This document shows positions 1-64,000 of a DNA stretch of 64,000 nt, piece after piece (the stretch's first letter is position 1; every line of letters begins with the position of its first letter). Origin of the DNA: a virus. Taxonomy: Duplodnaviria; Heunggongvirae; Uroviricota; Caudoviricetes. Location of the stretch: IMG/VR virus record IMGVR_UViG_2974574300_000001, positions 1 through 64,000 of that record. One strand, written 5' to 3'. The notes beneath the pieces are model-generated. The model was given only the letters and a program-made list of their open reading frames with translations, ran no database searches and was not told where the DNA came from. A program made the position numbers and the translations under genes.

Positions 1-118
1 AAATACTTAGAAGATAACTTAAAAGGTTCCTCTAAAAAGGCTATTTAAACAGATATCTTTCTGGATATCTATCTTTTATCTTAAAAGCCTTTTAAGAGGT
101 CTTATAAGAGGTATACCA

Positions 119-490
119 ATGAAAAACAGAACAAACAAAGGCCAGTTTAAAAAAGGCCAGTCTGGAAACCCATCTGGAAGACCAAAAGGCTCTCGTAACA
201 AAAGCTCACTCGTAAAAGCTCAACTGACCATTGATAATTCTGCTGAGTTTGCTGCAAAGTTGTTTGAAGCGATTGTTACAAGGGACGCTGCTAAGCTTGC
301 AGAGTTCGGGTTAAACACAGACGACGTAACCATCAAGAGCATGATTGAGGTCGGTAAAACTATCATGACTCACTCAGCAGGTGAGATGAAAGCCATTGCA
401 GCAGACACTAAGAAGACTCCTGATAACGGTGGTCAGTCTCAGACAGATAGCAAACCAACGTTCTCTGCTGTTGCAACCCTCAAAAAATAA
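119..490 (+). CDS. hypothetical protein with Gly/Lys/Arg-rich N-terminus
   Basis: ORF with AAGAGG RBS upstream of ATG; N-terminal KGQFKKGQSGNPSGRPKGSRNK basic low-complexity segment typical of small phage proteins. Confidence 0.6.
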   Translation: MKNRTNKGQFKKGQSGNPSGRPKGSRNKSSLVKAQLTIDNSAEFAAKLFEAIVTRDAAKLAEFGLNTDDVTIKSMIEVGKTIMTHSAGEMKAIAADTKKTPDNGGQSQTDSKPTFSAVATLKK

Positions 491-572
491 TTTTAAAAGA
501 TGTTGACAGACTCTATAAAGTTACTCTAAAGTCTGTCACATCAACAAACAAAATGAGAGAAGAGAGTAAAAT

Positions 573-1988
573 ATGAGCGAATTATTTAAACATGCGCACC
601 TTCATGCAGGTCGAACTGAAAATGGTGCTGTAAACCATACTTCATCAATGTCTGCTCTTGTAGACTTTTACAAAGCTGCTGGTTCGAGTCGTAGCAATGT
701 AGAAATCTTACCAGACCTGTTCTACAAAGCTTTGCGTGAGGATGTTGATGTTGCAGTTCGTATTTTACTGCATATGCGAGATGTACGAGAAGGTATGGGT
801 GAGCGTAAAGCCTTCAGAACTGTTTTGCTTCAAGCAATTGAAGATAAAGTTTTAGAACCTACACAGGTTCTTCGCATTATGGATAAGATTGCAGAACTTG
901 GTCGTTTTGATGACTTCAAAATCTTCGTAGGTACTCGTTTCGAGACAGATGCCTTCAAACATTTAGAAGCAGCATTACTAGACCCTGCAACAGCAGGTTT
1001 GGCAGCTAAGTGGTTACCACGAGTCAAACCACGTCATAAGCAGTTTGTAAAACGTTTCTGTAAGTTTGCCAACTTGAGTGAGAAAGATTATCGCACACTG
1101 TTGTCTGCGCTCTCTGATACAGTTGAGCAAAAAATCTCTGCTAATGAGTTTGGTAAGATTGACTACAGTAAGATTCCTTCACTTGCTGCTGCACGTTACC
1201 AAAAACTGTTTAACCGCAAAGATGGAGAACGCTACAAAGCTTACATCGAGTCCTTATCAAAGGGTGAGACTAAGATTAATGCTGGTGCTGTTTACCCATA
1301 CGATGTGATTAAGTCTGTTAAGTATGGTAATGCAGATGTTGCTAATGAGCAGTGGAAAGCACTACCAAACTGGATGGCAGAGGGTGAAAACATCTTATGT
1401 ATGACTGATGTTTCAAGCTCAATGTCTTGGGTGAATTTTGGTTCAATCACTGCTCTTGATATTGGCGTATCACTTGCCTTGTATGTAGCAGAACGCAATA
1501 CAGGTTGCTTTAAGGATGAGTTGATGGTTTATTCAACAAACCCTCACTTCATTGAACTGAGTGGTGATTTACGAAACCGTCATCGTCAGGTGATGCGACA
1601 CGTTGAATATGGCTCAACTAACTTACAAGCAGCTTTTGAACGCATTCTTGAGATAGGTAAGAGAAACAACTTGACTCAGAAAGATATGCCAAGTAAGCTT
1701 ATCATCTTCTCCGATATGGAGTTCAATCAGGTTGATGGAGCTAACGGTCGTACAAACTTTGAAGCAATTCAGAGTAAGTACAAGAAAGCTGGATACGAAA
1801 TGCCACAACTGGTATTCTGGTACTTAGCAAACCGTAATGGTACTTGCGAAGTATCTGTTAAGGATAACGGTGTAGCAATGGTATCTGGTTTCTCTCCAGC
1901 CACTTTAAAAGCTCTGCTTGGTGGTGAGAAGTTTGACCCAATCAGCGTAATGCTCAAAGCAGTAATGATTGACCGTTATATCTGGTAA
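573..1988 (+). CDS. vWA-domain protein with MIDAS motif (Ro60/TROVE-like or DUF2828-like candidate)
   Basis: 471 aa ORF; helical N-terminal half then DVSSSM (DxSxS MIDAS) and downstream acidic IIFSDMEF strand typical of von Willebrand A fold. Confidence 0.6.
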   Translation: MSELFKHAHLHAGRTENGAVNHTSSMSALVDFYKAAGSSRSNVEILPDLFYKALREDVDVAVRILLHMRDVREGMGERKAFRTVLLQAIEDKVLEPTQVLRIMDKIAELGRFDDFKIFVGTRFETDAFKHLEAALLDPATAGLAAKWLPRVKPRHKQFVKRFCKFANLSEKDYRTLLSALSDTVEQKISANEFGKIDYSKIPSLAAARYQKLFNRKDGERYKAYIESLSKGETKINAGAVYPYDVIKSVKYGNADVANEQWKALPNWMAEGENILCMTDVSSSMSWVNFGSITALDIGVSLALYVAERNTGCFKDELMVYSTNPHFIELSGDLRNRHRQVMRHVEYGSTNLQAAFERILEIGKRNNLTQKDMPSKLIIFSDMEFNQVDGANGRTNFEAIQSKYKKAGYEMPQLVFWYLANRNGTCEVSVKDNGVAMVSGFSPATLKALLGGEKFDPISVMLKAVMIDRYIW

Positions 1989-2006
1989 AAAGTTTTAAAA
2001 AGGGTA

Positions 2007-2035
2007 TTGACAATGTGTTTGATACCCTTTAATAT
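2007..2035 (+). promoter_or_regulatory. sigma70-like promoter (TTGACA-17-TAATAT) overlapped by GGGTAT/ATACCC inverted repeat
   Basis: TTGACA at 2007-2012, 17 nt spacer, TAATAT at 2030-2035, immediately upstream of tRNA array. Confidence 0.6.
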
Positions 2036-2097
2036 GTTCTACATAGAAACGAAACGAGAGCTTTTCTAAGATACTGAAAAATATTTTAAAAAAGTTC

Positions 2098-2127
2098 TTG
2101 ACAATCACTAAAAAATAATGTTAAAGT
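2098..2127 (+). promoter_or_regulatory. possible sigma70-like promoter (TTGACA-17-TTAAAG)
   Basis: TTGACA at 2098-2103; weaker -10 element. Confidence 0.35.
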
Positions 2128-2153
2128 GGTTACATAGAGTTTGAAAAGTTTAT

Positions 2154-2230
2154 CTCTGTTTAGCTCAGCTTGGTAGAGCGTTCCGTTTGGGGCGGTAAGG
2201 CCGGAGGTTCAAGTCCTCCAACAGAGACCA
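2154..2230 (+). tRNA. tRNA-Pro (anticodon TGG)
   Basis: 7 bp acceptor CTCTGTT/AACAGAG, D-arm GCTC..GAGC, anticodon loop TTTGGGG, T-arm GGAGG-TTCAAGT-CCTCC, encoded CCA. Confidence 0.75.
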
Positions 2231-2237
2231 AATTAAT

Positions 2238-2315
2238 GTTCCAGTAGACAAAATGGTATAGTCACCACTCTTTCAAAGTGGATATTTGAGGGTTCAAATC
2301 CCTTCTGGAACGCCA
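2238..2315 (+). tRNA. tRNA-Glu (anticodon TTC)
   Basis: acceptor GTTCCAG/CTGGAAC, anticodon stem CCACT/AGTGG loop CTTTCAA, T-arm GAGGG-TTCAAAT-CCCTT, CCA. Confidence 0.7.
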
Positions 2316-2406
2316 GTTTTGACAGAAGACCAATTACAGCAAACTTAATCTTATTCATCTGAAGGTAAATCGGACAAAGAAGAGATTTGGTCTGGTCATT
2401 AAGAAT

Positions 2407-2483
2407 TGCGGGTATAGAGAAAGGGCGTCTCACATGTCTCATTAGCATGGTATCGGCAGGTTCGACTCCTGCACCCGCCTCCA
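2407..2483 (+). tRNA. tRNA-Met (anticodon CAT)
   Basis: anticodon stem CATGT/GCATG loop CTCATTA, T-arm GCAGG-TTCGACT-CCTGC, acceptor with 1:72 mismatch, CCA. Confidence 0.6.
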
Positions 2484-2566
2484 AATTTACAGAAGACCGT
2501 TTACAGCAATATTTATTAAATTTTTAGCGGAAAAATTGAAAGATACGGTCTGGTAATACTAAACAT

Positions 2567-2643
2567 GGTTAGGAAGCACATAAGGTATGTGCGGTCGCCT
2601 GTTAAGCGAATGGCACAGGGTTCGAATCCCTGACTAACCGCCA
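2567..2643 (+). tRNA. tRNA-Asn (anticodon GTT)
   Basis: acceptor GGTTAGG/ACTAACC, D-stem GCAC/GTGC, anticodon loop CTGTTAA, T-arm CAGGG-TTCGAAT-CCCTG, CCA. Confidence 0.7.
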
Positions 2644-2712
2644 AATTTAGGAGAGAAGCGATTGCTCACCGATTTGTAAGGTGCAAGTCCTTAGCCTGAA
2701 TAGAAATTAAAT

Positions 2713-2800
2713 GTGTCGTTATCCCGTAGATGGTAGCGGTGGGGACTGTAAATCCCTTGTCATTGAGACTCGGTAGGTTCGACTCCTACACGGCACACCA
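2713..2800 (+). tRNA. tRNA-Tyr (anticodon GTA), long variable arm
   Basis: acceptor GTGTCGT/ACGGCAC, anticodon stem GGGGA/TCCCT loop CTGTAAA, long variable arm, T-arm GTAGG-TTCGACT-CCTAC, CCA. Confidence 0.7.
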
Positions 2801-2805
2801 ATAAA

Positions 2806-2882
2806 GGTTATGTAGTTTAATTTGGTTAAAATACTCCCTGTCACGGGAGATGATGAGGGTTCAAATCCCTTCGTAACCGCCA
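2806..2882 (+). tRNA. tRNA-Asp (anticodon GTC)
   Basis: acceptor GGTTATG/CGTAACC, canonical Asp anticodon loop CTGTCAC (weak stem), T-arm GAGGG-TTCAAAT-CCCTT, CCA. Confidence 0.6.
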
Positions 2883-3310
2883 ATTTTGAGAGGGCTATTT
2901 AGCCCCTCCCTTAAAGAGTTCTTACGAGTATTCTTTAAAGGAGCAGAAGACCAAATTCAGCAAGTTACTTAAAATTTCAAGCCAATTTAATTTTGAAAAA
3001 TTTAAAACTTGGTCTGGCTCAACAAATTTACAGAAGACCATTTACAGCAAAACTTAAACAATCTATTTCTCGGTAAAGAAAAGGAGAAGGTTCGATTCCT
3101 TCACTCGGCAGGTGTCGAGTTGGTGTAATGGTAGCACTTAAGATGATAAACAACGGTCTGGTAATTATCTTTGTAGATAAGTTATTAAGCTTACCTGTGA
3201 GTATGCGACCACAAAGGGTGAAAGGGTAAATTCTAGATTTAAACCCAAAAAGGCACATCGCTACAGACCTTAAGCAAGTCTGGGTAGCTTATCTACAAAG
3301 ATAATTTAAT

Positions 3311-3386
3311 GGAAGTGTAGCAGAATGGTGATGCGGCAGACTTTTAATCTGACAGGCGATGGGTTCGAATCCCTCCACTTCTACCA
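3311..3386 (+). tRNA. tRNA-Lys (anticodon TTT)
   Basis: acceptor GGAAGTG/CACTTCT, anticodon loop CTTTTAA, T-loop TTCGAAT, CCA. Confidence 0.65.
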
Positions 3387-3390
3387 ATAT

Positions 3391-3467
3391 GGTTCAGTCG
3401 CAGATAAGGTAATGCAAGGGTCTCATAAGCCCTATGAATGTGGGTTCGATTCCCATCTGAACCTCCA
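3391..3467 (+). tRNA. tRNA-Met or tRNA-Ile2 (anticodon CAT)
   Basis: acceptor GGTTCAG/CTGAACC, anticodon stem AGGGT/GCCCT loop CTCATAA, T-arm GTGGG-TTCGATT-CCCAT, CCA. Confidence 0.7.
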
Positions 3468-3469
3468 AT

Positions 3470-3544
3470 TGTGGGTTAGCATAAATGGTAATGCAAACGG
3501 CTGATAACCGTTAGAAGAGGGTTCGATACCCTCACCTACAACCA
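3470..3544 (+). tRNA. tRNA-Ile (anticodon GAT)
   Basis: acceptor TGTGGGT/ACCTACA, anticodon stem AACGG/CCGTT loop CTGATAA, T-arm GAGGG-TTCGATA-CCCTC, CCA. Confidence 0.7.
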
Positions 3545-3559
3545 ATTTCAATAAAGTTG

Positions 3560-3588
3560 TTGACATTGAGATGTGACTACTTTATAGT
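3560..3588 (+). promoter_or_regulatory. sigma70-like promoter (TTGACA-17-TATAGT) inside tRNA array
   Basis: TTGACA 3560-3565, 17 nt spacer, TATAGT 3583-3588. Confidence 0.6.
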
Positions 3589-3880
3589 AACTAAAATACT
3601 TCAGAATATGTATAATTCAAACACCAATACATGAGCGTTAGACGTAACACAATGTGGGGAAATTTGTTGTACATATTCTGAATAGTTTTCGTTGCGTAGC
3701 GTCTATTTTGCAAATTTAAAATAAATGCAAACGACAATGTTTTTCTGGCAGTAGCTTGATAGGCTAAACACCAGTGAGGTCTTCCAATCCCTCATCAAAG
3801 AATTTGGCGTACTAGCCACGGTATGATTAATAAGGTGGGCATCTTTAAGGGCTTTCTAAGAGAGTCTTTAAAGATAATTA

Positions 3881-3962
3881 CGGGGCGTATCTCAGCGGTC
3901 TTCTAAACCGCCGTTAACCGAGTAAGTGGAGTATGCGGGTTCGAGTCCTGCCGCCTCGACCA
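3881..3962 (+). tRNA. non-canonical tRNA-like gene (anticodon-like hairpin with TCT, no clear D-arm)
   Basis: acceptor CGGGGCG/CGCCTCG, T-arm GCGGG-TTCGAGT-CCTGC, CCA; only a 5 bp/7 nt hairpin GCGGT-CTTCTAA-ACCGC placed where the D-arm should be, followed by 23 nt extra region. Confidence 0.45.
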
Positions 3963-4104
3963 ATTAGTTAGCAGATTACTTAGACGACCTAAGCGGGTCT
4001 TCCTGTAGGGAGGTGGTCTGTATCTCATGTTTTCCAGAACATGTAAATAATCTGAGAAGGGGCTTTACAGTGTTGAGATAATACGGTAAGCTTCGAATTA
4101 TAGT

Positions 4105-4187
4105 ATGGGACGATGTTAAGACTCTAAGGCATGAGCAACGGCTTCCAACACCGTTTCAAAGGGGTTCAACTCCTCCGTCCCATGCCA
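4105..4187 (+). tRNA. non-canonical tRNA-like gene (aberrant D region; anticodon uncertain, possibly CCA)
   Basis: perfect 7 bp acceptor ATGGGAC/GTCCCAT, T-loop TTCAACT, CCA; 26 nt between acceptor and candidate anticodon hairpin ACGGC-TTCCAAC-ACCGT. Confidence 0.45.
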
Positions 4188-4200
4188 AAGTCTTATTAGG

Positions 4201-4288
4201 GGTAGGTAGCGGCTAATGGTAGCCAAACTGTCTTGAAAACAGTTGCCACTGTAGAGATACGGTGAGGGTTCGACTCCTTTACTTACCG
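4201..4288 (+). tRNA. tRNA-Ser (anticodon TGA), type II
   Basis: acceptor GGTAGGT/ACTTACC, 3 bp D-stem, anticodon stem ACTGT/ACAGT loop CTTGAAA, long variable arm, T-loop TTCGACT; CCA not fully encoded. Confidence 0.7.
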
Positions 4289-4545
4289 CCTAATAAGATT
4301 TAAAGCCAAGCTTCATTCGGATGTTGCTTTGGTATCCCTCGTGTATTGTCGTACACACTGATAAAACACCTAGTAGGTGTCACGGAGAAGAGATAATATC
4401 AAGCTCTCCAAAGGTTCTAGTCACCGGATTAAACAAGACTATGCAAAGACCTTTTTAGGTCTTTTTAGAGGGCTTCTAAGGTTATTACAGCTTGTTGTGG
4501 AACCTTGTTGCTTAGGTTCTTAGAAGTTCTCTAAAAAGATTTAAT

Positions 4546-4623
4546 GGGAGATTGACGGTAATTGGTAAACCTACCTCGCTTAGAACGAGGTGTTTGAGGG
4601 TTCGAATCCCTTGTCTCCTACCA
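4546..4623 (+). tRNA. tRNA with anticodon TAG (Leu by anticodon) but short variable arm
   Basis: acceptor GGGAGAT/GTCTCCT, anticodon stem CCTCG/CGAGG loop CTTAGAA, 5 nt variable loop, T-arm GAGGG-TTCGAAT-CCCTT, CCA. Confidence 0.6.
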
Positions 4624-4630
4624 AATTAAT

Positions 4631-4706
4631 GCAGGTGTAGCAAAATGGTTATGCGGCTGACTCTTAATCAGTAAGACGATGGGTTCAATTCCCTCCACCT
4701 GTACCA
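4631..4706 (+). tRNA. tRNA-Lys (anticodon CTT)
   Basis: acceptor GCAGGTG/CACCTGT, anticodon loop CTCTTAA, T-loop TTCAATT, CCA; paralog of 3311-3386. Confidence 0.6.
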
Positions 4707-4712
4707 AACATT

Positions 4713-4788
4713 GGGGATGTAGTTTACATGGTTAAAACATAAGTTTTGCAAACTTGGGAACTGAGTTCAATTCTCAGTGACTCCACCA
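4713..4788 (+). tRNA. tRNA-Ala (anticodon TGC)
   Basis: G3:U70 in acceptor, anticodon stem TAAGT/ACTTG loop TTTGCAA, T-arm CTGAG-TTCAATT-CTCAG, CCA. Confidence 0.6.
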
Positions 4789-4794
4789 ATTAGT

Positions 4795-4869
4795 GCATCC
4801 ATAGTTTAAACGGGAAAATTACAGTCTTCCAAACTGAGGTTGAGGGTTCGATTCCCTCTGGATGCTCCA
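4795..4869 (+). tRNA. tRNA-Trp (anticodon CCA)
   Basis: acceptor GCATCCA/TGGATGC, anticodon loop CTTCCAA, T-arm GAGGG-TTCGATT-CCCTC, CCA. Confidence 0.7.
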
Positions 4870-4875
4870 AACAAT

Positions 4876-4952
4876 GCTGCTTTCGTATAATTGGCTATTA
4901 CACATCCCTTGTAAGGATGGAAATGCAGGTTCGAGTCCTGTGAGCAGCACCA
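4876..4952 (+). tRNA. tRNA-Thr (anticodon TGT)
   Basis: acceptor GCTGCTT/GAGCAGC, anticodon stem CATCC/GGATG loop CTTGTAA, T-arm GCAGG-TTCGAGT-CCTGT, CCA. Confidence 0.7.
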
Positions 4953-5047
4953 ATTCAGAGGTCAAGTGAAAGACCGCTGGTGTCAACTGAAGACCGTAAC
5001 AAATTCCACGGAGTTGAGTTAGCGGCACAACTTCAGACCTCTTTCAC

Positions 5048-5122
5048 ACTCGCTTAGTTTATATGGTAAAACATCACCCTTACAAGATGAAGAAAAAGGT
5101 TCAAGTCCTTTAGTGAGTACCA
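5048..5122 (+). tRNA. tRNA-Val (anticodon TAC)
   Basis: acceptor ACTCGCT/AGTGAGT, D-stem GTTT/AAAC, anticodon loop CTTACAA, T-arm AAAGG-TTCAAGT-CCTTT, CCA. Confidence 0.65.
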
Positions 5123-5123
5123 T

Positions 5124-5202
5124 GTTCCAGTATCCCAATTGGCAGAGAGGCCAGACTTAAAATCTGTGTTATGTATCGGTTCGAATCCGATATGGAGTAC
5201 CA
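5124..5202 (+). tRNA. tRNA with anticodon TAA (Leu by anticodon), short variable arm
   Basis: acceptor GTTCCAG/ATGGAGT (6 of 7 pairs), anticodon stem CCAGA/TCTGT loop CTTAAAA, T-arm ATCGG-TTCGAAT-CCGAT, CCA. Confidence 0.5.
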
Positions 5203-5207
5203 ATTTT

Positions 5208-5283
5208 AGCGGTATAGCATAACTGGCAATGCAGCAGTCTCTGAAGCTGTCCTATTAAGGTTCAAATCCTTATGCCGCTGCCA
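5208..5283 (+). tRNA. tRNA-Gln (anticodon CTG)
   Basis: acceptor AGCGGTA/TGCCGCT, anticodon loop CTCTGAA, T-arm TAAGG-TTCAAAT-CCTTA, CCA. Confidence 0.6.
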
Positions 5284-5314
5284 CTTCTAAGGGTTCTTAC
5301 GAGAGTCCTTAAAT

Positions 5315-5390
5315 GTGGCCTTATCATAAACGGTAATGACCCATGCTGTGAACATGGTCTATACGGGTTCAAATCCCGTAGGTCACCCCA
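5315..5390 (+). tRNA. tRNA-His (anticodon GTG)
   Basis: acceptor GTGGCCT/AGGTCAC, discriminator C, anticodon stem CCATG/CATGG loop CTGTGAA, T-arm ACGGG-TTCAAAT-CCCGT, CCA. Confidence 0.7.
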
Positions 5391-5396
5391 ATTTAT

Positions 5397-5472
5397 AGTC
5401 CAAGTAGCTTATATGGTTAAAGCGCGTGTCTGAAAAACATGAGAAGAGGGTTCAAATCCCACTGGACTACCA
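5397..5472 (+). tRNA. tRNA-Phe (anticodon GAA)
   Basis: D-stem GCTT/AAGC, anticodon stem CGTGT/ACATG loop CTGAAAA, T-loop TTCAAAT, CCA. Confidence 0.65.
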
Positions 5473-5489
5473 ATTTTCAAAGGTGCTTA

Positions 5490-6224
5490 ATGAAAGAGAT
5501 GACAGGACAAGGTAAGGAGATTTTTAATCTCTTAAAAACCGGTAAAGGGTTTTCTAACCCACTTATTACTGGTGCAGTAGTTCTCGGTGGAACCGTAGCT
5601 GCCTCTACATCACTTGTAAGCTCTATTAGCTCTGTAACAGACCCTACAATGAAGGAGAAGCTTGTTGCTGCTGGACTCACAACAGTCCTTCTAAACAGCT
5701 TTACAACAAGCCTGACAAGCACTACAGCAACTACTAAGACCCTAACAGACTATGGTCAAAAGTCTATTGATGAGTTTTCATCACGTATGCAGGTAGCAAA
5801 GGGGTATTCCAATGTTATGGGTGCAGCAGGAGAACAAGTTGGTTGTACACCATTTAGTGGTATTATGGGTGTTGCTACAGAGTATGGTCAGCAAGCTATT
5901 GACACGATTAACAGCACACTAGACAGTGTTAACGGTGTGTTAAGTGACTTACAAGACGCTATTGATAAGGGTCTTGATACTGTTTCTGATTTAGCTAACC
6001 AAGCTGTTAGCAAGATTAATGAAGGTATCTCAAAGATTACAGCTTATGCAGATGAAGTTGTGCAGATGATTGAAGAAGAAGCTGCCCTTATTGCAGAGTA
6101 CCTTAAAACGAATATCAATGGGTTCTTAGCAGGTATCTTACCAGACTGGTTTGATGATGCTTGGAAAACTGGTGTAATCGACACTATTGCAACACCAGAA
6201 ATGAAGAACGCATTACAGAAATAA
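5490..6224 (+). CDS. hypothetical protein (Ser/Thr-rich N-terminal half)
   Basis: ORF track 5439-6224 trimmed to first ATG after tRNA-Phe; AGGTG RBS. Confidence 0.5.
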   Translation: MKEMTGQGKEIFNLLKTGKGFSNPLITGAVVLGGTVAASTSLVSSISSVTDPTMKEKLVAAGLTTVLLNSFTTSLTSTTATTKTLTDYGQKSIDEFSSRMQVAKGYSNVMGAAGEQVGCTPFSGIMGVATEYGQQAIDTINSTLDSVNGVLSDLQDAIDKGLDTVSDLANQAVSKINEGISKITAYADEVVQMIEEEAALIAEYLKTNINGFLAGILPDWFDDAWKTGVIDTIATPEMKNALQK

Positions 6225-6225
6225 T

Positions 6226-6318
6226 GGAAGATTAACCCTAAAAGGTAAGGGAGCAGTTTGCTAAACTGCCAGTAGCTGAGAAATCGGTGTACCAGTTCAA
6301 GTCTGGTATCTTCCTCCA
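6226..6318 (+). tRNA. tRNA-Ser (anticodon GCT), type II
   Basis: perfect acceptor GGAAGAT/ATCTTCC, 3 bp D-stem CCC/GGG, anticodon stem GCAGT/ACTGC loop TTGCTAA, long variable arm, T-arm ACCAG-TTCAAGT-CTGGT, CCA. Confidence 0.75.
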
Positions 6319-6322
6319 ATCT

Positions 6323-6398
6323 GAATCCGTGACAGAAATGGATATGTGCCTGTCTGCAAAACAGGTTTATAAGGGTTCAAGTCCCTTCGGATTCTCCA
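6323..6398 (+). tRNA. tRNA-Cys (anticodon GCA)
   Basis: acceptor GAATCCG/CGGATTC, anticodon stem CCTGT/ACAGG loop CTGCAAA, T-arm AAGGG-TTCAAGT-CCCTT, CCA. Confidence 0.75.
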
Positions 6399-6435
6399 AG
6401 TTATTTTACTCTCTCTCAATTAAAATAATAATAAT

Positions 6436-6495
6436 GCCCTGCTATAAGTATTCTTCCTTTCGCTACCGAAGAGTATTTTTAGACAGGGCTTTTTT
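6436..6495 (+). terminator. long hairpin followed by T6 (possible terminator after tRNA array)
   Basis: GCCCTG ... CAGGGC closing stem with nested AGTATTCTTC/GAAGAGTATT stem, then TTTTTT. Confidence 0.4.
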
Positions 6496-6560
6496 ACAGA
6501 GTTATACTTTATAGGAAGACTTATACAGTATGTCTCTGACGTACATTGTGGTTTCTCCTT

Positions 6561-6586
6561 GACGGTCTCTGTGCCGTCTTTTTTAA
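6561..6586 (+). terminator. rho-independent terminator
   Basis: GACGG-TCTCTGTG-CCGTC hairpin followed by TTTTTT. Confidence 0.65.
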
Positions 6587-6620
6587 GGGGAAACAAGATT
6601 TATTATTTGGAGAAAACATA

Positions 6621-6821
6621 ATGAGCGAGAACGTTTATAAAGAACTTTATGAAGCTAACAAGAAGTTAGAGTTTATGCAGAATACTATCATGGCAATTGC
6701 AGACAGATTATCTGTAGCAACAGGCATTGATATTAAAGAAGCATCTATGGATGCACTTCTTGATGCTGTTGATGCAAAGTTCGAAGTTAAGAAAGAAGAG
6801 ACTGCGACAGACTCTGAATAA
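6621..6821 (+). CDS. small hypothetical protein upstream of terminase
   Basis: 67 codon ORF with GGAG RBS; position directly before large terminase. Confidence 0.45.
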   Translation: MSENVYKELYEANKKLEFMQNTIMAIADRLSVATGIDIKEASMDALLDAVDAKFEVKKEETATDSE

Positions 6822-6842
6822 TTCTATTTGCGGAGGCGCTTA

Positions 6843-8444
6843 ATGGACTTAAATGCTGTTAAGCAGAAGCGAGTGGAAGATGTTAGGAAAGTCCTAGCTG
6901 GAGAGTTGGGGCTTTCTGATGAAGTAAAAGAAATTATCAAATCATTCGGTAAAGACCCCTCTAAATTCCTTCCAACTCAAATTCTGACTTTATTAAGATA
7001 CACACCAGACCAAGTTCGCCTTATCTTTAAATTGATGACTGATAAGAACTATGTAGCCCCTCAGCCGGGTTCTCAAGAGGTCTTTTTAAACACTAATGCT
7101 GACTTGGTTCTCTATGGTGGTGCTGCTGGTGCTGGTAAGACTGCTGCATTGTTAATGGACTCTTTAAGATTTATTGAAGACCCTAACTATAATGCTGTGT
7201 ATTTCCGTCGAAACACAACACAGTTACAAGGTGGTTTATGGCCTGCTGCAAAGAAACTATTTGGTAAGTTTGGTGGGATTCCTCACGAGCAGAAAATGAC
7301 TATCACATTCCCTTCTGGGGCGACTATCAAGTTTACCTATCTAGAACTTGAAAAGCACGCTGAAGGTCATCAGGGTATTGAATACTCAGCTATTTACTTT
7401 GACGAAGGTACACACTTCTCTGCTTCACAGATTTCATACCTACAAACCCGTCTACGTTCTGGTGCTGAAGGTGATTCATACATGAAGATTTCCATGAACC
7501 CAGACAGAGACCACTTTATTTATGATTGGGTAGAGCCATTCTTAGATGAAGGAGGTTATCCAGACCCTGAAAAGTGTGGTCGTATTCGTTGGTATGTAAT
7601 GAATGATGGTGTGATGGTTTCTGATTGGGAGAGAGACAAGATTCTTGAAATGTTCCCTCTTGAGATTCCTCAAACATACACCTTTATCTCTGGTACGATT
7701 GATGATAACCCAATCCTTGACTTCTTAGAACCAAAGTATCGCGGTAAGCTTGAAAACAACACCCCTGTAAACGTTGCAAGACTTCGTTTCGGTAACTGGA
7801 AGGCTCGTGCAGAAGGTTCAAACTATTGGCAAAGACAATGGTGTGAGATTGTTGATTCACTTCCAGAAGATGTATTCGATGTTAGAGCATGGGACTTAGC
7901 AGCAACTTTACCATCTGAGATTAACCCTAATCCAGACTGGACAGCGGGTGTTAAGATGGGTAAATCTAAAAAAGACGGTTGCTATTATATCATTGATGTA
8001 GTAAGATTTAGAGATAGACCCTCTGGAGTCGAAACACAAATTAATTTGACTGCTGAAAGTGACGGTAAGCGAACTGGTATTTTTATCCCTCAAGACCCAG
8101 GCGCTGCTGGTAAATCCTACGCAACATCCCTCATCAGGAAACTTGCCGAGAAAGGCTATCGTGCAAGAGCTAAACCAACAAATAAAGATAAAGTTACCCG
8201 ATTTGCGGGGTTTTCTTCTGCTTCTGAAGCTGGACTTGTAAAAGTTTTGAGAGGTAGTTGGAATGAAGCTTACTTTCAAGAACTTGAAGGCTTTTGTGGT
8301 GATGGTAAAACTAAAGATGACCAAGTGGATGCTACCAGTGATGCTTTCAACAGTCTTAACGAAGTTAAATTATTCAAGCCACCATCAATGGGTGCTCACA
8401 CAGACTTAGTGAGAGGAAATCCATATGAGGGGCTTAGACGTTGA
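6843..8444 (+). CDS. terminase large subunit
   Basis: Walker A-like VLYGGAAGAGKTAAL near N-terminus, acidic nuclease-type motifs in C-terminal half; GGAGG RBS before ATG 6843. Confidence 0.85.
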   Translation: MDLNAVKQKRVEDVRKVLAGELGLSDEVKEIIKSFGKDPSKFLPTQILTLLRYTPDQVRLIFKLMTDKNYVAPQPGSQEVFLNTNADLVLYGGAAGAGKTAALLMDSLRFIEDPNYNAVYFRRNTTQLQGGLWPAAKKLFGKFGGIPHEQKMTITFPSGATIKFTYLELEKHAEGHQGIEYSAIYFDEGTHFSASQISYLQTRLRSGAEGDSYMKISMNPDRDHFIYDWVEPFLDEGGYPDPEKCGRIRWYVMNDGVMVSDWERDKILEMFPLEIPQTYTFISGTIDDNPILDFLEPKYRGKLENNTPVNVARLRFGNWKARAEGSNYWQRQWCEIVDSLPEDVFDVRAWDLAATLPSEINPNPDWTAGVKMGKSKKDGCYYIIDVVRFRDRPSGVETQINLTAESDGKRTGIFIPQDPGAAGKSYATSLIRKLAEKGYRARAKPTNKDKVTRFAGFSSASEAGLVKVLRGSWNEAYFQELEGFCGDGKTKDDQVDATSDAFNSLNEVKLFKPPSMGAHTDLVRGNPYEGLRR

Positions 8445-8460
8445 TAGCTAGGTGAGAAGA

Positions 8461-9927
8461 ATGGCAGATATTACAGAAACACAAGAAAGCTTACCACCAT
8501 TTAGAATGGGTGAAGTAGGTTCTTTGGGTCTGAAGGTTAAGAATGGAAGAATCTATGAAGAACCTCGTCAGGCACTAAGGTTCCCTGAAAGTATTAAAAC
8601 TTTCCAATTAATGATGCGTGACCCTGCTGTAGCAGCATCTGTAAATATTATTAAGATGTTTGTCAGAAAAGTCAACTGGAGATTCGTACCTCCAAAGGGA
8701 AAAGAGCAAGACCCTAAAATGCTTGAAAGAGCAGACTTCTTTAATTCTTTAATGGATGACATGGAGCATGATTGGGCAGATTTTATTAATTCTGTAATGT
8801 CATTCTGCACTTATGGGTTCTGTGTTAACGAAAAAGTTTATAAGAAGCGTCAGGGTAAGAAAGGGAAGTACCAATCAAAATTTGATGATGGTTTAATCGG
8901 ATGGGCTAAATTGCCAATCAGAAACCAGTCAACGCTTGATAAGTGGTACTTTGACGAAGACTTTAGAAAAGTTACTGGTGTTAGACAGAATCTGAGAAAT
9001 GTTTCACATATTGCTGGAGCAATTAATCTCGGAGAAAGACCACTAACAAGAAAACTTCCACGAGCTAAATTCATGCTGTTTAAGTATGACGATGAATATG
9101 GAAACCCAGAAGGTCGTTCACCATTACTTAATGCTTATGTACCGTGGAAGTATAAAGTTCAGATTGAAGAATATGAAGCTGTTGGTGTTTCAAGAGACTT
9201 GGTGGGTATGCCAAAGATTGGTTTACCACCAGATTATCTGGATGAAAATGCAGAACCTGAAAAGAAAGCTTTCGTACAATACTGCAAAACTGTTGTCAAT
9301 GACATGATTGCTAATGACAGAGCAGGTTTAATCTGGCCTAGATATATTGACCCAGACACTAAAGAGGATATTTTTGAGTTCTCATTAGTCTCTAGACAGG
9401 GTGCTAAAGCATACGATACAGGTTCTATTATTGATAGATATTCCAAGCAGATTATGATGGCATTTATGTCAGATGTTCTTGCTATGGGTCAGTCAAAATA
9501 CGGTTCATTCTCTCTTGCAGATTCTAAGACAAGCTTACTAGCGATGTCGGTAGATATTCTGCTGAAGCAAATTAAGAACGTAATTAACCGTGATTTAGTT
9601 GCACAGACTTATGCTCTTAATATGTGGGATGATGAAGAACATGTACAAATCACATATGATGATATCGAAACTCCAGACCTTGAAGCAATTGGTTCTTATA
9701 TTCAGAAGACTGTTGCAGTAGGTGCTTTGGAAGTTGACAAAGAGCTATCTAACAAGCTTAGAGAGCATATTGGTCTTCCTCCTGCTGATGAGTCTCAGCC
9801 AGTATCTGAAAAGCTTTCTCCAAATAGCCAAAGCCGTTCAGGAGATGGCTATAAGACTGCTGGAGAAGGTACTGCAAAGACACCTTCAGCGAAAGACCCA
9901 AGCACAGCAAATAAGGCAAATAAATAA
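8461..9927 (+). CDS. portal protein (putative)
   Basis: about 490 aa ORF immediately after large terminase, acidic/Ser-rich C-terminus; assignment by gene order. Confidence 0.55.
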   Translation: MADITETQESLPPFRMGEVGSLGLKVKNGRIYEEPRQALRFPESIKTFQLMMRDPAVAASVNIIKMFVRKVNWRFVPPKGKEQDPKMLERADFFNSLMDDMEHDWADFINSVMSFCTYGFCVNEKVYKKRQGKKGKYQSKFDDGLIGWAKLPIRNQSTLDKWYFDEDFRKVTGVRQNLRNVSHIAGAINLGERPLTRKLPRAKFMLFKYDDEYGNPEGRSPLLNAYVPWKYKVQIEEYEAVGVSRDLVGMPKIGLPPDYLDENAEPEKKAFVQYCKTVVNDMIANDRAGLIWPRYIDPDTKEDIFEFSLVSRQGAKAYDTGSIIDRYSKQIMMAFMSDVLAMGQSKYGSFSLADSKTSLLAMSVDILLKQIKNVINRDLVAQTYALNMWDDEEHVQITYDDIETPDLEAIGSYIQKTVAVGALEVDKELSNKLREHIGLPPADESQPVSEKLSPNSQSRSGDGYKTAGEGTAKTPSAKDPSTANKANK

Positions 9928-10427
9928 TGGCTGAAGTTATCTCTATTTCAAATGCTACACGAGTGCATTCGTATAGAGGTGTTCTTATTATCACTGACAA
10001 ATTATCTGTAGAGGCTGGCTCAAGGGTCAGCCTTTCAGGTTATGTAAGTGATGGTGGAACCTCTGACGTTTTCACTATTTGCAGGTTACTTGATGCACCA
10101 ATGAGTGGAAAACCGTTTATTTCAGGAAATTGTAGTGAAATTGTTAAAATTCCATTTGACAGTTCATGCCTTTTGGGTGTAAAGTTATATAACTGCGAGA
10201 ATAAACGTATCAATGTTAATAGCATTGAAGCCGCTTTCATTACCCTCGACACTGCATTTCAATCTCCAATGACAGTTAATAAAGAAACAAACAGACTTGA
10301 ATACATTTTTTCACAAAATGATTACAAAGTACTTGTCAAAGGCAAAGTATATGATATGATTGTAAATGTGGTAGATGAATCTGGTAACCATTCAACAGTC
10401 CTTAAACAAAAAGTAAGGTTTAATTAA
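9927..10427 (+). CDS. hypothetical head-associated protein
   Basis: ORF in head module, start overlaps portal stop. Confidence 0.45.
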   Translation: MAEVISISNATRVHSYRGVLIITDKLSVEAGSRVSLSGYVSDGGTSDVFTICRLLDAPMSGKPFISGNCSEIVKIPFDSSCLLGVKLYNCENKRINVNSIEAAFITLDTAFQSPMTVNKETNRLEYIFSQNDYKVLVKGKVYDMIVNVVDESGNHSTVLKQKVRFN

Positions 10428-10759
10428 TGGGAACATTAACTATTGATGGTAAGAACAAAATCCTCGCCACGCTAACCCCAACGACTATTATTTTACACAA
10501 TGTAGACCCAACGGCAGACCCTACAGCAAATAAGGTTACTCAGCCAGTGGCTATTTATTTTTCTGAACCGGATAATGGCTTAATTGCCTCAGAAGACACA
10601 GTTAACATTACTGTTCCAGCTTCTGCAACGGTCTCACACTATAGCTTGTGGGATGCTAACGATAAATGCGTGGCAACTGGTGCTCTTAGCAAACCTCAAT
10701 TCTTTGCTGAAGAAGGTATCTATGTTATCTCTTCAGTCTCTGTAGATTTAAACAAATAG
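10427..10759 (+). CDS. hypothetical protein
   Basis: ORF with start overlapping upstream stop. Confidence 0.45.
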   Translation: MGTLTIDGKNKILATLTPTTIILHNVDPTADPTANKVTQPVAIYFSEPDNGLIASEDTVNITVPASATVSHYSLWDANDKCVATGALSKPQFFAEEGIYVISSVSVDLNK

Positions 10760-10770
10760 GGTGAGTAAAA

Positions 10771-12117
10771 ATGAGTTCGAATATCTTCAGACTTGCTGAT
10801 AGATTATTCAACCAACCTTTACTAGCCACTGAATCATTAGCTCACTCAGCAGCAACTTATGTGAATAACAGATTGCTGGGTGATGTCCAAGCAGCAGTAA
10901 ACTTTGATAAACCCAAAGGTGAAGCAAGAAGTCTTTTAAAAGTAAAAGATGACATTGCTATTATCCCTATTATGGGTGGTTTAACCCATCGTATGACATT
11001 CATTGATGCAATGTGTACAGGTGGATTAAGCTCTTATGAGGGTTTACGTAGAGGCTTTGACGAAGCTTTAGCAGATGAGTCAATTAAGACTATTGTTCTG
11101 CACATCGATTCTGGTGGTGGTGAAGCTTCAGGTTGCTTTGAATTAGCACGTCACATTATGGCTTCAAGAGGCCAAAAGAAAATTATTGCTTATGTAGATG
11201 AGTTCGCTTGTTCCGCTGCATACGCTCTTGCATCTTCTGCTGAAGAAATTATTGCATCACCAGATGCAGATGTTGGTTCTATTGGTGTAATTATGGTTCA
11301 TCAGGAATTAACTAAAGCATTTGAAAAGAATGGCGTAACAATTAACGTCATCAAAGCTGGTGAGTTTAAAGGTATGGGTTCACCATTCCAAGCACTTTCA
11401 GAAGAAAGCAAAGAAAGACTTCAAAAGAGAATTAATGATACCTACGCAACCTTTACAGGTTTTGTAGCTGAATCTCGTAATCTCTCTGAAGAAGCTGTAA
11501 AGAATACTGAGGCGAATGTTTATTCTGCTCAGGAAGCTCTTGAACTTGGTTTAATTAACTCAATCATGTCTCAAGATGATTTCTTAAATTACTTACAAGG
11601 TTCTGAAGAGGCTCCTGTAAGTTTAAACGTTAACAATTCAGGTGAAGAAATGACTGAACAAGAAAAGCAAGAACTAGAAGCTTTGCGTCTTCAGGTTGCT
11701 CAAATGAAAGCTAAAGAACAGGAAGCTGCTTTGTCAGATTTGACTAATAAGATTTCTGCTTCTGCTGAAGCTTTTGGATTTGATGCAAAAGAAGCTGCAA
11801 CGACTATTTTAGGTGCTGGTCTTGATAACCCTCTGAGTGTTCTGTTTATGAATGCTATGGAAGGTGCTAACCAGAAACTTAATGAAACTATCGCGTCCCA
11901 TGCTTCTGCAATGGAAGAAAAAGAATCAGAAATTACCAAGCTGAAAGAAACTGCTGGTGCTGTTCTTGAACATTCCAATGCTATGGAAGAAGTGGGTAAT
12001 GACGGCGAAGCTGATTTGGTTGAAGAAGAAAAAGAACCAGCTAAGAATGCTTCCGAAGACACCGCTGAACAACGCAAACTGGCTCTCCAGAATGCTCTAA
12101 AATCTCTTATCAAATAA
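10771..12117 (+). CDS. prohead protease (S49/SppA-like) fused to scaffold-like coiled-coil domain
   Basis: IDSGGGEASG and CSAAYALASSAEEIIASPDADVGSIGV resemble S49 serine peptidase core; C-terminal Ala/Glu/Lys-rich helical region. Confidence 0.7.
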   Translation: MSSNIFRLADRLFNQPLLATESLAHSAATYVNNRLLGDVQAAVNFDKPKGEARSLLKVKDDIAIIPIMGGLTHRMTFIDAMCTGGLSSYEGLRRGFDEALADESIKTIVLHIDSGGGEASGCFELARHIMASRGQKKIIAYVDEFACSAAYALASSAEEIIASPDADVGSIGVIMVHQELTKAFEKNGVTINVIKAGEFKGMGSPFQALSEESKERLQKRINDTYATFTGFVAESRNLSEEAVKNTEANVYSAQEALELGLINSIMSQDDFLNYLQGSEEAPVSLNVNNSGEEMTEQEKQELEALRLQVAQMKAKEQEAALSDLTNKISASAEAFGFDAKEAATTILGAGLDNPLSVLFMNAMEGANQKLNETIASHASAMEEKESEITKLKETAGAVLEHSNAMEEVGNDGEADLVEEEKEPAKNASEDTAEQRKLALQNALKSLIK

Positions 12118-12128
12118 GGAACACAATA

Positions 12129-12506
12129 ATGGCATATCAAGGTTTTACTAAGTTAGGTAACAGAGAACCTCTGAATGATATCATTCTTTGGGAACAGGTT
12201 ACCCCAACAGGTCACTCTCGCAAAGAGTACACTCCGGTTGCTTCAACAGAATACCGTGTAGGTGAAGTTCTGAAAGCAGATGGTACTAAGGTTACAGCAG
12301 GGCAAGAAGCTCAGGCTGATTCAGTATGTATCGTTAACTTTTATGCAGACCTGCAACTGTCTTATCATGGTCAGTTGAAAGTTGTTGGTATCCACCGTGA
12401 TGCAGAACTGAAAGACATGCTGACTCTTGAATCAAGCGTTGATGCTGATGCAGTCAAGGCAGCTCTAGCCGCTAAAGGTATTGATTTCGTACCAACTGGC
12501 CTGTAA
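12129..12506 (+). CDS. hypothetical head protein (possible decoration protein)
   Basis: 125 aa ORF between protease and capsid genes, AAGGA RBS. Confidence 0.45.
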   Translation: MAYQGFTKLGNREPLNDIILWEQVTPTGHSRKEYTPVASTEYRVGEVLKADGTKVTAGQEAQADSVCIVNFYADLQLSYHGQLKVVGIHRDAELKDMLTLESSVDADAVKAALAAKGIDFVPTGL

Positions 12507-12539
12507 TAACAATAATAAGACATTCTGGAGAATTTTACA

Positions 12540-13616
12540 ATGTTGACTAATTCTGAAAAAAGCAGATTTTTCCTTGCTGACCTGACTGGTGAAGTCCAGT
12601 CTATCCCAAATACTTATGGGTATATTTCCAACTTAGGTCTGTTCCGTTCAGCACCAATCACCCAAACTACTTTCCTTATGGACTTGACTGATTGGGATGT
12701 TAGCTTGCTTGATGCGGTAGACCGTGATAGCCGTAAAGCAGAGACTAGCGCACCTGAGCGTGTTCGTCAAATCAGCTTCCCAATGATGTATTTCAAAGAA
12801 GTTGAAAGCATTACTCCTGATGAGATTCAGGGTGTACGTCAGCCAGGCACTGCAAACGAACTGACTACTGAAGCTGTAGTACGTGCTAAGAAGCTGATGA
12901 AGATTCGTACCAAGTTCGATATTACTCGTGAGTTCCTGTTTATGCAAGCTCTGAAGGGTAAAGTTGTCGATGCTCGTGGTACTCTGTACGCTGACCTGTA
13001 CAAGCAGTTCGACGTTGAGAAGAAGACTGTTTACTTCGACCTTGACAATCCTAATGCTGACATCGACGCTTCTATCGAAGAACTGCGTATGCACATGGAA
13101 GACGAAGCTAAGACTGGCACTGTAATCAACGGTGAAGAAATTCACGTAGTTGTTGACCGTGTATTCTTCAGCAAACTGGTTAAGCATCCTAAGATTCGTG
13201 ACGCTTATCTTGCACAGCAGACTCCACTGGCTTGGCAACAGATTACTGGTTCTCTGAGAACTGGTGGTACTGACGGCGTTCAGGCTCATATGAACACCTT
13301 CTACTACGGTGGTGTTAAGTTTGTCCAGTACAACGGTAAGTTCAAAGACAAGCGTGGTAAGGTTCACACTCTGGTGAGCATTGATAGTGTAGCAGCAACT
13401 GTTGGTGTTGGTCATGCCTTCCCTAACGTATCTATGCTGGGTGAAGCTAACAACATCTTCGAAGTGGCATATGGCCCATGTCCTAAGATGGGTTACGCAA
13501 ATACACTTGGTCAGGAACTGTACGTATTCGAATACGAAAAGACCGTGACGAAGGTATTGACTTCGAAGCTCACTCTTACATGCTGCCATACTGCACTCGT
13601 CCTCAGTTGCTGGTAG
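12540..13616 (+). CDS. major capsid protein (putative)
   Basis: 358 aa ORF after protease/scaffold, strong RBS, high codon-usage regularity; assignment by position. Confidence 0.6.
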   Translation: MLTNSEKSRFFLADLTGEVQSIPNTYGYISNLGLFRSAPITQTTFLMDLTDWDVSLLDAVDRDSRKAETSAPERVRQISFPMMYFKEVESITPDEIQGVRQPGTANELTTEAVVRAKKLMKIRTKFDITREFLFMQALKGKVVDARGTLYADLYKQFDVEKKTVYFDLDNPNADIDASIEELRMHMEDEAKTGTVINGEEIHVVVDRVFFSKLVKHPKIRDAYLAQQTPLAWQQITGSLRTGGTDGVQAHMNTFYYGGVKFVQYNGKFKDKRGKVHTLVSIDSVAATVGVGHAFPNVSMLGEANNIFEVAYGPCPKMGYANTLGQELYVFEYEKTVTKVLTSKLTLTCCHTALVLSCW

Positions 13617-13661
13617 ATGTTCGCGCTGACGCTAAAGGTAGCTAATAAACTTAGGAGGGTT

Positions 13662-14114
13662 ATGAATGTGTTATACAGCGACCCAGCCAATAACCCTCTT
13701 GATAGAGTAAGAATCCTCTGCACAGACACTAATAATGATGAAATTCTTATTGAGCAGTCTGTGCTAGAGTGGTTCTATCTAGAATCTGGAAAGGATGAAA
13801 AGAAAGCAGCCATCAAAGCTCTTAAATATTTACTCTTTCAAGTAGCCAAGATGGGAGATGAGAAGGTTGGTGGTGTTTATTTACGTAACTCTTCCAGATT
13901 CAAGTCTCTGAAAGCTGTTTATGACGACCTTGTTAAAAGCTCTGTTTCAGGACTACCCTATGCAGGTGGTATTAATCAGTGTGATATTGACATGCGTCGT
14001 CAGAATCCTTGCTCTGTCAAGAAATACACAGAATATGGTGATGCTGCCAGATACGAAGGCAGAGATTACTGCAACCGTGTTAATGGCGTATTTATTATCG
14101 AGCGAGATGAATAA
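13662..14114 (+). CDS. hypothetical protein (head-tail region)
   Basis: ORF trimmed to ATG with AGGAGG RBS. Confidence 0.45.
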   Translation: MNVLYSDPANNPLDRVRILCTDTNNDEILIEQSVLEWFYLESGKDEKKAAIKALKYLLFQVAKMGDEKVGGVYLRNSSRFKSLKAVYDDLVKSSVSGLPYAGGINQCDIDMRRQNPCSVKKYTEYGDAARYEGRDYCNRVNGVFIIERDE

Positions 14115-14596
14115 TGGTTAAAAGGGTTATTCACCCCGCTAGAGCAAAATTAGTCGGGGCTATGAAGAACTTGCAAACGGCTAATGCTCAAGTTGGGTAT
14201 TTTCAAGAACAAGGTCAACATAGCTCTGGTTTTTCTTATCCTGCTTTAATGTATTTACAAGAAGTTATTGGTGTTCCTTCAGCTTCTGGTAAAGTATATC
14301 GTAGGTTGTTTGAAATCACTATGATGCTAAACAAACAGGCCTTGTTAGAGCAGACTAAGAAGAATCTATATAAGCAACTTAGCAGTCTCAACACAGACCC
14401 TTCAAATACCTTAGAAGCATTTGCAAAGAATGCTCAAAAGGCAATTAAAAGGGGCTTTGGTAATTCTGCTATCCTCCCTCCTAACGCACCTTCCACAGTC
14501 AAGAAAAAAGGCTTTAATGCACCTCTTGTTGAGACAGGTGACTTAAGAGATAACCTTGCTTATAAAATTTCTACTAAGAAGGGTATTAAGAAATGA
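14114..14596 (+). CDS. hypothetical protein (head-tail connector region)
   Basis: ORF, translationally coupled. Confidence 0.45.
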   Translation: MVKRVIHPARAKLVGAMKNLQTANAQVGYFQEQGQHSSGFSYPALMYLQEVIGVPSASGKVYRRLFEITMMLNKQALLEQTKKNLYKQLSSLNTDPSNTLEAFAKNAQKAIKRGFGNSAILPPNAPSTVKKKGFNAPLVETGDLRDNLAYKISTKKGIKK

Positions 14597-14994
14597 GACT
14601 CTTAAACAGACACAGCTTTGTAGTAAAGCGTAAAGTCTCTGAAGACGGTTATTACAATGATGATGGTGATTGGGTAGCTTCACAAGATATTGTAGAGGTT
14701 AACTGTAAAGGTAATATCCAGCCATATATCAAAGGTTCTGTAAAGAATGGTACACAGATTGCTTTACCGGAAGGTATCAGACTTACCGATACAAGAATCC
14801 TGTATACTACATATAAACTTAGAACTTCAGATGATGTAGAGTGGAATGAGTCTGATATTGTTATGATTGATGGTCATGAGTATGAAGTATTTATGACTAT
14901 GGATTGGTCACAGCAATTAGCCCATACGTCCCATTATGAATATATCATTATTAGAAGGGATAAAATGAATGCAGTTAGAAACAGCAGAACTTGA
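14593..14994 (+). CDS. hypothetical protein (head-tail connector region)
   Basis: ORF overlapping upstream stop. Confidence 0.45.
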   Translation: MRLLNRHSFVVKRKVSEDGYYNDDGDWVASQDIVEVNCKGNIQPYIKGSVKNGTQIALPEGIRLTDTRILYTTYKLRTSDDVEWNESDIVMIDGHEYEVFMTMDWSQQLAHTSHYEYIIIRRDKMNAVRNSRT

Positions 14995-15568
14995 AAAAGG
15001 TCTAGTTAGAACCTTAGTGGATGTTATTGGTCACAGACTGGCTCGTGATAAAAATAATAGACCGAATGTAATTAGAGCTTACCCTTCTGATAACTCAAAT
15101 GACAAAGGTTTAAAACCTGACCAGCCATTTATTACCGTATACTGTCAAGATGCTGCAACACCTTATGGTTGGGTTCTTGATAAGTTTGTTGAGGATGATG
15201 TAGTTTGCTACAGAATTGCTTTTCAGATTCCAGTATTAATTACGGTGAATGGTAAAGGTGCTCACAGTATTATGCTTGAGCTTAAACAACGATTAGAGAT
15301 GAGTTCAGTCAGAGATTTAATCCTTGAAGAGACAGGAGCTACAGTACTAGACACTGGAGCTATCCCGAATGACTATACTTATCTCAATACAGATTTCGAA
15401 AATTCTGCGCCTCTTGTTGTAACTCTTGTAAAAAACTCAGTCCTGAAGGATGAACGTGGAAGTATTATTGAGCGTGTCATTGTTGATGGTGAGTTGGTTT
15501 ATGAAGAAGGACAAGAGCCACCAGAATATACTATCCATCTAGATGTAGACTCCAAAGGGGTAAAATAA
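14969..15568 (+). CDS. hypothetical protein (tail completion candidate)
   Basis: ORF preceding sheath-like gene. Confidence 0.4.
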   Translation: MQLETAELEKGLVRTLVDVIGHRLARDKNNRPNVIRAYPSDNSNDKGLKPDQPFITVYCQDAATPYGWVLDKFVEDDVVCYRIAFQIPVLITVNGKGAHSIMLELKQRLEMSSVRDLILEETGATVLDTGAIPNDYTYLNTDFENSAPLVVTLVKNSVLKDERGSIIERVIVDGELVYEEGQEPPEYTIHLDVDSKGVK

Positions 15569-16921
15569 ATGTGGAATCCAATTGTTAATGTAGATATTAC
15601 ATTGAACACCGCAGGAACTACAAGAGAAGGTTTTGGTTTGCCACTATTCTTAGCTTCAACAGATAACTTTGAAGAAAGAGTGCGTGGTTACACTTCCTTA
15701 ACTGAAGTTGCTGAAGATTTCGATGAAAATACTGCTGCATATAAAGCTGCTAAACAACTTTGGAGTCAGACTCCTAAAGTAACTCAGCTTTATATCGGTA
15801 GACGCGCTATGCAGTACACTGTATCAATTCCTGATGCCGTTACCGAAAGTACAGACTACTCAATTACTGTAGCTGCTGGCGGTGGAATTTCTCAACCATA
15901 CCAGTACACAGCACAAAGTTCAGACACTGCTGAGGTAGTGTTACAACAGTTTAAAACACAGATTGAAGCTGACCCAACAATCAAAGATAAGGTTTCTGTG
16001 AATGTAACTGGTAGCAATGGCTCTGCCACAATGATTATTACCAAAGCTGGTGATAATGACTTTGTGAAAGTAACAACCACAGCACAGACTGTATATATTG
16101 CAAGTACAACTGCCGATACAGCAGCAACTGCTCTGGCAGCCATTGAAGCTTATTCTACTGACTGGTATTTCATTGCAGCAGAAGACAGAACTCAACAGTT
16201 TGTCTTAGCAATGGCTTCTGAGATTCAGGCTCGCAAGAAAATCTTCTTTACAGCTAACTCCGATGTAACAGCCCTGCAAGGTACAGAATTAGCCAGTGCA
16301 AATGATGTTCCAGCACAGCTTGCTAAGAATATGTACACTCGTACAGTTTGCTTGTGGCATCACGCAGCAGCAGAAGATTACCCAGAGATGGCATACATTG
16401 CTTATGGTGCTCCATATGATGCAGGTTCAATTGCTTGGGGTAATACTCAGCTAACTGGTGTAGCAGCTTCTCTACAACCATCTAATCAGAGACCTCTGAC
16501 AAGTATTCAGAAGTCTGCTTTAGATGTACGTCACTGTAACTTTATTGACCTTGATGGTGGTGTTCCAGTGGTTCGTAGAGGGATTACTTCTGGTGGGGAA
16601 TGGATTGATATCGTCCGTGGTGTTGACTGGTTAGAATCAGACCTGAAAACTTCTCTGAGAGACTTGCTAATTAACCAGAAGGGTGGTAAGATTACTTATG
16701 ATGATACTGGTATTACCCGTATTCGTCAAGTCATTGAAACCTCTCTGCAAAGAGCAGTCAACAGAAACTTCCTGTCATCTTACACAGTTAATGTTCCTAA
16801 AGCCTCTCAAGTTGCTTTAGCAGACAAGAAAGCTCGTATCCTGAAAGATGTTACCTTCGCAGGTATCTTAGCAGGGGCTATCTTGGATGTTGACTTGAAA
16901 GGTACAGTGGCTTACGAATAA
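15569..16921 (+). CDS. tail sheath or major tail protein (putative)
   Basis: 450 aa ORF followed by 148 aa tube-like gene, chaperone pair and tape measure. Confidence 0.5.
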   Translation: MWNPIVNVDITLNTAGTTREGFGLPLFLASTDNFEERVRGYTSLTEVAEDFDENTAAYKAAKQLWSQTPKVTQLYIGRRAMQYTVSIPDAVTESTDYSITVAAGGGISQPYQYTAQSSDTAEVVLQQFKTQIEADPTIKDKVSVNVTGSNGSATMIITKAGDNDFVKVTTTAQTVYIASTTADTAATALAAIEAYSTDWYFIAAEDRTQQFVLAMASEIQARKKIFFTANSDVTALQGTELASANDVPAQLAKNMYTRTVCLWHHAAAEDYPEMAYIAYGAPYDAGSIAWGNTQLTGVAASLQPSNQRPLTSIQKSALDVRHCNFIDLDGGVPVVRRGITSGGEWIDIVRGVDWLESDLKTSLRDLLINQKGGKITYDDTGITRIRQVIETSLQRAVNRNFLSSYTVNVPKASQVALADKKARILKDVTFAGILAGAILDVDLKGTVAYE

Positions 16922-16936
16922 TAGAGGTAAATTGGA

Positions 16937-17383
16937 ATGGCTATGTATCAGCAATATTCCCCTAAAGACGTTGTATGTAGCTGGAATGGTATTGCCATTG
17001 AAGGCTTTGCCCCAGACTCATTCTTGCGTCTACAGAGAACATCACCACTTGTGACACCAGTTGTTGGTGCAGGTGGTCAGGTTGCTCTGACAAGAAATGC
17101 AGACAAGACAGGTACTATTGAGATTGAGCTAATGCAGACTTCTCTCTCTAACCAGATGCTTTCTGCAATTCAAGCTAAACAAGACAATATGGAACTTGAA
17201 GTAGATATCTCTTCTAACTTCGTAATCTACGACCCATCAGGCTCTGTTCTGGCAACTGGTATTAATGCTTGGTTGCAGGAGTTGCCACAGATTGAACTTG
17301 GTCGTGACCAGAACTCTAAAACTTGGATTTTTGGTTGTGAGAAGCTAGACTATACTTCTACAATTCCAGCGTCAAGTGTTTAA
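16937..17383 (+). CDS. tail tube protein (putative)
   Basis: 148 aa ORF after sheath candidate, followed by terminator. Confidence 0.5.
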   Translation: MAMYQQYSPKDVVCSWNGIAIEGFAPDSFLRLQRTSPLVTPVVGAGGQVALTRNADKTGTIEIELMQTSLSNQMLSAIQAKQDNMELEVDISSNFVIYDPSGSVLATGINAWLQELPQIELGRDQNSKTWIFGCEKLDYTSTIPASSV

Positions 17384-17395
17384 TAAATCCTATAA

Positions 17396-17428
17396 GGGGG
17401 AGACTTTAAAAGGTCTTCCCCTTTTTTG
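17396..17428 (+). terminator. rho-independent terminator
   Basis: GGGGGAGAC-TTTAAAAG-GTCTTCCCC hairpin followed by TTTTTTG. Confidence 0.7.
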
Positions 17429-17456
17429 TTTCTTTTAAAAGTATTAAGGAATCACA

Positions 17457-17855
17457 ATGAAAACAGAATTTAGAGTAATTAATGGTAAGAAAGTAAATAT
17501 CGTTCTGCTTGGGGCAAGAGATGGTATTAAGATGTCTATGAAGTTGGGTAAAATTGTTGTCCCAACCTTTGCACAGATGCTATCAAGTCTGACTGACAAG
17601 GGTAAGAAAGAAGCTCCGATGGTTCCATTTAAAGAACTTGTTGAAGCTTGTTTTGACAGAATTGAAGAGATTAACCTTGAAGAGATGGCAACCCTGTTAT
17701 TTCAAGGGGCAACTGTTGATGACTTCCCACTTAATATTGATACGTACTTCCAAGCAAACTATGGTGAGTTCATTGATTACTTAGCATTTGCGCTGGAGGC
17801 AAACTTCGGAAGTTTTTTCGAAGCAAGCATTTTCAAAAGCCTAACTTCTCAGTAA
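17457..17855 (+). CDS. tail assembly chaperone (gpG-like)
   Basis: 132 aa acidic ORF directly upstream of tape measure; TTTTTTC slippery heptamer near 3' end. Confidence 0.55.
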   Translation: MKTEFRVINGKKVNIVLLGARDGIKMSMKLGKIVVPTFAQMLSSLTDKGKKEAPMVPFKELVEACFDRIEEINLEEMATLLFQGATVDDFPLNIDTYFQANYGEFIDYLAFALEANFGSFFEASIFKSLTSQ

Positions 17856-17857
17856 AC

Positions 17858-18096
17858 ATGGGTAATACTCTACAGACACCACTGACTGATGCTGCTGTAG
17901 AGGCAACCTATGAAGAAGCAGACGAGATGAAATTTGTGCTTGCTATTTATGGTATGGAAGGGTGTAAAGAAACACTTGACCAACTCTTTGCTATGACATT
18001 CTCTGATTTATTATCATTGAGACAATTTCTTGAAATTCAGAGGTCGTATAAAGAGGAAATTGCTTACAACGAACTTAGAAGAGCAGGAAAAATGTA

Positions 18097-18097
<1 letters not shown>
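17858..18097 (+). CDS. tail assembly chaperone T-frame segment (-1 frame, open from 17777)
   Basis: frame is -1 relative to 17457-17855 and overlaps it. Confidence 0.5.
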
Positions 18098-26113
<8,016 letters not shown>

Positions 26114-26115
26114 TA

Positions 26116-27282
26116 ATGGCAGTAGGTGAAATTCAAATTAGTGCCTTGCCTCAAGCAGCCTTACCAATTGACCTTAGTGATATCTTCCATCTTAAGCAGG
26201 GTATTGAGGATAAGAGATGTACTCTTGAGCAATTACTTGCTCCACACTCAAGCCTAAGAAATAACCCTCACGGTGTTACTAAAACACAAATTGGTTTAGA
26301 TAATGTTATCAATGCTCTTCAGTTAGTTGCTGCAAATAACTTATCAGATGTTGCTAATGTCACTGAGGCAAGAGCAAATCTACAGATTATGTCTTCAGAA
26401 GAGGTTAATAGTCTTGTTCAACAGCATATTAATGATAAAAGTAACCCACACAATACAACTAAGGCACAGATTGGTTTGAGCAATGTCCAGAACTGGACAA
26501 CATCTAATCTTTATAATGAAGATGCAGATAAGTACGCTACAGCAAGAGCAGTAAATAACTTGTACAAGGCTGTTCAGGCTTCTTATCCAGTAGGTACTAT
26601 CCATCTCTCTATGAATCCTGCAAACCCTTCTACATATTTAATTTGTGGGGGTACTTGGGAGTTAGTTTCAAGAGGAAGAGCACTTGTAGGTTATGATAGT
26701 GATTCTAGGCCAGTTGGTAGTAACTTTGGCTCAAGTAGTGTTAGCTTATCTAGTAACAACCTACCATCACATAGCCATTCAATCTACCTAACTGGTGGTG
26801 GACACACTCATGGTGCTGCTATTACTATTGATGGCTTTGATTACGGCAATAAGAGCACAAACAGTTTCGATTATGGAACAAAGACCACTAATAGCACTGG
26901 TGCTCACACCCACTCAGTGAGTGGTTCAACAAATACCACAGGTAATCACACACATACTGTAGGTGGTCGTTATGGTGGTGACTCTATCGGTGGTAAACCG
27001 CGTGTTCAGGTATCTGGTACAGAACAGGTTTCCAGTGTAGCTGGTGACCACTCACACACTATTAGCGGTTCAACAAATACCACAGGCAATCACCAACACA
27101 CTGTTGCAATTGGTGCTCACACGCATACTGTTGCAATTGGTGCTCATACCCATAAAGGCACAGTAACTTTGCAGTCATCTGAGCATACTCACTCAGGTAC
27201 TACAGGTACTACAGGTGCTGGTCAAGCATTCAGCGTTGAACAACCATCCTTTGTGGTTTATGTATGGCAAAGAACCGCTTAA
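26116..27282 (+). CDS. tail fiber protein with C-terminal HxH repeat tip domain
   Basis: repeats GAHTHSVSG, GNHTHTVGG, GDHSHTISG, GNHQHTV, GAHTHTV; shares near-identical nucleotide blocks with 28741-29676. Confidence 0.7.
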   Translation: MAVGEIQISALPQAALPIDLSDIFHLKQGIEDKRCTLEQLLAPHSSLRNNPHGVTKTQIGLDNVINALQLVAANNLSDVANVTEARANLQIMSSEEVNSLVQQHINDKSNPHNTTKAQIGLSNVQNWTTSNLYNEDADKYATARAVNNLYKAVQASYPVGTIHLSMNPANPSTYLICGGTWELVSRGRALVGYDSDSRPVGSNFGSSSVSLSSNNLPSHSHSIYLTGGGHTHGAAITIDGFDYGNKSTNSFDYGTKTTNSTGAHTHSVSGSTNTTGNHTHTVGGRYGGDSIGGKPRVQVSGTEQVSSVAGDHSHTISGSTNTTGNHQHTVAIGAHTHTVAIGAHTHKGTVTLQSSEHTHSGTTGTTGAGQAFSVEQPSFVVYVWQRTA

Positions 27283-27295
27283 AAATTCTTTTACA

Positions 27296-27318
27296 GGGGG
27301 CTGTACAGCCCTCTTTCT
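27296..27318 (+). terminator. possible terminator hairpin after fiber gene
   Basis: GGGGGCTG-TACAG-CCCTC hairpin followed by T-rich TCTTTCT. Confidence 0.35.
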
Positions 27319-27332
27319 AGAGGACAAAAATA

Positions 27333-28694
27333 ATGGCAGATTACAAATTGAGTGAATTAAACTCAATCGATACAATCCGTTCAGACGACCTTCTTCATGT
27401 CAGGGTTAAAAAGAGACCTGAAATGCTGGGTGATGAAGACCGTCGAATGACCTATCAAGACTTCTTAGCATCTTTTAAGCTTGAAAGATTTGTTCAGATT
27501 GCTGGTAGTACTATGACTGGTGACTTAGGGATTGTTAAGTTACTTTATGGTGGTAAGGCAGTCTTTGACCCTACAGGCTCTTCCGAGATTACTATGGGGG
27601 ATGTTTTAAAGACTTTTAAAATTAATGCAAATGGTCTTAAACTAACTATTGCAGATGCTTCAAGGTCTGCAACTGTTTATCATACTCTTAATAAGCCAAG
27701 TCCTAATGAGCTTGGGATGAGAACTAATGAAGAGAATGATGCAAGATATGCAAGGCTTGCTGTCACAAACACATTCTCTGGGACTCAGAACATTCAAGGT
27801 GATGTTAACTTACTTCGCCTTAGAAACCAAAATGCAAATAATGCACAATATATTGAAGGTGTAGACCTAGATGGCTCGGCTAGATGGTTGGTTGGTATTA
27901 GTAAAAATGGTTCTGATGCAGTGCAGTTGTACAATAATAAATATGACTCAGCTTTGACTATTGCAAGTAATATCTCTGTTAATAAGTCTTTAGCAATCAC
28001 TGGTCAAGTCCAACCTTCGGATTTCTCTAACTTAGATGCTAGATACTTTACTCAGACAGTTGCTAATCAGAGATTTGCACAGTTAGCTGGGAATAACACT
28101 TTTACAGGTGCTAATACTTTCACTAACCTTGTTGTTAAGAAGAATGCTAATGCTATTACTTTGCAGAATACTGATGCAGGTACAGCACTTTATATTCTCG
28201 GTAAGAGGTCTGATGGAACAAATAAATGGTATGTTGGTACAGATTCTGATGAGACACGTCTGAACATTTATAACTACCTTACAGGTTCACAGGTTTCACT
28301 AGGGACTACTATTGGTATTAATAAAACCGTGCAAATCAATGGTCAAGTTCAGCCATCTGATTGGACTAACATTGACTCTAGATATATTCCGGCAGCAACA
28401 TTAAGTACAATTGCAAGAACTAATGCACAAAATACTTTTAATGGTGCGCAAACAGTTGTTAGTGATGGCGAAGGTTTAGTTATTAAAAACTCTACTCAGA
28501 ATAGGCCATTGTATATTCGTGGTAAGGACGCTGCCAATGTATCAAGATGGTGGTTAGGTGTTGGTGACCCAAATTCTACTGATGTAGCCTTAAACAACAG
28601 CTTCTCTGGCACTCAGTTAATTTTAGGTAACTCATCTGCAAGTATCAATAAGACATTAACCCTAGCAGCAGATTCAACCTTCAGATTTCTCTAA
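27333..28694 (+). CDS. tail fiber protein (shaft) with repeated QPSDxxNxDxRY linker motifs
   Basis: 453 aa; internal repeats INKSLAITGQVQPSDFSNLDARY and INKTVQINGQVQPSDWTNIDSRY; third copy is split between frames at the 3' end. Confidence 0.65.
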   Translation: MADYKLSELNSIDTIRSDDLLHVRVKKRPEMLGDEDRRMTYQDFLASFKLERFVQIAGSTMTGDLGIVKLLYGGKAVFDPTGSSEITMGDVLKTFKINANGLKLTIADASRSATVYHTLNKPSPNELGMRTNEENDARYARLAVTNTFSGTQNIQGDVNLLRLRNQNANNAQYIEGVDLDGSARWLVGISKNGSDAVQLYNNKYDSALTIASNISVNKSLAITGQVQPSDFSNLDARYFTQTVANQRFAQLAGNNTFTGANTFTNLVVKKNANAITLQNTDAGTALYILGKRSDGTNKWYVGTDSDETRLNIYNYLTGSQVSLGTTIGINKTVQINGQVQPSDWTNIDSRYIPAATLSTIARTNAQNTFNGAQTVVSDGEGLVIKNSTQNRPLYIRGKDAANVSRWWLGVGDPNSTDVALNNSFSGTQLILGNSSASINKTLTLAADSTFRFL

Positions 28695-28740
28695 CTTAGA
28701 TGCTAGATATTACACGCAATCTACCGCAAACTCTAGGTAT

Positions 28741-29676
28741 ATGCTTGCTTATTCTTCTGGCACTGGTACAGAGGTAGGTGATAGTGATGGCATTGCTTGG
28801 AATGCTAAAACTGGTCTGTATAATGTTACAGGTTATAGTGGAGGCTCAACACAGCTTGTTTTCCAAATGTATCAGGGTGCAAGCTCTACTCCCTCTGCTC
28901 AATTAAAATTCAACTACAGGAATGGGGGTTTTTGGTATAGGTCATCAAGGGATGGTTTTGGTTTTGAAGAGGACTTCACACAAATTTATACAGAGAAGTA
29001 TAAACCAACTCCTTCAGCTATTGGTGCATACACTAAAGCAGAGACTGACCAGAAGATTGCAGAAGCGATTAGTGACTCTACAGACCTTAATAAAATCTAT
29101 CCAGTAGGTATTGTAACGTGGTTTAACAGTAATGTTAACCCTAATACCGCACTTCCTGGATTAACTTGGACGTACCTGAACAATGGTGTAGGTAGGACAA
29201 TCAGGGTTGCAGCAGCTAATGGTTCAGATGTTGCTACAACTGGAGGCTCAGATTCTGTTACGTTAGCAGTTGGAAACTTACCTTCACACACTCATAGTTT
29301 CTCTGCGACAACCTCTAGCTTTGACTACGGTACTAAAACCACTAACACTACTGGTGCTCACACCCACTCAGTGAGTGGTTCTACTAACAACACTGGTGCT
29401 CATACACATACAGTTGGTGGTCGTTATGGTGGTGACTCTATCGGTGGTAAACATCGTGTTCAGGTCTCAGGGACTGAACAGGTATCTAGCTATGATGGTG
29501 CTCACTCTCACACTGTATCTGGTACTGCTGCCTCTAACGGAAACCATGCTCACACAGTTGGTATTGGTGCTCACAGTCATACAGTTAGTGGTAACACTGG
29601 TGGTACAGGTTCTGGTTCAGCATTTAGTGTAACTAACCAGTTCTATAAGCTGATGGCTTGGGTAAGAACTGCTTAA
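28741..29676 (+). CDS. tail fiber distal tip with HxH repeats (probably continuous with 27333-28694)
   Basis: C-terminal GAHTHSVSG/GAHTHTVGG/GAHSHTVSG/GNHAHTV/GAHSHTV repeats; frame open from 28666 encoding QQIQPSDFSNLDARYY upstream of the ATG. Confidence 0.65.
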   Translation: MLAYSSGTGTEVGDSDGIAWNAKTGLYNVTGYSGGSTQLVFQMYQGASSTPSAQLKFNYRNGGFWYRSSRDGFGFEEDFTQIYTEKYKPTPSAIGAYTKAETDQKIAEAISDSTDLNKIYPVGIVTWFNSNVNPNTALPGLTWTYLNNGVGRTIRVAAANGSDVATTGGSDSVTLAVGNLPSHTHSFSATTSSFDYGTKTTNTTGAHTHSVSGSTNNTGAHTHTVGGRYGGDSIGGKHRVQVSGTEQVSSYDGAHSHTVSGTAASNGNHAHTVGIGAHSHTVSGNTGGTGSGSAFSVTNQFYKLMAWVRTA

Positions 29677-29755
29677 TCCCTTATTGACTGATTGTTAAGA
29701 TGGTGTTAATATTCTTTATGGGTATTCTCACCATCTTGGCTGATGAGGTGATTAA

Positions 29756-29950
29756 ATGCCTACAATCCTAGCAATTCTCCTAAAAAATCTAGGTAGCTTC
29801 TTCTGGAAACTCATTTTATCCCTTCTAAGTGAATACATGATTGAGAAAGTGTTCTTTAAGCTTGCAAGATACCTTGCGGGTAAGACAGACACACCTATTG
29901 ATGATGAGTTCGTAGATAACTTAGAAAAAGCTTTTAAGGGGGAGAAATAA
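29756..29950 (+). CDS. small hydrophobic protein (possible membrane protein)
   Basis: 64 aa ORF with hydrophobic N-terminal helix. Confidence 0.4.
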   Translation: MPTILAILLKNLGSFFWKLILSLLSEYMIEKVFFKLARYLAGKTDTPIDDEFVDNLEKAFKGEK

Positions 29951-30316
29951 ATGAAGTGGCTAGAGGAAGCTTTTAAAAATAATATTGGTGCAATTGTTGT
30001 TGGTATTTTTAGTGTTATTGGGATGTATACCACGATGCAAGTTTCAAGTGGTAAGCAAGAAGTGTCTGTCACAACAAAGTTACAGCAGCTAGATAATTAT
30101 TCCAGAAGTAACTATTCAGCTATTCGTGATTTACAGTCTGACATGAGACTGATTCAGCTAGGGATGGAGAACCAGAAAGTTCAGTTAGAGAATGTTAAGG
30201 GTGAAAACGCAAAACTTACCAAAACCCTTGATAAATTCTCTGACAGTGTAAATAATCTGGCTCAATCAGTATCAGCCCTCCAAGCTATTACTGAGAAGAA
30301 CACAAAAGAACACTGA
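29951..30316 (+). CDS. membrane-anchored coiled-coil protein (possible holin/spanin-like)
   Basis: N-terminal TM helix IGAIVVGIFSVIGMYTT followed by coiled-coil rich sequence; located after tail fibers. Confidence 0.4.
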   Translation: MKWLEEAFKNNIGAIVVGIFSVIGMYTTMQVSSGKQEVSVTTKLQQLDNYSRSNYSAIRDLQSDMRLIQLGMENQKVQLENVKGENAKLTKTLDKFSDSVNNLAQSVSALQAITEKNTKEH

Positions 30317-30329
30317 AAATAAAATTTTA

Positions 30330-30360
30330 AGGCTCCTTTTTACGGGAGCCTTTTTGTTTT
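30330..30360. terminator. bidirectional rho-independent terminator between convergent modules
   Basis: AGGCTCC-loop-GGAGCCT hairpin with T-run on plus strand and A/T-run on minus. Confidence 0.65.
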
Positions 30361-31258
30361 ACTTACCTACTGACAAAGGTGCTTCAATCTTCCCTGCGTG
30401 TTTGTAGTTGTTAATACCACCAATAAAATCACTCGCAGTAAGGTGTTTTAGGTCACTTAGCGTGTTAAGTGGTAGACCAATCTCAAAAGTTGGTGCATGG
30501 AACTCTTCATTATTCATCAATTCATAAACCTGCTTCATATGGTTCTGATAAATCTGAGTATCCCCAAAGACACCTATCAAGTATCGTGGAGTGTACCCAG
30601 TCATCTTGCAAAGTACTTCCAGAATAAAACCATAAGATGCAATGTTAAACGGAAGTCCTAAAAAGGTGTCTACAGAACGTTGATACCATTGTAAGTCAAC
30701 TTCACCCTCGTTAGTGATATAAATCTGAAACAGAACATGACAAGGTGCTAAAGCCATCGAGTTGGATGCAATATCTGCTGCATTCCAAGCATTAACAAGC
30801 ATGTAGCGGTCTGTGATATCACCTTTCATCTTCGTTACTAAGGTCTCTAACTGGTCTACAACACAACCATTATGACCTTCAAAGTTTCTCCACTGAACCC
30901 CGTAGATTCTCCCACCTGCATCTTCTAACCAATCTTGTTCAGAAGAATAATTAGAGCTTAACCAGCGTTTAAAATCATCTGACCAGATAGTCCAGCGTTC
31001 TCCATCATTTTCACCCCAAGTACGGTAACGGAGTTCACCAAGTTTATTCTCACCGTTCAGGAACCATAAAGCTTCCCCAATAACTTGCCGTGTAAACACC
31101 TGTTTAGATGTTAAGAGTGGGAAACCAGTACGCATATCAAAACGAAATTGTGGTGGAGCGAATGCAGAGATAACATCTCCAGTTCGTGTAGTACGCAGTT
31201 CACCAACGGATAAAACATGGTTCAGGATATTTTTGTAACTTGAATCTGCTTGTGACAT
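30359..31258 (-). CDS. thyA: thymidylate synthase
   Basis: conserved ThyA active-site region PCHVLFQIY and YQRSVDTFLGLPFNIASY. Confidence 0.9.
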   Translation of the reverse strand: MSQADSSYKNILNHVLSVGELRTTRTGDVISAFAPPQFRFDMRTGFPLLTSKQVFTRQVIGEALWFLNGENKLGELRYRTWGENDGERWTIWSDDFKRWLSSNYSSEQDWLEDAGGRIYGVQWRNFEGHNGCVVDQLETLVTKMKGDITDRYMLVNAWNAADIASNSMALAPCHVLFQIYITNEGEVDLQWYQRSVDTFLGLPFNIASYGFILEVLCKMTGYTPRYLIGVFGDTQIYQNHMKQVYELMNNEEFHAPTFEIGLPLNTLSDLKHLTASDFIGGINNYKHAGKIEAPLSVGK

Positions 31259-31259
31259 A

Positions 31260-31805
31260 TCAAAAGTGTCCTTTTACTTGTGGAACATAGATTTCAAAGG
31301 TTGCTTTACCATCATCTGAAGGTCTTGACTGTACCTTTGCAAACACACGGCTATCATACAGTTTATCGAAGAAGTTTTCAAAAGGTAAATACACAGTGGC
31401 CTCTTCAGTAACTTTATGGAAAACTGTATGGAAAACTACACCAGCATACGGTAAAGCATCGACAAGAACACCTGCACCACCAATTACAAAGACATCTTCA
31501 TCAATAGAGCTATCAAGATACTTCAAAAATGCTCCAAAGGACTCTTTGCTGGCCTTAGCATACATTACATCATCTTTGTCAAAGTCTATACCTAAATATG
31601 GTACAGAATTTGTTAAGATGAGGTTTGTACGTTCTGGTAAAGGTTTACTACCCAGAGTCTTAAAAGTCTCATTACCCATCACTACTAAATTATCTTTAGT
31701 GAGTCTCTTAAACTCTTGCATATCCTGTTTATGTCGAGGCCACGGCATACCAGTTGGAGTACCAAACTCTCCATTTTCACCACTTGCAAAGATTAATTTA
31801 ATCAT
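31260..31805 (-). CDS. folA: dihydrofolate reductase
   Basis: N-terminal DHFR motif IFASGENGEFGTPTGMPW and NLVVMGNETFKTLG..PLPERTNLILT; adjacent to thyA. Confidence 0.85.
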   Translation of the reverse strand: MIKLIFASGENGEFGTPTGMPWPRHKQDMQEFKRLTKDNLVVMGNETFKTLGSKPLPERTNLILTNSVPYLGIDFDKDDVMYAKASKESFGAFLKYLDSSIDEDVFVIGGAGVLVDALPYAGVVFHTVFHKVTEEATVYLPFENFFDKLYDSRVFAKVQSRPSDDGKATFEIYVPQVKGHF

Positions 31806-32062
31806 TTTGTAAACCCTTTCTTAATGAACCAGTTGATAACATTCTTCACAGCTTTATTGCTATGGTAGATTAAGTGCGGTGTGGGTTGGTATGAACCATA
31901 AGCCCAGAAAGCAATGATTTCATTACATCCTGTACACCTTGTACTCTCTTCAGCAATATGACCGTTGGCTATTTCACTTACCTCACCTTGTAAGTCTGTA
32001 CACCCACAATGTGGACATCGGATAGGTGTTCCGTCAGACTCACAGCAGTGTTCAATTTTCAT
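31802..32062 (-). CDS. zinc-ribbon protein
   Basis: CPHCGC...CTGC cysteine pairs. Confidence 0.45.
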   Translation of the reverse strand: MKIEHCCESDGTPIRCPHCGCTDLQGEVSEIANGHIAEESTRCTGCNEIIAFWAYGSYQPTPHLIYHSNKAVKNVINWFIKKGFTK

Positions 32063-32578
32063 TTACTTAACCTCAAAAACTGGCTCAAGAACCAATATAA
32101 AGTCTACACAGTCATCTTCTTCATCCAGAATACCATCAAAGTTCTTAGGAACGAAGTCGAAGAGGCTCATAACAAAACAGTCAGAAGTGACCCTGATAGT
32201 TCCTCCCATGTTCTCTACAGTTAACACTGTACGACTTTCTTTTACCTCCCTCAGAAGATTACTCACAAAGTCATCTAAGAAATACTTCATTAGTGACTTG
32301 AAACCTTTAGGGTAATCTGTACCAGAGTATGTTTCAATCTGCGGTACAAGCTTAACATTTATACTAGTCTTTGTTAAGAATGTGCTAGAGAACATGCTAT
32401 CAGGTAACTTACAAACAGTCTTTCCAGTACCTTCATGCTCAATCTCAACAAAACCAGCTTCATCGCCACATGTAACTATTTTAAAAGATGCTTCATTCTC
32501 ATACTGTGAAGCCATAAACTTTTTAAGCATCACTTTAAGGAAATCTGCATGAGCATCTTGTAAGTAGATATCAATCAT
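32063..32578 (-). CDS. hypothetical protein
   Basis: ORF in operon. Confidence 0.45.
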   Translation of the reverse strand: MIDIYLQDAHADFLKVMLKKFMASQYENEASFKIVTCGDEAGFVEIEHEGTGKTVCKLPDSMFSSTFLTKTSINVKLVPQIETYSGTDYPKGFKSLMKYFLDDFVSNLLREVKESRTVLTVENMGGTIRVTSDCFVMSLFDFVPKNFDGILDEEDDCVDFILVLEPVFEVK

Positions 32579-32591
32579 AGTTAATCACCTA

Positions 32592-32951
32592 TTATGGGAA
32601 CAAGCACTTAATGTCATCGTTTTTGAAAACAAAACTTGTGTAGTTGTGACCGTCAACATCCAGCCAAACAGCCTGAACATCTACACCATCAAGATTCTGG
32701 TAAAGCTCTTTGATGAAGTGGTCTTTTACAATCTGACTGCTAGTTGTTTCCAGCTTAATGTTCGAGATTGCTGAACCTACAGCCATATAACCCATGACAC
32801 GTTTCTTCTCAGTATGCTTAATCTTACCATCTTTGTAAGCCATAATGAGATTGGAAAGAATCTTTACACCATAATACTTTTCAAGGTGAGTAGGTACACC
32901 ATAAAAGCCTAATGCGAAGTTTTCAGAGTGGATAATGTTTTCACGTTTCAT
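32592..32951 (-). CDS. hypothetical protein
   Basis: ORF in operon. Confidence 0.45.
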   Translation of the reverse strand: MKRENIIHSENFALGFYGVPTHLEKYYGVKILSNLIMAYKDGKIKHTEKKRVMGYMAVGSAISNIKLETTSSQIVKDHFIKELYQNLDGVDVQAVWLDVDGHNYTSFVFKNDDIKCLFP

Positions 32952-32952
32952 A

Positions 32953-33282
32953 TTAGTCTGCCAACCTTAAATTGAAATTAACACCAAATTTTTCACATAC
33001 TTCCAACATATACTCAAGGGAAACATTACCAGTGAGGTGGATTATGTTGGATACACGAGCCTGAGAGATACCGCAAATTTTAGCAACTTGTTCTTGAGAA
33101 AGACCTCTGGATTTAATCTCTCTCTTAAAACGATGTGCAACGAAGTCTCTCATTTCGTCTACATCCATTGGACAAATATAACTCTCCATTTCAGCCTCTC
33201 TATCAGCCTCCCAATCATCTTGTGGGGCATAAGGGTCAAAAACATCATTCATCTTTCTTCTTCCGTTTGCGTGAAGTGTCAA
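32953..33282 (-). CDS. helix-turn-helix DNA-binding protein (XRE-like)
   Basis: RGLSQEQVAKICGISQARVSNI HTH motif. Confidence 0.55.
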   Translation of the reverse strand: MTLHANGRRKMNDVFDPYAPQDDWEADREAEMESYICPMDVDEMRDFVAHRFKREIKSRGLSQEQVAKICGISQARVSNIIHLTGNVSLEYMLEVCEKFGVNFNLRLAD

Positions 33283-33457
33283 TCAATGAATCTATGTTTG
33301 TAGCCCTAACCTTTTCACGTTCATCGTTAAGATAATCATCAAGAACCTTTTCAATCTGTGAATCATCTTGACAGATAACTGTAAAGACTGTAAAGCCGTC
33401 TGTATCATCAATTATCTTACCATAACCGCTTCTGGGATGTAACTTTTTAAGAGCCAT
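33245..33457 (-). CDS. hypothetical protein
   Basis: 70 aa ORF overlapping neighbours. Confidence 0.3.
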   Translation of the reverse strand: MALKKLHPRSGYGKIIDDTDGFTVFTVICQDDSQIEKVLDDYLNDEREKVRATNIDSLIDTSRKRKKKDE

Positions 33458-33458
33458 A

Positions 33459-33842
33459 TCAAATACCTGTGCAGCTTCTGTTTTCTAAGAAATACTCAAC
33501 ACCATACATAGCTTTTTGCATCAAATCTTCTTTAAACTGGATACGATGGTTGCGCATAGCCTGTACATCAATATCATCATGGTGCTTCTCTTTAATATTT
33601 GCAGATTGCAGGAAATACTCTCCAAGAACGCGATACTGATAGTCAGTTACCTTATCAGTCATCTCTGTTAAAGACTCTTCAGAGATTGGTTTCAGTAGCT
33701 CACCATTAGCTAGAGCAAGACCTTTAACAATCTGGCAAGTGTCTTCTGGAACACCTGATAAGTCCACATTTGGAAGTTCTGTTGCATTGACTGGTAAATT
33801 CATTGCCATAACCATTGCAGCAGCTAATAAAATCTTTTTCAT
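33459..33842 (-). CDS. secreted protein with signal peptide
   Basis: N-terminal MKKILLAAAMVMAMNLPVNA signal peptide-like sequence. Confidence 0.5.
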   Translation of the reverse strand: MKKILLAAAMVMAMNLPVNATELPNVDLSGVPEDTCQIVKGLALANGELLKPISEESLTEMTDKVTDYQYRVLGEYFLQSANIKEKHHDDIDVQAMRNHRIQFKEDLMQKAMYGVEYFLENRSCTGI

Positions 33843-34124
33843 AATGACCTCAAAGTTATATTAAATTTTGTATTACATTGAGTATAAAAATAAGCTATAA
33901 CACCTGACTTGTCAACAGATTTTATAGCTTATTTGGCAGATTTTTTATAAGGCTACTGCCATCCTTCCATACCAGACTACGCCATGCCAGACCAGACTTC
34001 ACATCACCTTACCGTGCAATACATCGCTTAAAACCCTCTTAGAAGACTCTTAAGTGATGCTGGTGAGTACCCGTTGGTTCATGCTGCTCAGTATACTCAC
34101 CAAATTTTCTATGTCAACAACTTT

Positions 34125-35231
34125 TTATTCGTAATCTCGAATAACTAGCCCAACAGGGAACTGTAAAGACCCCTTACGAGTCATCTTCTGGAACTGAACC
34201 GTCAAAGGTTTCCCGATAAACTCTTCAGGATGCTCAGCAAGATACTGTTTCTTCTCATGAGTAGTTTTCCATGAGACATCTACAAAGACGTTAGGAAGAG
34301 TCTCTACAACGAACTTGCCATGACCACGTTTATCGGTCTTTACACCAGTCACTTTAAACTCTTCAGTGTGCATCTTCTTGTGCTTAATCAAGAAGTAGGA
34401 ACGGTGACCACACTCGTAGAAAGATTCTTCAGAGATTGAGCGGTACATTGCACCTTCAAACTTAGCTTCAACCCACTTATCATGAGCTTCATCAAACTCT
34501 TCCCAAGAATTTACACGACGAGACTTAACAGGAACAACTTTACAGCCGTCTCTAAAGTCATTCAATGGTGAAGTCTCAATAATATCTCTACGCTCAGGCC
34601 ACGTCTTAGTACTGTCACAGATATCATACCAGTAAAACTTGAGTAGATGTCGGTCAGGATTGTCTTCATTTTTAATCATGGAGACAATATCTTCTAAGTC
34701 CAACCCATGAGCATAGATTTCACCATCAAATTCATCAACATCTTTATGGAGCCTCAACATTGCCATAATGTCAGGTATTAGCTCAGTAGGAATTTTATAA
34801 ATAGTGTTCTCACGAGAATATGCTGTAAATACACTGCCAATACTTAAGTGTCTTGAAATTCTACAACGGACACCATCAAGTTTTGGTTGAGCATCAGCAG
34901 GGAACTTCAGATACTTTGCATGGCTAACCTTTGCAGCATCATGAGCAAGCTGTACACCTACCTTCTCAGTATTCTGTGCAGACTCTTTTGTGTAAGCGTA
35001 ACCTTTACGGTCTACTTGTTTCTTGTACTTAGCAGAAACTTCAAAGAGAGCTTGCTGTTCAGCGTTACGCTCATTCTTTTTACCGATGTTCTTAGGCTCT
35101 GCTGTGTACTCTTCAAACATCATCTTGCCATTTTCTTTACCGTAGGTTGTAATAACTTTGTCACCTACAGCAACACATGACCAGACGTTAAAAGAGCCGT
35201 CTTTATTTTGTTTGTATAGGATTGTCATTTT
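34125..35231 (-). CDS. ATP-dependent DNA ligase
   Basis: adenylation motif KLDGVR (KxDG); size typical of T7-type ligases. Confidence 0.8.
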   Translation of the reverse strand, partial: KMTILYKQNKDGSFNVWSCVAVGDKVITTYGKENGKMMFEEYTAEPKNIGKKNERNAEQQALFEVSAKYKKQVDRKGYAYTKESAQNTEKVGVQLAHDAAKVSHAKYLKFPADAQPKLDGVRCRISRHLSIGSVFTAYSRENTIYKIPTELIPDIMAMLRLHKDVDEFDGEIYAHGLDLEDIVSMIKNEDNPDRHLLKFYWYDICDSTKTWPERRDIIETSPLNDFRDGCKVVPVKSRRVNSWEEFDEAHDKWVEAKFEGAMYRSISEESFYECGHRSYFLIKHKKMHTEEFKVTGVKTDKRGHGKFVVETLPNVFVDVSWKTTHEKKQYLAEHPEEFIGKPLTVQFQKMTRKGSLQFPVGLVIRDYE

Positions 35232-35421
35232 ATTCCTCTGAGTGATACCAAGTATTGCAAGCATTACATGCGTAAAGCTCTAAGTCATTTTTATCTGGTT
35301 TGTGGAAACAGTTGGCTCCGCAGTGGCAACGAAATGGCTTTCCACCAACTGTCAGGATGAAGGACTGAACCTTTCCATCAGGAGTTCGTACAGCATTTTT
35401 ATGCTTATCTTCTTTGTTCAT
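35230..35421 (-). CDS. small zinc-ribbon protein
   Basis: CHCGANC...CNACNTW cysteine motifs. Confidence 0.4.
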   Translation of the reverse strand: MNKEDKHKNAVRTPDGKVQSFILTVGGKPFRCHCGANCFHKPDKNDLELYACNACNTWYHSEE

Positions 35422-35624
35422 TTTCTCTTACCACCAATCTCTACGTCGATAACTTGAACATCGCCAGCAACATCAAACTTATGAATGATGCTTTCAACAG
35501 TGTAAGTCCAACCATCAATGCGAACCAGCTCACCTTCTCGTGGAACTATTGGATTACGTTGAGCTACGGTTGTAGTGGAGTGAACAGCATCATAACAGTA
35601 GATATAGTTTACTAGGACTTCCAT
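35418..35624 (-). CDS. hypothetical protein
   Basis: ORF trimmed to ATG with GAGGT RBS to avoid overlap with lipoprotein gene. Confidence 0.35.
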   Translation of the reverse strand: MEVLVNYIYCYDAVHSTTTVAQRNPIVPREGELVRIDGWTYTVESIIHKFDVAGDVQVIDVEIGGKRK

Positions 35625-35634
35625 CGTGAAAACC

Positions 35635-35892
35635 TCACTCAATAACCGTAGTATGTGATTCCCCATTTTTGCCATAGCTGTAAGATGTTGTTGTTTGAGA
35701 GTTTGGGCATCTGACAACAACAATATCTCTGCTTATAGCATCACCATGTAACTTGTATACTCTGCAATCTTGCATCTCTGGTGGGAGGCTGTAAGAAGCA
35801 TTTTTATCTTCATAAGAAGGGTTGCAGCCAGATAGAAAAATTACTCCAAGTGCAACCATTGCTTTCACACAACTCTTAACCTTATTGTTCAC
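35635..35892 (-). CDS. small lipoprotein
   Basis: signal peptide with lipobox LSGC. Confidence 0.5.
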   Translation of the reverse strand: MNNKVKSCVKAMVALGVIFLSGCNPSYEDKNASYSLPPEMQDCRVYKLHGDAISRDIVVVRCPNSQTTTSYSYGKNGESHTTVIE

Positions 35893-36024
35893 GATAGTCT
35901 ACCTCTCTGTATGTTTTTAAATAGTGAGTGATGAGTTCTGGTAATTCACTACGTTTAACGTTTGAACGAAGAAGTGTCCAGTCAAAACCTTTACCAACCC
36001 TTCCCCAGAGACTGTACATTTTCT

Positions 36025-36258
36025 TCATAGCAACTCCAGAATATCAATACGTTCACCTTTGAGTACTCCAGTACGGTCTCTTGCAATCTTACCATCAACA
36101 ATAAGAATGTGCGCAGACTTTAAAGCCTCACGATTAAAACCTTTTACGAACTTACTAGGCATCACTACAATGTACATCTCCTGAATCAACTCTGGAGTAT
36201 AGCAATTGTCATGAAGTTGCTGAATAACGTCTGCAAGTGTCATTTTTGATGTCTCCAA
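36025..36258 (-). CDS. hypothetical protein
   Basis: ORF. Confidence 0.4.
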   Translation of the reverse strand: METSKMTLADVIQQLHDNCYTPELIQEMYIVVMPSKFVKGFNREALKSAHILIVDGKIARDRTGVLKGERIDILELL

Positions 36259-36449
36259 TACTCAATGTCAATAAGTTCTTGTGCAATGCTTTTCAGATTA
36301 CCTTTCAAGAAAACCTTCTCAGAACCTGAAAGAGATGAATTGTCAATTAACCTGTTCATCCTCTCAAACAACTTCTGCTTACGGTTCTTGATAGTTTCCT
36401 TTGAAGCACCTTTCATCATTGCTGCATGGGTTCTTCCACGGTGGCTCAT
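36240..36449 (-). CDS. hypothetical protein
   Basis: ORF. Confidence 0.4.
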   Translation of the reverse strand: MSHRGRTHAAMMKGASKETIKNRKQKLFERMNRLIDNSSLSGSEKVFLKGNLKSIAQELIDIEYWRHQK

Positions 36450-36500
36450 AAGCCCTCCTATATAAGATACAGTATAAGGTACTCTTCCCTGAGCACCTTG

Positions 36501-37016
36501 TCAACTTAGTTTTGCAAACTCTCCGTGGAGTTTAATAGCAGCTTCACAGTAAGCTTTATGGGCTTCTTCTTCCGTTGTGTATGTTCCTATATGTATAGTC
36601 TTGCCATTATGGTTAATCTGGGCTATCCACTTACCAGACTTGCTTCTACTTGTACCTTTTAAGTTTTTTGATGTTCTGGGTTGTCTCCTATTAGACATGT
36701 TCTGCTCTTTTGTGGCCTCTCTTAGATTGTCCCAAGCGTTATTCAAACCATCTCCATCTTTGTGGTCAATGTGTTTATCAGGCCACTTACCTGTCATCCA
36801 GAACCAAGCAATTCGGTGATTACCTGTCCTGTATCCTAAAATCTGTGTGTGCATATACACACCAGACCTTGTGCGCTTAATTGCTCCGGCTTGGCTTCCA
36901 ATGACCACCCTACTACTATGTGGAGGTCTCCCAATCCATGTTAAGACCCCTGTTTCGGGGTCATAATCTAACCAAGACTTTAACTGTTCATGTGTGAATC
37001 CACAATCTCTCATCAA
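36501..37016 (-). CDS. HNH homing endonuclease with AP2-like DNA-binding domain
   Basis: HIDHKDGDGLNNAWDNLREAT HNH motif and C-terminal GKWIAQI...GTYTTEEEAHKAY AP2-like domain; paralogs at 47411 and 60835. Confidence 0.75.
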   Translation of the reverse strand: MMRDCGFTHEQLKSWLDYDPETGVLTWIGRPPHSSRVVIGSQAGAIKRTRSGVYMHTQILGYRTGNHRIAWFWMTGKWPDKHIDHKDGDGLNNAWDNLREATKEQNMSNRRQPRTSKNLKGTSRSKSGKWIAQINHNGKTIHIGTYTTEEEAHKAYCEAAIKLHGEFAKLS

Positions 37017-37567
37017 TGTACCTCATACCAGCTCTTACCAACTTTACCAGTACCAGTTACAAGCGTTTCCTCCTTAAGACCTAAGTTTCTTGATGCCTGA
37101 CCATACATCCAGTCAATTACTGCTTTAACATCCTGTGTCATCTCTTCTGGGCACTCCCAACTATTCTCGTCGTGGTATGCTAAAAGCAATCTAGCACCAA
37201 TAGCTGGTTTTCGACCATTCAGCTTTGTAAGACCCTCTTCACAAGCCCTTCTACAAGCAAGGTTGATAGCTTCATTCTGAACCTGACTTTCCGAACCCAT
37301 GAGCAAGTAATTTAAAAGTTTGTGCGGAGATTTACACCACAACCATGCACCTGCTACCTTTACAAAACCACCCTTAGAGATTGCAGCAGTCTTACCAAAC
37401 ACCTCTTCAAGAGCCTTCTTAGTGGCTTTGAAGTCTGCTTCCAAATTATCTATCAACTTTTTAATCTTAGGAAGGCGTACAAAGTAAGTTTGCTTAGTTA
37501 AAGCACCCTCTTCAGTAGTTGCAGCTTTAATCGTCTTAGCAAACTTCTCGTCACCTGCCCCAAACAA
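37013..37567 (-). CDS. DNA polymerase (family A, T7-like), 3' exon
   Basis: begins with FGAGDEK continuing motif B; contains motif C LLAYHDE. Confidence 0.8.
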   Translation of the reverse strand: MFGAGDEKFAKTIKAATTEEGALTKQTYFVRLPKIKKLIDNLEADFKATKKALEEVFGKTAAISKGGFVKVAGAWLWCKSPHKLLNYLLMGSESQVQNEAINLACRRACEEGLTKLNGRKPAIGARLLLAYHDENSWECPEEMTQDVKAVIDWMYGQASRNLGLKEETLVTGTGKVGKSWYEVH

Positions 37568-37569
37568 TA

Positions 37570-38370
37570 CATCTGGTCAATACACTCGCAAGGTGTACCA
37601 GTTCTCTTATGAACTTCTCCGCATTTCTACGGAGTGTCGGACTATATCACGTAGCAGTGCTGCTACCGTTGCGCTTGGGATGGTCATTAGCTTACCACCC
37701 TACTCTACTCAGTTCATACGTTAAGTATGCTTTTCGATAGTCTCTGAACGTTTCTCTGTTAGGAATCTCTATAATCATGTTATTTACTCAGGTAGTCAAT
37801 TGCCCTTTGCATATTATCAACGCTATCTGCAAGCAACCCCAAAGCTCTATTGCAATTGTGGCACAACATACCTCTTACTTTTCCGGTTTTGTGGTCATGG
37901 TCAACGACAAGTTTAGCCTTATGCCGTGAGCTATTCATGATAAAACCTTCACCGCCACAAATTTGACATTTGTAATCACAGTTACGAAGTAGGGTTTCAA
38001 CCTCTTCTCTTTCTAAACCATATGTTCTCAGGTAGTAATTCTTAACTCTACCTTTCTCTCCGCAATGCGAAGAACAATAAACTTGCCTTGCTGTTCTAGG
38101 CATGAACACCTTCTCACAGCTAGGACATTTCTTAGTAAGAACCCTATGTTCTGCTCTTCTGTCAAATTTTAATACGCAACTTCTGCACCGTTTTTGATTG
38201 TATTGGTATGGTTTAAACTCTGCACCACACTCAGTACACAATCTCTCTTTGTAACCTGCCATTGTCTCTCTCCTTTGTTTTAGGAGTCCTAACAGAGACT
38301 TCGCTGCTGATTACCATGTCTTTACAGACTTAGGCTTCCAGCAATTCACAACGTTTTACATGCGCCACTG
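37570..38370 (-). mobile_element. group I intron (putative) in DNA polymerase gene
   Basis: about 800 nt separating polymerase motif B halves (IYA.. | ..FGAGDEK); boundaries compatible with exon ending in U and intron ending in G; carries HNH ORF. Confidence 0.6.
37780..38262 (-). CDS. intron-encoded HNH endonuclease (endonuclease VII-like with zinc ribbon)
   Basis: DHDHKTGKVRGMLCHNCNRALG HNH/EndoVII signature plus CxxC pairs. Confidence 0.75.
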   Translation of the reverse strand: MAGYKERLCTECGAEFKPYQYNQKRCRSCVLKFDRRAEHRVLTKKCPSCEKVFMPRTARQVYCSSHCGEKGRVKNYYLRTYGLEREEVETLLRNCDYKCQICGGEGFIMNSSRHKAKLVVDHDHKTGKVRGMLCHNCNRALGLLADSVDNMQRAIDYLSK

Positions 38371-40513
38371 ACGCATAAATACCATTCTTGGCTTTCTTAC
38401 GACCCTTACTAATTTCTTGAAGAAGGTTTGTATCCTGAGTAGCTCGACAAGTCAAGATATCTTCCTCTTTATTAAGGCTGAAGTAGATACTATTTAAAGT
38501 ATGTGCATCAGTTCCTGAGTACACCACGTACAAGTCATTTTCCGAATCATAATGCAAATACTTGTCAATCTCTGGGTTTAGATACTGGTCAAAATGTTTA
38601 CAATAGTATCTACCATCCTCTTGTTTGACAAACTCAACCTCTTCTTTACCCTCTGTCACTGCTTTGGTGAACTCTTTATCACCCATAAAGTTACACAGCA
38701 GTACAAGTTGCGCGCTATTCATATCTGCTGAAACAATATTAGTCCCTTCTTCACAAGTCCACACCTCCCGCATAGGTGCTCCATAGACAGCAGCACCAGA
38801 TGGTACGTTTACAATACCATATTGTGTCATACGCCCAGTTGAAGTACCAAACACCATTGCACCAGCACTAAGGCGACCATCAGGACGAATCTGGTTCAAC
38901 CAACCTTTTTCATCATCCTTTGAGTTCTCAATAGTTCTGCGTCTGTGCATCAAAGTATAGTATTTAGCAATCTTCTGTCCAAGCTCACCTTCAATCGTAT
39001 CATAAGATGATTCAGTAAGTTTTGGCGAAGTACGGATTAAGCAAGGCTCAAGCAAATCTGTGTACTTCTTCACAGACCAGTTATGCTCAATGTACTGGAC
39101 ACCTTCATGTTCAACATAACTCAAACCACACCGCTCAACCATTTCCTGCCACTTAGGATGTTTTGTAATCATCTTTTTATTGTCTTTGAAACGACAAACT
39201 TTGACAGGACGACCATCTGAGTCTTTCTTGTAGTTCCAGTCATCTGGAATCCAACCAACTGATTTCAAGTAGTCTTTAACAACTGCTACCTGAGTCATAC
39301 GAGAAACTTCGAACTCAATTGGTGTATATGGTGCATCAATCAAACCTGTGTAGCGACTTGACTCAAGTTCAAAGTGGTTAACGACGTGGCTGTTATAGTA
39401 CTTCACAGTTTTGACTGTTTTTACTGGTTTCCAGTCTTTGCATTTCTTACCAATCTTTGCGTTCAACTCATTGCAAATTGCACGAGCATCCTTCATTGCT
39501 ACAAAGCCTTCCTTGTACTCTTCACCAGTTACAGTGTTGGTTGGTGTATAGCAATTTCTCTTTTCAATGTTAAAAATCTTTGTAGTTGGCTTACCAAATG
39601 GCTTGATTTCATAAGTTTGCATCTCACCGTTACGTACCTGCTGACGATACTTTGTTTTAGGGTACTTGGTAATTCTCTTCAGTCCATCTGCATGACCAAA
39701 TGTTTCAACATACTCATTCCAAGCTTTTGCAAACTCTTCTCCAGTGACTTTACCTTTGGTCTTAATAGTTGGAGGAAGATGTGGTTCAACCTCTGAAGCA
39801 AGCTCATTAGTCAACTTGTCAAGTTCCTTCACATGGAACTCCATAAGCTCTTTATCAGCTTTCCAACCATTGATAGCTTGTTGACTCATCCAGAAAGATG
39901 TTTCTTTAGCTCGCATGTAGGTTTCATAAGTGTCTATGCCACACTTCTTAAGCTTGAGATACTCATTATCAAGTGCCCGTTTAGTTTTGGCGTTAATACG
40001 GATATCTTCTACAACACGAGTGAAGATTTCTGCATTCCACACACCCCAATGCTCAATCTCTGGTTTACGAACACCAACACGAGCACCCCATGCAGCCAAA
40101 CCATGAGCACCTTTATAACCCTTTGGAGTTGGTCTATCCATCCACTGAACACGAGACTGGATAAGAGAATCCTGAAAGAAATTACTCCACGGCTTACATT
40201 TTGGATTATCAAAGTTCCATAAATCCGGTGCAATGTGATTGAAGACCCACCAGTCATAACCGAGGCCGTTATGGATACAAAGTCGTTTTGCCTTTAACGC
40301 AAACTCAACACCTTCACGTAAACCACCCTTAATGTACTTAGTGTACTTGTGACCGAGGATAGGCTCATCTGTAAAGACCCATACAGGTGGCTCTTCATCG
40401 TCAGATTTATAGTCTGCAAAGGCCATTACGTGAACTTTAGTGAACTCAAGGAGTAAACCATCAGTTTCTGTATCACCAACCAAATGTAAGTTTTTAAAAT
40501 CTACGTTTTCCAT
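38330..40513 (-). CDS. DNA polymerase (family A, T7-like), 5' exon with 3'-5' exonuclease domain
   Basis: exo motif GDTETDG, HNGLGYDW, and motif B start RKKAKNGIYA at the ORF end; reading frame continues into intron to stop at 38330. Confidence 0.85.
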   Translation of the reverse strand: MENVDFKNLHLVGDTETDGLLLEFTKVHVMAFADYKSDDEEPPVWVFTDEPILGHKYTKYIKGGLREGVEFALKAKRLCIHNGLGYDWWVFNHIAPDLWNFDNPKCKPWSNFFQDSLIQSRVQWMDRPTPKGYKGAHGLAAWGARVGVRKPEIEHWGVWNAEIFTRVVEDIRINAKTKRALDNEYLKLKKCGIDTYETYMRAKETSFWMSQQAINGWKADKELMEFHVKELDKLTNELASEVEPHLPPTIKTKGKVTGEEFAKAWNEYVETFGHADGLKRITKYPKTKYRQQVRNGEMQTYEIKPFGKPTTKIFNIEKRNCYTPTNTVTGEEYKEGFVAMKDARAICNELNAKIGKKCKDWKPVKTVKTVKYYNSHVVNHFELESSRYTGLIDAPYTPIEFEVSRMTQVAVVKDYLKSVGWIPDDWNYKKDSDGRPVKVCRFKDNKKMITKHPKWQEMVERCGLSYVEHEGVQYIEHNWSVKKYTDLLEPCLIRTSPKLTESSYDTIEGELGQKIAKYYTLMHRRRTIENSKDDEKGWLNQIRPDGRLSAGAMVFGTSTGRMTQYGIVNVPSGAAVYGAPMREVWTCEEGTNIVSADMNSAQLVLLCNFMGDKEFTKAVTEGKEEVEFVKQEDGRYYCKHFDQYLNPEIDKYLHYDSENDLYVVYSGTDAHTLNSIYFSLNKEEDILTCRATQDTNLLQEISKGRKKAKNGIYASVAHVKRCELLEA

Positions 40514-40709
40514 TTTTACTCCCTCTAAAATCATTAACCCCATACATTACTGCAAAAAATTATAAAAAGCAAGTTGACAATACACTTGACAAGGTGTTAA
40601 TCTTTGCGAAGTGGGTTTTTACTTAAAAGGTTACTTAACAGTTTAACTATACAGATACTTTAAAACTCTTAAAAGATTATTTAATAGCTTTTAAAAAGCT
40701 TTAAAGTAT

Positions 40710-40726
40710 AACGTATAGAATACGTT
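40710..40726. promoter_or_regulatory. palindromic operator-like site in divergent intergenic region
   Basis: AACGTAT-AGA-ATACGTT inverted repeat between divergent replication operons. Confidence 0.4.
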
Positions 40727-40769
40727 AAGATAAAAGATTAAACTTAATAGTTACTTAAAAGAGGCTTAC

Positions 40770-41192
40770 ATGCAGAAAATGTTTGTTCACCCAGACATAG
40801 CTGACTTTGTTAGAGCTTTGCAGAAGTTGGAAGAACTTGACATTGCTGCTCAACGGGAATATGCTCACCATCACAGGAGAATGGTTGATATACAACATGA
40901 AATAGAGTTGTCTGAAAACTATGAAGATGACTTAAAATGCTCTGTATTTGAGCATATGAAAGATGTTGCTACAGCGAGACGTAAAGCTAAAGACACAGTT
41001 GCTTTACTAGATTCTCTTAAAAAGAGGTTGCAAAGTGGTACAGACCTGTGTAATCTAGCGTCACTGATTAACGATGTTGAAACTTCTTGGGATAGGCACT
41101 ATTATCCACGTTCTGAAAAGACACTTGACTTTTCTTCATCCGAAAACTTAAAATGTTCTAGAAAGAAACTTAACCAACTGAGAGAGAAATAA
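40770..41192 (+). CDS. hypothetical protein
   Basis: ORF. Confidence 0.45.
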   Translation: MQKMFVHPDIADFVRALQKLEELDIAAQREYAHHHRRMVDIQHEIELSENYEDDLKCSVFEHMKDVATARRKAKDTVALLDSLKKRLQSGTDLCNLASLINDVETSWDRHYYPRSEKTLDFSSSENLKCSRKKLNQLREK

Positions 41193-41193
41193 T

Positions 41194-41994
41194 ATGAATA
41201 TCGATGTAGAAAAGATGCTTGAAGAAAAAGGTATTGACGAAGCGTTCTTAATCAATGCTGTAGAAAGCATGGCTATGATTCTTCGTGGTAACAACTACAC
41301 AGAACAGTTTATGCCTGCAAGCTATAACTTGCCTGAAGACAAGTCTGATAACGGTGCTTTTGCAGAACAGGTTAACATGATGTTGACAGACACTACACTT
41401 GCTCTAGCATCTATTGCTGTTGGTGTTGATGCACTTGCTGAGTTTATTTTTTATGAAATGCAAAAGAATGACTATATCAGGATGTCAGACGAAGATAAGG
41501 AACTGTTACTGACTAAGGATACTGATTTCCTTATTGACATGCTTATCTCATCAACAAGTGTTGTTATGGCTGCGCTTGAGAAGCGTATGGAAGAAAAGCT
41601 GTCACGATATGAAAAGCTTGATTGGGGCGTAGAAGAATTAAGCCCACGAATCAAAGAGATTATCCAGCAAACTAAAAAGTCTTTGGAAGAAGCTGTTGAA
41701 AATGACTCTGTAGCTGATATAGAGCCACTTCAGGTGAAAGTTGCGCTAATGATTCCAGCTATCTCTACGATGATGAATATCGTTGCACTAATCCAACTTT
41801 CACAGATGATGGGTATGAGTATTGAGTTCATTGAGGAGATGACTGGTGGTGTTAGTATGCAAGCAATCAATGATGTTTTGGTGAATATTGGTGCTTCAAT
41901 CATTGAAGAGAAACTACGCATTAACTTCGGTGATGATTTTGTGAAGCAACTCTCAGCTATGGCTGAAAAAGAGTCTGCTGAGCAACTGCACTAA
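41194..41994 (+). CDS. hypothetical protein
   Basis: ORF. Confidence 0.45.
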   Translation: MNIDVEKMLEEKGIDEAFLINAVESMAMILRGNNYTEQFMPASYNLPEDKSDNGAFAEQVNMMLTDTTLALASIAVGVDALAEFIFYEMQKNDYIRMSDEDKELLLTKDTDFLIDMLISSTSVVMAALEKRMEEKLSRYEKLDWGVEELSPRIKEIIQQTKKSLEEAVENDSVADIEPLQVKVALMIPAISTMMNIVALIQLSQMMGMSIEFIEEMTGGVSMQAINDVLVNIGASIIEEKLRINFGDDFVKQLSAMAEKESAEQLH

Positions 41995-42011
41995 GCCTTT
42001 ATAAATCTTAC

Positions 42012-42037
42012 AAGCCTCCTTAGTTGGGGGCTTTTTA
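42012..42037 (+). terminator. rho-independent terminator
   Basis: AAGCCTCC-TTAGTT-GGGGGCTT hairpin followed by TTTTT. Confidence 0.55.
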
Positions 42038-42055
42038 GTAATTAATGGAGATAAA

Positions 42056-42799
42056 ATGAGTAAAATCATCGCATTTACTGGAAAGGCACGTTCTGGAAAA
42101 GACACCTCGTGCTCTATTGTGAAGAACATCTTAGAGGATGAGTACGGCTACAATGTTGCAGTAATGGCCTATGCAGACAACCTTAAGCTATCTGCATCAA
42201 AGATATTTGACCTGACTTGGAATGACCTGTATGGTGAAACTAAAGAGACTCCACAGGTTTTTGACTTATCATATCCTGAACTGATGTCAAAAGTTACGGA
42301 AGCTATGGAGTTCACCTTCAGAGATGAACGTTACCATATGGACTTCAAGCTTATGTCAGAGTTAACCGGACGATTGATTATGGAGCTTAAGAAGGTCGCT
42401 AAACCAACTCTATTGACACGTCTGGGATTTAGCAAGAAGTATAAATTCTCATCAAGACAAATTCAACAGATTTGGGGTACTGAAGTTATCCGTAAAGTTA
42501 TGGGTGACAAATTCTGGGCTAAAGACCTTGAAAAAAGAATGGTTAGATTCTATGAAATGTGCTCACTTAGAAATCAATATGGTTTTGTCTTAATCAGTGA
42601 TTTAAGATTTGACTCTGAAGCTGAATGGCTGAGTAGATTTGCACACCAAACTATTGAAGTAAAAAGAGACAATGTGGACAAAGTTTCATCACATGTTTCA
42701 GAAAATGGGATTTCTACAAAATATGAGCGTGACATTATTCATAATAATGGTACTCTTGCAGACCTTGAGAACAAGCTAAGAGCCATCATTAAAGTTTAA
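42056..42799 (+). CDS. deoxynucleoside monophosphate kinase (T4 gp1-like)
   Basis: N-terminal P-loop IAFTGKARSGKDT resembling T4 dNMP kinase. Confidence 0.65.
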   Translation: MSKIIAFTGKARSGKDTSCSIVKNILEDEYGYNVAVMAYADNLKLSASKIFDLTWNDLYGETKETPQVFDLSYPELMSKVTEAMEFTFRDERYHMDFKLMSELTGRLIMELKKVAKPTLLTRLGFSKKYKFSSRQIQQIWGTEVIRKVMGDKFWAKDLEKRMVRFYEMCSLRNQYGFVLISDLRFDSEAEWLSRFAHQTIEVKRDNVDKVSSHVSENGISTKYERDIIHNNGTLADLENKLRAIIKV

Positions 42800-42807
42800 A
42801 AGAGAGA

Positions 42808-43008
42808 ATGAAGATGAGAGTAAAAGACAATTTTAAAGTTATTGACCACCGTTTAGTGGAACTCTCATCTCTTTCCAATGAGGTAATGATTGAACGTCTT
42901 AAGAGAGTTGAATCACGAAGGAAAGAGATTGCAGATGAAATTCATGAACTGGACAAGATTGAAAATGGATTGAAGGCAGAACTACAACGAAGAGGTGCTA
43001 ATGTCTAA
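42808..43008 (+). CDS. hypothetical protein
   Basis: ORF. Confidence 0.4.
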   Translation: MKMRVKDNFKVIDHRLVELSSLSNEVMIERLKRVESRRKEIADEIHELDKIENGLKAELQRRGANV

Positions 43009-44986
43009 AGGTCGTAAATTGAAAGAGGCTGGTCAGTTTATTGGTCATTGTGCATGTCCACGTTGTGGTTCATCAGATGCTGGTTCAATCTACCATCATG
43101 ACGATGATTCTTATTCGATGACTTGCTTTAGCTGTAACAAAGGTTTCCCAGAGTGGGATTTTGATAAAGGACAAATCGTGAGCACTTATTCTACTGGTTC
43201 AGACAATAAAAACCGTACTTTCCGTGGAATGGATTTAGAAGATGTAAAAGAAAACCTTGAAGCAATGGACTTGAAAGACAGGAAGATTCCTGCAAAAGTT
43301 CTTGAGCGTTTGGGTATCAAAGTTGACATTGACAGTGACGGTGAAATTGACGCACATTTCTACCCAACTTACAAACGCAATGAAGATGGCAAGCTAGAGC
43401 ACGTTGGTTACCGTGTACGTCATCGTTATCCAGAAGACCATCCAAAAGAACACCTACGAGGTAAGCTAAAAGACTTTTCAGGTGGTGTTGGAGACATTAA
43501 AGGTGAACTGGCAATGTTCGGTTCATGGATTGCTCCAGAAGGTGGTAACCGTCTATTCATCTGGGAAGGTGAGATGGAATGTGCGACAGCAATCTATATG
43601 ACTTCTCTTGCGATTAAGGACAAGTCTCGTCGTAAAAATTACTGTCACGTATCTGTTCCATCAGGTGCAAACATCAAGTCTATCAAAGATAACTATCAGT
43701 ACATTACATCATTTGATGAAATCTACTTGTGCTTTGATAACGATGAAGCAGGTGCTAAAGCTACCAAAGAGGCTGCTGGCATTCTCCCTATCGAGAAGGT
43801 TCGTTTATTCCAGTATCCAGAGGGTGTAAAAGACCTTAACGAATGGTGGACAAAGTTCTATAAAGAGAAAGATACAGTTCTGGAAGGATTTAAGCAGCGT
43901 ATCTACAATGCACCCCGTTACTGCCCTGCTGGTATCAAGAACTTCGCAGATGGTTTTGAGGCAATGAAGAACCGTGGTCAGATTCCATTGATTCCTTTCC
44001 CAGAATCATTCGGAGATTTGAACAGACTGACTTATGGTGGTTATGGGCTAGGTGAGATTACAACTCTGGCAGCACCATCTTCAGTGGGTAAATCAGCATA
44101 CACTCGTGAAATGATTTACACAGCTTGGAAAGATACCGATTACAATATTGGTGTAATTCCTGTAGAGGATACCTATGAAGAGTTGATGGAGATGCTCTGT
44201 GCAATCCACCTGAGCAAGCAGATTTCTGAGATTCCTTATGACGAACGTGATTGGGATGAATTGAAGGAAGCACACGCAGAACTATCTAAAGGTCGTCGTA
44301 TCCACATCGTAGACCATCAAGGGGCAATTGACCAAGATAACTTGCTGGAGTTTGTTGACTATCTTGTTAATAGCCTTGATTGTAAGATTATTATTCTTGA
44401 CCCTATTACGTTGGCTCTGTCACGTTCAGATACGGATGAAGAGGAAGTTTTGTCTGAGCTATTGCGCCGTTGCAAACGCTACCAGTATGCACAGGTGAAC
44501 GTCTGCCACGTTCGTAAAAGTGCAGGTGGTCAGAAGGCTAACTCTGAAGGTGGAGATATCTCTGAAGAGGATATTAAAGGTTCTGGTGCGTATTTCCAGA
44601 TTTCTATGAACAACATTCTGTTAATGCGTAACAAGGTTGACCCAGACCCTGTTAAGAAAAACCTGACAAAAATCAAGTTAACTAAATGTCGTCGTCACGG
44701 TAAGTCAACGGGTATTGCTGGTCATACTTGGTACAATCCAGATACAGGACGCCTCATCAAAGCATCTGGTTGCGGAGTTGACATTGATGGTGCAGCAGAG
44801 AATATTCGCCAACAGTTTGGTATTGGCGAAGCTGAAGACCATTACGATGACTCTTTGCCACATTATGAGGATGAAGTGTTTGACCGTGAGACTGGTGAAG
44901 TCTATACTGAAGAGCAGCGTCAAAGCTCAACGATTCCACCTGTATTAAGTGAGGATGCAGATGACTGCCCATTCGAAACTGAGTGA
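43001..44986 (+). CDS. DNA primase-helicase (T7 gp4-like)
   Basis: N-terminal zinc-binding CPRCGSSD...CFSCNKGF, primase core, Walker A PSSVGKSAYT in helicase domain. Confidence 0.8.
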   Translation: MSKGRKLKEAGQFIGHCACPRCGSSDAGSIYHHDDDSYSMTCFSCNKGFPEWDFDKGQIVSTYSTGSDNKNRTFRGMDLEDVKENLEAMDLKDRKIPAKVLERLGIKVDIDSDGEIDAHFYPTYKRNEDGKLEHVGYRVRHRYPEDHPKEHLRGKLKDFSGGVGDIKGELAMFGSWIAPEGGNRLFIWEGEMECATAIYMTSLAIKDKSRRKNYCHVSVPSGANIKSIKDNYQYITSFDEIYLCFDNDEAGAKATKEAAGILPIEKVRLFQYPEGVKDLNEWWTKFYKEKDTVLEGFKQRIYNAPRYCPAGIKNFADGFEAMKNRGQIPLIPFPESFGDLNRLTYGGYGLGEITTLAAPSSVGKSAYTREMIYTAWKDTDYNIGVIPVEDTYEELMEMLCAIHLSKQISEIPYDERDWDELKEAHAELSKGRRIHIVDHQGAIDQDNLLEFVDYLVNSLDCKIIILDPITLALSRSDTDEEEVLSELLRRCKRYQYAQVNVCHVRKSAGGQKANSEGGDISEEDIKGSGAYFQISMNNILLMRNKVDPDPVKKNLTKIKLTKCRRHGKSTGIAGHTWYNPDTGRLIKASGCGVDIDGAAENIRQQFGIGEAEDHYDDSLPHYEDEVFDRETGEVYTEEQRQSSTIPPVLSEDADDCPFETE

Positions 44987-45242
44987 TAGTTATAAAAGAG
45001 AGGGGTTCACACCCTTCTTTGAAGAAAAAAGTTTAAATAAATTTCAGGAAGAGTGTTTGACAAAGATTGATAGGTTCTATAGAATGCTCCTTATGAAATG
45101 CGATGGGGAAGTTGAGATAAAAGAAGATTTCCACCAAAGCATAATTACAGTCATCATTGCGCTGCCTCAGCATAATATTAGTTGGCTGTTTATAATTAAA
45201 GAAAATGTGTTTGAATATCAAGTATATCGGAGAATATCATGA
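44949..45242 (+). CDS. hypothetical protein
   Basis: ORF overlapping helicase 3' end; start uncertain. Confidence 0.3.
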   Translation: MRMQMTAHSKLSDSYKREGFTPFFEEKSLNKFQEECLTKIDRFYRMLLMKCDGEVEIKEDFHQSIITVIIALPQHNISWLFIIKENVFEYQVYRRIS

Positions 45243-45388
45243 AACACTCTAAAGCATTTGAAAAAGTTTTTGGGGATTCCTTAAAAGCCACTGCTGGAAA
45301 ACCAGCAAAATACTATGAAGAAAAACGTGTAAGAACTGGAAAAACTGCACGTAAAGCAGCTTCTAAAGATAAGCACAACTTCCAGTAA
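45239..45388 (+). CDS. small basic protein
   Basis: 49 codon ORF with GGAGA RBS, ATGA overlap with upstream stop. Confidence 0.3.
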   Translation: MKHSKAFEKVFGDSLKATAGKPAKYYEEKRVRTGKTARKAASKDKHNFQ

Positions 45389-45395
45389 TTAGTAT

Positions 45396-45424
45396 TTGAC
45401 AATAGAGTATCAACAAATTAGAAT
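45396..45424 (+). promoter_or_regulatory. sigma70-like promoter (TTGACA-17-TAGAAT)
   Basis: TTGACA 45396-45401, 17 nt spacer, TAGAAT 45419-45424, upstream of SSB-like gene. Confidence 0.6.
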
Positions 45425-45460
45425 TGGTACTCTTCATAAATTGAGATAGAGGTTTAAATA

Positions 45461-46324
45461 ATGTCTAAAGTTGTTAAAATGAAAGCTCCGGTAGAGAAGT
45501 ACAACGGTACTGAACGTCAAACTCTGCGTTACCTGCTGAAAGATGTCTGGTTTTATTACCTGAACACTTCACCACGTCCGGGAAAAGGTAAGTCTATTGA
45601 TAAGAAATTCCCAGGAAAAGACTGTAACTACAGCGTATCAATTCTGGCAGAAGACGGTAACAAACTGTTTAAAGAGTTTACTAAGTCTAAGAAAAATCCA
45701 GAAGGCTGGGATAAAGTTACTACTGAAGCAGTTGATGCAGATGACTTCGAAGAGAAGTTTGGTTGTAAACCACCTTTTGAAGCAGACACTTACTACATCT
45801 TGAAAGTAAGTCGTGCAGCAGCTTATAAAGATGGTGCTGTATGGACAGCTAAACAGTCATTCCCTGTTATGCTTATTGAAGAAGTAAATGGTAAGCGTGT
45901 AGCTGTTAAACAGCCGATGAAGAAAATCAAAGCTCAAGCATCTGATAAACATGAAGATGACAAGAACTATGATGTAATTCATCCAGATATTGCAGTTGGT
46001 AACGGTTCTTTTGGTAGTGTGATTCTTTCTACTCACTTCTACACTTTTGAGAACAATGTTCTGACAAAACCTATTCAGGAACAGTTTATCATTGATACTC
46101 TTGTACCTTACACTGGTGGTAACGGTGCTAATGGTGAACCTGAACTTGATGAAGATGAACTGGCTATGCTTGGTCTTGATGGTGTTGAAGATAACGGTGA
46201 AATCACTGAAGAAGACGCAACAGACCATAAACCTTCGAATGCTTCTGATGATGGCGATGGCGATGACGAAGACTTGCCAGACCCAGATGACGAAGAAGAT
46301 GAAGACTTCGATACAGAAGACTAA
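45461..46324 (+). CDS. single-stranded DNA-binding protein (gp2.5-like, putative)
   Basis: highly acidic C-terminal tail DDGDGDDEDLPDPDDEEDEDFDTED; located in replication module. Confidence 0.5.
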   Translation: MSKVVKMKAPVEKYNGTERQTLRYLLKDVWFYYLNTSPRPGKGKSIDKKFPGKDCNYSVSILAEDGNKLFKEFTKSKKNPEGWDKVTTEAVDADDFEEKFGCKPPFEADTYYILKVSRAAAYKDGAVWTAKQSFPVMLIEEVNGKRVAVKQPMKKIKAQASDKHEDDKNYDVIHPDIAVGNGSFGSVILSTHFYTFENNVLTKPIQEQFIIDTLVPYTGGNGANGEPELDEDELAMLGLDGVEDNGEITEEDATDHKPSNASDDGDGDDEDLPDPDDEEDEDFDTED

Positions 46325-46342
46325 TCTCTAAAAGTTACTTTA

Positions 46343-46371
46343 AAGCCCTGTACTTAGTATGGGGCTTTTTC
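46343..46371 (+). terminator. possible rho-independent terminator
   Basis: AAGCCC ... GGGCTT hairpin followed by TTTTT. Confidence 0.45.
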
Positions 46372-46386
46372 ATATGGAGAGCCATA

Positions 46387-47433
46387 ATGGAGAAGTACAC
46401 ATTAACAAAACTTCCCGATTCAGTTACACATGTTTTTATTGACTCTGACAGCATTGCCTATAAAGGTGCTTGTGTAGTTGAGAAAGCAAAATATAAATAC
46501 GTCAATAAACTCACAGCAGAAGAATCTGAACCATTTGACAATGCGAAAGATGCTGCAAGATGGTTAGCAGACCAGAGAATCCTTGTGGAAGAACTTGGCC
46601 TGACATTTGATGAAGATGAATGGGAAAGACAGACTTGGAAAGAAGCTAAGAGTGAGAAAGAAGCTATCATGGCGACTCAACAGGTGCTTCAGGAATGGCT
46701 TAAGGTTGTTGGGAAAGAGAGAACTTGGGTAGGTTATTTAACAGAGAAAGGTGTGCATAAACATAAAGACATTAAAGGTCTTGAGCACCAATATCAAGGT
46801 AACCGCAAAGATGCTGTCACACCAACACACTTAGTTGCTTGTCGTGAGTATCTTCTGTCAAGACCAGAGTTCAAATTGATTCTTGATGGATTTGAAGCTG
46901 ACTCTATCGTTATTGCTAAAGCTGAAAAAATGGGAAAAAAGGCTGCCTTAATGAGTATTGATAAAGACCTTCGCCAAGCTGAAGGGACTTACTGCATTGA
47001 TATGACCTATGAAAAGTCACCTTTGATTTTCATTGCTGACAACAACGTAGGTGAAATTTGGGATTGCCCAATAAAATCTACACCAAAAGCTAAGAAGACA
47101 GTCGGGGTAGGTTTTAAATTTCTTTGCTATCAAGCCGTGGCTGGTGATAATGCGGATAATTATTTTGGCTTAAAGGGTGTTGGCAAGGTTACTATAATGA
47201 AAGCCCTTGAAGGTAAAACCACCTACAAAGAGTGTCTTGATGCAATTTATGAGCTTTATGCTAAGAAAGAGTCATATACTTATGTCTCGTGGGATGGTCA
47301 AACAATTACCAGAACACCTTTAGAGTTAATGCAACAACACTTTTTCTTAGCTTATCAGGAAAGAAATAAGAAAGACGATTTCACTTTTGATAAGTATGGA
47401 TGGACACCAAATGTTAACCCAACAAACTCTTAA
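46387..47433 (+). CDS. 5'-3' exonuclease / flap endonuclease
   Basis: PIN-like acidic residues (FIDSDSIAY, IDKD) and H3TH motif GDNADNYFGLKGVGKVT. Confidence 0.7.
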   Translation: MEKYTLTKLPDSVTHVFIDSDSIAYKGACVVEKAKYKYVNKLTAEESEPFDNAKDAARWLADQRILVEELGLTFDEDEWERQTWKEAKSEKEAIMATQQVLQEWLKVVGKERTWVGYLTEKGVHKHKDIKGLEHQYQGNRKDAVTPTHLVACREYLLSRPEFKLILDGFEADSIVIAKAEKMGKKAALMSIDKDLRQAEGTYCIDMTYEKSPLIFIADNNVGEIWDCPIKSTPKAKKTVGVGFKFLCYQAVAGDNADNYFGLKGVGKVTIMKALEGKTTYKECLDAIYELYAKKESYTYVSWDGQTITRTPLELMQQHFFLAYQERNKKDDFTFDKYGWTPNVNPTNS

Positions 47434-47910
47434 AGAATACCTACACTATGACCCGAAACAGGGGTCTTTACTTGGTTAGTTGATAGAAAAGGTAAGGCCA
47501 AAGCTGGCTCAGTAGCAGGTTTTAAACACCATAGCGGTTATATCTATATAAAACTCTTCGGAAAAAGATATGCAGCACACAGGCTGGCATTCTTGTATAT
47601 GAAAGGATACCTCCCAAAATTTGTTGACCACAAGAATTGTATCAGATACGACAACTGGTTCGACAATTTGAGAGAGTGTAGCAGGTCAGACAACAACTGT
47701 AATGCAGTCAAAAGAAGAGATAATAAGTCTGGTGTGAAGGGTGTATATTACCACAAGCAAAGAGGTAGATGGGCTGCACAAGTTAAGCATAATAAAGTTT
47801 GCTACCATCTAGGTCTATTTGACTCTGTTGCTGAGGCTGAAGAAGTTGTCAAAAAGAAAAGAGAAGAACTTCATAGAGAGTTTACAAATCACGGAGAAGC
47901 TCATGAATGA
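47411..47910 (+). pseudogene. HNH-AP2 homing endonuclease gene disrupted by frameshift
   Basis: frame A MLTQQTLKEYLHYD then frame B PETGVFTWLVDRKGK...VDHKNCIRYDNWFDNLRE...GVKGVYY; junction at C-run GACCCG near 47450. Confidence 0.55.
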
Positions 47911-48407
47911 TTAAAGTTAAAGGTTTTGGGAGTTGTCCAACTTATGGACATTGGATTTCACTATGTGGTGAAGTTGACCCAGCAAAGCACTTTGGTTTTG
48001 TCTACCTAGTGTACTGCAAAAAGACTGGACAGTACTATTTGGGTAAAAAACAGCTTAACAGTGTGACCAAAAGAAAAGTTGCTGGTAAGACTCGGAAGAA
48101 GATAGTCACTAAGGAAAGTGATTGGATGACTTATGAGACTTCTTCTGAGTATATCAAAAAAGATATTGAAAGTTTTGGAAAAGAATTTTTTGACTTTTAC
48201 ATTATCCAAACCTACTACACAAAAGGTGGTCTAGTTTATGGTGAAGCAAACCTTCAACATAAGTTCGATGTAATGACAAAAAGGATTGACTCGAAGCTCA
48301 GACTCTTCTACAATGCCAATATTGCAGCAATTAAGTTTATTACCAAAGAAACTTATGAAGATGCTGAAAAAAGAATCCATAAGGTAATGAAAGTAAATTG
48401 TGCTTGA
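47907..48407 (+). CDS. GIY-YIG endonuclease-like protein
   Basis: FGFVYLVYCKKTGQYYLGKK resembles GIY-(10)-YIG motif. Confidence 0.45.
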   Translation: MIKVKGFGSCPTYGHWISLCGEVDPAKHFGFVYLVYCKKTGQYYLGKKQLNSVTKRKVAGKTRKKIVTKESDWMTYETSSEYIKKDIESFGKEFFDFYIIQTYYTKGGLVYGEANLQHKFDVMTKRIDSKLRLFYNANIAAIKFITKETYEDAEKRIHKVMKVNCA

Positions 48408-48428
48408 TAACTATTAAGAGAGAATAAA

Positions 48429-48677
48429 ATGTTTAACAAAAGTAAAGCTGTAAGTCATGTAGCAAAAGTTGACAGCAAGATTGAAGAACTTGAGCGCATC
48501 CTTGCAAATGCTAGAGAGTCAATAATTAAAGAAGTTGAAGCTGTTGAATCTCAAATGCAGCATCTAATGCTTAAACGTCAAGAGCTACGTGAGCATCTAG
48601 AATATATTGAAACACGAGAGCTAAAGGTTAACAAATATTTTAAGGAGTCCGAATGTTTAACTCAAGAGAATCAGTAA
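48429..48677 (+). CDS. hypothetical protein
   Basis: ORF. Confidence 0.4.
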   Translation: MFNKSKAVSHVAKVDSKIEELERILANARESIIKEVEAVESQMQHLMLKRQELREHLEYIETRELKVNKYFKESECLTQENQ

Positions 48678-49408
48678 AAAACTGGAACCTTCGTTGTGGA
48701 AACACTCAAAAGCAACCTTACAGTGATGAGTATTGGGAATCTTTAAAATCTCAATCTCTGTGTATGCTTGAAGAAGCAAAAGAACTTGTAAAAGCAATTG
48801 AAGAGGAAGACCCCATTGAGACACTGGATGCTCAGGCAGATTTACAATATGTTCTTGACGGCTTGATTTACCTGTCACAACATGACCATAACGGTGCTAT
48901 GAAAGCTGTTTGTCATAATAATGACCTGAAGTACACAGATGATTATGAAGAAGCTTTAAAACGTCTTGCAGACATTGAAAAGCGTACTGGTCAAGAGTGT
49001 ATTATCAGAATGTCAGTAGTTGATGGTAAAGAGTGGTATGCGATTGTTCGTGCAGCCGATGGGAAGATTATGAAGCAATCAAATCTCCCTAAAGTACAGC
49101 TTGGTGAATACATTGTAGAGCTTGAAAGCCAAGAACTTTTTGTGGTAGTATCTGAGACATGCGTTATCTGCAAAGGTATTGTAGGTAGCTTAAAGGATTT
49201 GGGTGTAGATGGTTTTGTAGAAGTTAATCCAATTACCTCTAAAGCAGATAAAGATTTCTGTAAAGAGAACGGACTATGGATTGCAGATATTGTCTACTAT
49301 GATGGTGAGCAGTTCCATGTAACCTCATACCCGAAACTGAATTATGATGCTAATAACCTGAAGTGCTGGTTAAAAGGGGTTGGTTATAATGGATTCACAG
49401 AACATTAA
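48653..49408 (+). CDS. hypothetical protein (possible MazG-like pyrophosphohydrolase)
   Basis: N-terminal region with EEAKELVKAIEEED and downstream acidic helices. Confidence 0.35.
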   Translation: MFNSRESVKNWNLRCGNTQKQPYSDEYWESLKSQSLCMLEEAKELVKAIEEEDPIETLDAQADLQYVLDGLIYLSQHDHNGAMKAVCHNNDLKYTDDYEEALKRLADIEKRTGQECIIRMSVVDGKEWYAIVRAADGKIMKQSNLPKVQLGEYIVELESQELFVVVSETCVICKGIVGSLKDLGVDGFVEVNPITSKADKDFCKENGLWIADIVYYDGEQFHVTSYPKLNYDANNLKCWLKGVGYNGFTEH

Positions 49409-49712
49409 TAAAGAGGGTGTGGCTCAGAAGAGCCACTTCTCAAACTACAATATTTCTATGACGGTGTTTATGAATGACCCGTTACTAGAAAAATATAGTG
49501 AGACTCCAGATACACTTCTGGACAATGAACAAGTTTTAAAAGCAGTCCTGTACAAATACGGGATTGATATTGAGAAAGAGTATTCCTTTGAAATCTGCCA
49601 ACACAGGAATACTTTCGGTAAAGTTGTGATGGCTCCACTCTTTATGGGTGTAGAAAGGACTGACTATGGTTGGTTGTATCTAAAAAGAAACTTGGAGAAA
49701 TACCGTGTCTAA
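49389..49712 (+). CDS. hypothetical protein
   Basis: ORF trimmed to ATG. Confidence 0.35.
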   Translation: MDSQNINKEGVAQKSHFSNYNISMTVFMNDPLLEKYSETPDTLLDNEQVLKAVLYKYGIDIEKEYSFEICQHRNTFGKVVMAPLFMGVERTDYGWLYLKRNLEKYRV

Positions 49713-50043
49713 AGCAAAAAAGCTATCTTATGATGACATTATCTCAGGTGCTAAATTAGGTGTTGATAGTATCGGACAAGATGTTAAGCACGGGGACACA
49801 GTTATGTACTGTGATGACCGAAGAGGCAGAAGTGCAATCTTGTTTGGAAGAATTGTTTGCAAGATGCGAGGTAATTACGTTGTTGCAGACATGGATGTGA
49901 ACGTTACACAAAAACTTGAAACACTTATGGATGATAATACACCATCATGGTTCTCCCTGAATTGTATGCACACTTCTTCAGTCACAAGAGTAAGTGATAA
50001 GTTTTACGATATGTGGCAGAATGAGCAAATTTTCAAGATTTAA
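49705..50043 (+). CDS. hypothetical protein
   Basis: ORF. Confidence 0.4.
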   Translation: MSKAKKLSYDDIISGAKLGVDSIGQDVKHGDTVMYCDDRRGRSAILFGRIVCKMRGNYVVADMDVNVTQKLETLMDDNTPSWFSLNCMHTSSVTRVSDKFYDMWQNEQIFKI

Positions 50044-50047
50044 ACTA

Positions 50048-50072
50048 GGGAGCCTCTTCGGAGGCTCTTTTC
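50048..50072 (+). terminator. rho-independent terminator
   Basis: GAGCCTC-TTCG-GAGGCTC hairpin followed by TTTT. Confidence 0.65.
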
Positions 50073-50089
50073 ATCTGTAGGATTCGAAA

Positions 50090-52324
50090 ATGATTAAGAC
50101 AATTAAAAAATCAAACGGTACAGTAGTAAGCTTTGACCCAGAAAGACTGAATAAGTGGGCATCATGGGCAGATAAGCGTGGAATTATCTGGTCAGAAGTC
50201 ACTATGGAAGCCATGAAACGTGTCTATGAGGGTTGCACTACAAAAGAGATGCACCAAGCCATGATTGATGTTTGTGTTGATAAACAAACTCAAGAGTACT
50301 CAGATATGGCTGGACGGCTGCTTTTGGGTATTATCTACAAAGAAGCCTTTGGAGGCTTTACTAAGGTTCCTACGCTGGTTACCTTCGTTAAAAATATGGA
50401 GAGAGCAGGACTTTGGGAGAAGATGGATTATTCACAGGAAGAGCTTGAATACCTGCAAGGTTACATCGTACACTCAAAAGATATCTCTTACGGTTATGCA
50501 GTCTTGAAACAGTTCAGAGACAAGTATGGTATCCGTGATATTAAAACGGGAAGACTTTTTGAGTCACCACAATTTATGTTTATGGGTATGGCTATGAAAG
50601 CCTTTGAGAAGCAACCAAAGCACCGTAGACTGCAAGATGTTATCAAGCTGTACACTTACCTATCTGACCTGAAGATTAACGCTCCTACGCCTTATTTAAA
50701 TGGTTTAAGAGCAACTAAATCAGGTTATGCGTCATGCTGTTTGATTAAGGCAAATGATACTGCTGAGTCTCTCGGTATTGCTGCAAAGGTTGCTTATGAT
50801 ATGACCACAAAGCAAGCTGGTATTGGGATGCTGATGGAGACTCGCACTATTGGTGATGGTATCCGTCAAAATACGATTGAGCACATGGGTAAGCTACCTT
50901 ATTACAAGCTTGTACGTTCATCTGTAGAGGCAAACAAACAGAAGAGTCGTGGTGGTTCAGCTAATAACTTCTACACTGCTCTAGACCCGCAGATTGAAGA
51001 TTTACTGCGTTTGAAGCACCCTACAACGGTTCCTTCTAAACGTATTAATGAGATGGACTACTCATTCGGCACAAACGATTATTTCTGGCAGTGTGTTCAG
51101 TATGATACAGATTGGTTGCTATTCTCTTACAAAGATGCACCAAAACTCTATGACATGTTCTACACAGCATCTGCTGATGAGTTTGCTATGGCAGTTGGTC
51201 ACGCAGTACATTCAGGAGTTAAGCACAGACGAGTAAAGGCTCGTGAAATTGCTAAGCTGTTTATTCAACAGCGTTATGCTACAGGTCGTGTGTATCCATT
51301 CTTCACAAATAATGCGAACACACATACACCATTTAAAGAACCATTGAAGATGTCAAATCTTTGTATGGAAATTGTGTTGCCAGTGTATGGTTTTGAGAAA
51401 GAGACAGACCTTTACAGAGACGATGCTGTGAAAGAGGATGGTGAGGTGGCTCTTTGCTTCCTAGCTAGTTTGGTTGCAGGGAGAATTTCAGAAGATGAAT
51501 ACGCTGACGTTGCTTATTATGCTCTTGCAATGGTTGACTCCGTTATTGACCTTATGGATTATCCGTATCCGTCGATGCGTAACCATGTTCAGAAGCGTCG
51601 TTCTGTTGGGATTGGCCTTACAAATGTGGCTCATTACCTTGCGAAGAACTACGTGAACTACTCTTCACGAGCAGGTAAAACAAAACTTCATGAACTGGCA
51701 GAGATGCACTCTTACTATCTGCATGAAGCCTCTCTGAGACTTGCTAAAGAGCGTGGCGTTCCAGAGTACATGAAGTTCACTAAGTATCCTGAAGGCTGGG
51801 TTCCTCCAAAGACAGCTAACAAGAAGATTGATGAAAAGCATGATGCAAAACTACGATATGATTGGGATGACTTAGCACAACGTATCAAAGAAAATGGTGG
51901 AATCCGAAACTCTGTATTAGAAGCTTACATGCCTAATGAGAGTTCTTCACTAGCAACTAATACGACAAATGGCTTGTACCCAATTCGTGACTTTATTTTA
52001 ACTAAAAAATCTGCAACTGGTAACGTACTATTTATTGTTCCAGATTATGAAGAGTTGAAGTATGTCTATGAGATTGCTTGGGATATTGACACCTTTGATA
52101 TGATTGATTGTTATGCAATTGTTCAAAAGTTCACTGGTCAAGCTATCTCTTCAGACTTCTATGTTGACTATGCAAAGTCTAAGAAGGTATCATTGGCTCA
52201 AGCTTTGAAGTACATGATTTATGCCAACTCGGTAGGTATGAAAACCATGTACTACCTTAACAGTCGCATTGGTGTAGGTAAATCTGCACTGCAAGATGCT
52301 TATTGCGAGGGTTGCGGTGTTTAG
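50090..52324 (+). CDS. nrdA: ribonucleotide reductase class I large subunit
   Basis: 744 aa, active-site region SNLCMEIVLP and catalytic cysteines. Confidence 0.85.
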   Translation: MIKTIKKSNGTVVSFDPERLNKWASWADKRGIIWSEVTMEAMKRVYEGCTTKEMHQAMIDVCVDKQTQEYSDMAGRLLLGIIYKEAFGGFTKVPTLVTFVKNMERAGLWEKMDYSQEELEYLQGYIVHSKDISYGYAVLKQFRDKYGIRDIKTGRLFESPQFMFMGMAMKAFEKQPKHRRLQDVIKLYTYLSDLKINAPTPYLNGLRATKSGYASCCLIKANDTAESLGIAAKVAYDMTTKQAGIGMLMETRTIGDGIRQNTIEHMGKLPYYKLVRSSVEANKQKSRGGSANNFYTALDPQIEDLLRLKHPTTVPSKRINEMDYSFGTNDYFWQCVQYDTDWLLFSYKDAPKLYDMFYTASADEFAMAVGHAVHSGVKHRRVKAREIAKLFIQQRYATGRVYPFFTNNANTHTPFKEPLKMSNLCMEIVLPVYGFEKETDLYRDDAVKEDGEVALCFLASLVAGRISEDEYADVAYYALAMVDSVIDLMDYPYPSMRNHVQKRRSVGIGLTNVAHYLAKNYVNYSSRAGKTKLHELAEMHSYYLHEASLRLAKERGVPEYMKFTKYPEGWVPPKTANKKIDEKHDAKLRYDWDDLAQRIKENGGIRNSVLEAYMPNESSSLATNTTNGLYPIRDFILTKKSATGNVLFIVPDYEELKYVYEIAWDIDTFDMIDCYAIVQKFTGQAISSDFYVDYAKSKKVSLAQALKYMIYANSVGMKTMYYLNSRIGVGKSALQDAYCEGCGV

Positions 52325-52379
52325 TTTTAACAACTATGAGGGTCGTAAAAGACCCTCTAAAAATAACTTTGGAGAGACC

Positions 52380-52637
52380 ATGAAAGATTTAATAGAAAAA
52401 CATGAGCGACCAATATACTTGCTCCACAAGCCTCGGAAAACGATGTACTATGTGGGTAGCACAGACATGATGATAAAGCAAAATGATGACTCATGGGTTG
52501 CTGGTATCTCTTACATCTCTACAGCAGATGGTAAAATTTATGCAAGACCTTATGAGATGTTTAACAAAGAAAATTGGGAAGTTTTAGACAGAAAACAAGC
52601 CTTAGAAATGATAAAGAAAGGAGAAATCACACTATGA
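52380..52637 (+). CDS. hypothetical protein
   Basis: ORF between nrdA and nrdB. Confidence 0.4.
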   Translation: MKDLIEKHERPIYLLHKPRKTMYYVGSTDMMIKQNDDSWVAGISYISTADGKIYARPYEMFNKENWEVLDRKQALEMIKKGEITL

Positions 52638-53707
52638 TTAACCAGCACCCAATCTTTTTAGGTGGTGAGAGAAAAACTTTTGACTCACTTAATAAACACT
52701 ACCCAAAAATCTTTGAGCTTTATAAACAACAAAAAGCACAAGATTGGTCAGAAGATGAGTTCCCTTTTGAACAATCACGTCTTGATTTTGAGAGTGTCCC
52801 AGCATCAATGTCAGGTGTAATGCTTGAGATTCTTAAGTGGCAATGGGAAGCAGACACTCAAGTTGCTAAGAGCTTGGCATTTGCCTTTGCACCCTTTATC
52901 TCTGATGACATCTATGCAACTGCAATTATGAAGCAGTCTGAGATTGAAAACCTACATGCTCTTACTTACTCAGAGATTGTAAGACAATGTATTAAAAACC
53001 CTGAAACAATCTTAGATGAGATTAACCAGAATGTTGCTGTGCAAGACCGATTAAAAACTGTGAATCGTGTTCTTGAAGAATTACTGGATGAAGGGATAAA
53101 CTACCGACTGAGTTATGTCCGTGATTCACTTCTGGACAAAGACCCTTTACACTTCCATAAAGTTATTCTGAAAGGTCTGTTTGCAGTGACTGCACTTGAA
53201 GGTATATCTTTTATGGCATCCTTTGCATGTACCTTTGCACTTGATGCTCAAGATAAATTTCAGGGTATTGCTCAAGCTGTCCAGAAAATTATGCTTGATG
53301 AAATCCTTCACACTAAAATTGATATTGAAGTTTTAAAAGAAACTTTAAGAGATGATGAGTGGCAGAAAGCTTTTCAACAAATTCTTCCAGAGATTAAAGT
53401 AATCTTAGATGAAGTAGTTGAAAGTGAAGAAAAATGGTCGTATTATATCTTCTCCGAAGGACGTGCTGTAGTAGGCTTAAATACAAAGCTTCTTCATGAG
53501 TGGGTTTACTATAATGCTGCCCCACTGTATGATATGTTTGGCATTCAAAGAGATTTTGTAGCTCCTAAAGAACCACCTTTGAAGTATATGATTAAGAAGA
53601 TGGAAATTGATAAAGAGCAGAATGCTAATCAGGAGCAACAGAACGGTGCGTACCTATTGAATACTGTTGTAGATGATTTGAATAGTGGATTTTTAGAGGT
53701 TCCTTAA
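52634..53707 (+). CDS. nrdB: ribonucleotide reductase class I small subunit
   Basis: di-iron ligand-like E/H motifs, position after nrdA. Confidence 0.8.
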   Translation: MINQHPIFLGGERKTFDSLNKHYPKIFELYKQQKAQDWSEDEFPFEQSRLDFESVPASMSGVMLEILKWQWEADTQVAKSLAFAFAPFISDDIYATAIMKQSEIENLHALTYSEIVRQCIKNPETILDEINQNVAVQDRLKTVNRVLEELLDEGINYRLSYVRDSLLDKDPLHFHKVILKGLFAVTALEGISFMASFACTFALDAQDKFQGIAQAVQKIMLDEILHTKIDIEVLKETLRDDEWQKAFQQILPEIKVILDEVVESEEKWSYYIFSEGRAVVGLNTKLLHEWVYYNAAPLYDMFGIQRDFVAPKEPPLKYMIKKMEIDKEQNANQEQQNGAYLLNTVVDDLNSGFLEVP

Positions 53708-53949
53708 TGACTTATGTAATTTACTCCAAAACTGGATGCCCTCAGTGCGAGACCGCAAAGAATTTTGCAAAAGCTCGTGGTATTGACCATGTTGTGAGAA
53801 TGTTAGGGCAGGATTATGAGCTATCAGAACTAATGGATATTGCACAGATGCCAGTTCGTCAGATGCCATTCATCATGAAAACTGATGGACAAAACCTAAA
53901 ACCTGTTGGGACGCTACAGAATTTTATGGCAGAGGTGAATAATGCTTAA
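53707..53949 (+). CDS. glutaredoxin / NrdH-like redoxin
   Basis: CPQC active site at N-terminus. Confidence 0.65.
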   Translation: MTYVIYSKTGCPQCETAKNFAKARGIDHVVRMLGQDYELSELMDIAQMPVRQMPFIMKTDGQNLKPVGTLQNFMAEVNNA

Positions 53950-54148
53950 ACGCCTTTGGGAAGGTTTGGTTGTTGATGCACCAGCTATTGTGATTGGTAT
54001 GCTTATTGTTAACCTATTTACTGACTTTGAACAAGGTTCATTGTTTGGAGCCATGTTACTATGGGTTATCTTTGAAATATTAGAGATACAGTTAGGTATC
54101 ACTGAAAACCTAAGAGAACTCTTTGCGAAGTTTTCTAAAAAGATTTAA
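53942..54148 (+). CDS. small membrane protein
   Basis: hydrophobic 68 aa ORF. Confidence 0.4.
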   Translation: MLKRLWEGLVVDAPAIVIGMLIVNLFTDFEQGSLFGAMLLWVIFEILEIQLGITENLRELFAKFSKKI

Positions 54149-54155
54149 AATGAAA

Positions 54156-54178
54156 GGGTCTCTTCGGAGACCTTTTTA
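54156..54178 (+). terminator. rho-independent terminator
   Basis: GGGTCTC-TTCG-GAGACC hairpin followed by TTTTT. Confidence 0.65.
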
Positions 54179-54196
54179 GCATGTAAAGGGGCAATA

Positions 54197-55393
54197 ATGA
54201 ACAAAGTACAGATTATTAAAAAGAATGGCTCACTCGAAGAACCTGATATCAAAAAAGTTTTAGCAGCAGTCACAAAGTCAGCTAACAGAGTTGGTTATAA
54301 AGAGCTTCCACCAGATGTTACTCAAGCTCTTGAGTCAGCATTTATGAGGATTCTGGTAAAGTCCACTAAGCAGAATAATTTACTCATTTCAGTAAATGAT
54401 ATTCACAGTATTGTTGAGGGTGCTTTGGCAGAAGTCAATCACGAGATTTATGAGTCTTACTCAACATATAGAAATTACCGTAAAGAAGTTGCTCAGAATT
54501 GGGATGAACTCTACCAGAAGACCAAAGATACACTCTTCTTAGGTGACCGAGAAAACGCTAATTTTGACAGCAGTTTAATTTCTACAAAAGGTTCAATTAT
54601 TCGTGGTTATCTGACTAAAGAAATCTTTAAACAGTACCATTTAACACCAGAGGAACTTGAAGCCATTGAAAAAGGGTTTATCTATATCCATGATTTAAGA
54701 GACCTAATTTTTGGTGGTATCAACTGTTGCCTGTTTGACATTGGTAAAGTCCTGAAAGGTGGCTTTGAAATGTCTGGCATTGAATATTGTGAACCGAAGT
54801 CTGTACTGTCAGCCTTACAGGTTATTGGTGACGTAGTTCTTTCAGCAACTGCACAGCAATTTGGTGGCTTTACTTTAGCAGAGATTGATAAGGTACTTGT
54901 GCCGTATGCTAAGAAGTCTCTACGCTATCATGCTGAGAAAGCAACAGCTTATGGTATTCCTAAAGAACATTACCACAACTATGTCATGGAGCAGCTACAG
55001 ATTGAATTAACTCAAGGTTTTCAGTCTCTTGAAATGAAACTAAATACTGTACCTTGTAGCCGTGGTGATTTTGCATTCACAACTTTGACATTCGGGTTGC
55101 TTGACTCAGATATGTCTAATGAAGATAACCGACTGCAATACATGATTGCGAGCACTCTCCTAGATGTTCGTATGAATGGACAAGGTAAGAGCAAGAAGCC
55201 TGTTGTATTCCCTAAATTGGTTTATATTTATGACCAGAAGAGACACAATGAGAATATCTGTCAAGGCCACCTGTACAGTAAAGCTATTGAGTGTTGCTCT
55301 AAAGCTATGTATCCAGATTTCTTAAGTGTATCTGGACATGGTGCTGTAGCAGAGGCTTTTGAGCGTTCTGGCAAGGTAATTTCCCCGATGGGT
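54197..55393 (+). CDS. nrdD: anaerobic ribonucleotide reductase (class III), 5' exon
   Basis: ORF ends ...VISPMG then stop inside intron; downstream exon continues CRAFLSPY. Confidence 0.8.
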
Positions 55394-56135
55394 TAACAGG
55401 CTCTATAGCTCATCTAAAACGTGCCTAAACAGGGAAACTCTACAGATGTAGACAATCCTGTGCTAAATGATGTACGATGTAAGAAACTATACAACATAGG
55501 AGTCTTACATGCCAAACTATCACGTCACTGAAGATGGAAAAGTCTTTAGGGAAAATGGTGTAGAGCTTACGCAGTGGAAATCCAACACTGGGTATATGAA
55601 AGTGAGGTTTTACGGTAAGAAGAATCGTGACATGTATGTCCACAGGTTAGTTGCTGAGAAATATGTACCTAACCCAAATAATCTTCCAATTGTAAAACAT
55701 AAGGACGATAACAAACTAAATAACCACGCATCTAACTTAGAATGGGGTACTCATTCTGAGAATGCTAAAGAAGGTTATGAGAACGGATGCTACAAGTTCC
55801 ACAAGCGTTCATATGCCGTGAAAGCCACACACAAAGTGACAAAGGAAGTTATTGTTGCTAAGTCAATACGAGAGTTATCCAATATACTTGGACACAATCG
55901 CAAGACCATCTCTTCAATATTGAAGGGTGTAAAAGAGCATAATAACTTCGAATATGAGTTTGAATACATCTAAATGCCGAACGACTAACCGTGATGAATG
56001 TAGCGGTGTAGGGTCAAGCGACTCGAAATGGTACGCTACTTAGAAATAAGTAGAAGATATAGTCTGGACTTACTGGCGACAGTAAGCAGCTTGAATAAAG
56101 CGGGGTAAGCTTAGCGAACTTACCTGAACAACAAG
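55394..56135 (+). mobile_element. group I intron in nrdD
   Basis: exon ends with T, intron ends with G, in-frame join PMG|CRAFL; 5' core CTAAACAGGGAAACTCTACAGATGTAGACAATCCTGTGCTAAAT is, as best I recall, close to the T4 td intron core. Confidence 0.7.
55509..55973 (+). CDS. intron-encoded HNH homing endonuclease
   Basis: HKDDNKLNNHASNLEWGTHSEN HNH motif; located inside nrdD intron. Confidence 0.7.
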   Translation: MPNYHVTEDGKVFRENGVELTQWKSNTGYMKVRFYGKKNRDMYVHRLVAEKYVPNPNNLPIVKHKDDNKLNNHASNLEWGTHSENAKEGYENGCYKFHKRSYAVKATHKVTKEVIVAKSIRELSNILGHNRKTISSILKGVKEHNNFEYEFEYI

Positions 56136-57083
56136 TGTAGAGCATTTTTATCACCATACCATAACGAATATGGTGAAGAGTTTTATGTAGGTCGTGCTAA
56201 CATTGGTGCTGTATCTTTGAACTTACCAATGATTTACCAGTATTCTAAAGAGAATGGCTTAGATTTCTGGAAAGAGCTTGATAAGTACCTAGAAATGATT
56301 CGCAGCTTCCACAAGAAACGTTACGAAATGATTGCTAATATGCCAGCAAGTTCTAACCCTCTTGCATTCACACAAGGTGGTCTGTACAAAGGGAATAAGA
56401 AACCTACTGACAAGGTTGGCTGGGATATCGTGAAGTCCTTCACAGCTTCTTTTGGGGTTACTGCGCTTGATGAGCTAGATGTTCTTGCTGAAGGTAAACG
56501 ACTTCATGAAGTTGGAAGCTGTAGTTTTGCATATGATGTTCTGGAATATATCAACATGAAGACTGAAGAGTTTAAAAATGAAGATGGCTTCTTATATGCA
56601 GTCTATGGCACTCCAGCAGAATCACTTTGTGGAACTCAGCTAAAACAGTTCAGAGATATGTTTGGCGTTATCAAAGGCGTTTCTGACAAGGAATACTTTA
56701 CAAACAGCTTCCATATGAATGTTGCAGCCGACATTACACCATTTGAGAAGCAGGACTTAGAAGAACCCTTCTTCCATATCTGTAGAGGCGGCAGAATCCA
56801 GTATGTAAGAGTGGCTAATCCAGAAAACTTACCAGCACTTAAGAGTTGTATTACAAGAGGGATGTTGAAAGGTTTCTATCAGGGACTTAACTTTGACTTA
56901 GCAATCTGTGAGCATTGTGGCAACAGACCAAAGGCTGATGTTGAAGAATGTGAGGTTTGTCATTCACACGATATCTCTGTGATTAACAGGGTGTGCGGGT
57001 ACTTGTCATTCACAAAAATTAAAGGTCAGTCTCGAATGAATGACGCTAAGATGGCAGAAATTAAGGATAGGGTTTCTATGTAG
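56136..57083 (+). CDS. nrdD: anaerobic ribonucleotide reductase (class III), 3' exon
   Basis: C-terminal zinc ribbon CEHCG..CEVC and glycyl-radical motif RVCGYLS. Confidence 0.8.
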   Translation, partial: CRAFLSPYHNEYGEEFYVGRANIGAVSLNLPMIYQYSKENGLDFWKELDKYLEMIRSFHKKRYEMIANMPASSNPLAFTQGGLYKGNKKPTDKVGWDIVKSFTASFGVTALDELDVLAEGKRLHEVGSCSFAYDVLEYINMKTEEFKNEDGFLYAVYGTPAESLCGTQLKQFRDMFGVIKGVSDKEYFTNSFHMNVAADITPFEKQDLEEPFFHICRGGRIQYVRVANPENLPALKSCITRGMLKGFYQGLNFDLAICEHCGNRPKADVEECEVCHSHDISVINRVCGYLSFTKIKGQSRMNDAKMAEIKDRVSM

Positions 57084-57090
57084 AATACAA

Positions 57091-57648
57091 ATGAATTACG
57101 AACTAATATATAATGCAATTATTAAGAAGGCACATTCTGAAAGGGGTGTGCCTCTTACATACTACAAATGTCAAGGTAAGGGTTATGAAAGACACCATAT
57201 CATACCAGTGTGTCTAGGTGGCGATAAAATTAGTGGAGATAATATTGCTTTACTTACACCTAGAGAGCATTATGTAGCTCATAAATTACTGGTTAAGATG
57301 TATCCAAACAATCATAAGTTATGGTTTGCATGGAACAGGTTAGCTCATGATGGCCTAGATAGGAAAATATCATCCAGAGACTATGAAAAGGTAAGGGCTT
57401 TGAACTCGAAAGCTTCATCCATTGTGAATAAAGGTAGGGTTTTCACTGAAGAACATCGAAGACGATTAGGAGAATCTCAAATAGGTAATACAAAATCAAA
57501 AGGTTGTAAAAGGTCTATAGAAACAAGGAAGAGGATGTCAGAAGCCGGAAAAAAGCCAAAGAAAAAGAAAACTTGCCATCATTGTGGTATGACTGGTGGT
57601 GCTGGTAACATGACTCGATATCATTTTGACAATTGTAAGAAAAAATAA
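57091..57648 (+). CDS. HNH endonuclease with NUMOD3-like repeats
   Basis: ERHHIIPVCLGGDKISGDNIALLTPREHYVAH HNH motif; C-terminal basic repeats and CHHCG zinc finger. Confidence 0.55.
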   Translation: MNYELIYNAIIKKAHSERGVPLTYYKCQGKGYERHHIIPVCLGGDKISGDNIALLTPREHYVAHKLLVKMYPNNHKLWFAWNRLAHDGLDRKISSRDYEKVRALNSKASSIVNKGRVFTEEHRRRLGESQIGNTKSKGCKRSIETRKRMSEAGKKPKKKKTCHHCGMTGGAGNMTRYHFDNCKKK

Positions 57649-57722
57649 CCTTATGTAAAACTTGACAAGGCGGTGTAGGTCTTGATAGGCTTACATCACC
57701 TTTTTATTGGTGAGGTAACTAT

Positions 57723-58208
57723 ATGAATTACATGGAGATTAGACCATTTGACACAGCTAATGGTGAAGGGGTTCGTGTAAGCCTCTTCGTAGCTGGTTGT
57801 AAGCATCACTGTGAAGGCTGCTTTAACAGGGAGTCTTGGAAGTTTAATGCTGGTAAAGAGTTTACTTATGCAAACCTTTACGGGATTCTAAGACTTTTGG
57901 AAGATGATTCTTTAAGTGGATTATCTATTCTTGGTGGAGAACCACTAGATGACCGTAACGTTGAAGAGGTCACAAAGATTTGCCAGAAGGTAAAGTCTAT
58001 CTACCCAGAAAAATCTATCTGGCTCTGGACAGGTTTTCAGTTACACGAAAAAATTCACCTAGATGTGATGAAATATGTTGACGTGGTGATTGATGGTAAG
58101 TATGATTCATCTAAACCAACAGTTAAACCATATCGTGGTTCTGATAACCAAAACCTCTGGAGAAAAGAGTATGGGTGGCAAGGTGATTGTCAGTGGAGAG
58201 CCGAGTAA
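57723..58208 (+). CDS. nrdG: anaerobic ribonucleotide reductase activating protein
   Basis: radical SAM cluster motif CKHHCEGC near N-terminus; adjacent to nrdD. Confidence 0.8.
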   Translation: MNYMEIRPFDTANGEGVRVSLFVAGCKHHCEGCFNRESWKFNAGKEFTYANLYGILRLLEDDSLSGLSILGGEPLDDRNVEEVTKICQKVKSIYPEKSIWLWTGFQLHEKIHLDVMKYVDVVIDGKYDSSKPTVKPYRGSDNQNLWRKEYGWQGDCQWRAE

Positions 58209-58548
58209 GTCTCGTCGTAGAGTAGGTTACGGAAAAGGTGAGATAATGGTTCTTTCTTTTAACAGTGCTTTATTAGGTACTTACAAAGTTAAGACCGAAC
58301 TCCTTGATGAGTGGAGAAAGTATACAAACTCACTTTTCGGTAATGTTGGAATGGAAGCCTTAGCAGAGATTGAGAAGGCTGGAACATTTGAAGTTGTCGG
58401 TAAAGGTAACTACACAATGTTCTACAAAACAAATTTAAACGTTGGTGACAGTATTGTTGGTGTCACTGAAGAAGAACTTAAAACATTTTGTGAAAAGATT
58501 GAGAGAGATACGAAATGGGACTCTGGAACAGTTTTAAATCAAAAGTAA
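58171..58548 (+). CDS. hypothetical protein
   Basis: ORF trimmed to ATG with GGAGA RBS. Confidence 0.4.
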   Translation: MGGKVIVSGEPSKSRRRVGYGKGEIMVLSFNSALLGTYKVKTELLDEWRKYTNSLFGNVGMEALAEIEKAGTFEVVGKGNYTMFYKTNLNVGDSIVGVTEEELKTFCEKIERDTKWDSGTVLNQK

Positions 58549-58772
58549 AAGCAGCACTAGCTTCATTAGGTATGCTCACTGGTGTTGATGTGACTCATCT
58601 TATGCAGAACTTTAAGATGGATGAGAAGCTGGCTAATGAGATTATGAAAAGTATCTATGTAGGCCGTGGTAAAGGTGGTAAGAAACAAGCCCATCGTCCG
58701 TCTGGTGCAGCAGCTATTAAACGAGCAGCTAAGAAAGCTCGTAACCGTAAACGTAATAAGAAGGCTAAATAA
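58515..58772 (+). CDS. small basic protein
   Basis: Lys/Arg-rich C-terminus. Confidence 0.4.
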   Translation: MGLWNSFKSKVKAALASLGMLTGVDVTHLMQNFKMDEKLANEIMKSIYVGRGKGGKKQAHRPSGAAAIKRAAKKARNRKRNKKAK

Positions 58773-58774
58773 TC

Positions 58775-59095
58775 ATGAGCAAAATCTATAACACTCGCAA
58801 ATTACAGATTTTCGTACTGTGCCAGTTTATGGCTAAAGAATATAACTTCTACTATTGTGGTACAGGTTTTATTAGTGATGATGATGGTTCATATCTACCA
58901 TTTAAAGAAGCTGTGAAGCTCTTTAATGAAGAGAAAAACTCTAAGAAAGATATTGAAAAGGTTAAGCTAACCTACAGCAAGAAAGATAAGAAGATTATCT
59001 GCCTAGATAACTTTGTAAAAGTTACTGGAGAAGCAAAAGAGTTTATGGATGAGAGTGAGATTTCATTCACAAGCATCTTGAAAGTAGCTCAGTAA
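58775..59095 (+). CDS. hypothetical protein
   Basis: ORF. Confidence 0.4.
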   Translation: MSKIYNTRKLQIFVLCQFMAKEYNFYYCGTGFISDDDGSYLPFKEAVKLFNEEKNSKKDIEKVKLTYSKKDKKIICLDNFVKVTGEAKEFMDESEISFTSILKVAQ

Positions 59096-59107
59096 ACAGA
59101 TACTATA

Positions 59108-59137
59108 AGGGAACTGTAAAGGTTCCCTTTTTATTTT
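59108..59137 (+). terminator. rho-independent terminator
   Basis: AGGGAAC-loop-GTTCCCT hairpin followed by TTTTTATTTT. Confidence 0.6.
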
Positions 59138-59146
59138 GGAGATAAA

Positions 59147-59662
59147 ATGTATCTGTCAAACCTGAAACGTTCGGCTGCAATGTCAGTCCTAAGACTCAGC
59201 TTTGAGGAACGTCAAGAGTTCATTGACTCCCACCAATACGACCCTTCTAACTCGAATCACATGGTTCTTTGGAATCGTGATAACTTCCGTGAAAGAGCAC
59301 TTGTCCGTTATTACCCACACTACACAATAGATAACCTGTATGAATGGTGTGTTGTGAAGAACACTATTGCAACACTGAACAATCTTTGCAGGTATACAGG
59401 TAAGCAAGCATTTACATTAGGCCACCACAAACCTGTTACAAAGGGTGGTGAGCATCACTGTGCAAACTGGTTTATCCAGACTAAGCTCGATAACCAGAAG
59501 CAAGGAGATAACCTTCTAAGCACACCTAAGATGACCTATGAAGAGCAAGAGAAATATATCAAAAATAATATGCCAGATGTGCTTGACAACAACTATACAG
59601 ATTTGGCAATATCTCTCCTGTTGAAGTTCGAGACAGTTTATAGGGCAACTTATAATGGCTAA
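59147..59662 (+). CDS. HNH nuclease-like protein
   Basis: LGHHKPVTKGGEHHCANW...N..K motif resembling HNH. Confidence 0.4.
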   Translation: MYLSNLKRSAAMSVLRLSFEERQEFIDSHQYDPSNSNHMVLWNRDNFRERALVRYYPHYTIDNLYEWCVVKNTIATLNNLCRYTGKQAFTLGHHKPVTKGGEHHCANWFIQTKLDNQKQGDNLLSTPKMTYEEQEKYIKNNMPDVLDNNYTDLAISLLLKFETVYRATYNG

Positions 59663-59933
59663 AGAGAAGTGGAAGATTTTACCATTAGTCAGTGAAGGTG
59701 GTAATGGTTGTGAAATGTACATGATACGTGGTCATGTTCCAGAACCAATTGCACTTGAGATGGTAAACAACTTTACAGATGGCTCTTACAAAGACTTAGG
59801 GGAGCCAACTATAAAGCAGCAATGGGTAAAGCCTGTACCAGACAGCACAGGTAACTGTAGTGTACTTTATCACGTTGTAGACCCTGCAAAATGCAAATCT
59901 GCAATGGCAGTAACAAACGTAACTTTTGATTGA
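59655..59933 (+). CDS. hypothetical protein
   Basis: ORF. Confidence 0.4.
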   Translation: MAKEKWKILPLVSEGGNGCEMYMIRGHVPEPIALEMVNNFTDGSYKDLGEPTIKQQWVKPVPDSTGNCSVLYHVVDPAKCKSAMAVTNVTFD

Positions 59934-59944
59934 GAGAGAAAACT

Positions 59945-60826
59945 ATGAAAACATCTATCCGTGTTACAGTTCATTCACCAACTAAAGGGACTCATGAAGA
60001 AGAGTTTAACATCGTCCAATTTCCTTCTGGTGAGATTGGTGGACATTTTTCACCAGAGTTTGTTGATTTTACTGCTTATGCTGCATCATCCATCAACAAC
60101 GTGATTATGATTGTAAAGGGTTATGACAAAGACACATTATTTGCTGTGGCACTTGCTAAAGAGGCAATTGATGATTTAGTACCTCATAAGTTTGCTATGA
60201 AGACTGCTATCTTTTACTATTTGCCAAATGCACGTTACGACCGTCACATGTTTAAAGGCGATGCAGCAGCTTTGAAAGTGTTTGCACAACAGGTTAATGC
60301 AATGGGTTTTGATGCAGTCTGTGCAGTTGACCCTCATAGTTACGTTCCAGATAACCTTTTCAACTGCTTCCAGAGTATTCCTCAAAAGGAGATTGCAGTC
60401 CACTATGCAAATGACCCTCTGATTGATTACTTAGTAGCCCCAGATGCAGGTGCTTCTAAGAAGATTGCAGAGACTGCTAAAGAGGTGGATAAACCATATA
60501 TCACAATGTCTAAAGTACGCAACCTTAAGACTGGTGAAATAACTGGTATGCGAATCCTTGATGATGTTGATTTGACAGATAAAACTGTCATGATTCTTGA
60601 TGATATTTGTGATGGTGGTCGAACCTTCGTAGAAGCAGCGAAACATCTTCGTGAAGCAGGTGCAAAACGTGTGGAACTTTATGTAACACATGGTATCTTC
60701 TCTAAAGATGTTGAAAACCTTCTTGACAATGGTATCGACCATATTTACACTACAAACTCTTTAGGCGAAGCTAAAGACCGTGGCTTAACACATTACAGTC
60801 AAGTTACTGTAGCAAACCTTGATTAG
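59945..60826 (+). CDS. prs: ribose-phosphate pyrophosphokinase (PRPP synthetase)
   Basis: PRTase motif VMILDDICDGGRT, VDPHS and APDAGASKK regions resembling Prs. Confidence 0.7.
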   Translation: MKTSIRVTVHSPTKGTHEEEFNIVQFPSGEIGGHFSPEFVDFTAYAASSINNVIMIVKGYDKDTLFAVALAKEAIDDLVPHKFAMKTAIFYYLPNARYDRHMFKGDAAALKVFAQQVNAMGFDAVCAVDPHSYVPDNLFNCFQSIPQKEIAVHYANDPLIDYLVAPDAGASKKIAETAKEVDKPYITMSKVRNLKTGEITGMRILDDVDLTDKTVMILDDICDGGRTFVEAAKHLREAGAKRVELYVTHGIFSKDVENLLDNGIDHIYTTNSLGEAKDRGLTHYSQVTVANLD

Positions 60827-60834
60827 GTAACAGT

Positions 60835-61326
60835 ATGAATAAGGGTTATTTTGAAAGATACCTAATATATGAACCAGATACAGGTTTATTAATTTGGAGA
60901 GTAACCCTTTGCAGTACCGCTATTGCTGGTAATGTGGCTGGCACAAGGTCTAAGAAGGGTTATATCCAAGTCCAGATAAATAAGAAGAGGTACTATGCAC
61001 ATAATATTGCATGGATTATGTCTGGAGGTGAGATACCAAGTGGATATGAGATAGACCACATAGACCTTGATAAATCTAATAATAAGTTGGAGAATTTAAG
61101 ACTTAGCACAAAGTCACAAAATCAGAGGAATAGGGGTATATACAAGAATAATAAAACTGGTGTGAAGGGTGTAAGTTTTTGTAAACAAACAGGTCTTTAC
61201 AAAGCAAGAGTCATGCTTTACCATAAAGAATACTTTTGTGGAAGATTTAAAACGGTAGAAGAAGCAAAAGAAGCTGTAATTAAAAAGCGAATAGAACTTC
61301 ATGGTGAGTTTGCAAGACATAACTAA
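60835..61326 (+). CDS. HNH-AP2 homing endonuclease
   Basis: EIDHIDLDKSNNKLENLR HNH motif and C-terminal AP2-like GVKGV...EEAKEAV...LHGEFA. Confidence 0.75.
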   Translation: MNKGYFERYLIYEPDTGLLIWRVTLCSTAIAGNVAGTRSKKGYIQVQINKKRYYAHNIAWIMSGGEIPSGYEIDHIDLDKSNNKLENLRLSTKSQNQRNRGIYKNNKTGVKGVSFCKQTGLYKARVMLYHKEYFCGRFKTVEEAKEAVIKKRIELHGEFARHN

Positions 61327-61340
61327 GAGAGAGATAAAAT

Positions 61341-63122
61341 ATGAGTAAGTCACTTTACGCAGTACCAGCAGGTCTTAATGCAGATGCTTACAAGGCATCA
61401 CATATATATCAGTATCCAGATGCTACGCAATATCTTATGTTGAACCTGACACCACGTAGTGATAAATGGTTTAACAGTCCTTTAGCAATTGACGGTGTAG
61501 TGGCTTTTGGTATTCAACGTTTTGTTAAAGATTACTTGATAGACCACTGGAACGCCACTTTCTTTGAACGTGATAAAAAAGAAGCAATTGATGAAATCTT
61601 AGAAGTCATGAATGGTGTTCTGGGTAAAGATGCTATCGGTCGAGAGCATTGGGAAGCACTTCACGACTTAGGTTATCTACCAGTTGAAGTATACGCTGTA
61701 GAAGAAGGCACAGTTGTCCCTATGCGTGTTCCAATGATTGTCTTCCAGAACACTGTTTCAGGTTTCCATTGGGTAGCAGGTTATCTGGAAGATGCTTTCT
61801 CTGCTGAGATTTGGAAGGCTTGCACCATTGCGACTATCGCATTGCACTACAAACGTATCTGTAAGAAGTGGGCTGACCTTACTTGCGACAACGACTTACA
61901 TTTACCTTATCAGTGCCATGACTTTGCTATGCGTGGTATGTCCGGCTTTACTGATGACGCATTTAATGCTGTAGGTCACTTAACCAGCTTTAAAGGGACT
62001 GATAGCTTCCCTGCTGTATACACAGCTAAACGTATCTATGGACAGTCTTGCCCAATCTCTGATATTGGCAGTTCTGTACCAGCCACTGAACACTCTGTGA
62101 TGTGTGCAAACATTGCTTGGGAAGGTGGTAACGAGTTGGTTGAAGAAGAAAGACGATTTAAAGGTGAGTTGCAAACCTTCCGTCGTTTCTTAACAGAAAC
62201 TTACCCAACTGGTATTGCAAGTATTGTTTCAGATACTTATAACTTCTGGAGAACTGTGTCAGAAATCTTACCAGCACTTCGTAAAGAAATTATGGAACGT
62301 GATGGTAAGCTGGTAATTCGCCCTGACTCTGGAGACCCTGTACATATTGTCACAGGTTATAAAGCAATCCACTTAGAGTGTGCTAAAAAGGCTTACTACG
62401 AGCACCTAAGCAAGCTAGAGGCAAGTGATACAATGCTGAACTCTGTCCTGAACATGAAGCTTGAAAACATTAGTTACGGTATTGCTGGATGGCTACTGTC
62501 AGAAGGCTACGAGATGGTTGTTGACAGAGAAGACTTTGGAGTTGCTGATACAGTGATGTTGAAAAATGCTTATATGGTTGGTTCTGCAAACGTTGTAACA
62601 CGTCCTGTAGCTGAAATTGATGGAGCTATTAAGACACTGTACAACATCTTTGGGGGAACTATTAACTCTAAAGGATTTAAGGTACTTGATGAGCACATCG
62701 GCCTTATCTATGGTGACTCTATCACGCTGGAACGTGCAAACGAAATCCTGAAGCGTCTGTATGAAATGGGTTTTGCAAGCTCTAACGTAGTGTTTGGTGT
62801 AGGCTCTTACACTTACCAGTACATGACTCGTGACACCTTTGCATTTGCTGTCAAAGCAACTCTTGCAAGCATTGGTGGTAAAGAGATTATGCTTGCAAAA
62901 GACCCTAAAACAGATAGTGGTGTTAAGAAGTCTGCCTTTGGTGGTGTAGCACCCATGTGGGATGGTGATAAGCTGAAAGCTGTAGATGGCTATGGATTCC
63001 GGAGTTTTGCAGATGTACTTGACCACCCAGCTTGTGCTTTACGTTTAGTCTTTAGCGACTCTGAGCAGTTCGGTTATACAACTCTTGGTGATATTCGAAA
63101 CAATATTGACAAGCAGCTTTAA
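61341..63122 (+). CDS. nadV: nicotinamide phosphoribosyltransferase
   Basis: conserved Nampt blocks DAYKASHIYQYP, HDFAMRGMS, FKGTDS, VPATEHS, VSDTYNFW, VIRPDSGDP. Confidence 0.85.
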   Translation: MSKSLYAVPAGLNADAYKASHIYQYPDATQYLMLNLTPRSDKWFNSPLAIDGVVAFGIQRFVKDYLIDHWNATFFERDKKEAIDEILEVMNGVLGKDAIGREHWEALHDLGYLPVEVYAVEEGTVVPMRVPMIVFQNTVSGFHWVAGYLEDAFSAEIWKACTIATIALHYKRICKKWADLTCDNDLHLPYQCHDFAMRGMSGFTDDAFNAVGHLTSFKGTDSFPAVYTAKRIYGQSCPISDIGSSVPATEHSVMCANIAWEGGNELVEEERRFKGELQTFRRFLTETYPTGIASIVSDTYNFWRTVSEILPALRKEIMERDGKLVIRPDSGDPVHIVTGYKAIHLECAKKAYYEHLSKLEASDTMLNSVLNMKLENISYGIAGWLLSEGYEMVVDREDFGVADTVMLKNAYMVGSANVVTRPVAEIDGAIKTLYNIFGGTINSKGFKVLDEHIGLIYGDSITLERANEILKRLYEMGFASSNVVFGVGSYTYQYMTRDTFAFAVKATLASIGGKEIMLAKDPKTDSGVKKSAFGGVAPMWDGDKLKAVDGYGFRSFADVLDHPACALRLVFSDSEQFGYTTLGDIRNNIDKQL

Positions 63123-63136
63123 AAGTATATGATAAG

Positions 63137-63160
63137 AGGCTCCTACGGGAGCCTTTTTAA
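63137..63160 (+). terminator. rho-independent terminator
   Basis: AGGCTCC-TACG-GGAGCCT hairpin followed by TTTTT. Confidence 0.65.
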
Positions 63161-63175
63161 TTTCTGGAGAAAGAC

Positions 63176-63511
63176 ATGAAAATCAAAGAGATGAATATTA
63201 ACGTTGTCTTGGAAGAACGCTGGGAAAACATTAAGAAACCTGAAGATGGTAAAAAGTTTCTTAACAAAATTTTAGTAGCAGCTAAAGAAGAACTGACGGG
63301 TAAGGTTGCAGCAGCAATCACAATAAAGGTTTGTGTAAAAGGTCTTCCACAACATCACCAATTTGCACTTGACGAGTTTAAAGAAAGCTTCTACAATCCA
63401 AACAAACAGATGCTTGAAAGTAACTTTGCAGTGTCTACAAGTATCGTCCATGACAGAAGCTTTATCCTTTACAAAAACATGAGAGGTGAGTCATGCAAGC
63501 ATATTGGATAG
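63176..63511 (+). CDS. hypothetical protein
   Basis: ORF. Confidence 0.4.
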   Translation: MKIKEMNINVVLEERWENIKKPEDGKKFLNKILVAAKEELTGKVAAAITIKVCVKGLPQHHQFALDEFKESFYNPNKQMLESNFAVSTSIVHDRSFILYKNMRGESCKHIG

Positions 63512-63669
63512 AAATTTTACTGTCACTTGGTAGTGTAGCAGTATTTGTTTACCTTCTTTGCAAGTACTATGCAGAGCACAAGAAGTGTGACTACTGCAAC
63601 GGAGAAGGGTATACAAGAGCAGGTTGTTGCCCTATGTGTGGCGGTTCTGGTAAAATGTTTAATAAGTGA
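63493..63669 (+). CDS. small membrane-anchored zinc-ribbon protein
   Basis: 58 codon ORF, hydrophobic helix then CDYCNGEG...CCPMCGG. Confidence 0.3.
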   Translation: MQAYWIEILLSLGSVAVFVYLLCKYYAEHKKCDYCNGEGYTRAGCCPMCGGSGKMFNK

Positions 63670-63697
63670 TTTAACAGTAAACTAAGAGGAAAGTATT

Positions 63698-64000
63698 ATG
63701 CGCATGGTAAACGACCACGCAGAAGTGATTAAGAGTTCAACTTCTTTAGAGACGTCTCAAGCACAGATTACAATGACACCTGAAATGTTCAGCCTTCTGA
63801 GTTCTGGTGTATACACATTCAAAGAAAGGGCAGTGATTCGTGAGCTGTCATGTAATGCAGTAGATGCTCAGAAAGAAGCTGGAAAAGAGAACATCCCATT
63901 CCATGTGCATTTACCTACTCGATTTGAGCCTTACTTTGAAGTCCGTGACTTTGGAACTGGTTTAACCCATGACAAAGTAATGAGTTTGTACCTGAACTAC
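63698..64000 (+). CDS. partial ORF, GHKL ATPase-like N-terminus (possibly rIIA-like), truncated by window end
   Basis: RBS AAGAGGAAAG before ATG; IRELSCNAVDA resembles GHKL N-box. Confidence 0.3.
   Translation, partial: MRMVNDHAEVIKSSTSLETSQAQITMTPEMFSLLSSGVYTFKERAVIRELSCNAVDAQKEAGKENIPFHVHLPTRFEPYFEVRDFGTGLTHDKVMSLYLNY

Follow-up and report, generated by a model that had tools for sequence, protein, structure and literature searches.

Fibre genes are classic targets of frameshifts in the laboratory, the stf gene of phage lambda PaPa being the example, and phage tail genes can also contain programmed frameshifts (e.g., lambda G/GT), which relatives have in common and which, by way of a slippery heptamer, give two needed products. 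The lambda PaPa stf frameshift (orf401/orf314) was reportedly described by Hendrix and Duda in Science in 1992. Among the long tail fibres (LTFs) of the genus Felixounavirus, gp27 of Bas63 is known from cryo-EM to be a single-chain homotrimer, and the gene upstream of it, gp26, encodes a shorter fibre with its own gp37-like tip; occupancy of Bas63 virions by the long fibre ranges from 0 to 6 per baseplate (PMC12609058). The respective roles of long and short fibres in recognizing Salmonella are still unresolved for Felixounavirus (PMC8594841), and no statement on fibres was found in the PhageMaP essentiality paper on Bas63.

The stretch of DNA analysed here (the window) comprises 64,000 nt, positions 1 to 64,000 of IMG/VR record IMGVR_UViG_2974574300_000001. 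BLAST of positions 27300-29700 and 30000-50000 against GenBank phages placed it in the genus Felixounavirus, the Felix O1-like myophages of Salmonella and E. coli. The closest complete genomes in this search were PMBT20, SPT-1, and the GEC_vB phages, at ~96-98% identity, and no GenBank phage record was identical to the window. In 2-kb bins, identity to PMBT20 was 99-100% over most of 6-28 kb (bins 12001 and 14001 were somewhat lower), and in this structural module the window was nearer to PMBT20 than to ST11 or Felix O1. Exact-protein matching of both fibre open reading frames (ORFs), the short fibre, and a lineage-specific protein recovered no independent assembly of the same phage. The 22 tRNA genes clustered at 2154-6398 are typical of Felix O1-like phages. 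Divergence is greatest at 34000-39500, which has ~89-91% identity to PMBT20 and can be aligned only in part with ST11 and Felix O1; this segment lies in the ligase/DNA polymerase region, in which relatives carry HNH and endonuclease VII inserts.

Where relatives encode one LTF, the window has two ORFs (Table 1). As noted in a preliminary description of this DNA, the ORF at 27333-28694 (ORF1) has the C terminus ...INKTLTLAADSTFRFL, directly before its stop, and the +1 frame is open from 28666 (QQIQPSDFSNLDARYY...) through the ATG of a second ORF (ORF2, 28741-29676) to the end of that ORF. Re-insertion of GG after 28667 yields a 781-codon ORF with zero internal stops, and the repaired protein is identical (100%) to that of PMBT20 over residues 1-445. 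ORF1 as recorded has 100% identity to the PMBT20 LTF across 98% of the ORF. In PHROGs, ORF1 corresponds to positions 1-447 (E 2e-249) and ORF2 to positions 471-780 (E 1e-158) of the 780-position phrog_4277. By these alignments, the two ORFs are collinear halves of a single LTF gene.

Table 1. Predicted features of the fibre region in the window
Feature	Position	Strand	Remarks
Short-tail-fibre (STF) gene, intact	26116..27282	+	388 aa; Gp10_C (Pfam), phrog_2097; counterpart Bas63 gp26 (PMC12609058)
LTF gene, 5' part	27333..28694	+	453 codons; residues 1-445 native, last 8 (ADSTFRFL) out of frame
Linker block copy 1	28011..28054	+	QPSDFSNLDARYF
Linker block copy 2	28350..28393	+	QPSDWTNIDSRYI; weaker copy, 64% identical
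Two-frame overlap	28666..28694	+	29 nt with both frames open; sole place for a ribosomal shift
LTF gene, 3' part	28666..29676	+	+1 frame; native residues 447-781; first ATG 28741 (311-aa ORF)
Lesion site	28667..28668	+	Two G's missing between these bases; GGG Gly codon to G
Linker block copy 3	28675..28718	+	QPSDFSNLDARYY; in this record readable in the +1 frame only

By homology and gene order the gene is the Felixounavirus LTF, with Felix O1 ORF184 and Bas63 gp27 as orthologues. In the repaired protein, Pfam identifies gp37_trimer (PF20744; E 8.5e-84) three times, the third copy being at residues 379-473, followed by gp37_C (PF12604, 475-584) and a His-x-His (HxH) fibre repeat (PF03335), and sequence matches in the PDB include the T4 gp37 tip (2xgf) and the Mu S fibre (8ju3). 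The gene lies directly after the short-fibre gene and before two small ORFs, thymidylate synthase, and DHFR. The full-length phrog_4277 match, the order of gp37_trimer repeats, gp37_C, and HxH tip, and the synteny are thus those of the family. The family's single ORF of ~780 aa is broken at codon 446 in the window, because of the 2-nt lesion alone, and the window gene is an LTF family member by descent and, as recorded, a disrupted copy. The break falls within the third gp37_trimer copy, leaving the rest of the third linker, gp37_C, the collar, and the HxH needle tip in the 3' part.

Two nucleotides have been deleted at the lesion, where intact relatives have CTAGCAGGGCAGATT and CTAGCAGCAGATT is found in the window and in ST11. 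In a four-way alignment of the junction, the single difference is CTAGCAGGGCAGATTCAACC in the relatives versus CTAGCA--GCAGATTCAACC in the window, and over the whole gene this 2-nt gap is the sole length difference between the window and PMBT20. The frame changes at Gly446 because the GGG codon has lost two G's, 7 nt ahead of the third linker block. On these alignments, the loss of GG after 28667 is the only cause of the split. An intact, 781-aa fibre would yield the tryptic junction peptide TLTLAGQIQPSDFSNLDAR.

The linkers are recognizable in the repaired protein as ...NKSLAITGQVQPSDFSNLDARYF, ...NKTVQINGQVQPSDWTNIDSRYI, and ...NKTLTLAGQIQPSDFSNLDARYY. The proposal that a frame repair would restore a third linker copy holds (QPSD occurs at residues 227, 340, and 449), as does the reported duplication of a nucleotide block, with blocks 1 and 3 sharing 89% identity over 44 nt. 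The linker motif is not a chance match, since Pfam scores three PF20744 copies. Placed in the alignment of the third linker, "GQ[IV]QPSD", the deletion hits the Gly codon, and the lost bases therefore belong to a conserved codon of that linker. A single fibre gene split at its third linker, repairable near 28666-28672, was what the preliminary description had proposed, and comparison with intact orthologues agrees.

Single-CDS LTF genes are annotated in PMBT20 (2346 nt, 781 aa), Felix O1 (ORF184; 2349 nt, 782 aa), and SA1 (2340 nt, 779 aa). Comparison with related phage genomes, suggested earlier as a check, found a single in-frame LTF ORF in relatives, with the exception of ST11 (MF370225). 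For example, a 341-nt query across the junction was identical to ST11 alone among records covering the junction, and Felix O1, PMBT20, VSe11, VSe102, and AN17P8 all span 343 nt there, in frame. When ORF1 was searched against 5.8 billion proteins, the best 120 clusters were almost all 767-793 aa in length, none of these 120 was ~453 aa long, and every one of their alignments ended at about residue 446 of the query. With ST11 the sole sharer and no cluster of ~453 aa, the split is therefore not a conserved feature. Exact-pattern scans of IMG/VR, metagenome contigs, and GTDB genomes gave no match to the deletion-bearing junction; these scans say nothing either way, because in IMG/VR the intact junction was also without a match, as were the deletion-bearing patterns of two other sites shared with ST11.

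The GenBank annotation of ST11, in which the same split is already visible, gives the fibre gene as three "tail fibers protein" CDSs. There are three pieces because ~181 nt (window 28129-28309) are also missing upstream, a loss that may reflect either further decay of an already dead gene or a 180-nt deletion that keeps the frame, combined with a 1-nt error. In the literature on ST11 and on Felix O1 fibre frameshifts, no study of the GG deletion was found.

Two ENA metagenome scaffolds also carry altered LTF genes. In one from a related Felixounavirus (L012, 61.9 kb; gene at 2501-4873), an in-frame stop occurs at LTF residue 570 (...DIGAYT*AETDQK...); apart from this stop the gene aligns in one frame, making it an independent truncation before the receptor-binding tip. 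In the other (L011, 87.7 kb; gene at 2501-5040), the LTF is divided between two ORFs, of 601 and 245 aa, that overlap in different frames, and the gp37_C region is replaced by a divergent, longer middle segment.

As the origin of the lesion we infer an error in the sequence record, an under-called G run, with a probability of about 0.5. The run at Gly446 would have been called as G instead of GGG, splitting an intact LTF gene in the record with nothing programmed about the split. The out-of-frame half has no stops and differs from PMBT20 by 34 synonymous and 9 non-synonymous codons, and this lack of downstream decay suggests that the lesion is either recent or not real. Other indels bear on the reliability of the record. 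At 13541 a run of five A's is reduced to four, which puts the major capsid gene (phrog_29; 12540-13616) out of frame at residue 335; PMBT20, ST11, and Felix O1 do not have this deletion. The native last 34 codons of this gene (DRDEGIDFEAHSYMLPYCTRPQLLVDVRADAKGS, then a stop) are intact in the other frame, with the native end at ~13645. This frameshift is almost certainly a sequence error, as a viable phage is unlikely to carry it. Compared to ST11 and Felix O1, the window also has a C4-to-C3 deletion at 2836, in the anticodon arm of tRNA-Asp (2806-2882), and because of this deletion ARAGORN calls the gene "tRNA-???" with a 4-base anticodon, gtca.

The ST11 record (L006/L007) raises similar doubts. 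Compared with the window and PMBT20, it lacks single bases at many points, and core genes are broken as a result, among them rIIA (split into three), NAMPT and the anaerobic RNR activase (each into two), and a 449-aa head-module gene, and it looks error-laden because these splits of conserved genes coincide with single-base deletions. Four indels, at 3818, 13679, 28668, and 47452, are unique to the window and ST11, and all four are deletions in G or C runs. Most ST11-specific indels are likewise deletions in G/C runs, a class that makes up 31% of all runs. Indels at 553, 2088, 4033, 40740, and 57701 are all in A/T runs, those at 553, 40740, and 57701 being placed in non-coding DNA. The three shared deletions outside the LTF each remove a single base: the one at 3818 lies in a spacer of the tRNA cluster, the one at 13679 gives the gene that follows the capsid gene a different start (MNVLYSDPANN... 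in place of MCYTGDPANN...), and the one at 47452 puts out of frame an HNH homing-endonuclease gene that directly follows the exonuclease gene. Beyond ST11, the shared deletions were absent from all 226 records covering 13679 and all 50 covering 47452, where the sequence context is conserved.

Other observations weigh against an artefact. Sequencing errors do not usually reduce a short run from three bases to one. It is also implausible that two non-identical records acquired four identical indels by chance, so that an artefact would require something systematic common to both, for instance one platform or pipeline.

The principal alternative, which we regard as a substantial possibility without favouring it, is a genuine GG deletion that has recently inactivated the LTF in a lineage or recombining population that includes ST11, leaving a 453-aa stub without the C-terminal tip and infection via the intact STF. 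The lesion has the shape of such an allele, a small indel between flanks otherwise identical to those of intact wild alleles. The deletions shared with ST11 (GG plus three more unique indels) speak for this reading, and all of them are tolerable, falling in a tRNA spacer, in first codons with an alternative start, in a homing-endonuclease gene, and in the LTF; this placement is the pattern that selection on real mutations would be expected to produce. About 900 nt around 13679 are identical between the window and ST11, compatible with inheritance. Near 47452, at a homing-endonuclease boundary, the upstream haplotypes of the two stay different until 9 nt short of the deletion. The further ~181-nt deletion in the ST11 LTF would also be in keeping with a dead gene, although it can equally be an in-frame 180-nt deletion plus a 1-nt error, and the independent disruptions in the two metagenome scaffolds (an in-frame stop in L012 and a frame change in L011) show the same gene affected elsewhere. 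In Bas63, baseplates with 0-6 LTFs and an STF with its own gp37-like tip indicate how a phage could manage (PMC12609058), and an intact STF with its own receptor-binding tip might be the reason that an LTF-null phage stays viable. Against a real allele stand the capsid frameshift in the same record, which is hardly real and makes window indels untrustworthy, the heavy load of errors in the ST11 record, and the absence of decay in the downstream half of the LTF. The lesion also belongs to the class of G/C-run deletions that otherwise breaks core genes in both records. A sequence error and a real, recent LTF-null allele are not separable here, and either would be an ordinary finding.

A broader version of the real-allele reading would hold that LTF-null alleles recur in Felix O1-like phages (window and ST11, L011, and L012), with a conditionally dispensable fibre and a recombination-driven switch in host range or adsorption. 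We consider this unlikely.

Recombination has also been proposed as the direct origin of the frame change, as a scar of an imprecise exchange between fibre modules at the conserved linker. The LTF gene is mosaic, and SA1, one of the divergent alleles, differs strongly from the window up to 28672 and is then identical for 40 nt, regaining identity exactly in the linker block, which is 45 nt long and begins 7 nt beyond the lesion. This block looks like an island where divergent alleles become alike again, and it could be crossover-friendly, but it did not cause the frame change here. Apart from GG, the window is identical to PMBT20 over ~27900-28852, to Felix O1 over 28383-29087, and to ST11 over 28353-29009, with no change of parentage at the lesion. 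A scar is very improbable, and the comparison of flanks largely refutes it. The recombination joint named among possible causes in the preliminary description is thus not supported, since the intact PMBT20 and Felix O1 alleles flank the break identically for hundreds of bases. Sequencing error and pseudogenisation, also named there, are both compatible with the data; recoding is not supported, given a split absent from relatives except ST11 and a downstream fold of z = +1.14.

It is highly improbable that the break is real and functional, with the fibre working as non-covalently joined proximal (453-aa) and distal (311-aa, from ATG 28741) parts by analogy with the multi-protein long fibre of T4. 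The break does lie at a module boundary, just ahead of the last linker, and ATG 28741 has a weak AGG upstream and an intact ORF downstream. This ATG and its context are, however, the same in intact relatives, where the codon is internal (...SRYML...), and with the context unchanged, nothing has evolved for restart. Moreover, the DNA between the two parts encodes no joint or hinge protein, the third gp37_trimer repeat is cut in two, and none of the best 120 homologue clusters matches the length of the 453-aa ORF.

Ribosomal frameshifting, whether programmed or fortuitous (+1 or -2, within 28666-28694), which would restore a full-length fibre, is extremely improbable: the 29 nt with both frames open and a UUU C at 28686-28689, where tRNA-Phe could by chance re-pair in +1 to give a product one residue shorter than the native fibre, are set against a two-frame arrangement that is not conserved (relatives except ST11 are in frame), a CUC UAA at the stop that gives no +1 re-pairing, and a downstream RNA with no stimulatory fold (z = +1.14; 179 of 200 shuffles fold as well). 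On inspection, 28666-28694 held no A/T run, no heptameric or prfB-like slip site, and no Shine-Dalgarno-like stimulator. Both conservation in relatives and a slippery sequence with a stimulator are lacking, and recoding is not supported because the split is not conserved and neither a slippery site nor a stimulatory structure is present.

Whether the lesion is an error in the record or a real null allele, the finding is commonplace: a gene of a well-known fibre family that is broken, or was mis-sequenced, in an ordinary way, with nothing new in kind. For annotation, the value lies in merging the two "tail fibre" CDSs or flagging them as one disrupted gene, and the window record warrants a check for run-length errors, the major capsid gene included. 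If the deletion is real, it would provide a Felix O1-type virus whose long fibre is knocked out naturally, a probe for the roles of long versus short fibres.

Compared with known systems, the locus resembles lambda G/GT in having two overlapping frames in a tail gene, but the conservation, slippery heptamer, and two needed products found there have no counterpart in the window. Lambda PaPa stf is the nearest precedent, with a small deletion splitting a side-fibre gene that is one ORF in wild relatives, and with a laboratory phage viable without the fibre; there, the lesion and fibreless phenotype are reported to have been shown by experiment. ST11 shares the identical GG deletion and is identical over 341 nt around the lesion, with its pieces already annotated as separate CDSs, and differs in the loss of ~181 nt from its LTF and in a divergence of 1-4% from the window elsewhere. 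The Felixounavirus LTFs (Felix O1 ORF184, AAQ14804; PMBT20, XDJ00428; and Bas63 gp27) match the window gene in position, in phrog_4277 assignment, and in order of Pfam domains, and differ in being single ORFs of 781-782 aa where the window has a 2-nt deletion at codon 446.

Follow-up and report, generated by a model that had tools for sequence, protein, structure and literature searches.

Phage proteins that act as exclusion factors include Sp and Imm of T4, Llp of T5, Cor of T1, phi80 and N15, and Rtp45 of phage Rtp (PMC12685063, PMC9586334). Rtp45 is an LptDE-binding exclusion lipoprotein of about 6-7 kDa, which has an internal disulfide and acts from the periplasmic side (PMC12685063). T4 Spackle (Sp) is periplasmic and inhibits the gp5 tail lysozyme; Cor and Llp bind FhuA, the receptor protein of their phages in the outer membrane. 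The genes of the lipoproteins adjoin receptor-binding genes: in T5, llp and oad are divergently oriented, T1 has cor next to its tail-fibre cluster, and rtp45 directly adjoins rtp44 and a J-like fibre gene. To our knowledge, those exported small proteins of lytic phages that have been characterised and do not serve lysis are exclusion factors.

The DNA analysed here, a window of 64,000 nucleotides, comes from a Felixounavirus genome with 93-97% nucleotide identity to Felix O1 and SPT-1. In an initial annotation, two small genes of this window had been put forward together as candidate superinfection-exclusion factors. Both are present on the minus strand at the positions given in Table 1; the secreted-protein gene is the homologue of Felix O1 ORF87 (127 aa) and the lipoprotein gene that of ORF91 (85 aa), and these names are used below. 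Each was labelled 'hypothetical' in all 13 records inspected, and our literature search found no functional study of ORF87, ORF91 or DUF4884, the family discussed below for ORF91. The initial annotation had grouped the two, but they are unrelated genes with separate transcription contexts and very different distributions.

Table 1. Positions of the genes, export signals and upstream elements in the window
Feature	Position	Strand	Basis or remark
Gene for secreted 127-aa protein (ORF87; Felix01p159 homologue; phrog_4332)	33459..33842	-	signal peptide and conservation
Predicted ORF87 signal peptide, residues 1-20	33783-33842	-	rule-based
Shine-Dalgarno sequence GAGG, 5 nt upstream of the ORF87 ATG	33848..33851	-	kept in Felixounavirus and Mooglevirus
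Sigma-70-like promoter TTGACA-17-TATTTT, 45 nt upstream of ORF87	33887..33915	-	conserved in relatives
19-nt inverted repeat, 89% complementary	33888..33934	.	arms lie on either side of the -35 hexamer and take in the spacer and -10 of the ORF87 promoter
Gene for 85-aa lipoprotein precursor (ORF91; Felix01p170 homologue; phrog_902; PF16225/DUF4884 in precomputed tables)	35635..35892	-	lipobox and family
Lipobox L-S-G-C, residues 20-23; Cys23 predicted as lipid-modified first mature residue; Asn at +2	35824..35835	-	
Predicted ORF91 signal peptide, residues 1-22	35827-35892	-	rule-based
Shine-Dalgarno sequence GAGG, 9 nt upstream of the ORF91 GTG, within the end of the upstream 48-aa ORF	35902..35905	-	

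Genomic context and selection

The phage is strictly lytic, and both ORF87 and ORF91 sit in its replication/nucleotide-metabolism block. ORF87 comes first in a nucleotide-metabolism/regulator operon, ahead of a 70-aa ORF and an HTH regulator, and no lysis genes are nearby. The sigma-70-type promoter of this unit has the same sequence in Felix O1 and 35FD and differs by two spacer bases in ASO1B, whose depositors' own promoter annotation falls at the same position; the equivalent site in Mooglevirus Mordin reads TTGACA-16-TATACT. The inverted repeat that covers this promoter is a candidate operator, and an HTH protein is encoded at 32953-33282. ORF91 belongs to a run of small genes between the DNA polymerase and ligase genes, and its GTG start codon overlaps the stop of the upstream ORF. 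Since its Shine-Dalgarno sequence lies inside the end of that ORF, translation of the two is likely to be coupled.

The fibre genes are about 6 kb from ORF91 and on the opposite strand, and neither ORF87 nor ORF91 adjoins a receptor-binding gene. Sigma-70-like promoters and the surrounding replication gene block make placement in the early region plausible; promoter-like sequences are the sole basis for calling expression early, and 13 such sites were found in total against 11.5 expected from shuffles. Purifying selection acts on both genes, with dN/dS values of 0.06-0.12 for ORF87 and 0.09-0.22 for ORF91, similar to those of the neighbouring frd and td.

Export signals

Export was assigned from sequence rules combined with conservation. 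For Sec signals the rule asked for a basic n-region, a hydrophobic core of 7-15 residues and small residues at -3 and -1 before the cleavage site. The ORF87 precursor starts with MKKILLAAAMVMAMNLPVNA, after which the mature protein would begin TELP. Its n-region is MKK, its 13-residue hydrophobic core is ILLAAAMVMAMNL, and the sequence PVNA then precedes the first mature Thr, with Pro at -4, Val at -3 and Ala at -1; the region has neither an RR motif nor a Cys lipobox. ORF87 thus has the tripartite arrangement of a Sec (signal peptidase I) substrate by rule, and among ORFs of at least 100 aa read from their first start codon it was the sole one to pass a crude Sec rule together with a cleavage site. 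Homologues at only 32-35% identity have signal peptides which differ from this one yet remain canonical (...LNAYA/D, ...GASA/M and ...GASA/N, the slash marking the cleavage site). The cleavable-looking signal peptide of the initial annotation is therefore borne out as Sec-type.

Lipoprotein signals were sought as [LVI][ASTVI][GAS]C with the Cys at position 15-35, an N-terminal Lys or Arg and a preceding uncharged hydrophobic stretch. In ORF91, MNNKVKSCVKAMVALGVIFLSGC leads up to NPS, with Lys4 and Lys6 at the N-terminus and no charge in residues 13-18 (VALGVI), and lipid modification by the signal peptidase II route is predicted by this rule. The sequence also agrees with the PROSITE-type lipoprotein rule. 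When all six frames were scanned, 1311 start/ORF combinations reached 40 aa or more; only ORF91 and its own internal start passed, and a looser scan of the 64-kb window returned no credible candidate besides ORF91. The lipobox Cys is kept in 73 of 74 relatives, even as the sequence before it diverges (MNNKVKSCVKAMVAL…, MWKAVIVL…, MLKLLTLV…, MKYIVAVL…). The LSGC lipobox that had been noted earlier is hence the one convincing example in 64 kb. Taken together, the two proteins are very probably exported, ORF87 as a predicted periplasmic protein and ORF91 as a predicted lipoprotein, and the envelope targeting claimed for them stands on these rules and their conservation.

Asn at +2 predicts sorting of ORF91 to the outer membrane in enterobacteria. 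This residue is Asp, for which retention in the inner membrane is predicted, in 23 of the 73 members of the family, among them the homologues from E. coli Vequintavirinae and Asteriusvirus, so that the outer membrane may not be the family's site of action at all.

Mature proteins and their families

Mature ORF87 (107 aa, 12.3 kDa) is acidic, with a pI of 4.7, and is modelled as a three-helix bundle with a pLDDT of 95.5. Its invariant Cys36 and Cys124 correspond in mature numbering to Cys16 in helix 1 and Cys104 in the C-terminal tail after helix 3, and they probably form a disulfide. Homologues occur in the Ounavirinae alone: all 257 phage records are Ounavirinae-type, and just four clusters at 50% identity were found among 1.8 billion representatives. 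The only profile matched was phrog_4332. Fold searches gave generic helical bundles, none of them informative, and in the BFVD viral models the sole match was ORF87's own Mooglevirus homologue (Sf13).

Mature ORF91 (63 aa, 7.1 kDa) consists of a tether of about 12 residues and a 50-residue beta domain with two more invariant Cys. The beta model has a moderate pLDDT of 74 and places Cys21 immediately N-terminal to strand 22-26 and Cys40 immediately C-terminal to strand 35-39 (mature numbering). Family motifs are LPxE(M/L)xDCx(V/I)Y and V(V/Y)RCPNSQT. The match of ORF91 to phrog_902 spans residues 2-83 (E 1.1e-16), and distant homologues gave values of 1e-7 to 5e-13. Sharing the length, lipobox, two internal Cys and motifs of DUF4884/phrog_902, ORF91 is assigned by sequence to this family of small beta lipoproteins with a predicted disulfide. 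A family-profile search recovered 78 homologue clusters, 76 of which carry a precomputed PF16225 match; for P0019 and P0036 the match is not marked as weak (E at most 1e-5). A local Pfam-A scan placed PF16225 on none of 74 members, apparently because that copy is without the model, and DUF4884 membership therefore rests on the precomputed table and NCBI naming (PMC12210894).

Phage records with a member of the ORF91 family number 586 (Vibrio 295, Escherichia 127, Salmonella 55, Acinetobacter 17, with others besides), and the family spans virulent phages from several families and hosts, among them myoviruses, siphoviruses and jumbo phages. Across seven lineages its gene lies among early/replication-type small genes and never beside an annotated tail-fibre or receptor-binding gene. 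At the DNA level it had no match in 5,426 complete E. coli genomes, which marks it as cargo of virulent phages; plasmid carriage came down to two partial matches in Acinetobacter 'plasmids' of about 113-115 kb, and we rejected carriage by prophages or plasmids on these grounds. Frameshifted alleles, P0011 and P0012, indicate that the gene is dispensable at least sometimes.

Exclusion and its alternatives

Periplasmic exclusion acting after adsorption is our leading guess for the function of ORF87 and ORF91, and it is a tentative one. Sequence, profile and fold searches found no homology linking either protein to exclusion, and sequence searches of Pfam, NCBIfam, PADLOC and PDB returned nothing beyond signal-peptide noise. 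In the mechanism we propose, the ORF87 signal peptide would be cleaved and the protein released into the periplasm, and ORF91 would be lipid-modified at Cys23, its tether carrying the beta domain near the membrane surface. Since this domain is kept across phages of unrelated tails, receptors and hosts, it would most likely bind a conserved host envelope component and not the specific receptor of one phage. The most likely benefit would be that the infected cell is shielded from later phages after their adsorption, at a periplasmic or DNA-entry step; a block at DNA entry, which the initial annotation had named as one option, is possible. Exclusion by ORF91, a conceivable though less than probable function of this lipoprotein, would resemble that by T4 Sp and Imm in outcome and not in ancestry, and it is more likely than receptor masking of the Llp/Cor type. 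For ORF87 we propose action in that compartment too, independently of ORF91, and for it an exclusion function is doubtful.

ORF87 resembles Spackle in being a small, helical, predicted periplasmic protein of a lytic myovirus with a signal peptide and a likely disulfide. ORF87 has no PHROG, Pfam or PDB sequence match to Sp, and the fold search of viral models found no similarity either. We found no peptidoglycan-hydrolase or lysozyme domain in ten tail/baseplate proteins of the window, while one protein of 325 aa and one of 139 aa had no Pfam match, and a Spackle-type target is thus not evident. This target was rejected on the lack of a lysozyme domain in the tail proteins that were scanned.

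An unlikely alternative is that ORF87 and/or ORF91 serve host-envelope takeover or counter-defence, inhibiting a conserved periplasmic or membrane-proximal host factor and leaving secondary phages unaffected. Such a factor might be a protease or peptidoglycan hydrolase, machinery for outer-membrane biogenesis or for lipoprotein sorting, or an envelope defence sensor, and its inhibition would preserve the integrity of the infected cell or suppress a response. The motifs of the ORF91 domain are common to Escherichia, Vibrio and Acinetobacter phages with unrelated virions, and the variable +2 sorting residues of the family suggest a target that can be reached from either membrane. In addition, Henu8, a T1-like phage, reportedly encodes the exclusion lipoprotein Cor alongside a 'DUF4884 domain-containing protein' (PMC12210894); the latter, in Henu8/JLBYU41, is linked to ORF91 by its name, and if the two are homologous, DUF4884 is not simply the exclusion factor of Henu8. 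The placement of family genes among early/replication-type genes also fits takeover. Against it, pSf-1, a relative of Henu8, has no member of the ORF91 family, and neither protein resembles any known inhibitor family. We also know of no precedent for a lytic-phage lipoprotein in envelope takeover, which counts against this alternative.

More speculatively, and with rather low probability, DUF4884 could represent a new, widespread class of lytic-phage lipoproteins, unrelated to Cor, Llp and Rtp45, that docks on a conserved envelope machine of Gammaproteobacteria, which may be Lpt, Bam, Lol, Tol-Pal or a peptidoglycan enzyme. Docking of this kind would account for the conservation of the family in phages of Escherichia, Vibrio and Acinetobacter that include myoviruses, siphoviruses and jumbo phages, and, if true, would amount to a receptor-independent, broad block of secondary infection or to a general envelope takeover. 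A DUF4884 partner could reveal receptor-independent alteration of the Gram-negative envelope by phages, which is of relevance to envelope biology and to phage cocktails, where it matters whether therapeutic phages exclude one another.

Overall, ORF87 and ORF91 are ordinary, uncharacterised phage cargo. Over 250 Felix O1-like genomes that have been sequenced already list both as 'hypothetical', and if the pair just adds to the uncharacterised exported proteins of phages, little changes. What is gained is a cleaner list of targets, in which DUF4884/phrog_902 is set apart from Cor/Llp, Rtp45 and the spanins. ORF87, being lineage-restricted and confidently modelled, lends itself readily to tests of expression and exclusion in Salmonella.

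Lysis timing, receptor masking and spanins

Control of lysis timing is improbable. Here ORF87, and possibly ORF91, would resemble T4 RI, binding the periplasmic part of a holin or spanin and delaying lysis, perhaps upon secondary adsorption. Felixounaviruses carry rIIA/rIIB homologues, the window encodes a membrane-anchored coiled-coil protein at 29951-30316, and ORF87 is periplasmic by prediction and helical, as is the periplasmic domain of T4 RI. However, ORF87 has a cleavable signal peptide and not a signal-anchor-release domain, its BFVD search returned no RI-like or other phage protein save its own homologue, and its gene is not close to the lysis genes. The ORF91 family, for its part, extends to siphoviruses and jumbo phages with other lysis systems.

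Receptor masking of the Llp/Cor/Rtp45 type, in which ORF91 would dock on the periplasmic face of an outer-membrane receptor and allosterically prevent adsorption, is very improbable. ORF91 is a small lipoprotein with a predicted disulfide, and Llp (61 aa mature), Cor and Rtp45 (~6 kDa) are of about its size (PMC12685063); its jumbo-phage homologue EcMJ_513 is annotated as a 'Cor superinfection exclusion protein'. With Llp and Cor (phrog_1119) it further shares an origin in enterobacterial phages, conserved Cys and presumed early expression. The similarity does not extend to the mature proteins, for which hhalign probabilities were 0.2% with Cor, 8.5% with Llp and 0.05% with Rtp45, and 1.3% when Cor and Llp were aligned together. 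A probability of 90.7% against T1 Cor, like the PHROG cross-matches, covers the signal peptide; T1 Cor itself matches phrog_902 over residues 1-36 only, phrog_1119 is not among the PHROG matches of ORF91, and BLASTP between ORF91 and Cor/Llp found nothing significant. We therefore attribute the 'Cor' label of EcMJ_513 to signal-peptide similarity, and rejected Cor membership of ORF91, as the high value reflects the signal peptide and a few unconvincing residues and collapses once signal peptides are removed.

There is no fold match between ORF91 and Llp/Cor either. The two Cys of Llp and of Cor lie one near the mature N-terminus and one near the C-terminus, whereas those of ORF91 are 19 residues apart across a hairpin. 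Rtp45 is similar in size and has an internal disulfide, as predicted for ORF91, but ORF91 shows neither sequence similarity to it nor a receptor-binding locus of the rtp45 kind; nor is its gene placed as llp and cor are. The family is kept across phages with different receptors, and the receptor of Felix O1-type phages is LPS, not a protein (PMC8594841), which makes receptor masking by ORF87 or ORF91 unlikely. We saw no support for the use of LptD by Felixounaviruses. The suggestion in the initial annotation that such proteins block receptors accordingly fits neither the LPS receptor nor the position of these genes, since known maskers adjoin a receptor-binding gene.

That ORF91 is the outer-membrane spanin subunit (Rz1-like) of the last lysis step is hardly credible: although it is the only lipoprotein of the window and an Acinetobacter homologue has weak PHROG matches to 'Rz-like spanin' families (E ~1e-3, signal-peptide region), the close relative vB_Si_35FD has a canonical overlapped spanin-like pair elsewhere, past the right end of the window (L018:12089-12436 encodes 115 aa with a transmembrane segment at the N-terminus, and the overlapping L018:12330-12599 a lipoprotein of 89 aa with an MSGC lipobox), the DUF4884 gene has no i-spanin-like flanking gene in four other phage lineages, its neighbours here and in those lineages are without a transmembrane segment, the gene is placed among replication genes, and the mature domain is a folded beta unit in the model and not proline-rich (4 prolines in 62 residues). 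The likeness to Rz1-type o-spanins is that of a small phage lipoprotein, and the differences are its fold and the lack of an adjacent i-spanin; the o-spanin role was rejected on the overlapped pair of vB_Si_35FD and the absence of i-spanin neighbours in the four other lineages.

As a separate observation on database records, the 'i-spanin' and 'o-spanin' annotations in the vB_Si_35FD record are wrong.

Export signals of the two proteins

The initial annotation had proposed ORF87 (a secreted protein) and ORF91 (a small lipoprotein), both homologues of the like-named Felix O1 ORFs, as superinfection-exclusion factors on the strength of targeting signals in an early region. The signals had been read correctly, and the functional guess was reasonable, though unsupported. 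ORF87 starts at an ATG 5 nt past GAGG, and its N-terminus (MKKILLAAAMVMAMNLPVNA followed by TELP) carries what is by rule a textbook signal peptide for Sec export; the residues before the predicted cleavage site include Pro (-4), Val (-3) and Ala (-1). ORF91 starts at a GTG 9 nt past GAGG, overlapping the stop codon of an upstream 48-aa ORF, and has a canonical predicted lipobox at Cys23 (MNNKVKSCVKAMVALGVIFLSGC followed by NPS). When the six frames of the window were scanned, 1311 start/ORF combinations reached 40 aa or more, of which ORF91 alone passed the lipoprotein rule, and a looser rule across the window's ORFs gave no further credible lipoprotein. Chance is not a plausible source of the two signals.

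Conservation is stronger evidence than rule rarity. The lipid Cys was found at the aligned position in 73 of 74 lipoprotein relatives, the preceding hydrophobic segment being freely variable, and the signal peptides of the ORF87 relatives P0083-P0085, at 32-35% identity, differ but are canonical, ending in AYA, ASA and ASA. Pairwise dN/dS against five relatives was 0.06-0.12 for ORF87 and 0.09-0.22 for ORF91, resembling flanking housekeeping-type genes; at the codon level both are evidently under purifying selection.

Genomic neighbourhood

Features of the window and of two related phage records
Feature	Position	Strand	Details
tRNA cluster	2154-6395	plus	21 tRNA genes
121-aa protein	29951-30316	plus	one N-terminal transmembrane segment, long coiled coil
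Block holding both genes	~30.3-40.5 kb	minus	thymidylate synthase, dihydrofolate reductase, HTH regulator, ATP-dependent DNA ligase, family-A DNA polymerase
Cro/C1-type HTH gene	32953-33282		two genes downstream of ORF87
ORF87	33459-33842	minus	secreted protein
Candidate promoter-like site	45 nt upstream of ORF87		TTGACA-17-TATTTT
Inverted repeat	33888-33934		19 nt; arms 89% complementary, 9 nt apart; brackets -35 hexamer of ORF87 promoter-like site
Ligase-ORF87 spacer	33843-34124		282 bp
Spacer promoter-like site	34117-34090		near-consensus, TTGACA-16-TATACT
Hairpin	34061-34069 / 34094-34102		9-bp stem
Cys-rich ORF	35230-35421	minus	63 aa, zinc-ribbon-like, …FRCHCGANCFH…YACNACNTWY, phrog_5768
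ORF91	35635-35892	minus	lipoprotein
HNH_3+AP2 endonuclease	36501-37016	minus	directly after 184-aa polymerase ORF
Polymerase, part 2	37013-37567	minus	family A, 184 aa
Endonuclease_7-type homing endonuclease	37780-38262	minus	between the polymerase ORFs
Polymerase, part 1	38330-40543	minus	family A, 737 aa
Putative i-spanin-like protein, vB_Si_35FD (MZ327261)	L018:12089-12436		115 aa, N-terminal transmembrane segment
Overlapping lipoprotein, vB_Si_35FD (MZ327261)	L018:12330-12599		89 aa, MSGC lipobox, MKKLSQSFIMFVLLITMSGC…
Second Cys-rich lipoprotein, vB_Ec-M-J (OQ718158)	L004:3120-3395		MIKKLLTVVFVFCTMFLTAC…

A 2.9-kb query spanning both genes matched 258 phage records. SPT-1, a Salmonella phage, matched best (97.0%), together with many genomes of Felixounavirus phages of Escherichia, Salmonella and Shigella; identity to Felix O1 over the query was 93.3%. 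The Felix O1 counterparts, Felix01p159 (127 aa) for ORF87 and Felix01p170 (85 aa) for ORF91, are labelled 'hypothetical protein', as in all other inspected records. Both genes are already in databases, and their families are catalogued, though of unknown function. Between the two genes lie the ligase gene and two small ORFs; the lipoprotein gene is probably translationally coupled inside the polymerase-to-ligase run, and ORF87 has its own promoter-like site. The two are unrelated and are not to be handled as a pair.

The polymerase of the window is a split gene, whereas that of Felix O1 is a single 2721-nt ORF; an Rfam scan at gathering threshold found no intron in 36501-40543. The 63-aa Cys-rich ORF overlaps the long ligase ORF call, and JLBYU32 labels its counterpart 'putative DNA ligase'. 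The tRNA cluster is typical of Felix O1-like phages.

The candidate promoter upstream of ORF87 is identical in Felix O1 and 35FD, has two changed spacer bases in ASO1B, whose depositors annotated the same promoter, and is matched at the equivalent position of the Mooglevirus Mordin by TTGACA-16-TATACT; promoter-like sites in total were as many as expected from shuffled sequence. The inverted repeat is a possible operator for the HTH protein, and as the HTH gene lies downstream of ORF87, beyond a 70-aa ORF, autoregulation of this unit is conceivable. A literature search found no transcriptome data, and the 'early' expression of the two genes is presumed from sequence. The ligase-ORF87 spacer begins with its promoter-like site, whose -10 lies inside the 9-bp-stem hairpin, and next come another hairpin, which has a U-tract, and a GGT-rich tract; the RNA fold z-score of the spacer is -2.6. 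The tract is longer in vB_Si_35FD, and the spacer holds two additional inserted ORFs in ASO1B and JLBYU32, which gives it the look of an insertion hot spot or of a short leader transcript.

Family and predicted structure of ORF87

The only PHROG match of ORF87 was phrog_4332 (function unknown), and phmmer, run exhaustively over 1.8 billion representatives, gave only four clusters. By tblastn the gene was found in 257 phage records, 213 at 90% identity or more and 44 below 80%, of which those inspected were Mooglevirus-type homologues; the protein is 100% identical in phages SBA-1781 and GEC_vB_B1. Mature ORF87 (107 aa, 12.3 kDa, pI 4.7) was modelled by AlphaFold2 from a small family alignment as a three-helix bundle (pLDDT 95.5, pTM 0.85). 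Two Cys and a G-E-x-x-K-x-x-S loop joining helices 1 and 2 are invariant. Because one Cys lies within helix 1 and the other just past helix 3 of the model, a disulfide probably ties the C-terminus to helix 1.

The DUF4884 lipoprotein family

The lipoprotein matched phrog_902 (E 1.1e-16), and phage finno encodes a 98.8% identical protein. Close homologues occur in Felixounavirus and Mooglevirus, and tblastn found distant ones in 586 phage records, including ~114-kb Vibrio phages, Saclayvirus (Acinetobacter), Vequintavirinae and Asteriusvirus jumbo phages, with the same architecture throughout. Of 78 clusters from a profile search, 76 bear a precomputed PF16225 assignment, written 'PF16225:DUF4884' without a weak mark, and NCBI names such phage proteins 'DUF4884 domain-containing protein' (PMC12210894); PF16225 membership is taken as reported by these tables and this naming. 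Our local Pfam-A scan matched PF16225 in none of 74 family members, whereas the precomputed tables assign it to nearly all, and the local copy apparently lacks the model or has it in changed form.

Invariant or near-invariant positions of the family are the lipid Cys, Pro37, Cys43, Cys62 and Pro63, and its motifs are LPxE(M/L)xDCx(V/I)Y and V(V/Y)RCPNSQT. The mature protein (63 residues) was modelled by AlphaFold2 as a small five-strand beta unit (pLDDT 74), and since both internal Cys sit at a hairpin base, a disulfide between them is likely. The linker between lipid anchor and conserved domain is only ~12 residues long, so that the domain would have to act close to a membrane surface. In enterobacteria the residue after the lipid Cys governs Lol-dependent sorting (the +2 rule), and Asn at +2 of ORF91 predicts outer-membrane sorting. 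As 23 of 73 family members have Asp there, among them the homologues from E. coli Vequintavirinae and jumbo phages, the anchoring membrane may differ within the family.

The 5' end of the gene comes in two forms among Felixounavirus homologues (P0002-P0012): one begins with GTG and encodes MNNKVKSCVKAMVAL…, the other begins with ATG and encodes MWKAVIVL…. In the metagenomic alleles P0011 and P0012 the reading frame shifts past about residue 45, and the gene is therefore sometimes lost. In the jumbo phage vB_Ec-M-J the second, unrelated lipoprotein lies two genes downstream of the DUF4884 gene.

Comparison with known exclusion factors

The jumbo-phage annotation of EcMJ_513 as 'Cor superinfection exclusion protein' suggested a Cor identity for the family, which we rejected because the alignment shows nothing convincing beyond the signal peptide. 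T1 Cor (phrog_1119) touches phrog_902 through residues 1-36 only, and its hhalign probability against the DUF4884 family fell from 90.7% to 0.2% once signal peptides were trimmed; trimmed T5 Llp and Rtp45 gave 8.5% and 0.05%. Judged by these profiles, the lipoprotein is no known exclusion factor (not Cor/Llp, not Rtp45). Its placement also differs: T5 llp is divergent from the pb5 gene, T1 cor adjoins the tail-fibre cluster, and rtp45 and pSf-1 gp84 adjoin J-like and RBP genes, a point also made for Drexlerviridae in the BASEL paper (PMC8594841), whereas the DUF4884 gene lies among replication or early small genes in seven lineages. ORF87 has neither sequence nor fold similarity to T4 Sp, and ten tail/baseplate proteins of the window showed no hydrolase domain; both results count against an Sp-like mechanism.

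Proposed function

The lipoprotein domain recurs, conserved, in phages whose tails, receptors and hosts are unrelated, which would make some conserved component of the host envelope a likelier partner than a receptor specific to one phage or a part of the phage itself. To our knowledge, all well-studied exported small proteins of lytic phages outside lysis are exclusion factors (T4 Sp and Imm, T5 Llp, Cor, Rtp45). These two considerations make it our leading hypothesis that the infected cell would be shielded from phages arriving later, at a periplasmic step that follows adsorption. Such protection is a possible role that we assign tentatively to the lipoprotein and, with slightly less confidence, to ORF87. 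General envelope takeover or counter-defence is rather unlikely, RI-like control of lysis timing is improbable, and the remaining probability falls to something not yet described.

That the lipoprotein masks a receptor from the periplasmic side is very improbable. The published description of Felix O1-type phages is that they target LPS and no protein receptor, with Bas63 requiring an intact LPS core (PMC8594841), so that one-to-one masking is unlikely here. The published genome table of the T1-like phage Henu8 lists a protein named as DUF4884 together with a Cor protein (PMC12210894); if the former is a homologue, this would argue against DUF4884 as a receptor masker.

That the lipoprotein is an o-spanin is hardly tenable, and we rejected it because neighbours of the DUF4884 gene lack transmembrane segments in the window and four other lineages, and the close relative vB_Si_35FD has a canonical overlapped spanin-like pair elsewhere, downstream of rIIB and beyond the range of the window. 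The one point of mild interest is how widespread DUF4884 is among virulent phages, as a lipoprotein family distinct from Cor/Llp, Rtp45 and spanins.

The 'i-spanin' and 'o-spanin' calls of the vB_Si_35FD record (region 12089-12865) are wrong; as called they have no transmembrane segment and no lipobox, and the annotated 'i-spanin' is the tabulated lipoprotein with a truncated start. The real pair is plausibly the two overlapping ORFs of the table. The 121-aa protein of the window is called 'holin' in vB_Si_35FD; no lipoprotein partner lies near its gene, and its predicted topology seems closer to that of an i-spanin or of a coiled-coil protein tethered to the membrane than to that of a holin.

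Follow-up and report, generated by a model that had tools for sequence, protein, structure and literature searches.

Probable mobile homing endonuclease genes and two group I introns among the replication and nucleotide-metabolism genes of a Felix O1-like phage

We consider it likely that a Felix O1-like phage has six occupied homing endonuclease gene (HEG) sites in its replication and nucleotide-metabolism module, two of them each within the P6 loop of a group I intron, and that homing with co-conversion has shaped this module. Four of the HEGs are free-standing: one follows the DNA polymerase gene, one follows the 5'-3' exonuclease gene, one separates nrdD from nrdG and one separates prs from nadV; the other two are intron-borne. 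All six polymorphic HEG sites known in our sample of the genus are occupied in this phage. Its DNA (the window, that is, the whole 64,000-nt stretch that was analysed) is a Felixounavirus genome with 97% identity to the Salmonella phages PMBT20 and VSe11, and several of its genes are 100% identical to SBA-1781/SPT-1 contigs; the phage is a Felix O1-like Salmonella/E. coli phage. Mobile HEGs are an already documented phenomenon in such phages, the HNH endonuclease genes of Felix O1 itself having been published (Whichard et al. 2010, PMC3185647).

Nuclease genes of the module

A sequence-only reading had proposed eight ORFs of this module as homing endonuclease genes, all of which were found in place (Table 1; ORFs are named by their first coordinate). 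Nuclease domains were supported for seven of the eight by Pfam, PHROG and tblastn, with 59147 the exception, and NCBIfam gave zero matches for any candidate. On the strength of domains, empty sites and sporadic occurrence, 36501, 37780, 47411, 55509, 57091 and 60835 are well-supported candidates for mobile HNH-superfamily HEGs. Profiles above curated thresholds place five of them in this superfamily (36501, 55509, 60835 and the fragment 47411 by HNH_3, 37780 by Endonuclease_7), and the catalytic His, Asn and Asn/His motif can be read from the translations of all six. The sixth, 57091, is assigned through PHROG 655 ('homing endonuclease', E=9e-57) and its tblastn homology to T4 MobD/MobE; it also matches NUMOD3 (21.6 bits, cutoff 20.4) and carries the motif RHHIIP..GGD...N....EH.

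Table 1. Features of the module in window coordinates.
Feature	Coordinates	Strand	Basis
Homing endonuclease gene, HNH_3 + AP2, free-standing	36501..37013 (ORF to 37016)	-	Pfam, PHROG
DNA polymerase (family A) exon 2	37013..37569	-	Pfam DNA_pol_A; intron-less relatives continuous across junction
Predicted group I intron, 801 nt	37570..38370	-	Rfam, splice-site features
Endonuclease VII-type (HNH superfamily) intron-encoded homing endonuclease	37780..38262	-	Pfam Endonuclease_7
DNA polymerase exon 1	38371..40543	-	tblastn
Homing endonuclease gene, HNH_3 + AP2, free-standing, frameshifted	47411..47910	+	Pfam, comparison to relatives
SegE-type GIY-YIG nuclease-domain protein, stand-alone, 166 aa, apparent core gene	47907..48407	+	Pfam PF19835
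nrdD exon 1	54197..55393	+	Comparison to intron-less and T4-type nrdD
Predicted group I intron in nrdD, 742 nt	55394..56135	+	Rfam, splice-site features
HNH_3 intron-encoded homing endonuclease	55509..55973	+	Pfam, PHROG
nrdD exon 2	56136..57083	+	Comparison to relatives
Mob-like HNH + NUMOD3 homing endonuclease gene, free-standing	57091..57648	+	Pfam, PHROG, tblastn
Apparent core ORF, PHROG 3500, HNH-like motif	59147..59662	+	PHROG, conservation in relatives
Homing endonuclease gene, HNH_3 + AP2, free-standing	60835..61326	+	Pfam, PHROG

The proposed clustering of nuclease genes in the replication and nucleotide-metabolism module was borne out. When the remaining ORFs were scanned with phmmer, Pfam and PHROG, no additional nuclease gene turned up across the window's other 39 kb, and a search of its tRNA and structural regions for HEGs found none. 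Each of the six HEGs is sporadic, occurring in 17-60 records against 202 with the core neighbour gene (about 8-30%, counted across about 200 related genomes). The comparison of insertion sites that had been suggested gave precise empty sites for all six (site occupancy was scored in 29 relatives), and this combination of sporadic presence and an exact empty site was seen for neither 47907 nor 59147. AYO145A and wV8 are examples of relatives in which all or most of the HEGs are missing.

Among the free-standing genes, 36501 (HNH_3 53.9 bits, cutoff 24.8, plus AP2; PHROG 99, E=4e-64; motif IDHKDG..NN..NL....N) lies directly downstream of the polymerase gene, with its ATG overlapping the stop codon of that gene. 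Its mobile cassette spans about 36505-37008, and relatives with an empty site join window position 37009 to 36504. This allele is present at ≥80% query coverage in 42 of about 202 records; the same site holds other HNH alleles in Felix O1 and others, and remnant-sized inserts of 214-232 nt in further relatives. Gene 60835 (HNH_3 69.6 bits, plus AP2; motif IDHID...NN..NL) occurs in 60 records, and empty sites join 60824/5 to 61327. Gene 47411, downstream of the 5'-3' exonuclease gene, has the motif VDHKN...DN..NL, occurs in 41 records and is replaced by an empty site of 36 nt in 15 of the 29 relatives, the empty-site allele joining ~47397 to 47904. It had been called a pseudogene, and as sequenced it does carry, in a C4 run near 47446, a 1-nt deletion that shifts its reading frame; outside the deletion it does not differ from the intact copies in PMBT20 and Felix O1, and the frameshift may be a sequencing error. 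The window has a second apparent frameshift at a G-run near 28669. Gene 57091 is found in 47 records, with empty-site relatives joining 57085 to 57652. Relatives carry an extra 490-1230 bp between nrdD and nrdG, which we considered as another HEG and rejected: inspection of this sequence found nothing nuclease-like, it codes for small membrane and hypothetical proteins, and no nuclease is annotated there in Felix O1.

The remaining two ORFs, 47907 and 59147, are fixed core genes outside the mobile set. Both are present in 29/29 sampled relatives and diverge at the backbone rate, which marks them as core rather than mobile. The GIY-YIG domain proposed for 47907 is real: SegE_GIY-YIG (PF19835) matches at 93.8 bits (cutoff 25) over profile positions 10-123 of 123, covering the catalytic domain, and the translation shows the GIY/YIG-like motifs FVY...YYLG. 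Its proposed mobility did not hold up, the gene being present in 58/58 loci, distant genera included, with an identity that follows the backbone. At 166 aa against a 123-position catalytic-domain profile, the protein is without a DNA-binding extension. In the reference annotation this gene carries the wrong name 'NAD synthetase'. ORF 59147, found in 202 records, has an invariant GH[H/Y]..P..GG.HH..NW.IQ..DNQ motif and a weak PHROG HNH match. It matched no HNH-type profile above the curated threshold, and hhalign of its family with the 57091 HNH protein returned nothing. Comparison of both ORFs with PDB sequences by phmmer gave spurious matches only, and word-indexed homologue searches with either reached close Felixounavirus relatives only. 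ORF 59147 is better described as a core ORF with a weak HNH-like motif, which does not amount to a demonstrable HNH nuclease. The two genes are at most domesticated relatives of HEGs.

Group I introns in the polymerase and nrdD genes

The interruptions of the polymerase and nrdD genes are group I introns that are predicted to be self-splicing. The sequence-only reading had described the endonuclease ORFs as lying next to or inside essential genes and missed that 37780 and 55509 sit within introns. With the Rfam RF00028 covariance model (gathering score 50), the window introns score below threshold (a weak 26 bits for pol, 33 for nrdD), as the inserted ORF disrupts their alignment to the model. 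ORF-less copies in relatives exceed it: that in the BPS17W1 polymerase gene (268 nt) reaches 60.8 bits and is 261/267 identical (97.8%) to the window core, and that in EC6 nrdD (316 nt), which keeps a 12-codon mini-ORF, reaches 53.2 bits and is 314/316 identical (99.4%).

Both window introns follow a U at -1 that pairs with a G in P1, end in G and form a P1 of six base pairs, and their removal exactly restores the reading frame. In the polymerase gene, exon 1 ends in ...AUGCGU|, pairing with the intron guide GCGCAU, and the intron ends in ...CAGAUG. The insertion splits DNA polymerase motif B, the spliced product reading ...RKKAKNGIYA|LLFGAG. In most relatives tblastn matches to the 737-aa exon 1 ORF end at residue 724, the remaining 13 codons being intron sequence that the ORF reads into. 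In nrdD, the exon ends in ...AUGGGU|, pairing with the guide GCUCAU, the intron ends in ...AACAAG, and the insertion separates the Gly codon of SPMG|CRAF from the Cys codon, which encodes the NrdD catalytic cysteine. The spliced polymerase and NrdD products match intron-less homologues, and intron-less alleles occur in 17-21 of the 29 relatives. Inteins were rejected as a cause of the split genes because neither insert continues the reading frame: translation past the 5' splice site would meet a stop codon at once or within 13 codons.

The ORF in the P6 loop of the polymerase intron, 37780, matches Endonuclease_7 (70.8 bits, cutoff 23.6), a family in the HNH/beta-beta-alpha-Me superfamily, and carries the motif DHDHKTG...CHNCN. 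This allele is found in 17 records, and a second allele, 75% identical, in PMBT20 and EC6. The nrdD intron likewise holds an ORF in its P6 region, 55509 (HNH_3 41.2 bits; motif VKHKDD..NN..NL), which is present in 59 records. Our literature search found no paper describing these interruptions in Felix O1-like pol or nrdD genes as introns; the published descriptions of Felix O1 and UAB_Phi87 / FSL SP-107 do not call them group I introns.

Horizontal movement and alternative explanations

Several HEGs are more similar between phages than their surroundings. Gene 36501 is 95% identical in one relative whose adjoining polymerase sequence is about 70% identical; gene 60835 is 90% identical in relatives with a 79-82% backbone and 100% in VpaE1 against a 95% backbone; and gene 47411, frameshift aside, shows no difference between Felix O1, PMBT20 and the window, whose flanks do differ. 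Over its last ~930 nt the polymerase gene shares only 70-85% identity with most relatives; PMBT20 is among them, although its identity further upstream is 97-99%. With the three relatives that have the same intron-HEG allele, the identity of this segment is 89-97%. Around 47411, 57091 and 60835, close relatives with the HEG match the window flanks better, by 5-15 points, than close relatives without it, a contrast that could be due in part to shared ancestry of the HEG-bearing genomes. Each HEG allele is tied to its own divergent exon flanks. These flanks look co-converted, and the patterns fit homing with co-conversion. The earlier suggestion of active homing is supported by distribution, HEG identity above the backbone and flank structure for the six genes, and fails for 47907 and 59147. 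Loss has also shaped the distribution, as seen in the ORF-less introns and the post-polymerase remnants.

Under the mechanism we propose, each endonuclease would, during mixed infection, cut a co-infecting relative's HEG-less allele near its own insertion site, and repair would copy the HEG, or intron plus HEG, together with donor flanking sequence. The introns would splice out of the mRNA, so that the essential genes would stay functional. Homing with co-conversion is the mechanism underlying marker exclusion in T4 (PMC2988022), and we infer that the HEGs of the window phage may bring about marker exclusion as well.

An account that treats the HEGs as ancient passengers, passed on by vertical descent and inert today, with patchiness produced by repeated deletion rather than ongoing homing, would explain the clean ORF deletions within introns (as in the EC6 mini-ORF), the frameshifted 47411 copy, the remnant-sized inserts at the post-polymerase site and the 57091 gene of one distant relative, which is 72% identical, the same as its backbone. 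We nevertheless judge it unlikely, given genes that outstrip their flanks in identity, the identical 47411 copies within differing surroundings, and the linkage of different alleles each to its own divergent exon flanks.

Less probable still is the idea that all eight ORFs, 47907 and 59147 included, are active mobile homing endonucleases. The strong SegE_GIY-YIG match of the one and the invariant HNH-like motif and weak PHROG match of the other speak for it, but both genes occupy the same position in every sampled relative with backbone-like divergence, even in genera whose polymerase is about 60% identical at the protein level; moreover, 59147 is without a supported nuclease fold and 47907 without the DNA-binding extension. 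It is also very improbable that the polymerase and NrdD are truly split, each made as two polypeptides with no RNA splicing, in the way that nrdA of Aeromonas phage Aeh1 is split by mobE. Two separate CDSs are annotated in many GenBank records, and nrdD of UAB_Phi87 / FSL SP-107 has been published as a 'split nrdD gene' with a homing endonuclease breaking it up (PMC4837284). Against this stand the covariance scores of the ORF-less interruptions, the U at -1, terminal G and six-base P1, the exact in-frame restoration of motif B and the PMGC active-site motif, and the homology of the nrdD core to the T4-type nrdD intron. Homing with co-conversion at six sites, two of them in introns, remains our preferred reading.

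Relation to known systems and significance

Phage introns in family A polymerase genes are known from SPO1/SP82 (I-HmuI) and the T7-like phages PhiI and W31. There, as in the window, a group I intron interrupts a conserved catalytic motif of the polymerase and a peripheral loop codes for an HNH-superfamily endonuclease; in contrast, the window endonuclease is of the Endonuclease VII type. To introns of other phages, the window polymerase intron shows no more than short core similarity.

Felix O1 shares its genus and this module with the window phage, and has ORF95, ORF106 and ORF128 at the post-polymerase, post-exonuclease and prs-nadV sites. ORF106 is the window 47411 gene, frameshift aside, whereas the post-polymerase HNH gene is a different allele, and Felix O1 has neither the introns nor the nrdD-nrdG HEG. 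Cleavage sites and marker exclusion have been established for T4, a member of a different phage family, and are proposed here for the window phage. The free-standing Mob and Seg genes of T4 include the MobD/MobE homologues of 57091, with mobC in the nrdG/nrdD gap as for 57091, mobE between nrdA and nrdB, and SegG (PMC2988022). In both phages, intergenic HEGs adjoin conserved nucleotide-metabolism genes, and some of their starts overlap the upstream stop.

The nrdD (sunY) intron of T4, with I-TevII, has the same host gene as the window intron. The T4-type and window cores are collinear in three blocks of 81%, 97.6% and 72.5% identity, share the internal guide sequence GCUCAU and differ by at least one compensatory stem change (ACAGGG/CCUGU versus ACGGGG/CCCGU). 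The T4-type intron lies 119 codons upstream of the window site (window NrdD residues 280|281 versus 399|400) and has a GIY-YIG endonuclease near its 3' end, in place of the HNH_3 gene in P6 of the window intron (PMC2988022). A bolder reading, which we hold to be possible though doubtful, is that the window intron is a T4 sunY-type intron relocated within nrdD to the catalytic-cysteine codon, and that 47907 and 59147 are domesticated endonucleases with a fixed role in the Ounavirinae, which could be, for example, attack on host or competitor DNA. The 5' exon hexamers AUGAGU (T4-type) and AUGGGU (window) both pair with GCUCAU, which would fit guide-sequence-directed ectopic insertion by reverse splicing, with a different HEG captured afterwards.

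The current understanding of homing is unchanged by these findings, whose main value is for annotating and comparing genomes in a phage group that serves Salmonella typing and biocontrol. Polymerase and nrdD genes now called 'split' should be annotated as intron-containing, and phylogenies should mask both the HEG sites and the co-converted sequence around them; the polymerase gene is mosaic over its last ~930 nt. Finally, the T4-type and Felix-type nrdD introns, which have the GCUCAU guide in common and occupy different sites, provide a modest natural test of how group I introns arrive at new positions.

Genome identity and nuclease gene content

The 24.8-kb region with the flagged ORFs has matches in 344 phage records, with Salmonella phages PMBT20 and VSe11 at the top (97.2% identity, full length), and several sub-segments of the window are 100% identical to contigs from the Salmonella phages SBA-1781 and SPT-1. 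On the strength of these matches we assign the window to Felixounavirus, the Felix O1-like myoviruses. Its 21 tRNA genes are followed by a structural module and then by a replication and nucleotide-metabolism module. The tRNA cluster (2154-6395) lies upstream of the terminase gene and has a 261-aa DUF7217 ORF (5439-6224) embedded in it. GC skew follows transcription direction around a minus-strand gene block running from thyA to the DNA polymerase gene, changing sign at the block's edges (~30300 and ~40600).

At least seven HNH ORFs and one GIY-YIG-like ORF had been proposed from the sequence alone, and the proposal is largely right. All eight listed ORFs lie at the coordinates given, and Pfam and PHROG matched nuclease families in seven of them, leaving 59147 unsupported (Table). 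Six are solid homing endonuclease genes (HEGs), while the nuclease domain of 47907 is real but the gene is not mobile. Across its HNH domain, 57091 is homologous to the T4 Mob endonucleases (tblastn; MobD 39%, MobE 41%). Searching the other 39 kb with phmmer (each of the eight ORFs as query) and with two scans each of Pfam and PHROG turned up no further nuclease-like gene; the clustering of nuclease genes in this module is real. The GIY-YIG domain gene (47907-48407) goes by the name 'NAD synthetase' in PHROG 447 and in the RefSeq record of Felix O1, which looks like a propagated misannotation.

Table. Flagged ORFs (named by start coordinate) and introns of the window. Site states are for 27 IMG/VR genomes with both loci recovered, plus PMBT20 and Felix O1; records are GenBank phages with the window allele at 80% or greater coverage.
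Feature	Location	Families (Pfam/PHROG)	Site states	Records
36501	post-pol	HNH_3 + AP2	empty 9 (17-nt gap); occupied 15 (~490-545-nt HNH alleles); other insert lengths 5 (214-232, 735-759 nt)	42
pol intron	38370..37570, minus, 801 nt (from intron-less relatives)		intron-less 21; with ORF 5; ORF-less 1; unscored by anchor method 2, including Felix O1	
37780	pol intron	Endonuclease_7		17
47411	post-exonuclease	truncated HNH_3 + AP2	empty 15; occupied 14	41
47907		SegE-type GIY-YIG		
nrdD intron	55394..56135, 742 nt (from intron-less relatives)		intron-less 18; with ORF 9; ORF-less 2	
55509	nrdD intron	HNH_3		59
57091	nrdD-nrdG	NUMOD3 + PHROG 655 'homing endonuclease' (E=9e-57)	empty 23; occupied 6	47
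59147				202 (core ORF, for comparison)
60835	prs-nadV	HNH_3 + AP2	empty 21; occupied 7; unscored 1	60

Group I introns in pol and nrdD

ORFs 37780 and 55509, first read as lying inside essential genes, do interrupt the family A DNA polymerase gene (pol) and nrdD, but they sit within what we identify as group I introns, predicted to be spliced, and not in the coding sequence itself. Intron-less relatives connect window position 38371 straight to 37569 in pol, and 55393 straight to 56136 in nrdD. Without its intron, pol reads ...RKKAKNGIYALLFGAG, the family A polymerase motif B, comparable to RDNAKTFIYGFLYGAG in T7; nrdD reads ...SPMG|CRAF, aligned to VSPMGCRSF of T4-like NrdD, the junction cysteine being the thiyl-radical cysteine (Cys290 in T4 NrdD). 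Both introns are preceded by U and end in G, with a six-base P1 pairing of exon and guide (AUGCGU with GCGCAU in pol, AUGGGU with GCUCAU in nrdD). The window copies score low against Rfam RF00028 (26 and 33 bits; gathering score 50) because the ORF, located in the P6 loop region of each, interrupts the model. Natural ORF-less introns score above the gathering score, at 60.8 bits for pol in BPS17W1 (268 nt) and 53.2 bits for nrdD in EC6 (316 nt), and the window cores are identical to them at 261/267 and 314/316 positions, respectively. Intron cores were found in 95 (pol) and 92 (nrdD) records. In the EC6-type ORF-less nrdD intron (locus L005, 11198-11513; also L020) a 12-codon mini-ORF, MPNNFEYEFEYI*, remains, in which the HEG's initial 3 codons are joined to its final 9; the endonuclease gene was lost through a clean in-frame deletion.

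Three blocks of the nrdD intron core (81%, 97.6% and 72.5% identity) align collinearly with the nrdD intron of HY03, a T4-like phage; the two introns share the guide sequence GCUCAU, and an aligned stem has a visible compensatory change. The T4-type intron, however, sits 119 codons upstream of the window's insertion site, and the endonuclease encoded towards its 3' end is not the one found here (PMC2988022). As both 5' exon hexamers, AUGAGU (T4-type) and AUGGGU (window), would pair with GCUCAU, intron relocation via the common guide sequence is plausible.

Mobile genes, fixed genes and evidence for movement

Across the 29 genomes compared, six insertion sites are polymorphic, and a precise empty version of each exists; all six are filled in the window and PMBT20 alone. 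Felix O1 pol is annotated as uninterrupted. By contrast, 47907 and 59147 were found at every locus examined, 47907 even alongside polymerases with just about 60% protein identity. Both are core genes, with identities that follow those of the backbone (close relatives about 90-99%, distant relatives about 78-82%).

The post-pol site holds three or more distinct HNH_3 + AP2 alleles, depending on the phage (loci L039, L044, L063); the sequence they share is confined to the final ~70-150 nt, coding for the C-terminal ...EEAHKAYCEAAIKLHGEFAKLS. In the nrdD-nrdG gap (57705-57723) the window and PMBT20 lack 490-1230 bp present in all other sampled relatives; this segment contains ORF118-120 of Felix O1, coding for a small membrane protein and a hypothetical protein of 131 aa. 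Against most relatives, nrdG reaches only about 86% identity at its 5' end, and the ORFs just 3' of the gene (58204-58653) are swapped for unrelated ~400-bp alleles in many relatives, with no recognisable endonuclease at this spot.

Evidence of movement comes first from HEGs that match more closely than their surroundings. ORF 36501 is 95.4% identical at relative locus L056, next to a polymerase gene with about 70% identity; for 60835 the figure is 90% in genomes whose backbone is 79-82% identical, and 100% in VpaE1 (backbone 95%). The Felix O1, PMBT20 and window copies of 47411 match in all but one base. The spliced pol has a mosaic end: its final ~930 nt, which begin about 370 nt before the intron site and run through to the stop codon, are only 70-85% identical to most relatives, PMBT20 included, and 89-97% identical to three relatives with the same intron-HEG allele, whereas further upstream PMBT20 is 97-99% identical to the window. 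PMBT20 and EC6 have a second, 75% identical pol-intron HEG allele with its own flanks. Around 47411, 57091 and 60835, flank similarity is 5-15 points higher in close relatives with the HEG than in those without it at equal backbone identity. Such patterns are the footprints expected of double-strand-break repair with co-conversion, on which marker exclusion rests in T4 (PMC2988022). Part of the flank pattern could stem from shared ancestry, and deletion also occurs, as ORF-less introns and the EC6 mini-ORF attest. Homing is a reasonable reading for 36501, 37780, 47411, 55509, 57091 and 60835; it does not extend, as first suggested, to the non-mobile 47907 or to the unsupported core gene 59147. 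Marker exclusion by these HEGs we infer only.

The description of 47411 as a pseudogene holds for the sequence as it stands, which lacks one C of a CCCC run (~47446) and is thereby frameshifted; the PMBT20 and Felix O1 versions, both intact, are otherwise identical to it. The window's tail-fibre gene (27333-29676) is likewise broken near 28669, where 2 nt are deleted from a G-run (GGG to G), giving ORFs of 453 and 311 aa in place of the single 781-aa gene of VSe11. A viable phage is unlikely to carry its tail-fibre gene in broken form, which makes homopolymer sequencing error a serious alternative for both frameshifts.

Relation to described Felix O1-like and T4 elements

Six HNH genes and no introns were reported in Felix O1 by Whichard et al. 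(PMC3185647), and its ORF95, ORF106 and ORF128 sit at three of the window's six HEG sites. In some relatives, according to Bardina et al. (PMC4837284), a homing endonuclease splits nrdD. The nrdG/nrdD gap occupied by 57091 holds the free-standing HNH gene mobC in T4 (PMC2988022). Our literature search found no paper naming the pol and nrdD interruptions of Felix O1-like phages as group I introns; GenBank annotators label the parts of the interrupted genes consistently. The window, with its many occupied sites, is a further case of a phenomenon that is known and already described in the genus. Our analysis adds modestly to it by defining the introns, by placing 47907 and 59147 among the core genes, and by linking the nrdD intron to that of T4.

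Follow-up and report, generated by a model that had tools for sequence, protein, structure and literature searches.

The window, i.e. the whole 64,000-nucleotide stretch of viral DNA that was analysed, is, judging from its sequence, a Felixounavirus (Felix O1-like) genome: a megablast search with positions 36900-40600 has matched 258 phage records, essentially all of them from Felix O1-like myoviruses of the genus Felixounavirus, with the record of Salmonella phage SBA-1781 (JX181817) matching at 100% and those of LNA6, LinBro, VpaE1, JH2 and others at 94-97%. The 21 tRNA genes at 2154-6395 (+) are as expected for Felixounavirus, Felix O1 having 22 (PMC3185647); two long-arm tRNAs, at 3881-3962 and 4201-4288, give weak matches to the tmRNA and tRNA-Sec models and are probably just class II tRNAs.

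The locus that concerns us here is located on the minus strand, where a family A, T7-like DNA polymerase gene occurs in two parts, with an endonuclease gene in the insert between them (Table 1). The first polymerase ORF (38330-40513) opens with an ATG at 40513, downstream of a GAGGGAG Shine-Dalgarno sequence, reads as far as GRKKAKNGIYA and continues for 13 more codons to a stop at 38330, its C-terminus being ...GRKKAKNGIYASVAHVKRCELLEA; the second ORF (37013-37567) begins with (L)FGAGDEK and has no start codon or Shine-Dalgarno sequence of its own, save for the in-frame TTG (37567) that comes from the mechanical ORF listing. The two ORFs match consecutive parts of the Pfam profile DNA_pol_A (profile positions 93-184 and 218-381, respectively), and what the initial annotation had given for the three ORFs (positions, peptide ends and endonuclease assignment) is confirmed throughout by the sequence and by Pfam. 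The window genome and many of its relatives have been deposited as two polymerase genes accompanied by a 'hypothetical protein' or an 'endonuclease VII'; the SBA-1781 record, for example, lists two polymerase ORFs and a hypothetical protein at this locus.

Table 1. Coordinates of the polymerase exons, the intron, its predicted ribozyme elements and the intron ORF (window positions).
Feature	Position	Strand	Basis
DNA polymerase exon 1 (family A, T7-like), 2143 nt	38371..40513	-	sequence; weak Pfam DNA_pol_A match; comparison with heid
Group I intron, 801 nt, IA2-like, no P2	37570..38370	-	intron-less alleles; Rfam RF00028; ORF-less orthologues
P1 hairpin	38360..38376	-	sequence; invariant in 9/9 variants, 100% paired
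Ribozyme core, 5' half	38287..38353	-	Rfam alignment; MFE fold; pair counts
P3, 5' strand	38353-38347	-	
P4	38343-38338 with 38310-38305	-	
P5/P5a	38334-38318	-	
P6 and P6a, 5' strands	38298-38287	-	
Shine-Dalgarno AAGGAG of the endonuclease gene, 7 nt upstream of the ATG	38270..38275	-	sequence
Putative homing-endonuclease gene, 160 aa (483 nt), looped out of P6a	37780..38262	-	Pfam; alignments; LUZ24 homology
Ribozyme, 3' half	37570..37764	-	Rfam; pair counts; MFE fold
P6a, 3' strand	37764-37753	-	
P7, 5' strand	37742-37738	-	
P7.1	37729-37715	-	
GUA and P7.2	37703-37677	-	
P3, 3' strand	37673-37667	-	
P8	37666-37651	-	
J8/7 and P7, 3' strand (GAUAUAGUC)	37648-37640	-	
P9 with GAAA loop	37634-37617	-	
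P9.2	37601-37573	-	
DNA polymerase exon 2, 557 nt	37013..37569	-	sequence; Pfam DNA_pol_A; comparison with heid

The distance between the polymerase halves, previously put at about 800 nt, is exactly 801 nt (38370-37570), and the boundaries can indeed be placed as had been suggested, with exon 1 ending in U (38371) and the insert, which begins with CAGUGGCGCAUG and ends with ...ACCAGAUG, ending in G (37570). Exon 1 closes with ...GGU AUU UAU GCG U and exon 2 starts with UA UUG UUU GGG GCA GGU GAC GAG AAG; joining them in silico, i.e. deleting 38370-37570, gives a 2700-nt ORF of 899 amino acids with no internal stop, in which the split codon is Leu715 (U/UA, phase 1; here and below, the slash marks the junction). 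The predicted ligated mRNA reads ...UAUGCGU/UAUUGUUU, and the peptide that spans the junction of the joined polymerase is NGIYALLFGAGDEK.

The joined protein aligns with the uninterrupted 906-aa polymerase of phage heid at 96% identity and with no gaps; an uninterrupted polymerase of 906 aa is also what has been described for the Felix O1 type phage (PMC3185647). Motif B is restored across the junction as GRKKAKNGIYA-L-LFGAGDEK, compared with TRDNAKTFIYGFLYGAGDEK in T7. A phmmer alignment of the spliced protein with residues 517-622 of T7 gp5 spans the junction (GRKKAKNGIYALLFGAGDEK against TRDNAKTFIYGFLYGAGDEK) and bears out the T7 motif B that the initial annotation had given; the restoration of the motif that it had proposed also stands, while its simple union of RKKAKNGIYA with FGAGDEK omits two leucines (IYA-L-LFGAGDEK). 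It follows from the alignment with T7 gp5 that the insertion splits the codon corresponding to Phe528 of T7, a residue of motif B that lies between Tyr526 and Tyr530. It is almost certain that the polymerase functions as one enzyme of 899 aa.

The comparison of the locus with its relatives, by megablast of positions 37400-38550 (1151 nt), has revealed three classes of alleles: 39 records match over the whole length, a second class spans 588-661 nt, and a third class spans exactly 350 nt, i.e. 1151 minus 801, and is intron-less. Introns with an ORF, ORF-less introns and intron-less genes thus coexist among genomes that are 85-97% identical, and this presence/absence polymorphism at an otherwise conserved site is the signature of a mobile element. 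The exact 801-nt difference, taken with the gap-free alignment of the spliced ORF with heid, indicates that the interruption of the polymerase gene is not a matter of chance. In the intron-less phages MET-P1-301 and heid, the site reads GGT ATC TAT GCA C/TG CTG TTC GGT, i.e. GIYALLFG, the same peptide as in the spliced window; the junction of the intron-less allele is GGTATCTATGCAC/TGCTGTTCGG, and the DNA of the uninterrupted gene in heid and Felix O1 reads ...TATGCAC/TGCTGTTC.... All intron-plus alleles have GCG U/UA UUG at the junction, compared with GCA C/UG CUG in the intron-less ones; these differences are synonymous, they would supply the U for P1, and they would be the trace expected from co-conversion.

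The ORF-less introns are 311 nt long in EC106, NS7 and garuso, and 268 nt long in IME338, HMD-P8 and Meda, and are 96-97% identical to the ribozyme of the window (96.5% to the ORF-trimmed window intron). In the EC106-type introns, precisely the Shine-Dalgarno sequence and the ORF are missing while the stop codon and the 3' flank are retained, which looks like loss of the ORF; in the IME338-type introns, P6 is reduced to CCUC-UUAA-GAGG. A 44-aa 'hypothetical protein', annotated inside the 311-nt ribozymes of EC106 (594-728 of locus L003), NS7 (477-611 of L009) and garuso (476-610 of L010), is almost certainly a false gene prediction. About 320 nt of the window insert are non-coding, and conservation is higher there than in the ORF.

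These observations bear on the alternative that had been named alongside the intron, in which the two polymerase ORFs are translated apart and form a two-subunit enzyme, with a free-standing endonuclease between them and with no RNA splicing. Phage genes that are split by free-standing homing endonucleases are known from the T-even phages, and such an arrangement would accord with the many GenBank records that list 'DNA polymerase' twice together with an endonuclease VII, and with the in-frame TTG that the ORF finder gives at 37567. It would, however, divide the O-helix itself between the two chains, at a point between the residues equivalent to Y526 and Y530 of T7, and leave the second chain without a Shine-Dalgarno sequence or an ATG; the splice sites, moreover, recreate the exact peptide of the intron-less alleles. 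The roughly 320 non-coding nucleotides, being better conserved than the ORF, also speak against it, and the insertion of an endonuclease alone would not explain the ORF-less inserts (268-311 nt), which persist and pass the Rfam threshold for group I introns. Because of the O-helix break, the lack of signals at exon 2, the conserved non-coding parts and the persisting ORF-less inserts, we regard a polymerase of two polypeptides as very improbable.

The assignment of the insert to the group I introns has been examined with the Rfam model Intron_gpI (RF00028), whose gathering threshold is 50 bits. At this threshold, the search of the whole window gives no intron match; in the E-value mode, two partial matches occur, one to the P3-P6 part (38347-38211; 26.2 bits, E=2.4e-4), with the core GAAUUGCUGGAAGCC...GGUAAUCAGCAGC, and one to the P7'/P9 part (37648-37619; 12.4 bits), made up of GAUAUAGUC and the P9 hairpin. 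The ORF-less orthologues of EC106, IME338 and HMD-P8 match the full model with 62.2-62.9 bits (E about 1e-14). The score of the window copy is held down to 26 bits by the 483-nt EndoVII-type gene in its P6 loop; the published polymerase intron of phage LUZ24, which also carries an ORF and has served as a control, scores 40.8 bits, i.e. below the threshold, and a low Rfam score is therefore expected in ORF-carrying introns. The covariance-model search that the initial annotation had recommended has thus had a divided outcome, with the orthologues above the threshold and the window copy below it, and the membership of the window intron in RF00028 is reached via orthology, not by its own sequence.

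A group I secondary structure can be folded from the insert: all helices from P3 to P9 can be drawn, including the P3/P7 pseudoknot and the J8/7-P7 segment, with GAUAUAGUC and AAUUGCUGGAA agreeing with the Rfam consensus. P1 is formed by the exon sequence AUGCGU (38376-38371) and the internal guide GCGCAU (38365-38360), in six pairs that include U38371·G38365 at the splice site (AUGCGU/CAGUG GCGCAU), and, with the 3' terminal G at 37570, both splice-site features of a group I intron are present; the P1 loop CAGUG (38370-38366) can pair with UAUUG of exon 2 (37569-37565) as P10. P6a, which closes the loop that holds the ORF, is a perfect 12-bp stem of UCUCUGUUAGGA and UCCUAACAGAGA. The registers of P5 and P6 in the Rfam alignment have flagged mismatches, and they have been replaced by the fully pairing P5/P5a and P6/P6a registers of Table 1.

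In the ORF-trimmed alignment of nine distinct variants, the 83 drawn pairs are paired in 99.9% of cells, compared with 28-44% in slid controls, where the 3' partners have been shifted. Compensatory changes from U-A to C-G occur in P6a and P8 (two pairs), and changes from G·U to G-C occur in P3 and P5a; with so little variation in the ribozyme core (about 93-97% identity between variants), these two compensatory pairs are all that covariation has to rest on. The pair counts are to be read as consistency rather than as strong proof by covariation, given the high conservation of the core and given that the variants counted had also served to draw the structure. The unconstrained MFE fold of the ORF-trimmed intron (-99.9 kcal/mol, z = -5.6) recovers P3, P4, P5, P5a, P6, P6a, P7.1, P7.2, P8 and P9. 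Subgroup IA2 is characterized by P7.1 and P7.2 between P7 and the 3' strand of P3, joined by G-U-A (PMC3428280); P7.1 and the GUA with P7.2 are present in the window intron, and both helices also appear in the MFE fold.

The window intron differs from those of its relatives in a few private changes (one nucleotide is missing from the bulge of P7.2, and bases have changed in P3, in P5a and in the loop of P8), and these could be taken as signs of decay: the insert would then be a group I intron by descent that splices itself inefficiently, that needs host or phage factors, or that leaves the polymerase partly disabled. The private changes, however, either strengthen the pairing, with G·U becoming G-C in P3 and in P5a, or are located in loops and bulges, the endonuclease ORF is intact at 160 aa, and the phage has been isolated and is viable, with the split gene as its sole polymerase gene; a decayed intron is accordingly something that we would give little credence.

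The ORF inside the intron encodes a protein that matches the Pfam family Endonuclease_7 (PF02945) with 70.8 bits (E=9e-20), the cut-off being 23.6. Its N-terminus contains two CxxC...C zinc-ribbon repeats, and its C-terminal domain is an EndoVII/DHHRN ββα-Me domain with C98xxC101, D121-H122-D123-H124, R130 and C134-H-N136-C137-N138, and thus has the D, H, H, R and N of the catalytic site and the four zinc cysteines that define the EndoVII/DHHRN type. This domain aligns with T4 endonuclease VII and Hpy99I, with the DHDH, KVRG and CHNCN segments and the zinc cysteines conserved (VVDHDHKTGKVRGMLCHNCN against LDHDH...KVRGLLCNLCN of T4). The ORF has the same full length as in its relatives, and it is missing from introns that are otherwise near-identical. 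A tblastn search with the endonuclease has found the Felixounavirus orthologues, proteins that are 47-53% identical in the polymerase genes of Bas93, PcaP1EGY and LUZ24, and a long tail of actinophage EndoVII proteins.

An intein, or another element removed at the protein level, would likewise interrupt a conserved motif, and nothing further favours it. The frame of exon 1 runs into a stop after 13 codons of the insert, the endonuclease ORF starts from a Shine-Dalgarno sequence and an ATG of its own rather than as an in-frame fusion, and Pfam finds no intein domains; the reading frames refute an in-frame insertion with splicing domains, and we attach practically no probability to it.

The scan of positions 36400-40800 for promoters and terminators has given no excess over shuffled sequences and no promoter positioned for the endonuclease gene. 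A hairpin at 38255-38312 (-), in which GUCUCU...CUCC (the 5' strand of P6a) pairs with GGAG...AGAGAC and masks the Shine-Dalgarno sequence, as in T4 td/I-TevI, was considered and has been set aside, its stability (-13.8 kcal/mol, z = -1.6) being no greater than that of shuffled sequences; were it real, the folding of the ribozyme would be coupled to the translation of the endonuclease.

The locus is very probably occupied by an 801-nt, potentially mobile, IA2-like group I intron that would excise itself from the polymerase transcript and whose endonuclease would promote homing into empty alleles. An intron with an EndoVII-like HNH endonuclease, as the initial annotation had proposed, is the best supported explanation: the orthologues pass the Rfam threshold, the helices can be drawn, motif B is restored and the alleles coexist. 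In the precursor transcript, the frame of exon 1 would terminate within the intron; the RNA would fold so that P1 presents the U·G pair of 38371 and 38365, with P3-P9 forming the guanosine-binding core and the ORF looped out of P6a, and two transesterifications would then excise the intron, with P10 aligning exon 2, to leave a ligated mRNA for one polymerase of 899 aa. The intron ORF would be translated from its own Shine-Dalgarno sequence into an EndoVII/DHHRN-type ββα-Me endonuclease that, in mixed infections, may cut or nick intron-less polymerase alleles near the insertion site, whereupon recombinational repair would copy the intron and the flanking synonymous exon changes into the recipient. 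We infer the self-splicing, the activity and target of the endonuclease and the homing from the sequence, and homing may be rare or historical, given that many of the intron-bearing relatives have lost the ORF. An experimental demonstration of splicing for Felixounavirus has not been found in the searchable literature.

The presence of an intron with an endonuclease in the polymerase gene is already recognised for close relatives, and elements of this kind are well known, so the novelty that the initial annotation had implied does not hold: the element is present both in the literature (PMC6083498, PMC6486253) and in GenBank (Meda record). Fang et al. (2018) list the EndoVII-motif proteins of JH2, EC6, FSL SP-010 and '2 JES-2013' as intron-encoded (PMC6083498), the announcement of Meda reports an endonuclease-less intron in the polymerase gene (PMC6486253), the polymerase CDS of Meda is given in GenBank as a two-piece join, and Moreno Switt et al. 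(2013) report homing endonucleases inserted in conserved genes of Felix O1-like phages (PMC3728262). JH2, EC6, FSL SP-010/012, VpaE1, Meda and others carry this very element in the identical position, with a sequence identity of 81-97%; nothing essential differs between these introns and that of the window, which is the ORF-containing form with its few private base changes.

Outside Felixounavirus, the closest parallels are Pseudomonas phage LUZ24, whose intron is credited in PMC6083498 to Ceyssens et al. (2008), and Escherichia phage Bas93, whose polymerase is annotated as a joined CDS: in each of them, motif B of a related family A polymerase is interrupted by a group I intron whose P6 region holds an EndoVII-type ORF, and the encoded endonucleases are 51% (LUZ24 gp35) and 47% (Bas93) identical to that of the window. 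They differ in that their predicted insertion site is located 6 nt upstream (AUC U/AU GCG, in the Tyr codon equivalent to T7 Y526), in that their ribozymes have another sequence, with a P2, and in that the exonuclease domain of the polymerase is a separate gene. The T7-like Pectobacterium phage PcaP1EGY also has an EndoVII ORF inside motif B, 52.6% identical, but its predicted site (ACG UU/U AUA, in the Phe524 codon) is located 11 nt upstream of that of the window. The introns with these endonucleases are at 19139-19810 in LUZ24 (locus L015), at about 2810-3520 in Bas93 (L014) and at about 1315-2010 in PcaP1EGY (L016); the start of 'gp36' in the LUZ24 RefSeq record is located about 215 nt downstream of the true start of exon 2.

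More distant polymerase introns share part of this organization. As summarised in PMC3428280, the introns of the T7-like phages PhiI/W31 with I-TslI (Bonocora & Shub 2004, 2009) are alike in belonging to IA2, in carrying the ORF in P6a and in occurring in enterobacterial phages, but they are located at E. coli Pol I position 881, in the region of motif C, and their endonucleases are of another HNH type. The introns of SPO1, SP82, Bastille and Pf-WMP3 (I-HmuI, I-HmuII, I-BasI and I-PfoP3I, respectively) are likewise group I introns that carry HNH nicking endonucleases and that interrupt phage family A polymerase genes in conserved parts, but at Pol I position 674 rather than in motif B, and with endonucleases of the I-HmuI type rather than the EndoVII/DHHRN type (PMC3428280); P2 is absent from the Pf-WMP3 intron, as it is from that of the window, and the polymerase intron of phiL7 is found at position 676 (PMC3428280). 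The DHHRN family with F-CphI (Fang et al. 2018, PMC6083498) uses the same catalytic motif of T4 endonuclease VII for homing; F-CphI differs in being free-standing beside the intron of psbA in cyanophage S-PM2, whereas the window gene is inside its intron and its activity is putative.

The related endonucleases (47-53% identical) are thus found at three predicted motif B sites within 11 nt, in the codons for F524, Y526 and F528 (T7 numbering), and Felixounavirus has the empty site, the intron with its ORF, the ORF deletion with stop codon and 3' flank retained, and the minimal P6. One might tentatively see in this a hotspot, with motif B colonised repeatedly by one EndoVII/DHHRN family in company with different ribozymes, and with all stages of the homing cycle kept in Felixounavirus; we rate this as possible, though on the unlikely side. 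Should it be true, Felixounavirus would be a natural system for the association of endonucleases with introns and for their retargeting (the Bonocora-Shub pathway). Only the three-site cluster with related endonucleases and the complete allele series in Felixounavirus are mildly new; the current understanding of group I introns and of homing is unchanged, and the locus is a further case of a selfish pair of intron and endonuclease that targets an essential phage gene where its conservation is greatest. The coexisting empty, ORF-less and ORF-containing alleles provide a handy marker for recombination among therapeutic and biocontrol Felix O1-like phages.

Additional mobile elements are located elsewhere in the window. 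The gene for the anaerobic ribonucleotide reductase, nrdD, is split at ...PMG/CRAFL... by a probable second group I intron of 742 nt (55394-56135, +), with exon ORFs at 54197-55396 and 56217-57083 and an HNH_3 ORF at 55509-55973; it matches RF00028 with 33.1 bits (E=1.9e-6 locally) and with a further 15.6-bit match to P4-P6. Its alleles among the relatives are full, ORF-less (span of 775 nt) or intron-less (459 = 1201-742 nt; Felix O1 included), and both PMC6486253 and PMC4837284 mention that nrdD is split. Overlapping the 3' end of nrdD exon 2, a putative free-standing homing endonuclease is encoded at 57040-57648 (+), with an HNH-like HHIIP...H motif and NUMOD3 (Pfam E=2e-4). Directly downstream of the polymerase, a free-standing endonuclease gene with HNH_3 and AP2 domains (36501-37016, -) overlaps the polymerase stop codon (CAUUGAUGAG); only some relatives have it, the alignments of matches H2-H14 ending at the polymerase stop codon, and heid and Meda have a homing endonuclease in its position.

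Follow-up and report, generated by a model that had tools for sequence, protein, structure and literature searches.

What does the stretch of DNA between the polymerase gene of Felix O1-like phages and the oppositely oriented replication operon contain, and is it more than a pair of promoters? Felix O1-like phages are widely used in typing, biocontrol and therapy, and at the time of the Felix O1 genome paper the timing of transcription, the read-through of terminators and the start of replication were not understood. Whichard et al. (2010) recognised four transcription units in Felix O1, assumed that early transcription proceeds from divergent promoters in the gap between ORF96 and ORF97, and found no obviously sigma-70-like sequences there (PMC3185647). 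RT-PCR in Felix O1 demonstrated that ORF96 and ORF97 are both transcribed (PMC3185647). Our literature search retrieved neither a transcriptome of any Felixounavirus nor origin mapping or replication data for this phage group.

We analysed a window of 64,000 nucleotides, which belongs to a Felixounavirus. The 5-kb stretch around the locus matches 258 phage records, nearly all of them Felixounavirus, with 90–98% identity, and of 257 records that cover the 401 bases centred on the locus, 213 reach an identity of 95% or more. The locus corresponds to the gap between Felix O1 ORF96 (DNA polymerase) and ORF97 and is 98–99% identical to it. In the initial annotation, positions 40544–40769 had been described as an AT-rich divergent control region, probably a bidirectional promoter and operator region and possibly a replication origin. 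All motifs listed there were found in the sequence at their places; the borders and the interpretation required revision.

Borders of the intergenic region

On its left, the gap is flanked by the gene for a family A DNA polymerase on the minus strand. On its right, the plus strand carries a gene for a 140-aa protein (start at 40770), followed by a homologue of a 'minor tail protein', a dNMP kinase and a gp4-like primase-helicase. Both flanking genes are the first genes of divergent transcription units.

The polymerase open reading frame contains in-frame ATG codons at 40543, 40534 and 40513, of which only the last is preceded by a ribosome-binding site (RBS), located 5 nt from the ATG. The annotations of SUSP1, Sf13 and Moogle likewise begin the gene at this codon. 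Orthologous gaps were compared from Suspvirus, Mooglevirus, Kolesnikvirus, Yersinia phage P778 and Pectobacterium phage Arno162, and columns are referred to as invariant on the basis of an alignment of nine sequences from three genera (A1).

40511–40525, minus strand: DNA polymerase start codon ATG (40513–40511) with the RBS GAGGGAG (complement of 40519–40525), read from the sequence; columns invariant in A1

The earlier left border at 40544 had resulted from taking the longest open reading frame, which begins at ATG 40543. Since the RBS and the annotation of relatives place the polymerase start at 40513, the gap spans 40514–40769 and measures 256 bp instead of 226 bp, while its right border is retained. 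The G+C content of 40514–40769 is 26%.

Two predicted divergent promoters with adjoining -35 elements

The two TTGACA hexamers noted previously are indeed present at 40574 and 40586, and none of 2000 dinucleotide-preserving shuffles of the gap contained two of them. The elements that we assign to the rightward promoter are the following.

40574–40579, plus strand: -35 element TTGACA, from sigma-70 score, conservation and the annotation in MZ726791
40583–40596, plus strand: CACTTGACAAGGTG box, contains the second TTGACA and falls within the rightward spacer; invariant in A1
40595–40603, plus strand: predicted extended -10 element TGtTAATCT, 18 nt after the TTGACA at 40574, from sigma-70 scoring and relatives
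40604–40620, plus strand: discriminator and initially transcribed sequence TTGCGAAGTGGGTTTTT; 13 of 17 columns invariant across three genera

In a rough sigma-70 matrix this promoter scores 11.3 and ranks 30th among about 640,000 positions of the window. Upstream of its -35 element, A-tracts at 40554–40568 resemble an UP element. From the position of the -10 element, transcription is predicted to start near 40610. The -35 TTGACA is conserved in all Ounavirinae compared, and the combination of TTGACA, a spacer of 17–18 nt and TAnnnT is kept in Suspvirus, Mooglevirus, Kolesnikvirus, Yersinia phage P778 and Pectobacterium phage Arno162. The -10 element reads TGgTAGTCT in Moogle, and TAATGT, TACATT or TAGGCT at 17–18 nt in the more distant genera, which by visual inspection carry a single TTGACA. 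Of the two hexamers in the window, only that at 40574 has a usable -10 element; the second (40586) was rejected as a -35 element because no -10 lies at 16–18 nt from it. The CACTTGACAAGGTG box around this second hexamer is enriched in the window, with five matches at up to two mismatches against 0.7 expected, and the double module TTGACA-aagcac-TTGACAAGGT also precedes Felix O1 ORF41 in the ORF40/41 promoter. GenBank record MZ726791 annotates one promoter per strand in the gap and uses the same rightward -35 element, which it pairs with GTTAAT at 16 nt, whereas we pair it with TAATCT at 18 nt.

The leftward promoter uses neither TTGACA.

40544–40549, minus strand: predicted leftward -10 element TAATGT; TAnnGT invariant in the three genera of A1
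40567–40572, minus strand: predicted leftward -35 element TTGCTT, exactly 17 nt from the -10 element; invariant in A1

The -35 elements of the two promoters are separated by 1 bp. The leftward match to the consensus is weak (score 5.2), and two minus-strand candidates score slightly higher, namely TTATCT-N17-TATACT at 40733 and TTAAGA-N15-TATAGT at 40672. The latter corresponds to the leftward promoter that MZ726791 (phage vB_EcoM_ASO1A) places at 40672–40646, a position that is not favoured by the cross-genus footprint. Within the -10 element the middle positions vary between genera (TAGGGT, TAGTGT) while TAnnGT remains fixed, and the spacer keeps its length of 17 while its sequence varies. 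TTGCTT-N17-TAATGT is thus the best-supported candidate for the leftward promoter, with a predicted transcription start near 40537. A start at this position would exclude ATG 40543 as the polymerase start codon and fits the codon at 40513, which sits downstream of the predicted promoter.

We also searched for phage-type promoters. The T4 late promoter consensus is absent at the locus. T4 MotA-type middle promoters carry the MotA box WWWTGCTTYA 11–13 bp upstream of TAnnnT at many genes; the locus has a lone near-match, AAAAGCTTTA, with a 12-nt spacer to TAGAAT at 40694, and there are only three such matches in 64 kb.

Sequence, phylogenetic footprint, logic and RT-PCR of both flanking genes all agree with the earlier proposal of a bidirectional promoter region, and we regard the assignment of divergent promoters as highly probable. 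A divergent promoter region as such is well supported, ordinary and already assumed in the literature.

A phased octamer array in the rightward leader

Between the predicted rightward start and the 140-aa gene lies a leader of 160 nt. It contains about ten octamers of a CTTWAHAG family, mostly 10–13 nt apart and all on the plus strand, in the direction of transcription.

40622–40706, plus strand: CTTWAHAG octamer array, eight copies with 8–13 nt spacing; octamers conserved, intervening spacers variable
40622, plus strand: octamer CTTAAAAG
40634, plus strand: octamer CTTAACAG
40647, plus strand: octamer CTATACAG
40658, plus strand: octamer CTTTAAAA
40668, plus strand: octamer CTTAAAAG
40680, plus strand: octamer TTTAATAG
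40691, plus strand: octamer TTAAAAAG
40699, plus strand: octamer CTTTAAAG
40743, plus strand: octamer CTTAATAG
40754, plus strand: octamer CTTAAAAG, overlapping the RBS AAGAGG (40759–40764) of the 140-aa gene

The array starts at about +12 of the predicted rightward transcript, and octamers continue as far as the RBS. A quasi-palindrome, AGCTTTTAAAAAGCT, lies within it at 40687–40701. Parts of this pattern had been noticed before as two kinds of repeat. The tandem TTACTTAA repeats recur at 40619, 40631 and 40751, and the CTTTAAA(A)G repeats correspond to CTTTAAAG-type words at 40658, 40688–40699 and 40699. In the whole window, TTACTTAA occurs eight times on the plus strand and never on the minus strand; three copies in the gap were reached in 1 of 2000 dinucleotide-preserving shuffles. 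For the octamers, six matches to CTTWAHAG were observed in the gap against a shuffle mean of 0.17, and nine matches to the relaxed YTWWAHAG against 0.9, neither of which was reached in 2000 shuffles; these octamer statistics are optimistic because the pattern was defined after inspection of the data. Elsewhere in the window, no 250-nt stretch holds more than two strict copies per strand, and the locus ranks first among the plus-strand octamer clusters of the complete Felix O1 genome.

Tandem Repeats Finder called no array at the locus because the octamer copies are too degenerate. A scan of IMG/VR with a three-octamer pattern returned only unrelated, perfect minisatellites of 12–14 nt and coding repeats. 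The leader contains no small ORF, and Rfam models gave nothing near the gathering score at the locus, even at a permissive threshold, and only tRNAs in the whole window. As a whole, the leader RNA is not unusually structured (z = -1.46), and its consensus fold comprises two local hairpins only.

Conservation across genera

The divergent gene arrangement is kept throughout the Ounavirinae compared, and in three genera the length of the gap stays within 256–259 bp. Identity between genera is 79–87% in the gap; in the two genes beside it, for the polymerase and the 140-aa protein, it amounts to 53–66% at third codon positions. The constraint is unevenly distributed. In A1, every column of the paired -35 elements is invariant (100%). 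The share of invariant columns is 89% for the sequence reaching from the second TTGACA up to the -10 element, 76% for the initially transcribed 17 nt and 77% for the octamer array, compared with only 29% for the leftward spacer. Among 25 sequences from within the genus, changes are restricted to spacer positions: they fall between the two TTGACA hexamers, between octamers and in the polymerase leader.

At the level of single octamers, orthologous copies are conserved and the 3–5 nt between them vary; the sixth position of the octamer varies between A, C and T even between orthologues. The leaders of distant relatives can no longer be aligned. Nevertheless, eight phages from at least five lineages all have their first octamer 42–48 nt after the -35 element and a spacing of 11–13 nt, with 4–8 copies against 0.1–0.4 in shuffles. 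The octamer sequences, their conservation and their phasing are directly observed features of this leader.

Kinship with the genome ends and a sister leader

The same octamer family recurs at two further places in this phage group. In Felix O1, an ORF-free stretch of 1.6 kb (12306–13927) lies between the ends of two convergent units, with intrinsic terminators on both sides, and is packed with these octamers in both orientations at a period of 10–12 nt. For phage I14.1 (PP892526), direct terminal repeats have been reported with PhageTerm (PMC11737134). The first and last 581 bp of PP892526 are identical and map to about 12771–13350 of Felix O1, the core of the ORF-free stretch. The most over-represented 8-mers in this terminal repeat are TCTTAACA, CTTAACAA and CTTAACAG. 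When a weight matrix was built from the PP892526 terminal repeat alone, its hits in the 64 kb were densest in the 160 nt at 40621–40780: six on the plus strand, as opposed to at most three elsewhere in the window. An equivalent region of phiEa104, likewise free of ORFs, carries these words, and the octamer variants CTTCTAAG and CTTCTATAG are present in Kolesnikvirus. Leader octamers of Felixounavirus are mostly CTTAAAAG and the terminal repeat is dominated by CTTAACA(G/A/T); because the dominant words differ, assigning both to the same family is a matter of judgement. With that reading, the kinship between the two places is seen in the sequences.

The second place is the divergent region of Felix O1 ORF40/41, the tail of which opens our window.

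1–118, plus strand: tail of the sister leader (Felix O1 ORF40/41 divergent region), with the same kind of octamer, its own hairpin and an embedded RBS

The ORF41 homologue follows at 119–490. The double-TTGACA promoter of the sister leader lies just upstream of the window start, its hairpin reads AGATATC-tttctg-GATATCT, and its RBS is embedded in the octamer CTTATAAGAGG. This hairpin does not share its sequence with that of the leader at our locus.

The octamers of the leader, the hairpin and the connection to the terminal repeats go unmentioned in both Whichard et al. and MZ726791, and our literature search found no mention of the octamer words of this phage group. As far as the searchable literature shows, an octamer leader shared with the terminal repeats thus appears to be undescribed. 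To the divergent promoters assumed previously, the present analysis adds the placement of both promoters, a corrected polymerase start and the view of the leader as a conserved module of phased octamers, and it points to the octamers common to early leaders and terminal repeats as a cis element found across the subfamily.

A palindrome or hairpin downstream of the array

The palindrome in the gap is perfect, as had been noted, and extends one base further on each side, from 40710–40726 to 40709–40727.

40709–40727, plus strand: palindrome or hairpin TAACGTAT-AGA-ATACGTTA (8-3-8); 7-bp core kept in three genera

It occurs once in the window and is absent from the more distant genera. By itself it is not significant, since 15% of 2000 shuffles hold an 8+8 palindrome with a loop of 0–6 nt. 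Two base pairs are compensated between genera: Suspvirus and Mooglevirus have T-A in place of A-T, and the Moogle group has T-A in place of C-G. Moreover, 90% of the hairpin cells are paired as against 11–61% when the partner is slid, a comparison that comprises few independent events. The palindrome does not overlie the promoter but follows the predicted rightward start at a distance of about 100 nt. An additional promoter with the -10-like TAGAAT inside the hairpin loop was rejected as unsupported, as it has neither a -35 element nor a TG.

A putative protein platform in the early leader

In the explanation that we propose, two promoters of the host sigma-70 type would stand back to back in a conserved early control region. 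The leftward promoter would give rise to the transcript of the polymerase operon with a leader of about 24 nt, and the rightward promoter would transcribe the operon that extends from the 140-aa gene to the dNMP kinase and the primase-helicase. The 160-bp stretch between the rightward start and the 140-aa gene would constitute a cis-acting module and not a spacer. A putative oligomerising protein could bind these octamers both in the leader and in the terminal repeats; seated on the leader downstream of about +12, it may modulate the rightward promoter, be it by shut-off, as a roadblock or by holding the AT-rich DNA open. Such a protein and its effect, like the two start sites, are what we infer from the arrangement of the motifs. 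As a whole, this combination of divergent sigma-70 promoters with a protein platform in the leader seems to us probable on balance; the specific notion that the octamers serve as a DNA platform for an oligomerising protein is put forward more tentatively, as a plausible suggestion.

Arrays of this kind have counterparts. The phi29 protein p6 oligomerises on binding arrays with a period of about 12 bp at the genome ends and at early promoters. T7 reportedly carries short repeats, SRL and SRR, beside its terminal repeats, with the heptamer CCTAAAG, as Dunn and Studier are said to have described in 1983. Like these arrays, the octamers are short A/T-rich words ending in AAG that recur every 10–13 bp and are found at genome ends. 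The likeness drawn here is one of arrangement, and no p6-like gene was identified; to our knowledge, the T7 repeats do not recur in promoter leaders. By analogy, one could go further and imagine a single oligomerising phage protein that coats the 581-bp terminal repeats and the first 100–150 bp past the two major rightward early promoters, in which case the locus would be early promoter, shut-off switch and protein-assisted unwinding site for the start of replication at once. This would mean that a Gram-negative myovirus with terminal repeats follows a nucleoprotein logic like that of phi29 p6, and we consider it a long shot. If one protein did read both places, gene expression, replication and the handling of genome ends would be linked through it, and it would offer a handle for engineering these phages. 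If the octamers were a mere feature of leader or spacer, the region would be an ordinary divergent promoter.

Alternative explanations

The octamers are strictly co-oriented with transcription, and a role at the RNA level, in antitermination or translational control, therefore fits them equally well. A phage or host RNA-binding factor would act on the 160-nt leader with its CUUWAHAG repeats and hairpin, controlling either the read-through of terminators, similar to lambda N and nut, or the translation or stability of the message of the first gene. Co-direction holds in both leaders, the onset of the array near +12 is common to every genus, the last octamer overlaps the RBS, and the pairing of the hairpin is preserved through two double changes. 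Furthermore, an intrinsic terminator follows the second rightward gene at about 42013–42044 and no obvious promoter precedes the dNMP kinase and primase-helicase genes, although the first two genes contain promoter-like sites from which the downstream genes could be transcribed. The read-through of many Felix O1 terminators, left unexplained by Whichard et al. (PMC3185647), is in line with such a factor. However, the octamers of the terminal-repeat region lie beyond terminators, so that this region is probably not transcribed, which favours recognition on DNA; the lack of an Rfam match and the unremarkable fold of the leader also speak against a role of the RNA. The layout resembles lambda PL-nutL-N and PR-nutR in that the small first gene of a terminator-containing operon is separated from its early promoter by a cis element. 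A lambda nut site consists of a boxA (CGCTCTTA-like) followed by a boxB hairpin with a 5-bp stem and a GNRA-like pentaloop of 5 nt. At our locus no such succession was found: only CTCTTA at 40666–40671 resembles boxA, and the hairpin has a stem of 7–8 bp and a loop of 3 nt. The two leaders carry different hairpins, unlike in lambda, and no N-like protein was identified. Altogether, we judge control through the RNA, whether of terminators or of the first message, to be unlikely. Another view would accept the two promoters and nothing else, with the repeats left over from slippage or duplication in an AT-rich spacer whose sole contribution would be curvature, UP-like activation or an unstructured leader on which ribosomes can load. 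Upstream and leader sequences rich in A+T are frequent in the early regions of phages, and the failure of Tandem Repeats Finder to call an array agrees with this view. It is difficult to reconcile with an array in which 77% of columns are invariant across three genera, when third codon positions are 53–66% identical, and with the rebuilding of the same octamer and phase in genera whose leaders cannot be aligned; in addition, planar curvature calls for a spacing in step with the helical repeat, which 11–13 bp is not. We find the view of two promoters and nothing else very unlikely.

The AT-rich leader might also be a replication origin, as the initial annotation had suggested, of the type in which a promoter is followed by an unwinding element. 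T4 oriF (uvsY), T4 oriG and the T7 primary origin consist of a promoter and then an AT-rich unwinding element, and an R-loop-type origin as in T4 and T7 needs no initiator gene. In such a scheme, a persistent R-loop of the rightward transcript in the octamer region would prime the leading strand for the phage polymerase, and the T7-gp4-like primase-helicase would load on the displaced strand. As in the T4 and T7 origins, a strong conserved promoter reads directly into the most easily melted DNA beside replication genes: 40620–40779 is the least stable 160-bp duplex in 64 kb (z = 4.5; z = 4.6 for 100 bp), and the equivalent stretch in Felix O1 is the 200 nt of lowest G+C in the genome. The phage also encodes a family A polymerase and a gp4-like primase-helicase, and the locus lies between their operons. 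Cumulative GC skew, which had been proposed as a check, does have a local minimum at the locus, but its sign flips at every coding-strand switch; since the skew tracks the coding strand, it holds no independent information and we rejected it as evidence for an origin. T4 origins use MotA-dependent middle promoters and T7 uses promoters of its own polymerase, whereas the promoter at this locus is of the host sigma-70 type and the element downstream is a conserved phased repeat, not just AT-rich. The conservation of octamer after octamer between variable spacers exceeds what a mere unwinding element needs, and the same module of promoter and leader exists at ORF40/41. Iteron origins have direct repeats of about 17–22 bp (8 bp in P4) that are bound by the product of the adjacent initiator gene; here, 8-bp direct repeats are present and the adjacent 140-aa protein has no DNA-binding match. 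The host-factor sites of such origins (DnaA box, IHF, Fis) and GATC clusters are missing from 40500–40790, where we found neither a CRP consensus match nor a single GATC. An origin that combines promoter and unwinding element, including its R-loop-primed version, appears improbable to us. The operator proposed in the initial annotation has become doubtful. In one version of it, the 19-bp palindrome would be bound by the Cro/Xre-type helix-turn-helix protein that the phage encodes in the leftward operon (32956–33282, minus strand), which would act as a roadblock and exert feedback from the leftward on the rightward operon. The perfect 8-3-8 palindrome has a size typical for dimeric helix-turn-helix proteins, the protein matches HTH_3 (E = 6e-10) and a PHROG 'transcriptional regulator', and its homologue in Bas63 (gene 35) scores like an essential gene in PhageMaP (about -1.2). 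On the other hand, Cro/Xre-type operators are palindromic sites, usually more than one, that overlap the promoter under their control; here, the palindrome is a single copy about 100 nt past the predicted start with no second site in the window, it lacks significance alone, and it is missing in more distant genera. ISQ(A/S)RVSNI, the recognition helix, does not change between genera, yet both half-sites change together in Mooglevirus, which mildly favours a structure over an operator; the palindrome behaves at least as much like a hairpin. We hold an operator for the Cro/Xre-type protein at this position to be quite unlikely. Over these alternatives, we prefer the reading of divergent sigma-70 promoters with a protein platform in the leader.

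The first rightward genes

The product of the 140-aa gene has no Pfam match and belongs to a PHROG family of unknown function. Only nine homologues were found, all from Ounavirinae, and a scan of IMG/VR with this protein returned near-identical phages alone. Its AlphaFold model is a 4-helix protein with a pLDDT of 72, for which Foldseek against the PDB retrieved only generic helical hairpins (E ≥ 0.2); by Pfam, PHROG and AlphaFold/Foldseek, it thus matches no DNA-binding family or fold, and no candidate for an octamer-binding protein emerged from the analysis. The primase-helicase of the same operon matches gp4-type profiles only. In the PhageMaP data for Bas63, which consist of gene-level values and contain none for the homologue of the 140-aa gene, the homologue of the gene that follows the 140-aa gene is dispensable.

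Control elements shared with other parts of the genome

The double TTGACA module of the divergent region between the DNA polymerase gene and the rightward operon recurs in the second divergent region of these phages, at Felix O1 ORF40/41. The start of the window falls inside its leader.

1-118, and Felix O1 21416-21664: leader of the ORF40/41 divergent region

There the module, TTGACAaagcacTTGACAAGGT, is again accompanied by octamers of the type repeated in the rightward leader. In the same region, AGATATC-tttctg-GATATCT makes up a hairpin and CTTATAAGAGG contains a ribosome-binding site. Elsewhere in the window, two more promoters belong to the TTGACAAGG(T/C)G type:

57626-57722: TTGACA at 57662, 18-nt spacer, TAGGCT
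36507-36470 (-): TTGACA at 36504, 17-nt spacer, TACCTT

Promoters of this type suggest an extended -35 box characteristic of the early promoters of this phage.

Octamers judged to be of the same family occur away from promoter leaders too. Outside the window, an ORF-free stretch of 1.4-1.6 kb in Felix O1, in phiEa104 and at the ends of PP892526 is bordered by terminators and dense in CTTAACAG/CTGTTAAG-type octamers that occur in both orientations with a period of 10-12 nt.

Felix O1 12306-13927: the ORF-free stretch, where two transcription units converge
phiEa104 16472-17900: its counterpart, likewise where two transcription units converge

The core of this stretch is where the 581-bp direct terminal repeat of PP892526 (phage I14.1) maps. 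The GenBank taxonomy line of PP892526 reads Tequintavirus, yet its sequence is collinear with Felix O1 and, over the divergent region, 98.3% identical to the window. No description of the octamer stretch was found in the literature searched.

First genes of the rightward operon

40770-41189: gene for a 140-aa protein, first in the rightward operon
41194-41991: gene annotated as 'minor tail protein' (PHROG 4251), within the replication operon

The 140-aa protein is at least 99% identical in 201 of 298 phage records, although the DNA around its gene is 90-95% identical. It carries the invariant motif HRRMVD(I/V)QHEIELSE and has no recognisable family or fold; its homologue in phage Bas63, gene 48, is without a PhageMaP fitness value. 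Bas63 gene 49, the homologue of the second gene, is dispensable (fitness score of about +1). This dispensability, together with the location in the replication operon, makes the 'minor tail protein' annotation doubtful. Immediately 3' of the second gene lies an intrinsic terminator, agcctcc-ttagtt-gggggct-ttttt, in the 61-nt gap preceding the dNMP kinase gene (41995-42055), where no obvious promoter was seen.

Split DNA polymerase gene

On the other side of the divergent region, the polymerase gene is interrupted (37013-40513, -). Residues 1-721 of the Felix O1 polymerase correspond to 40535-38372 with 96% identity and residues 722-906 to 37570-37016 with only 78%, the two parts being separated by an insert of about 0.8 kb.

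37780-38262: endonuclease VII-like ORF inside the insert
38211-38347: sub-threshold match to a group I intron (RF00028; 26 bits, E = 2.6e-4), also inside the insert

The Felix O1 polymerase is encoded by a single uninterrupted 906-aa gene. In phage LinBro the gene is split in the same way as here.

tRNA cluster

573-1985: gene for a 471-aa protein with DUF2828 and DUF7788 (PHROG 'RNA-binding protein')
1989-6400: cluster of about 21 tRNA genes

The 471-aa protein gene lies directly upstream of the tRNA cluster.
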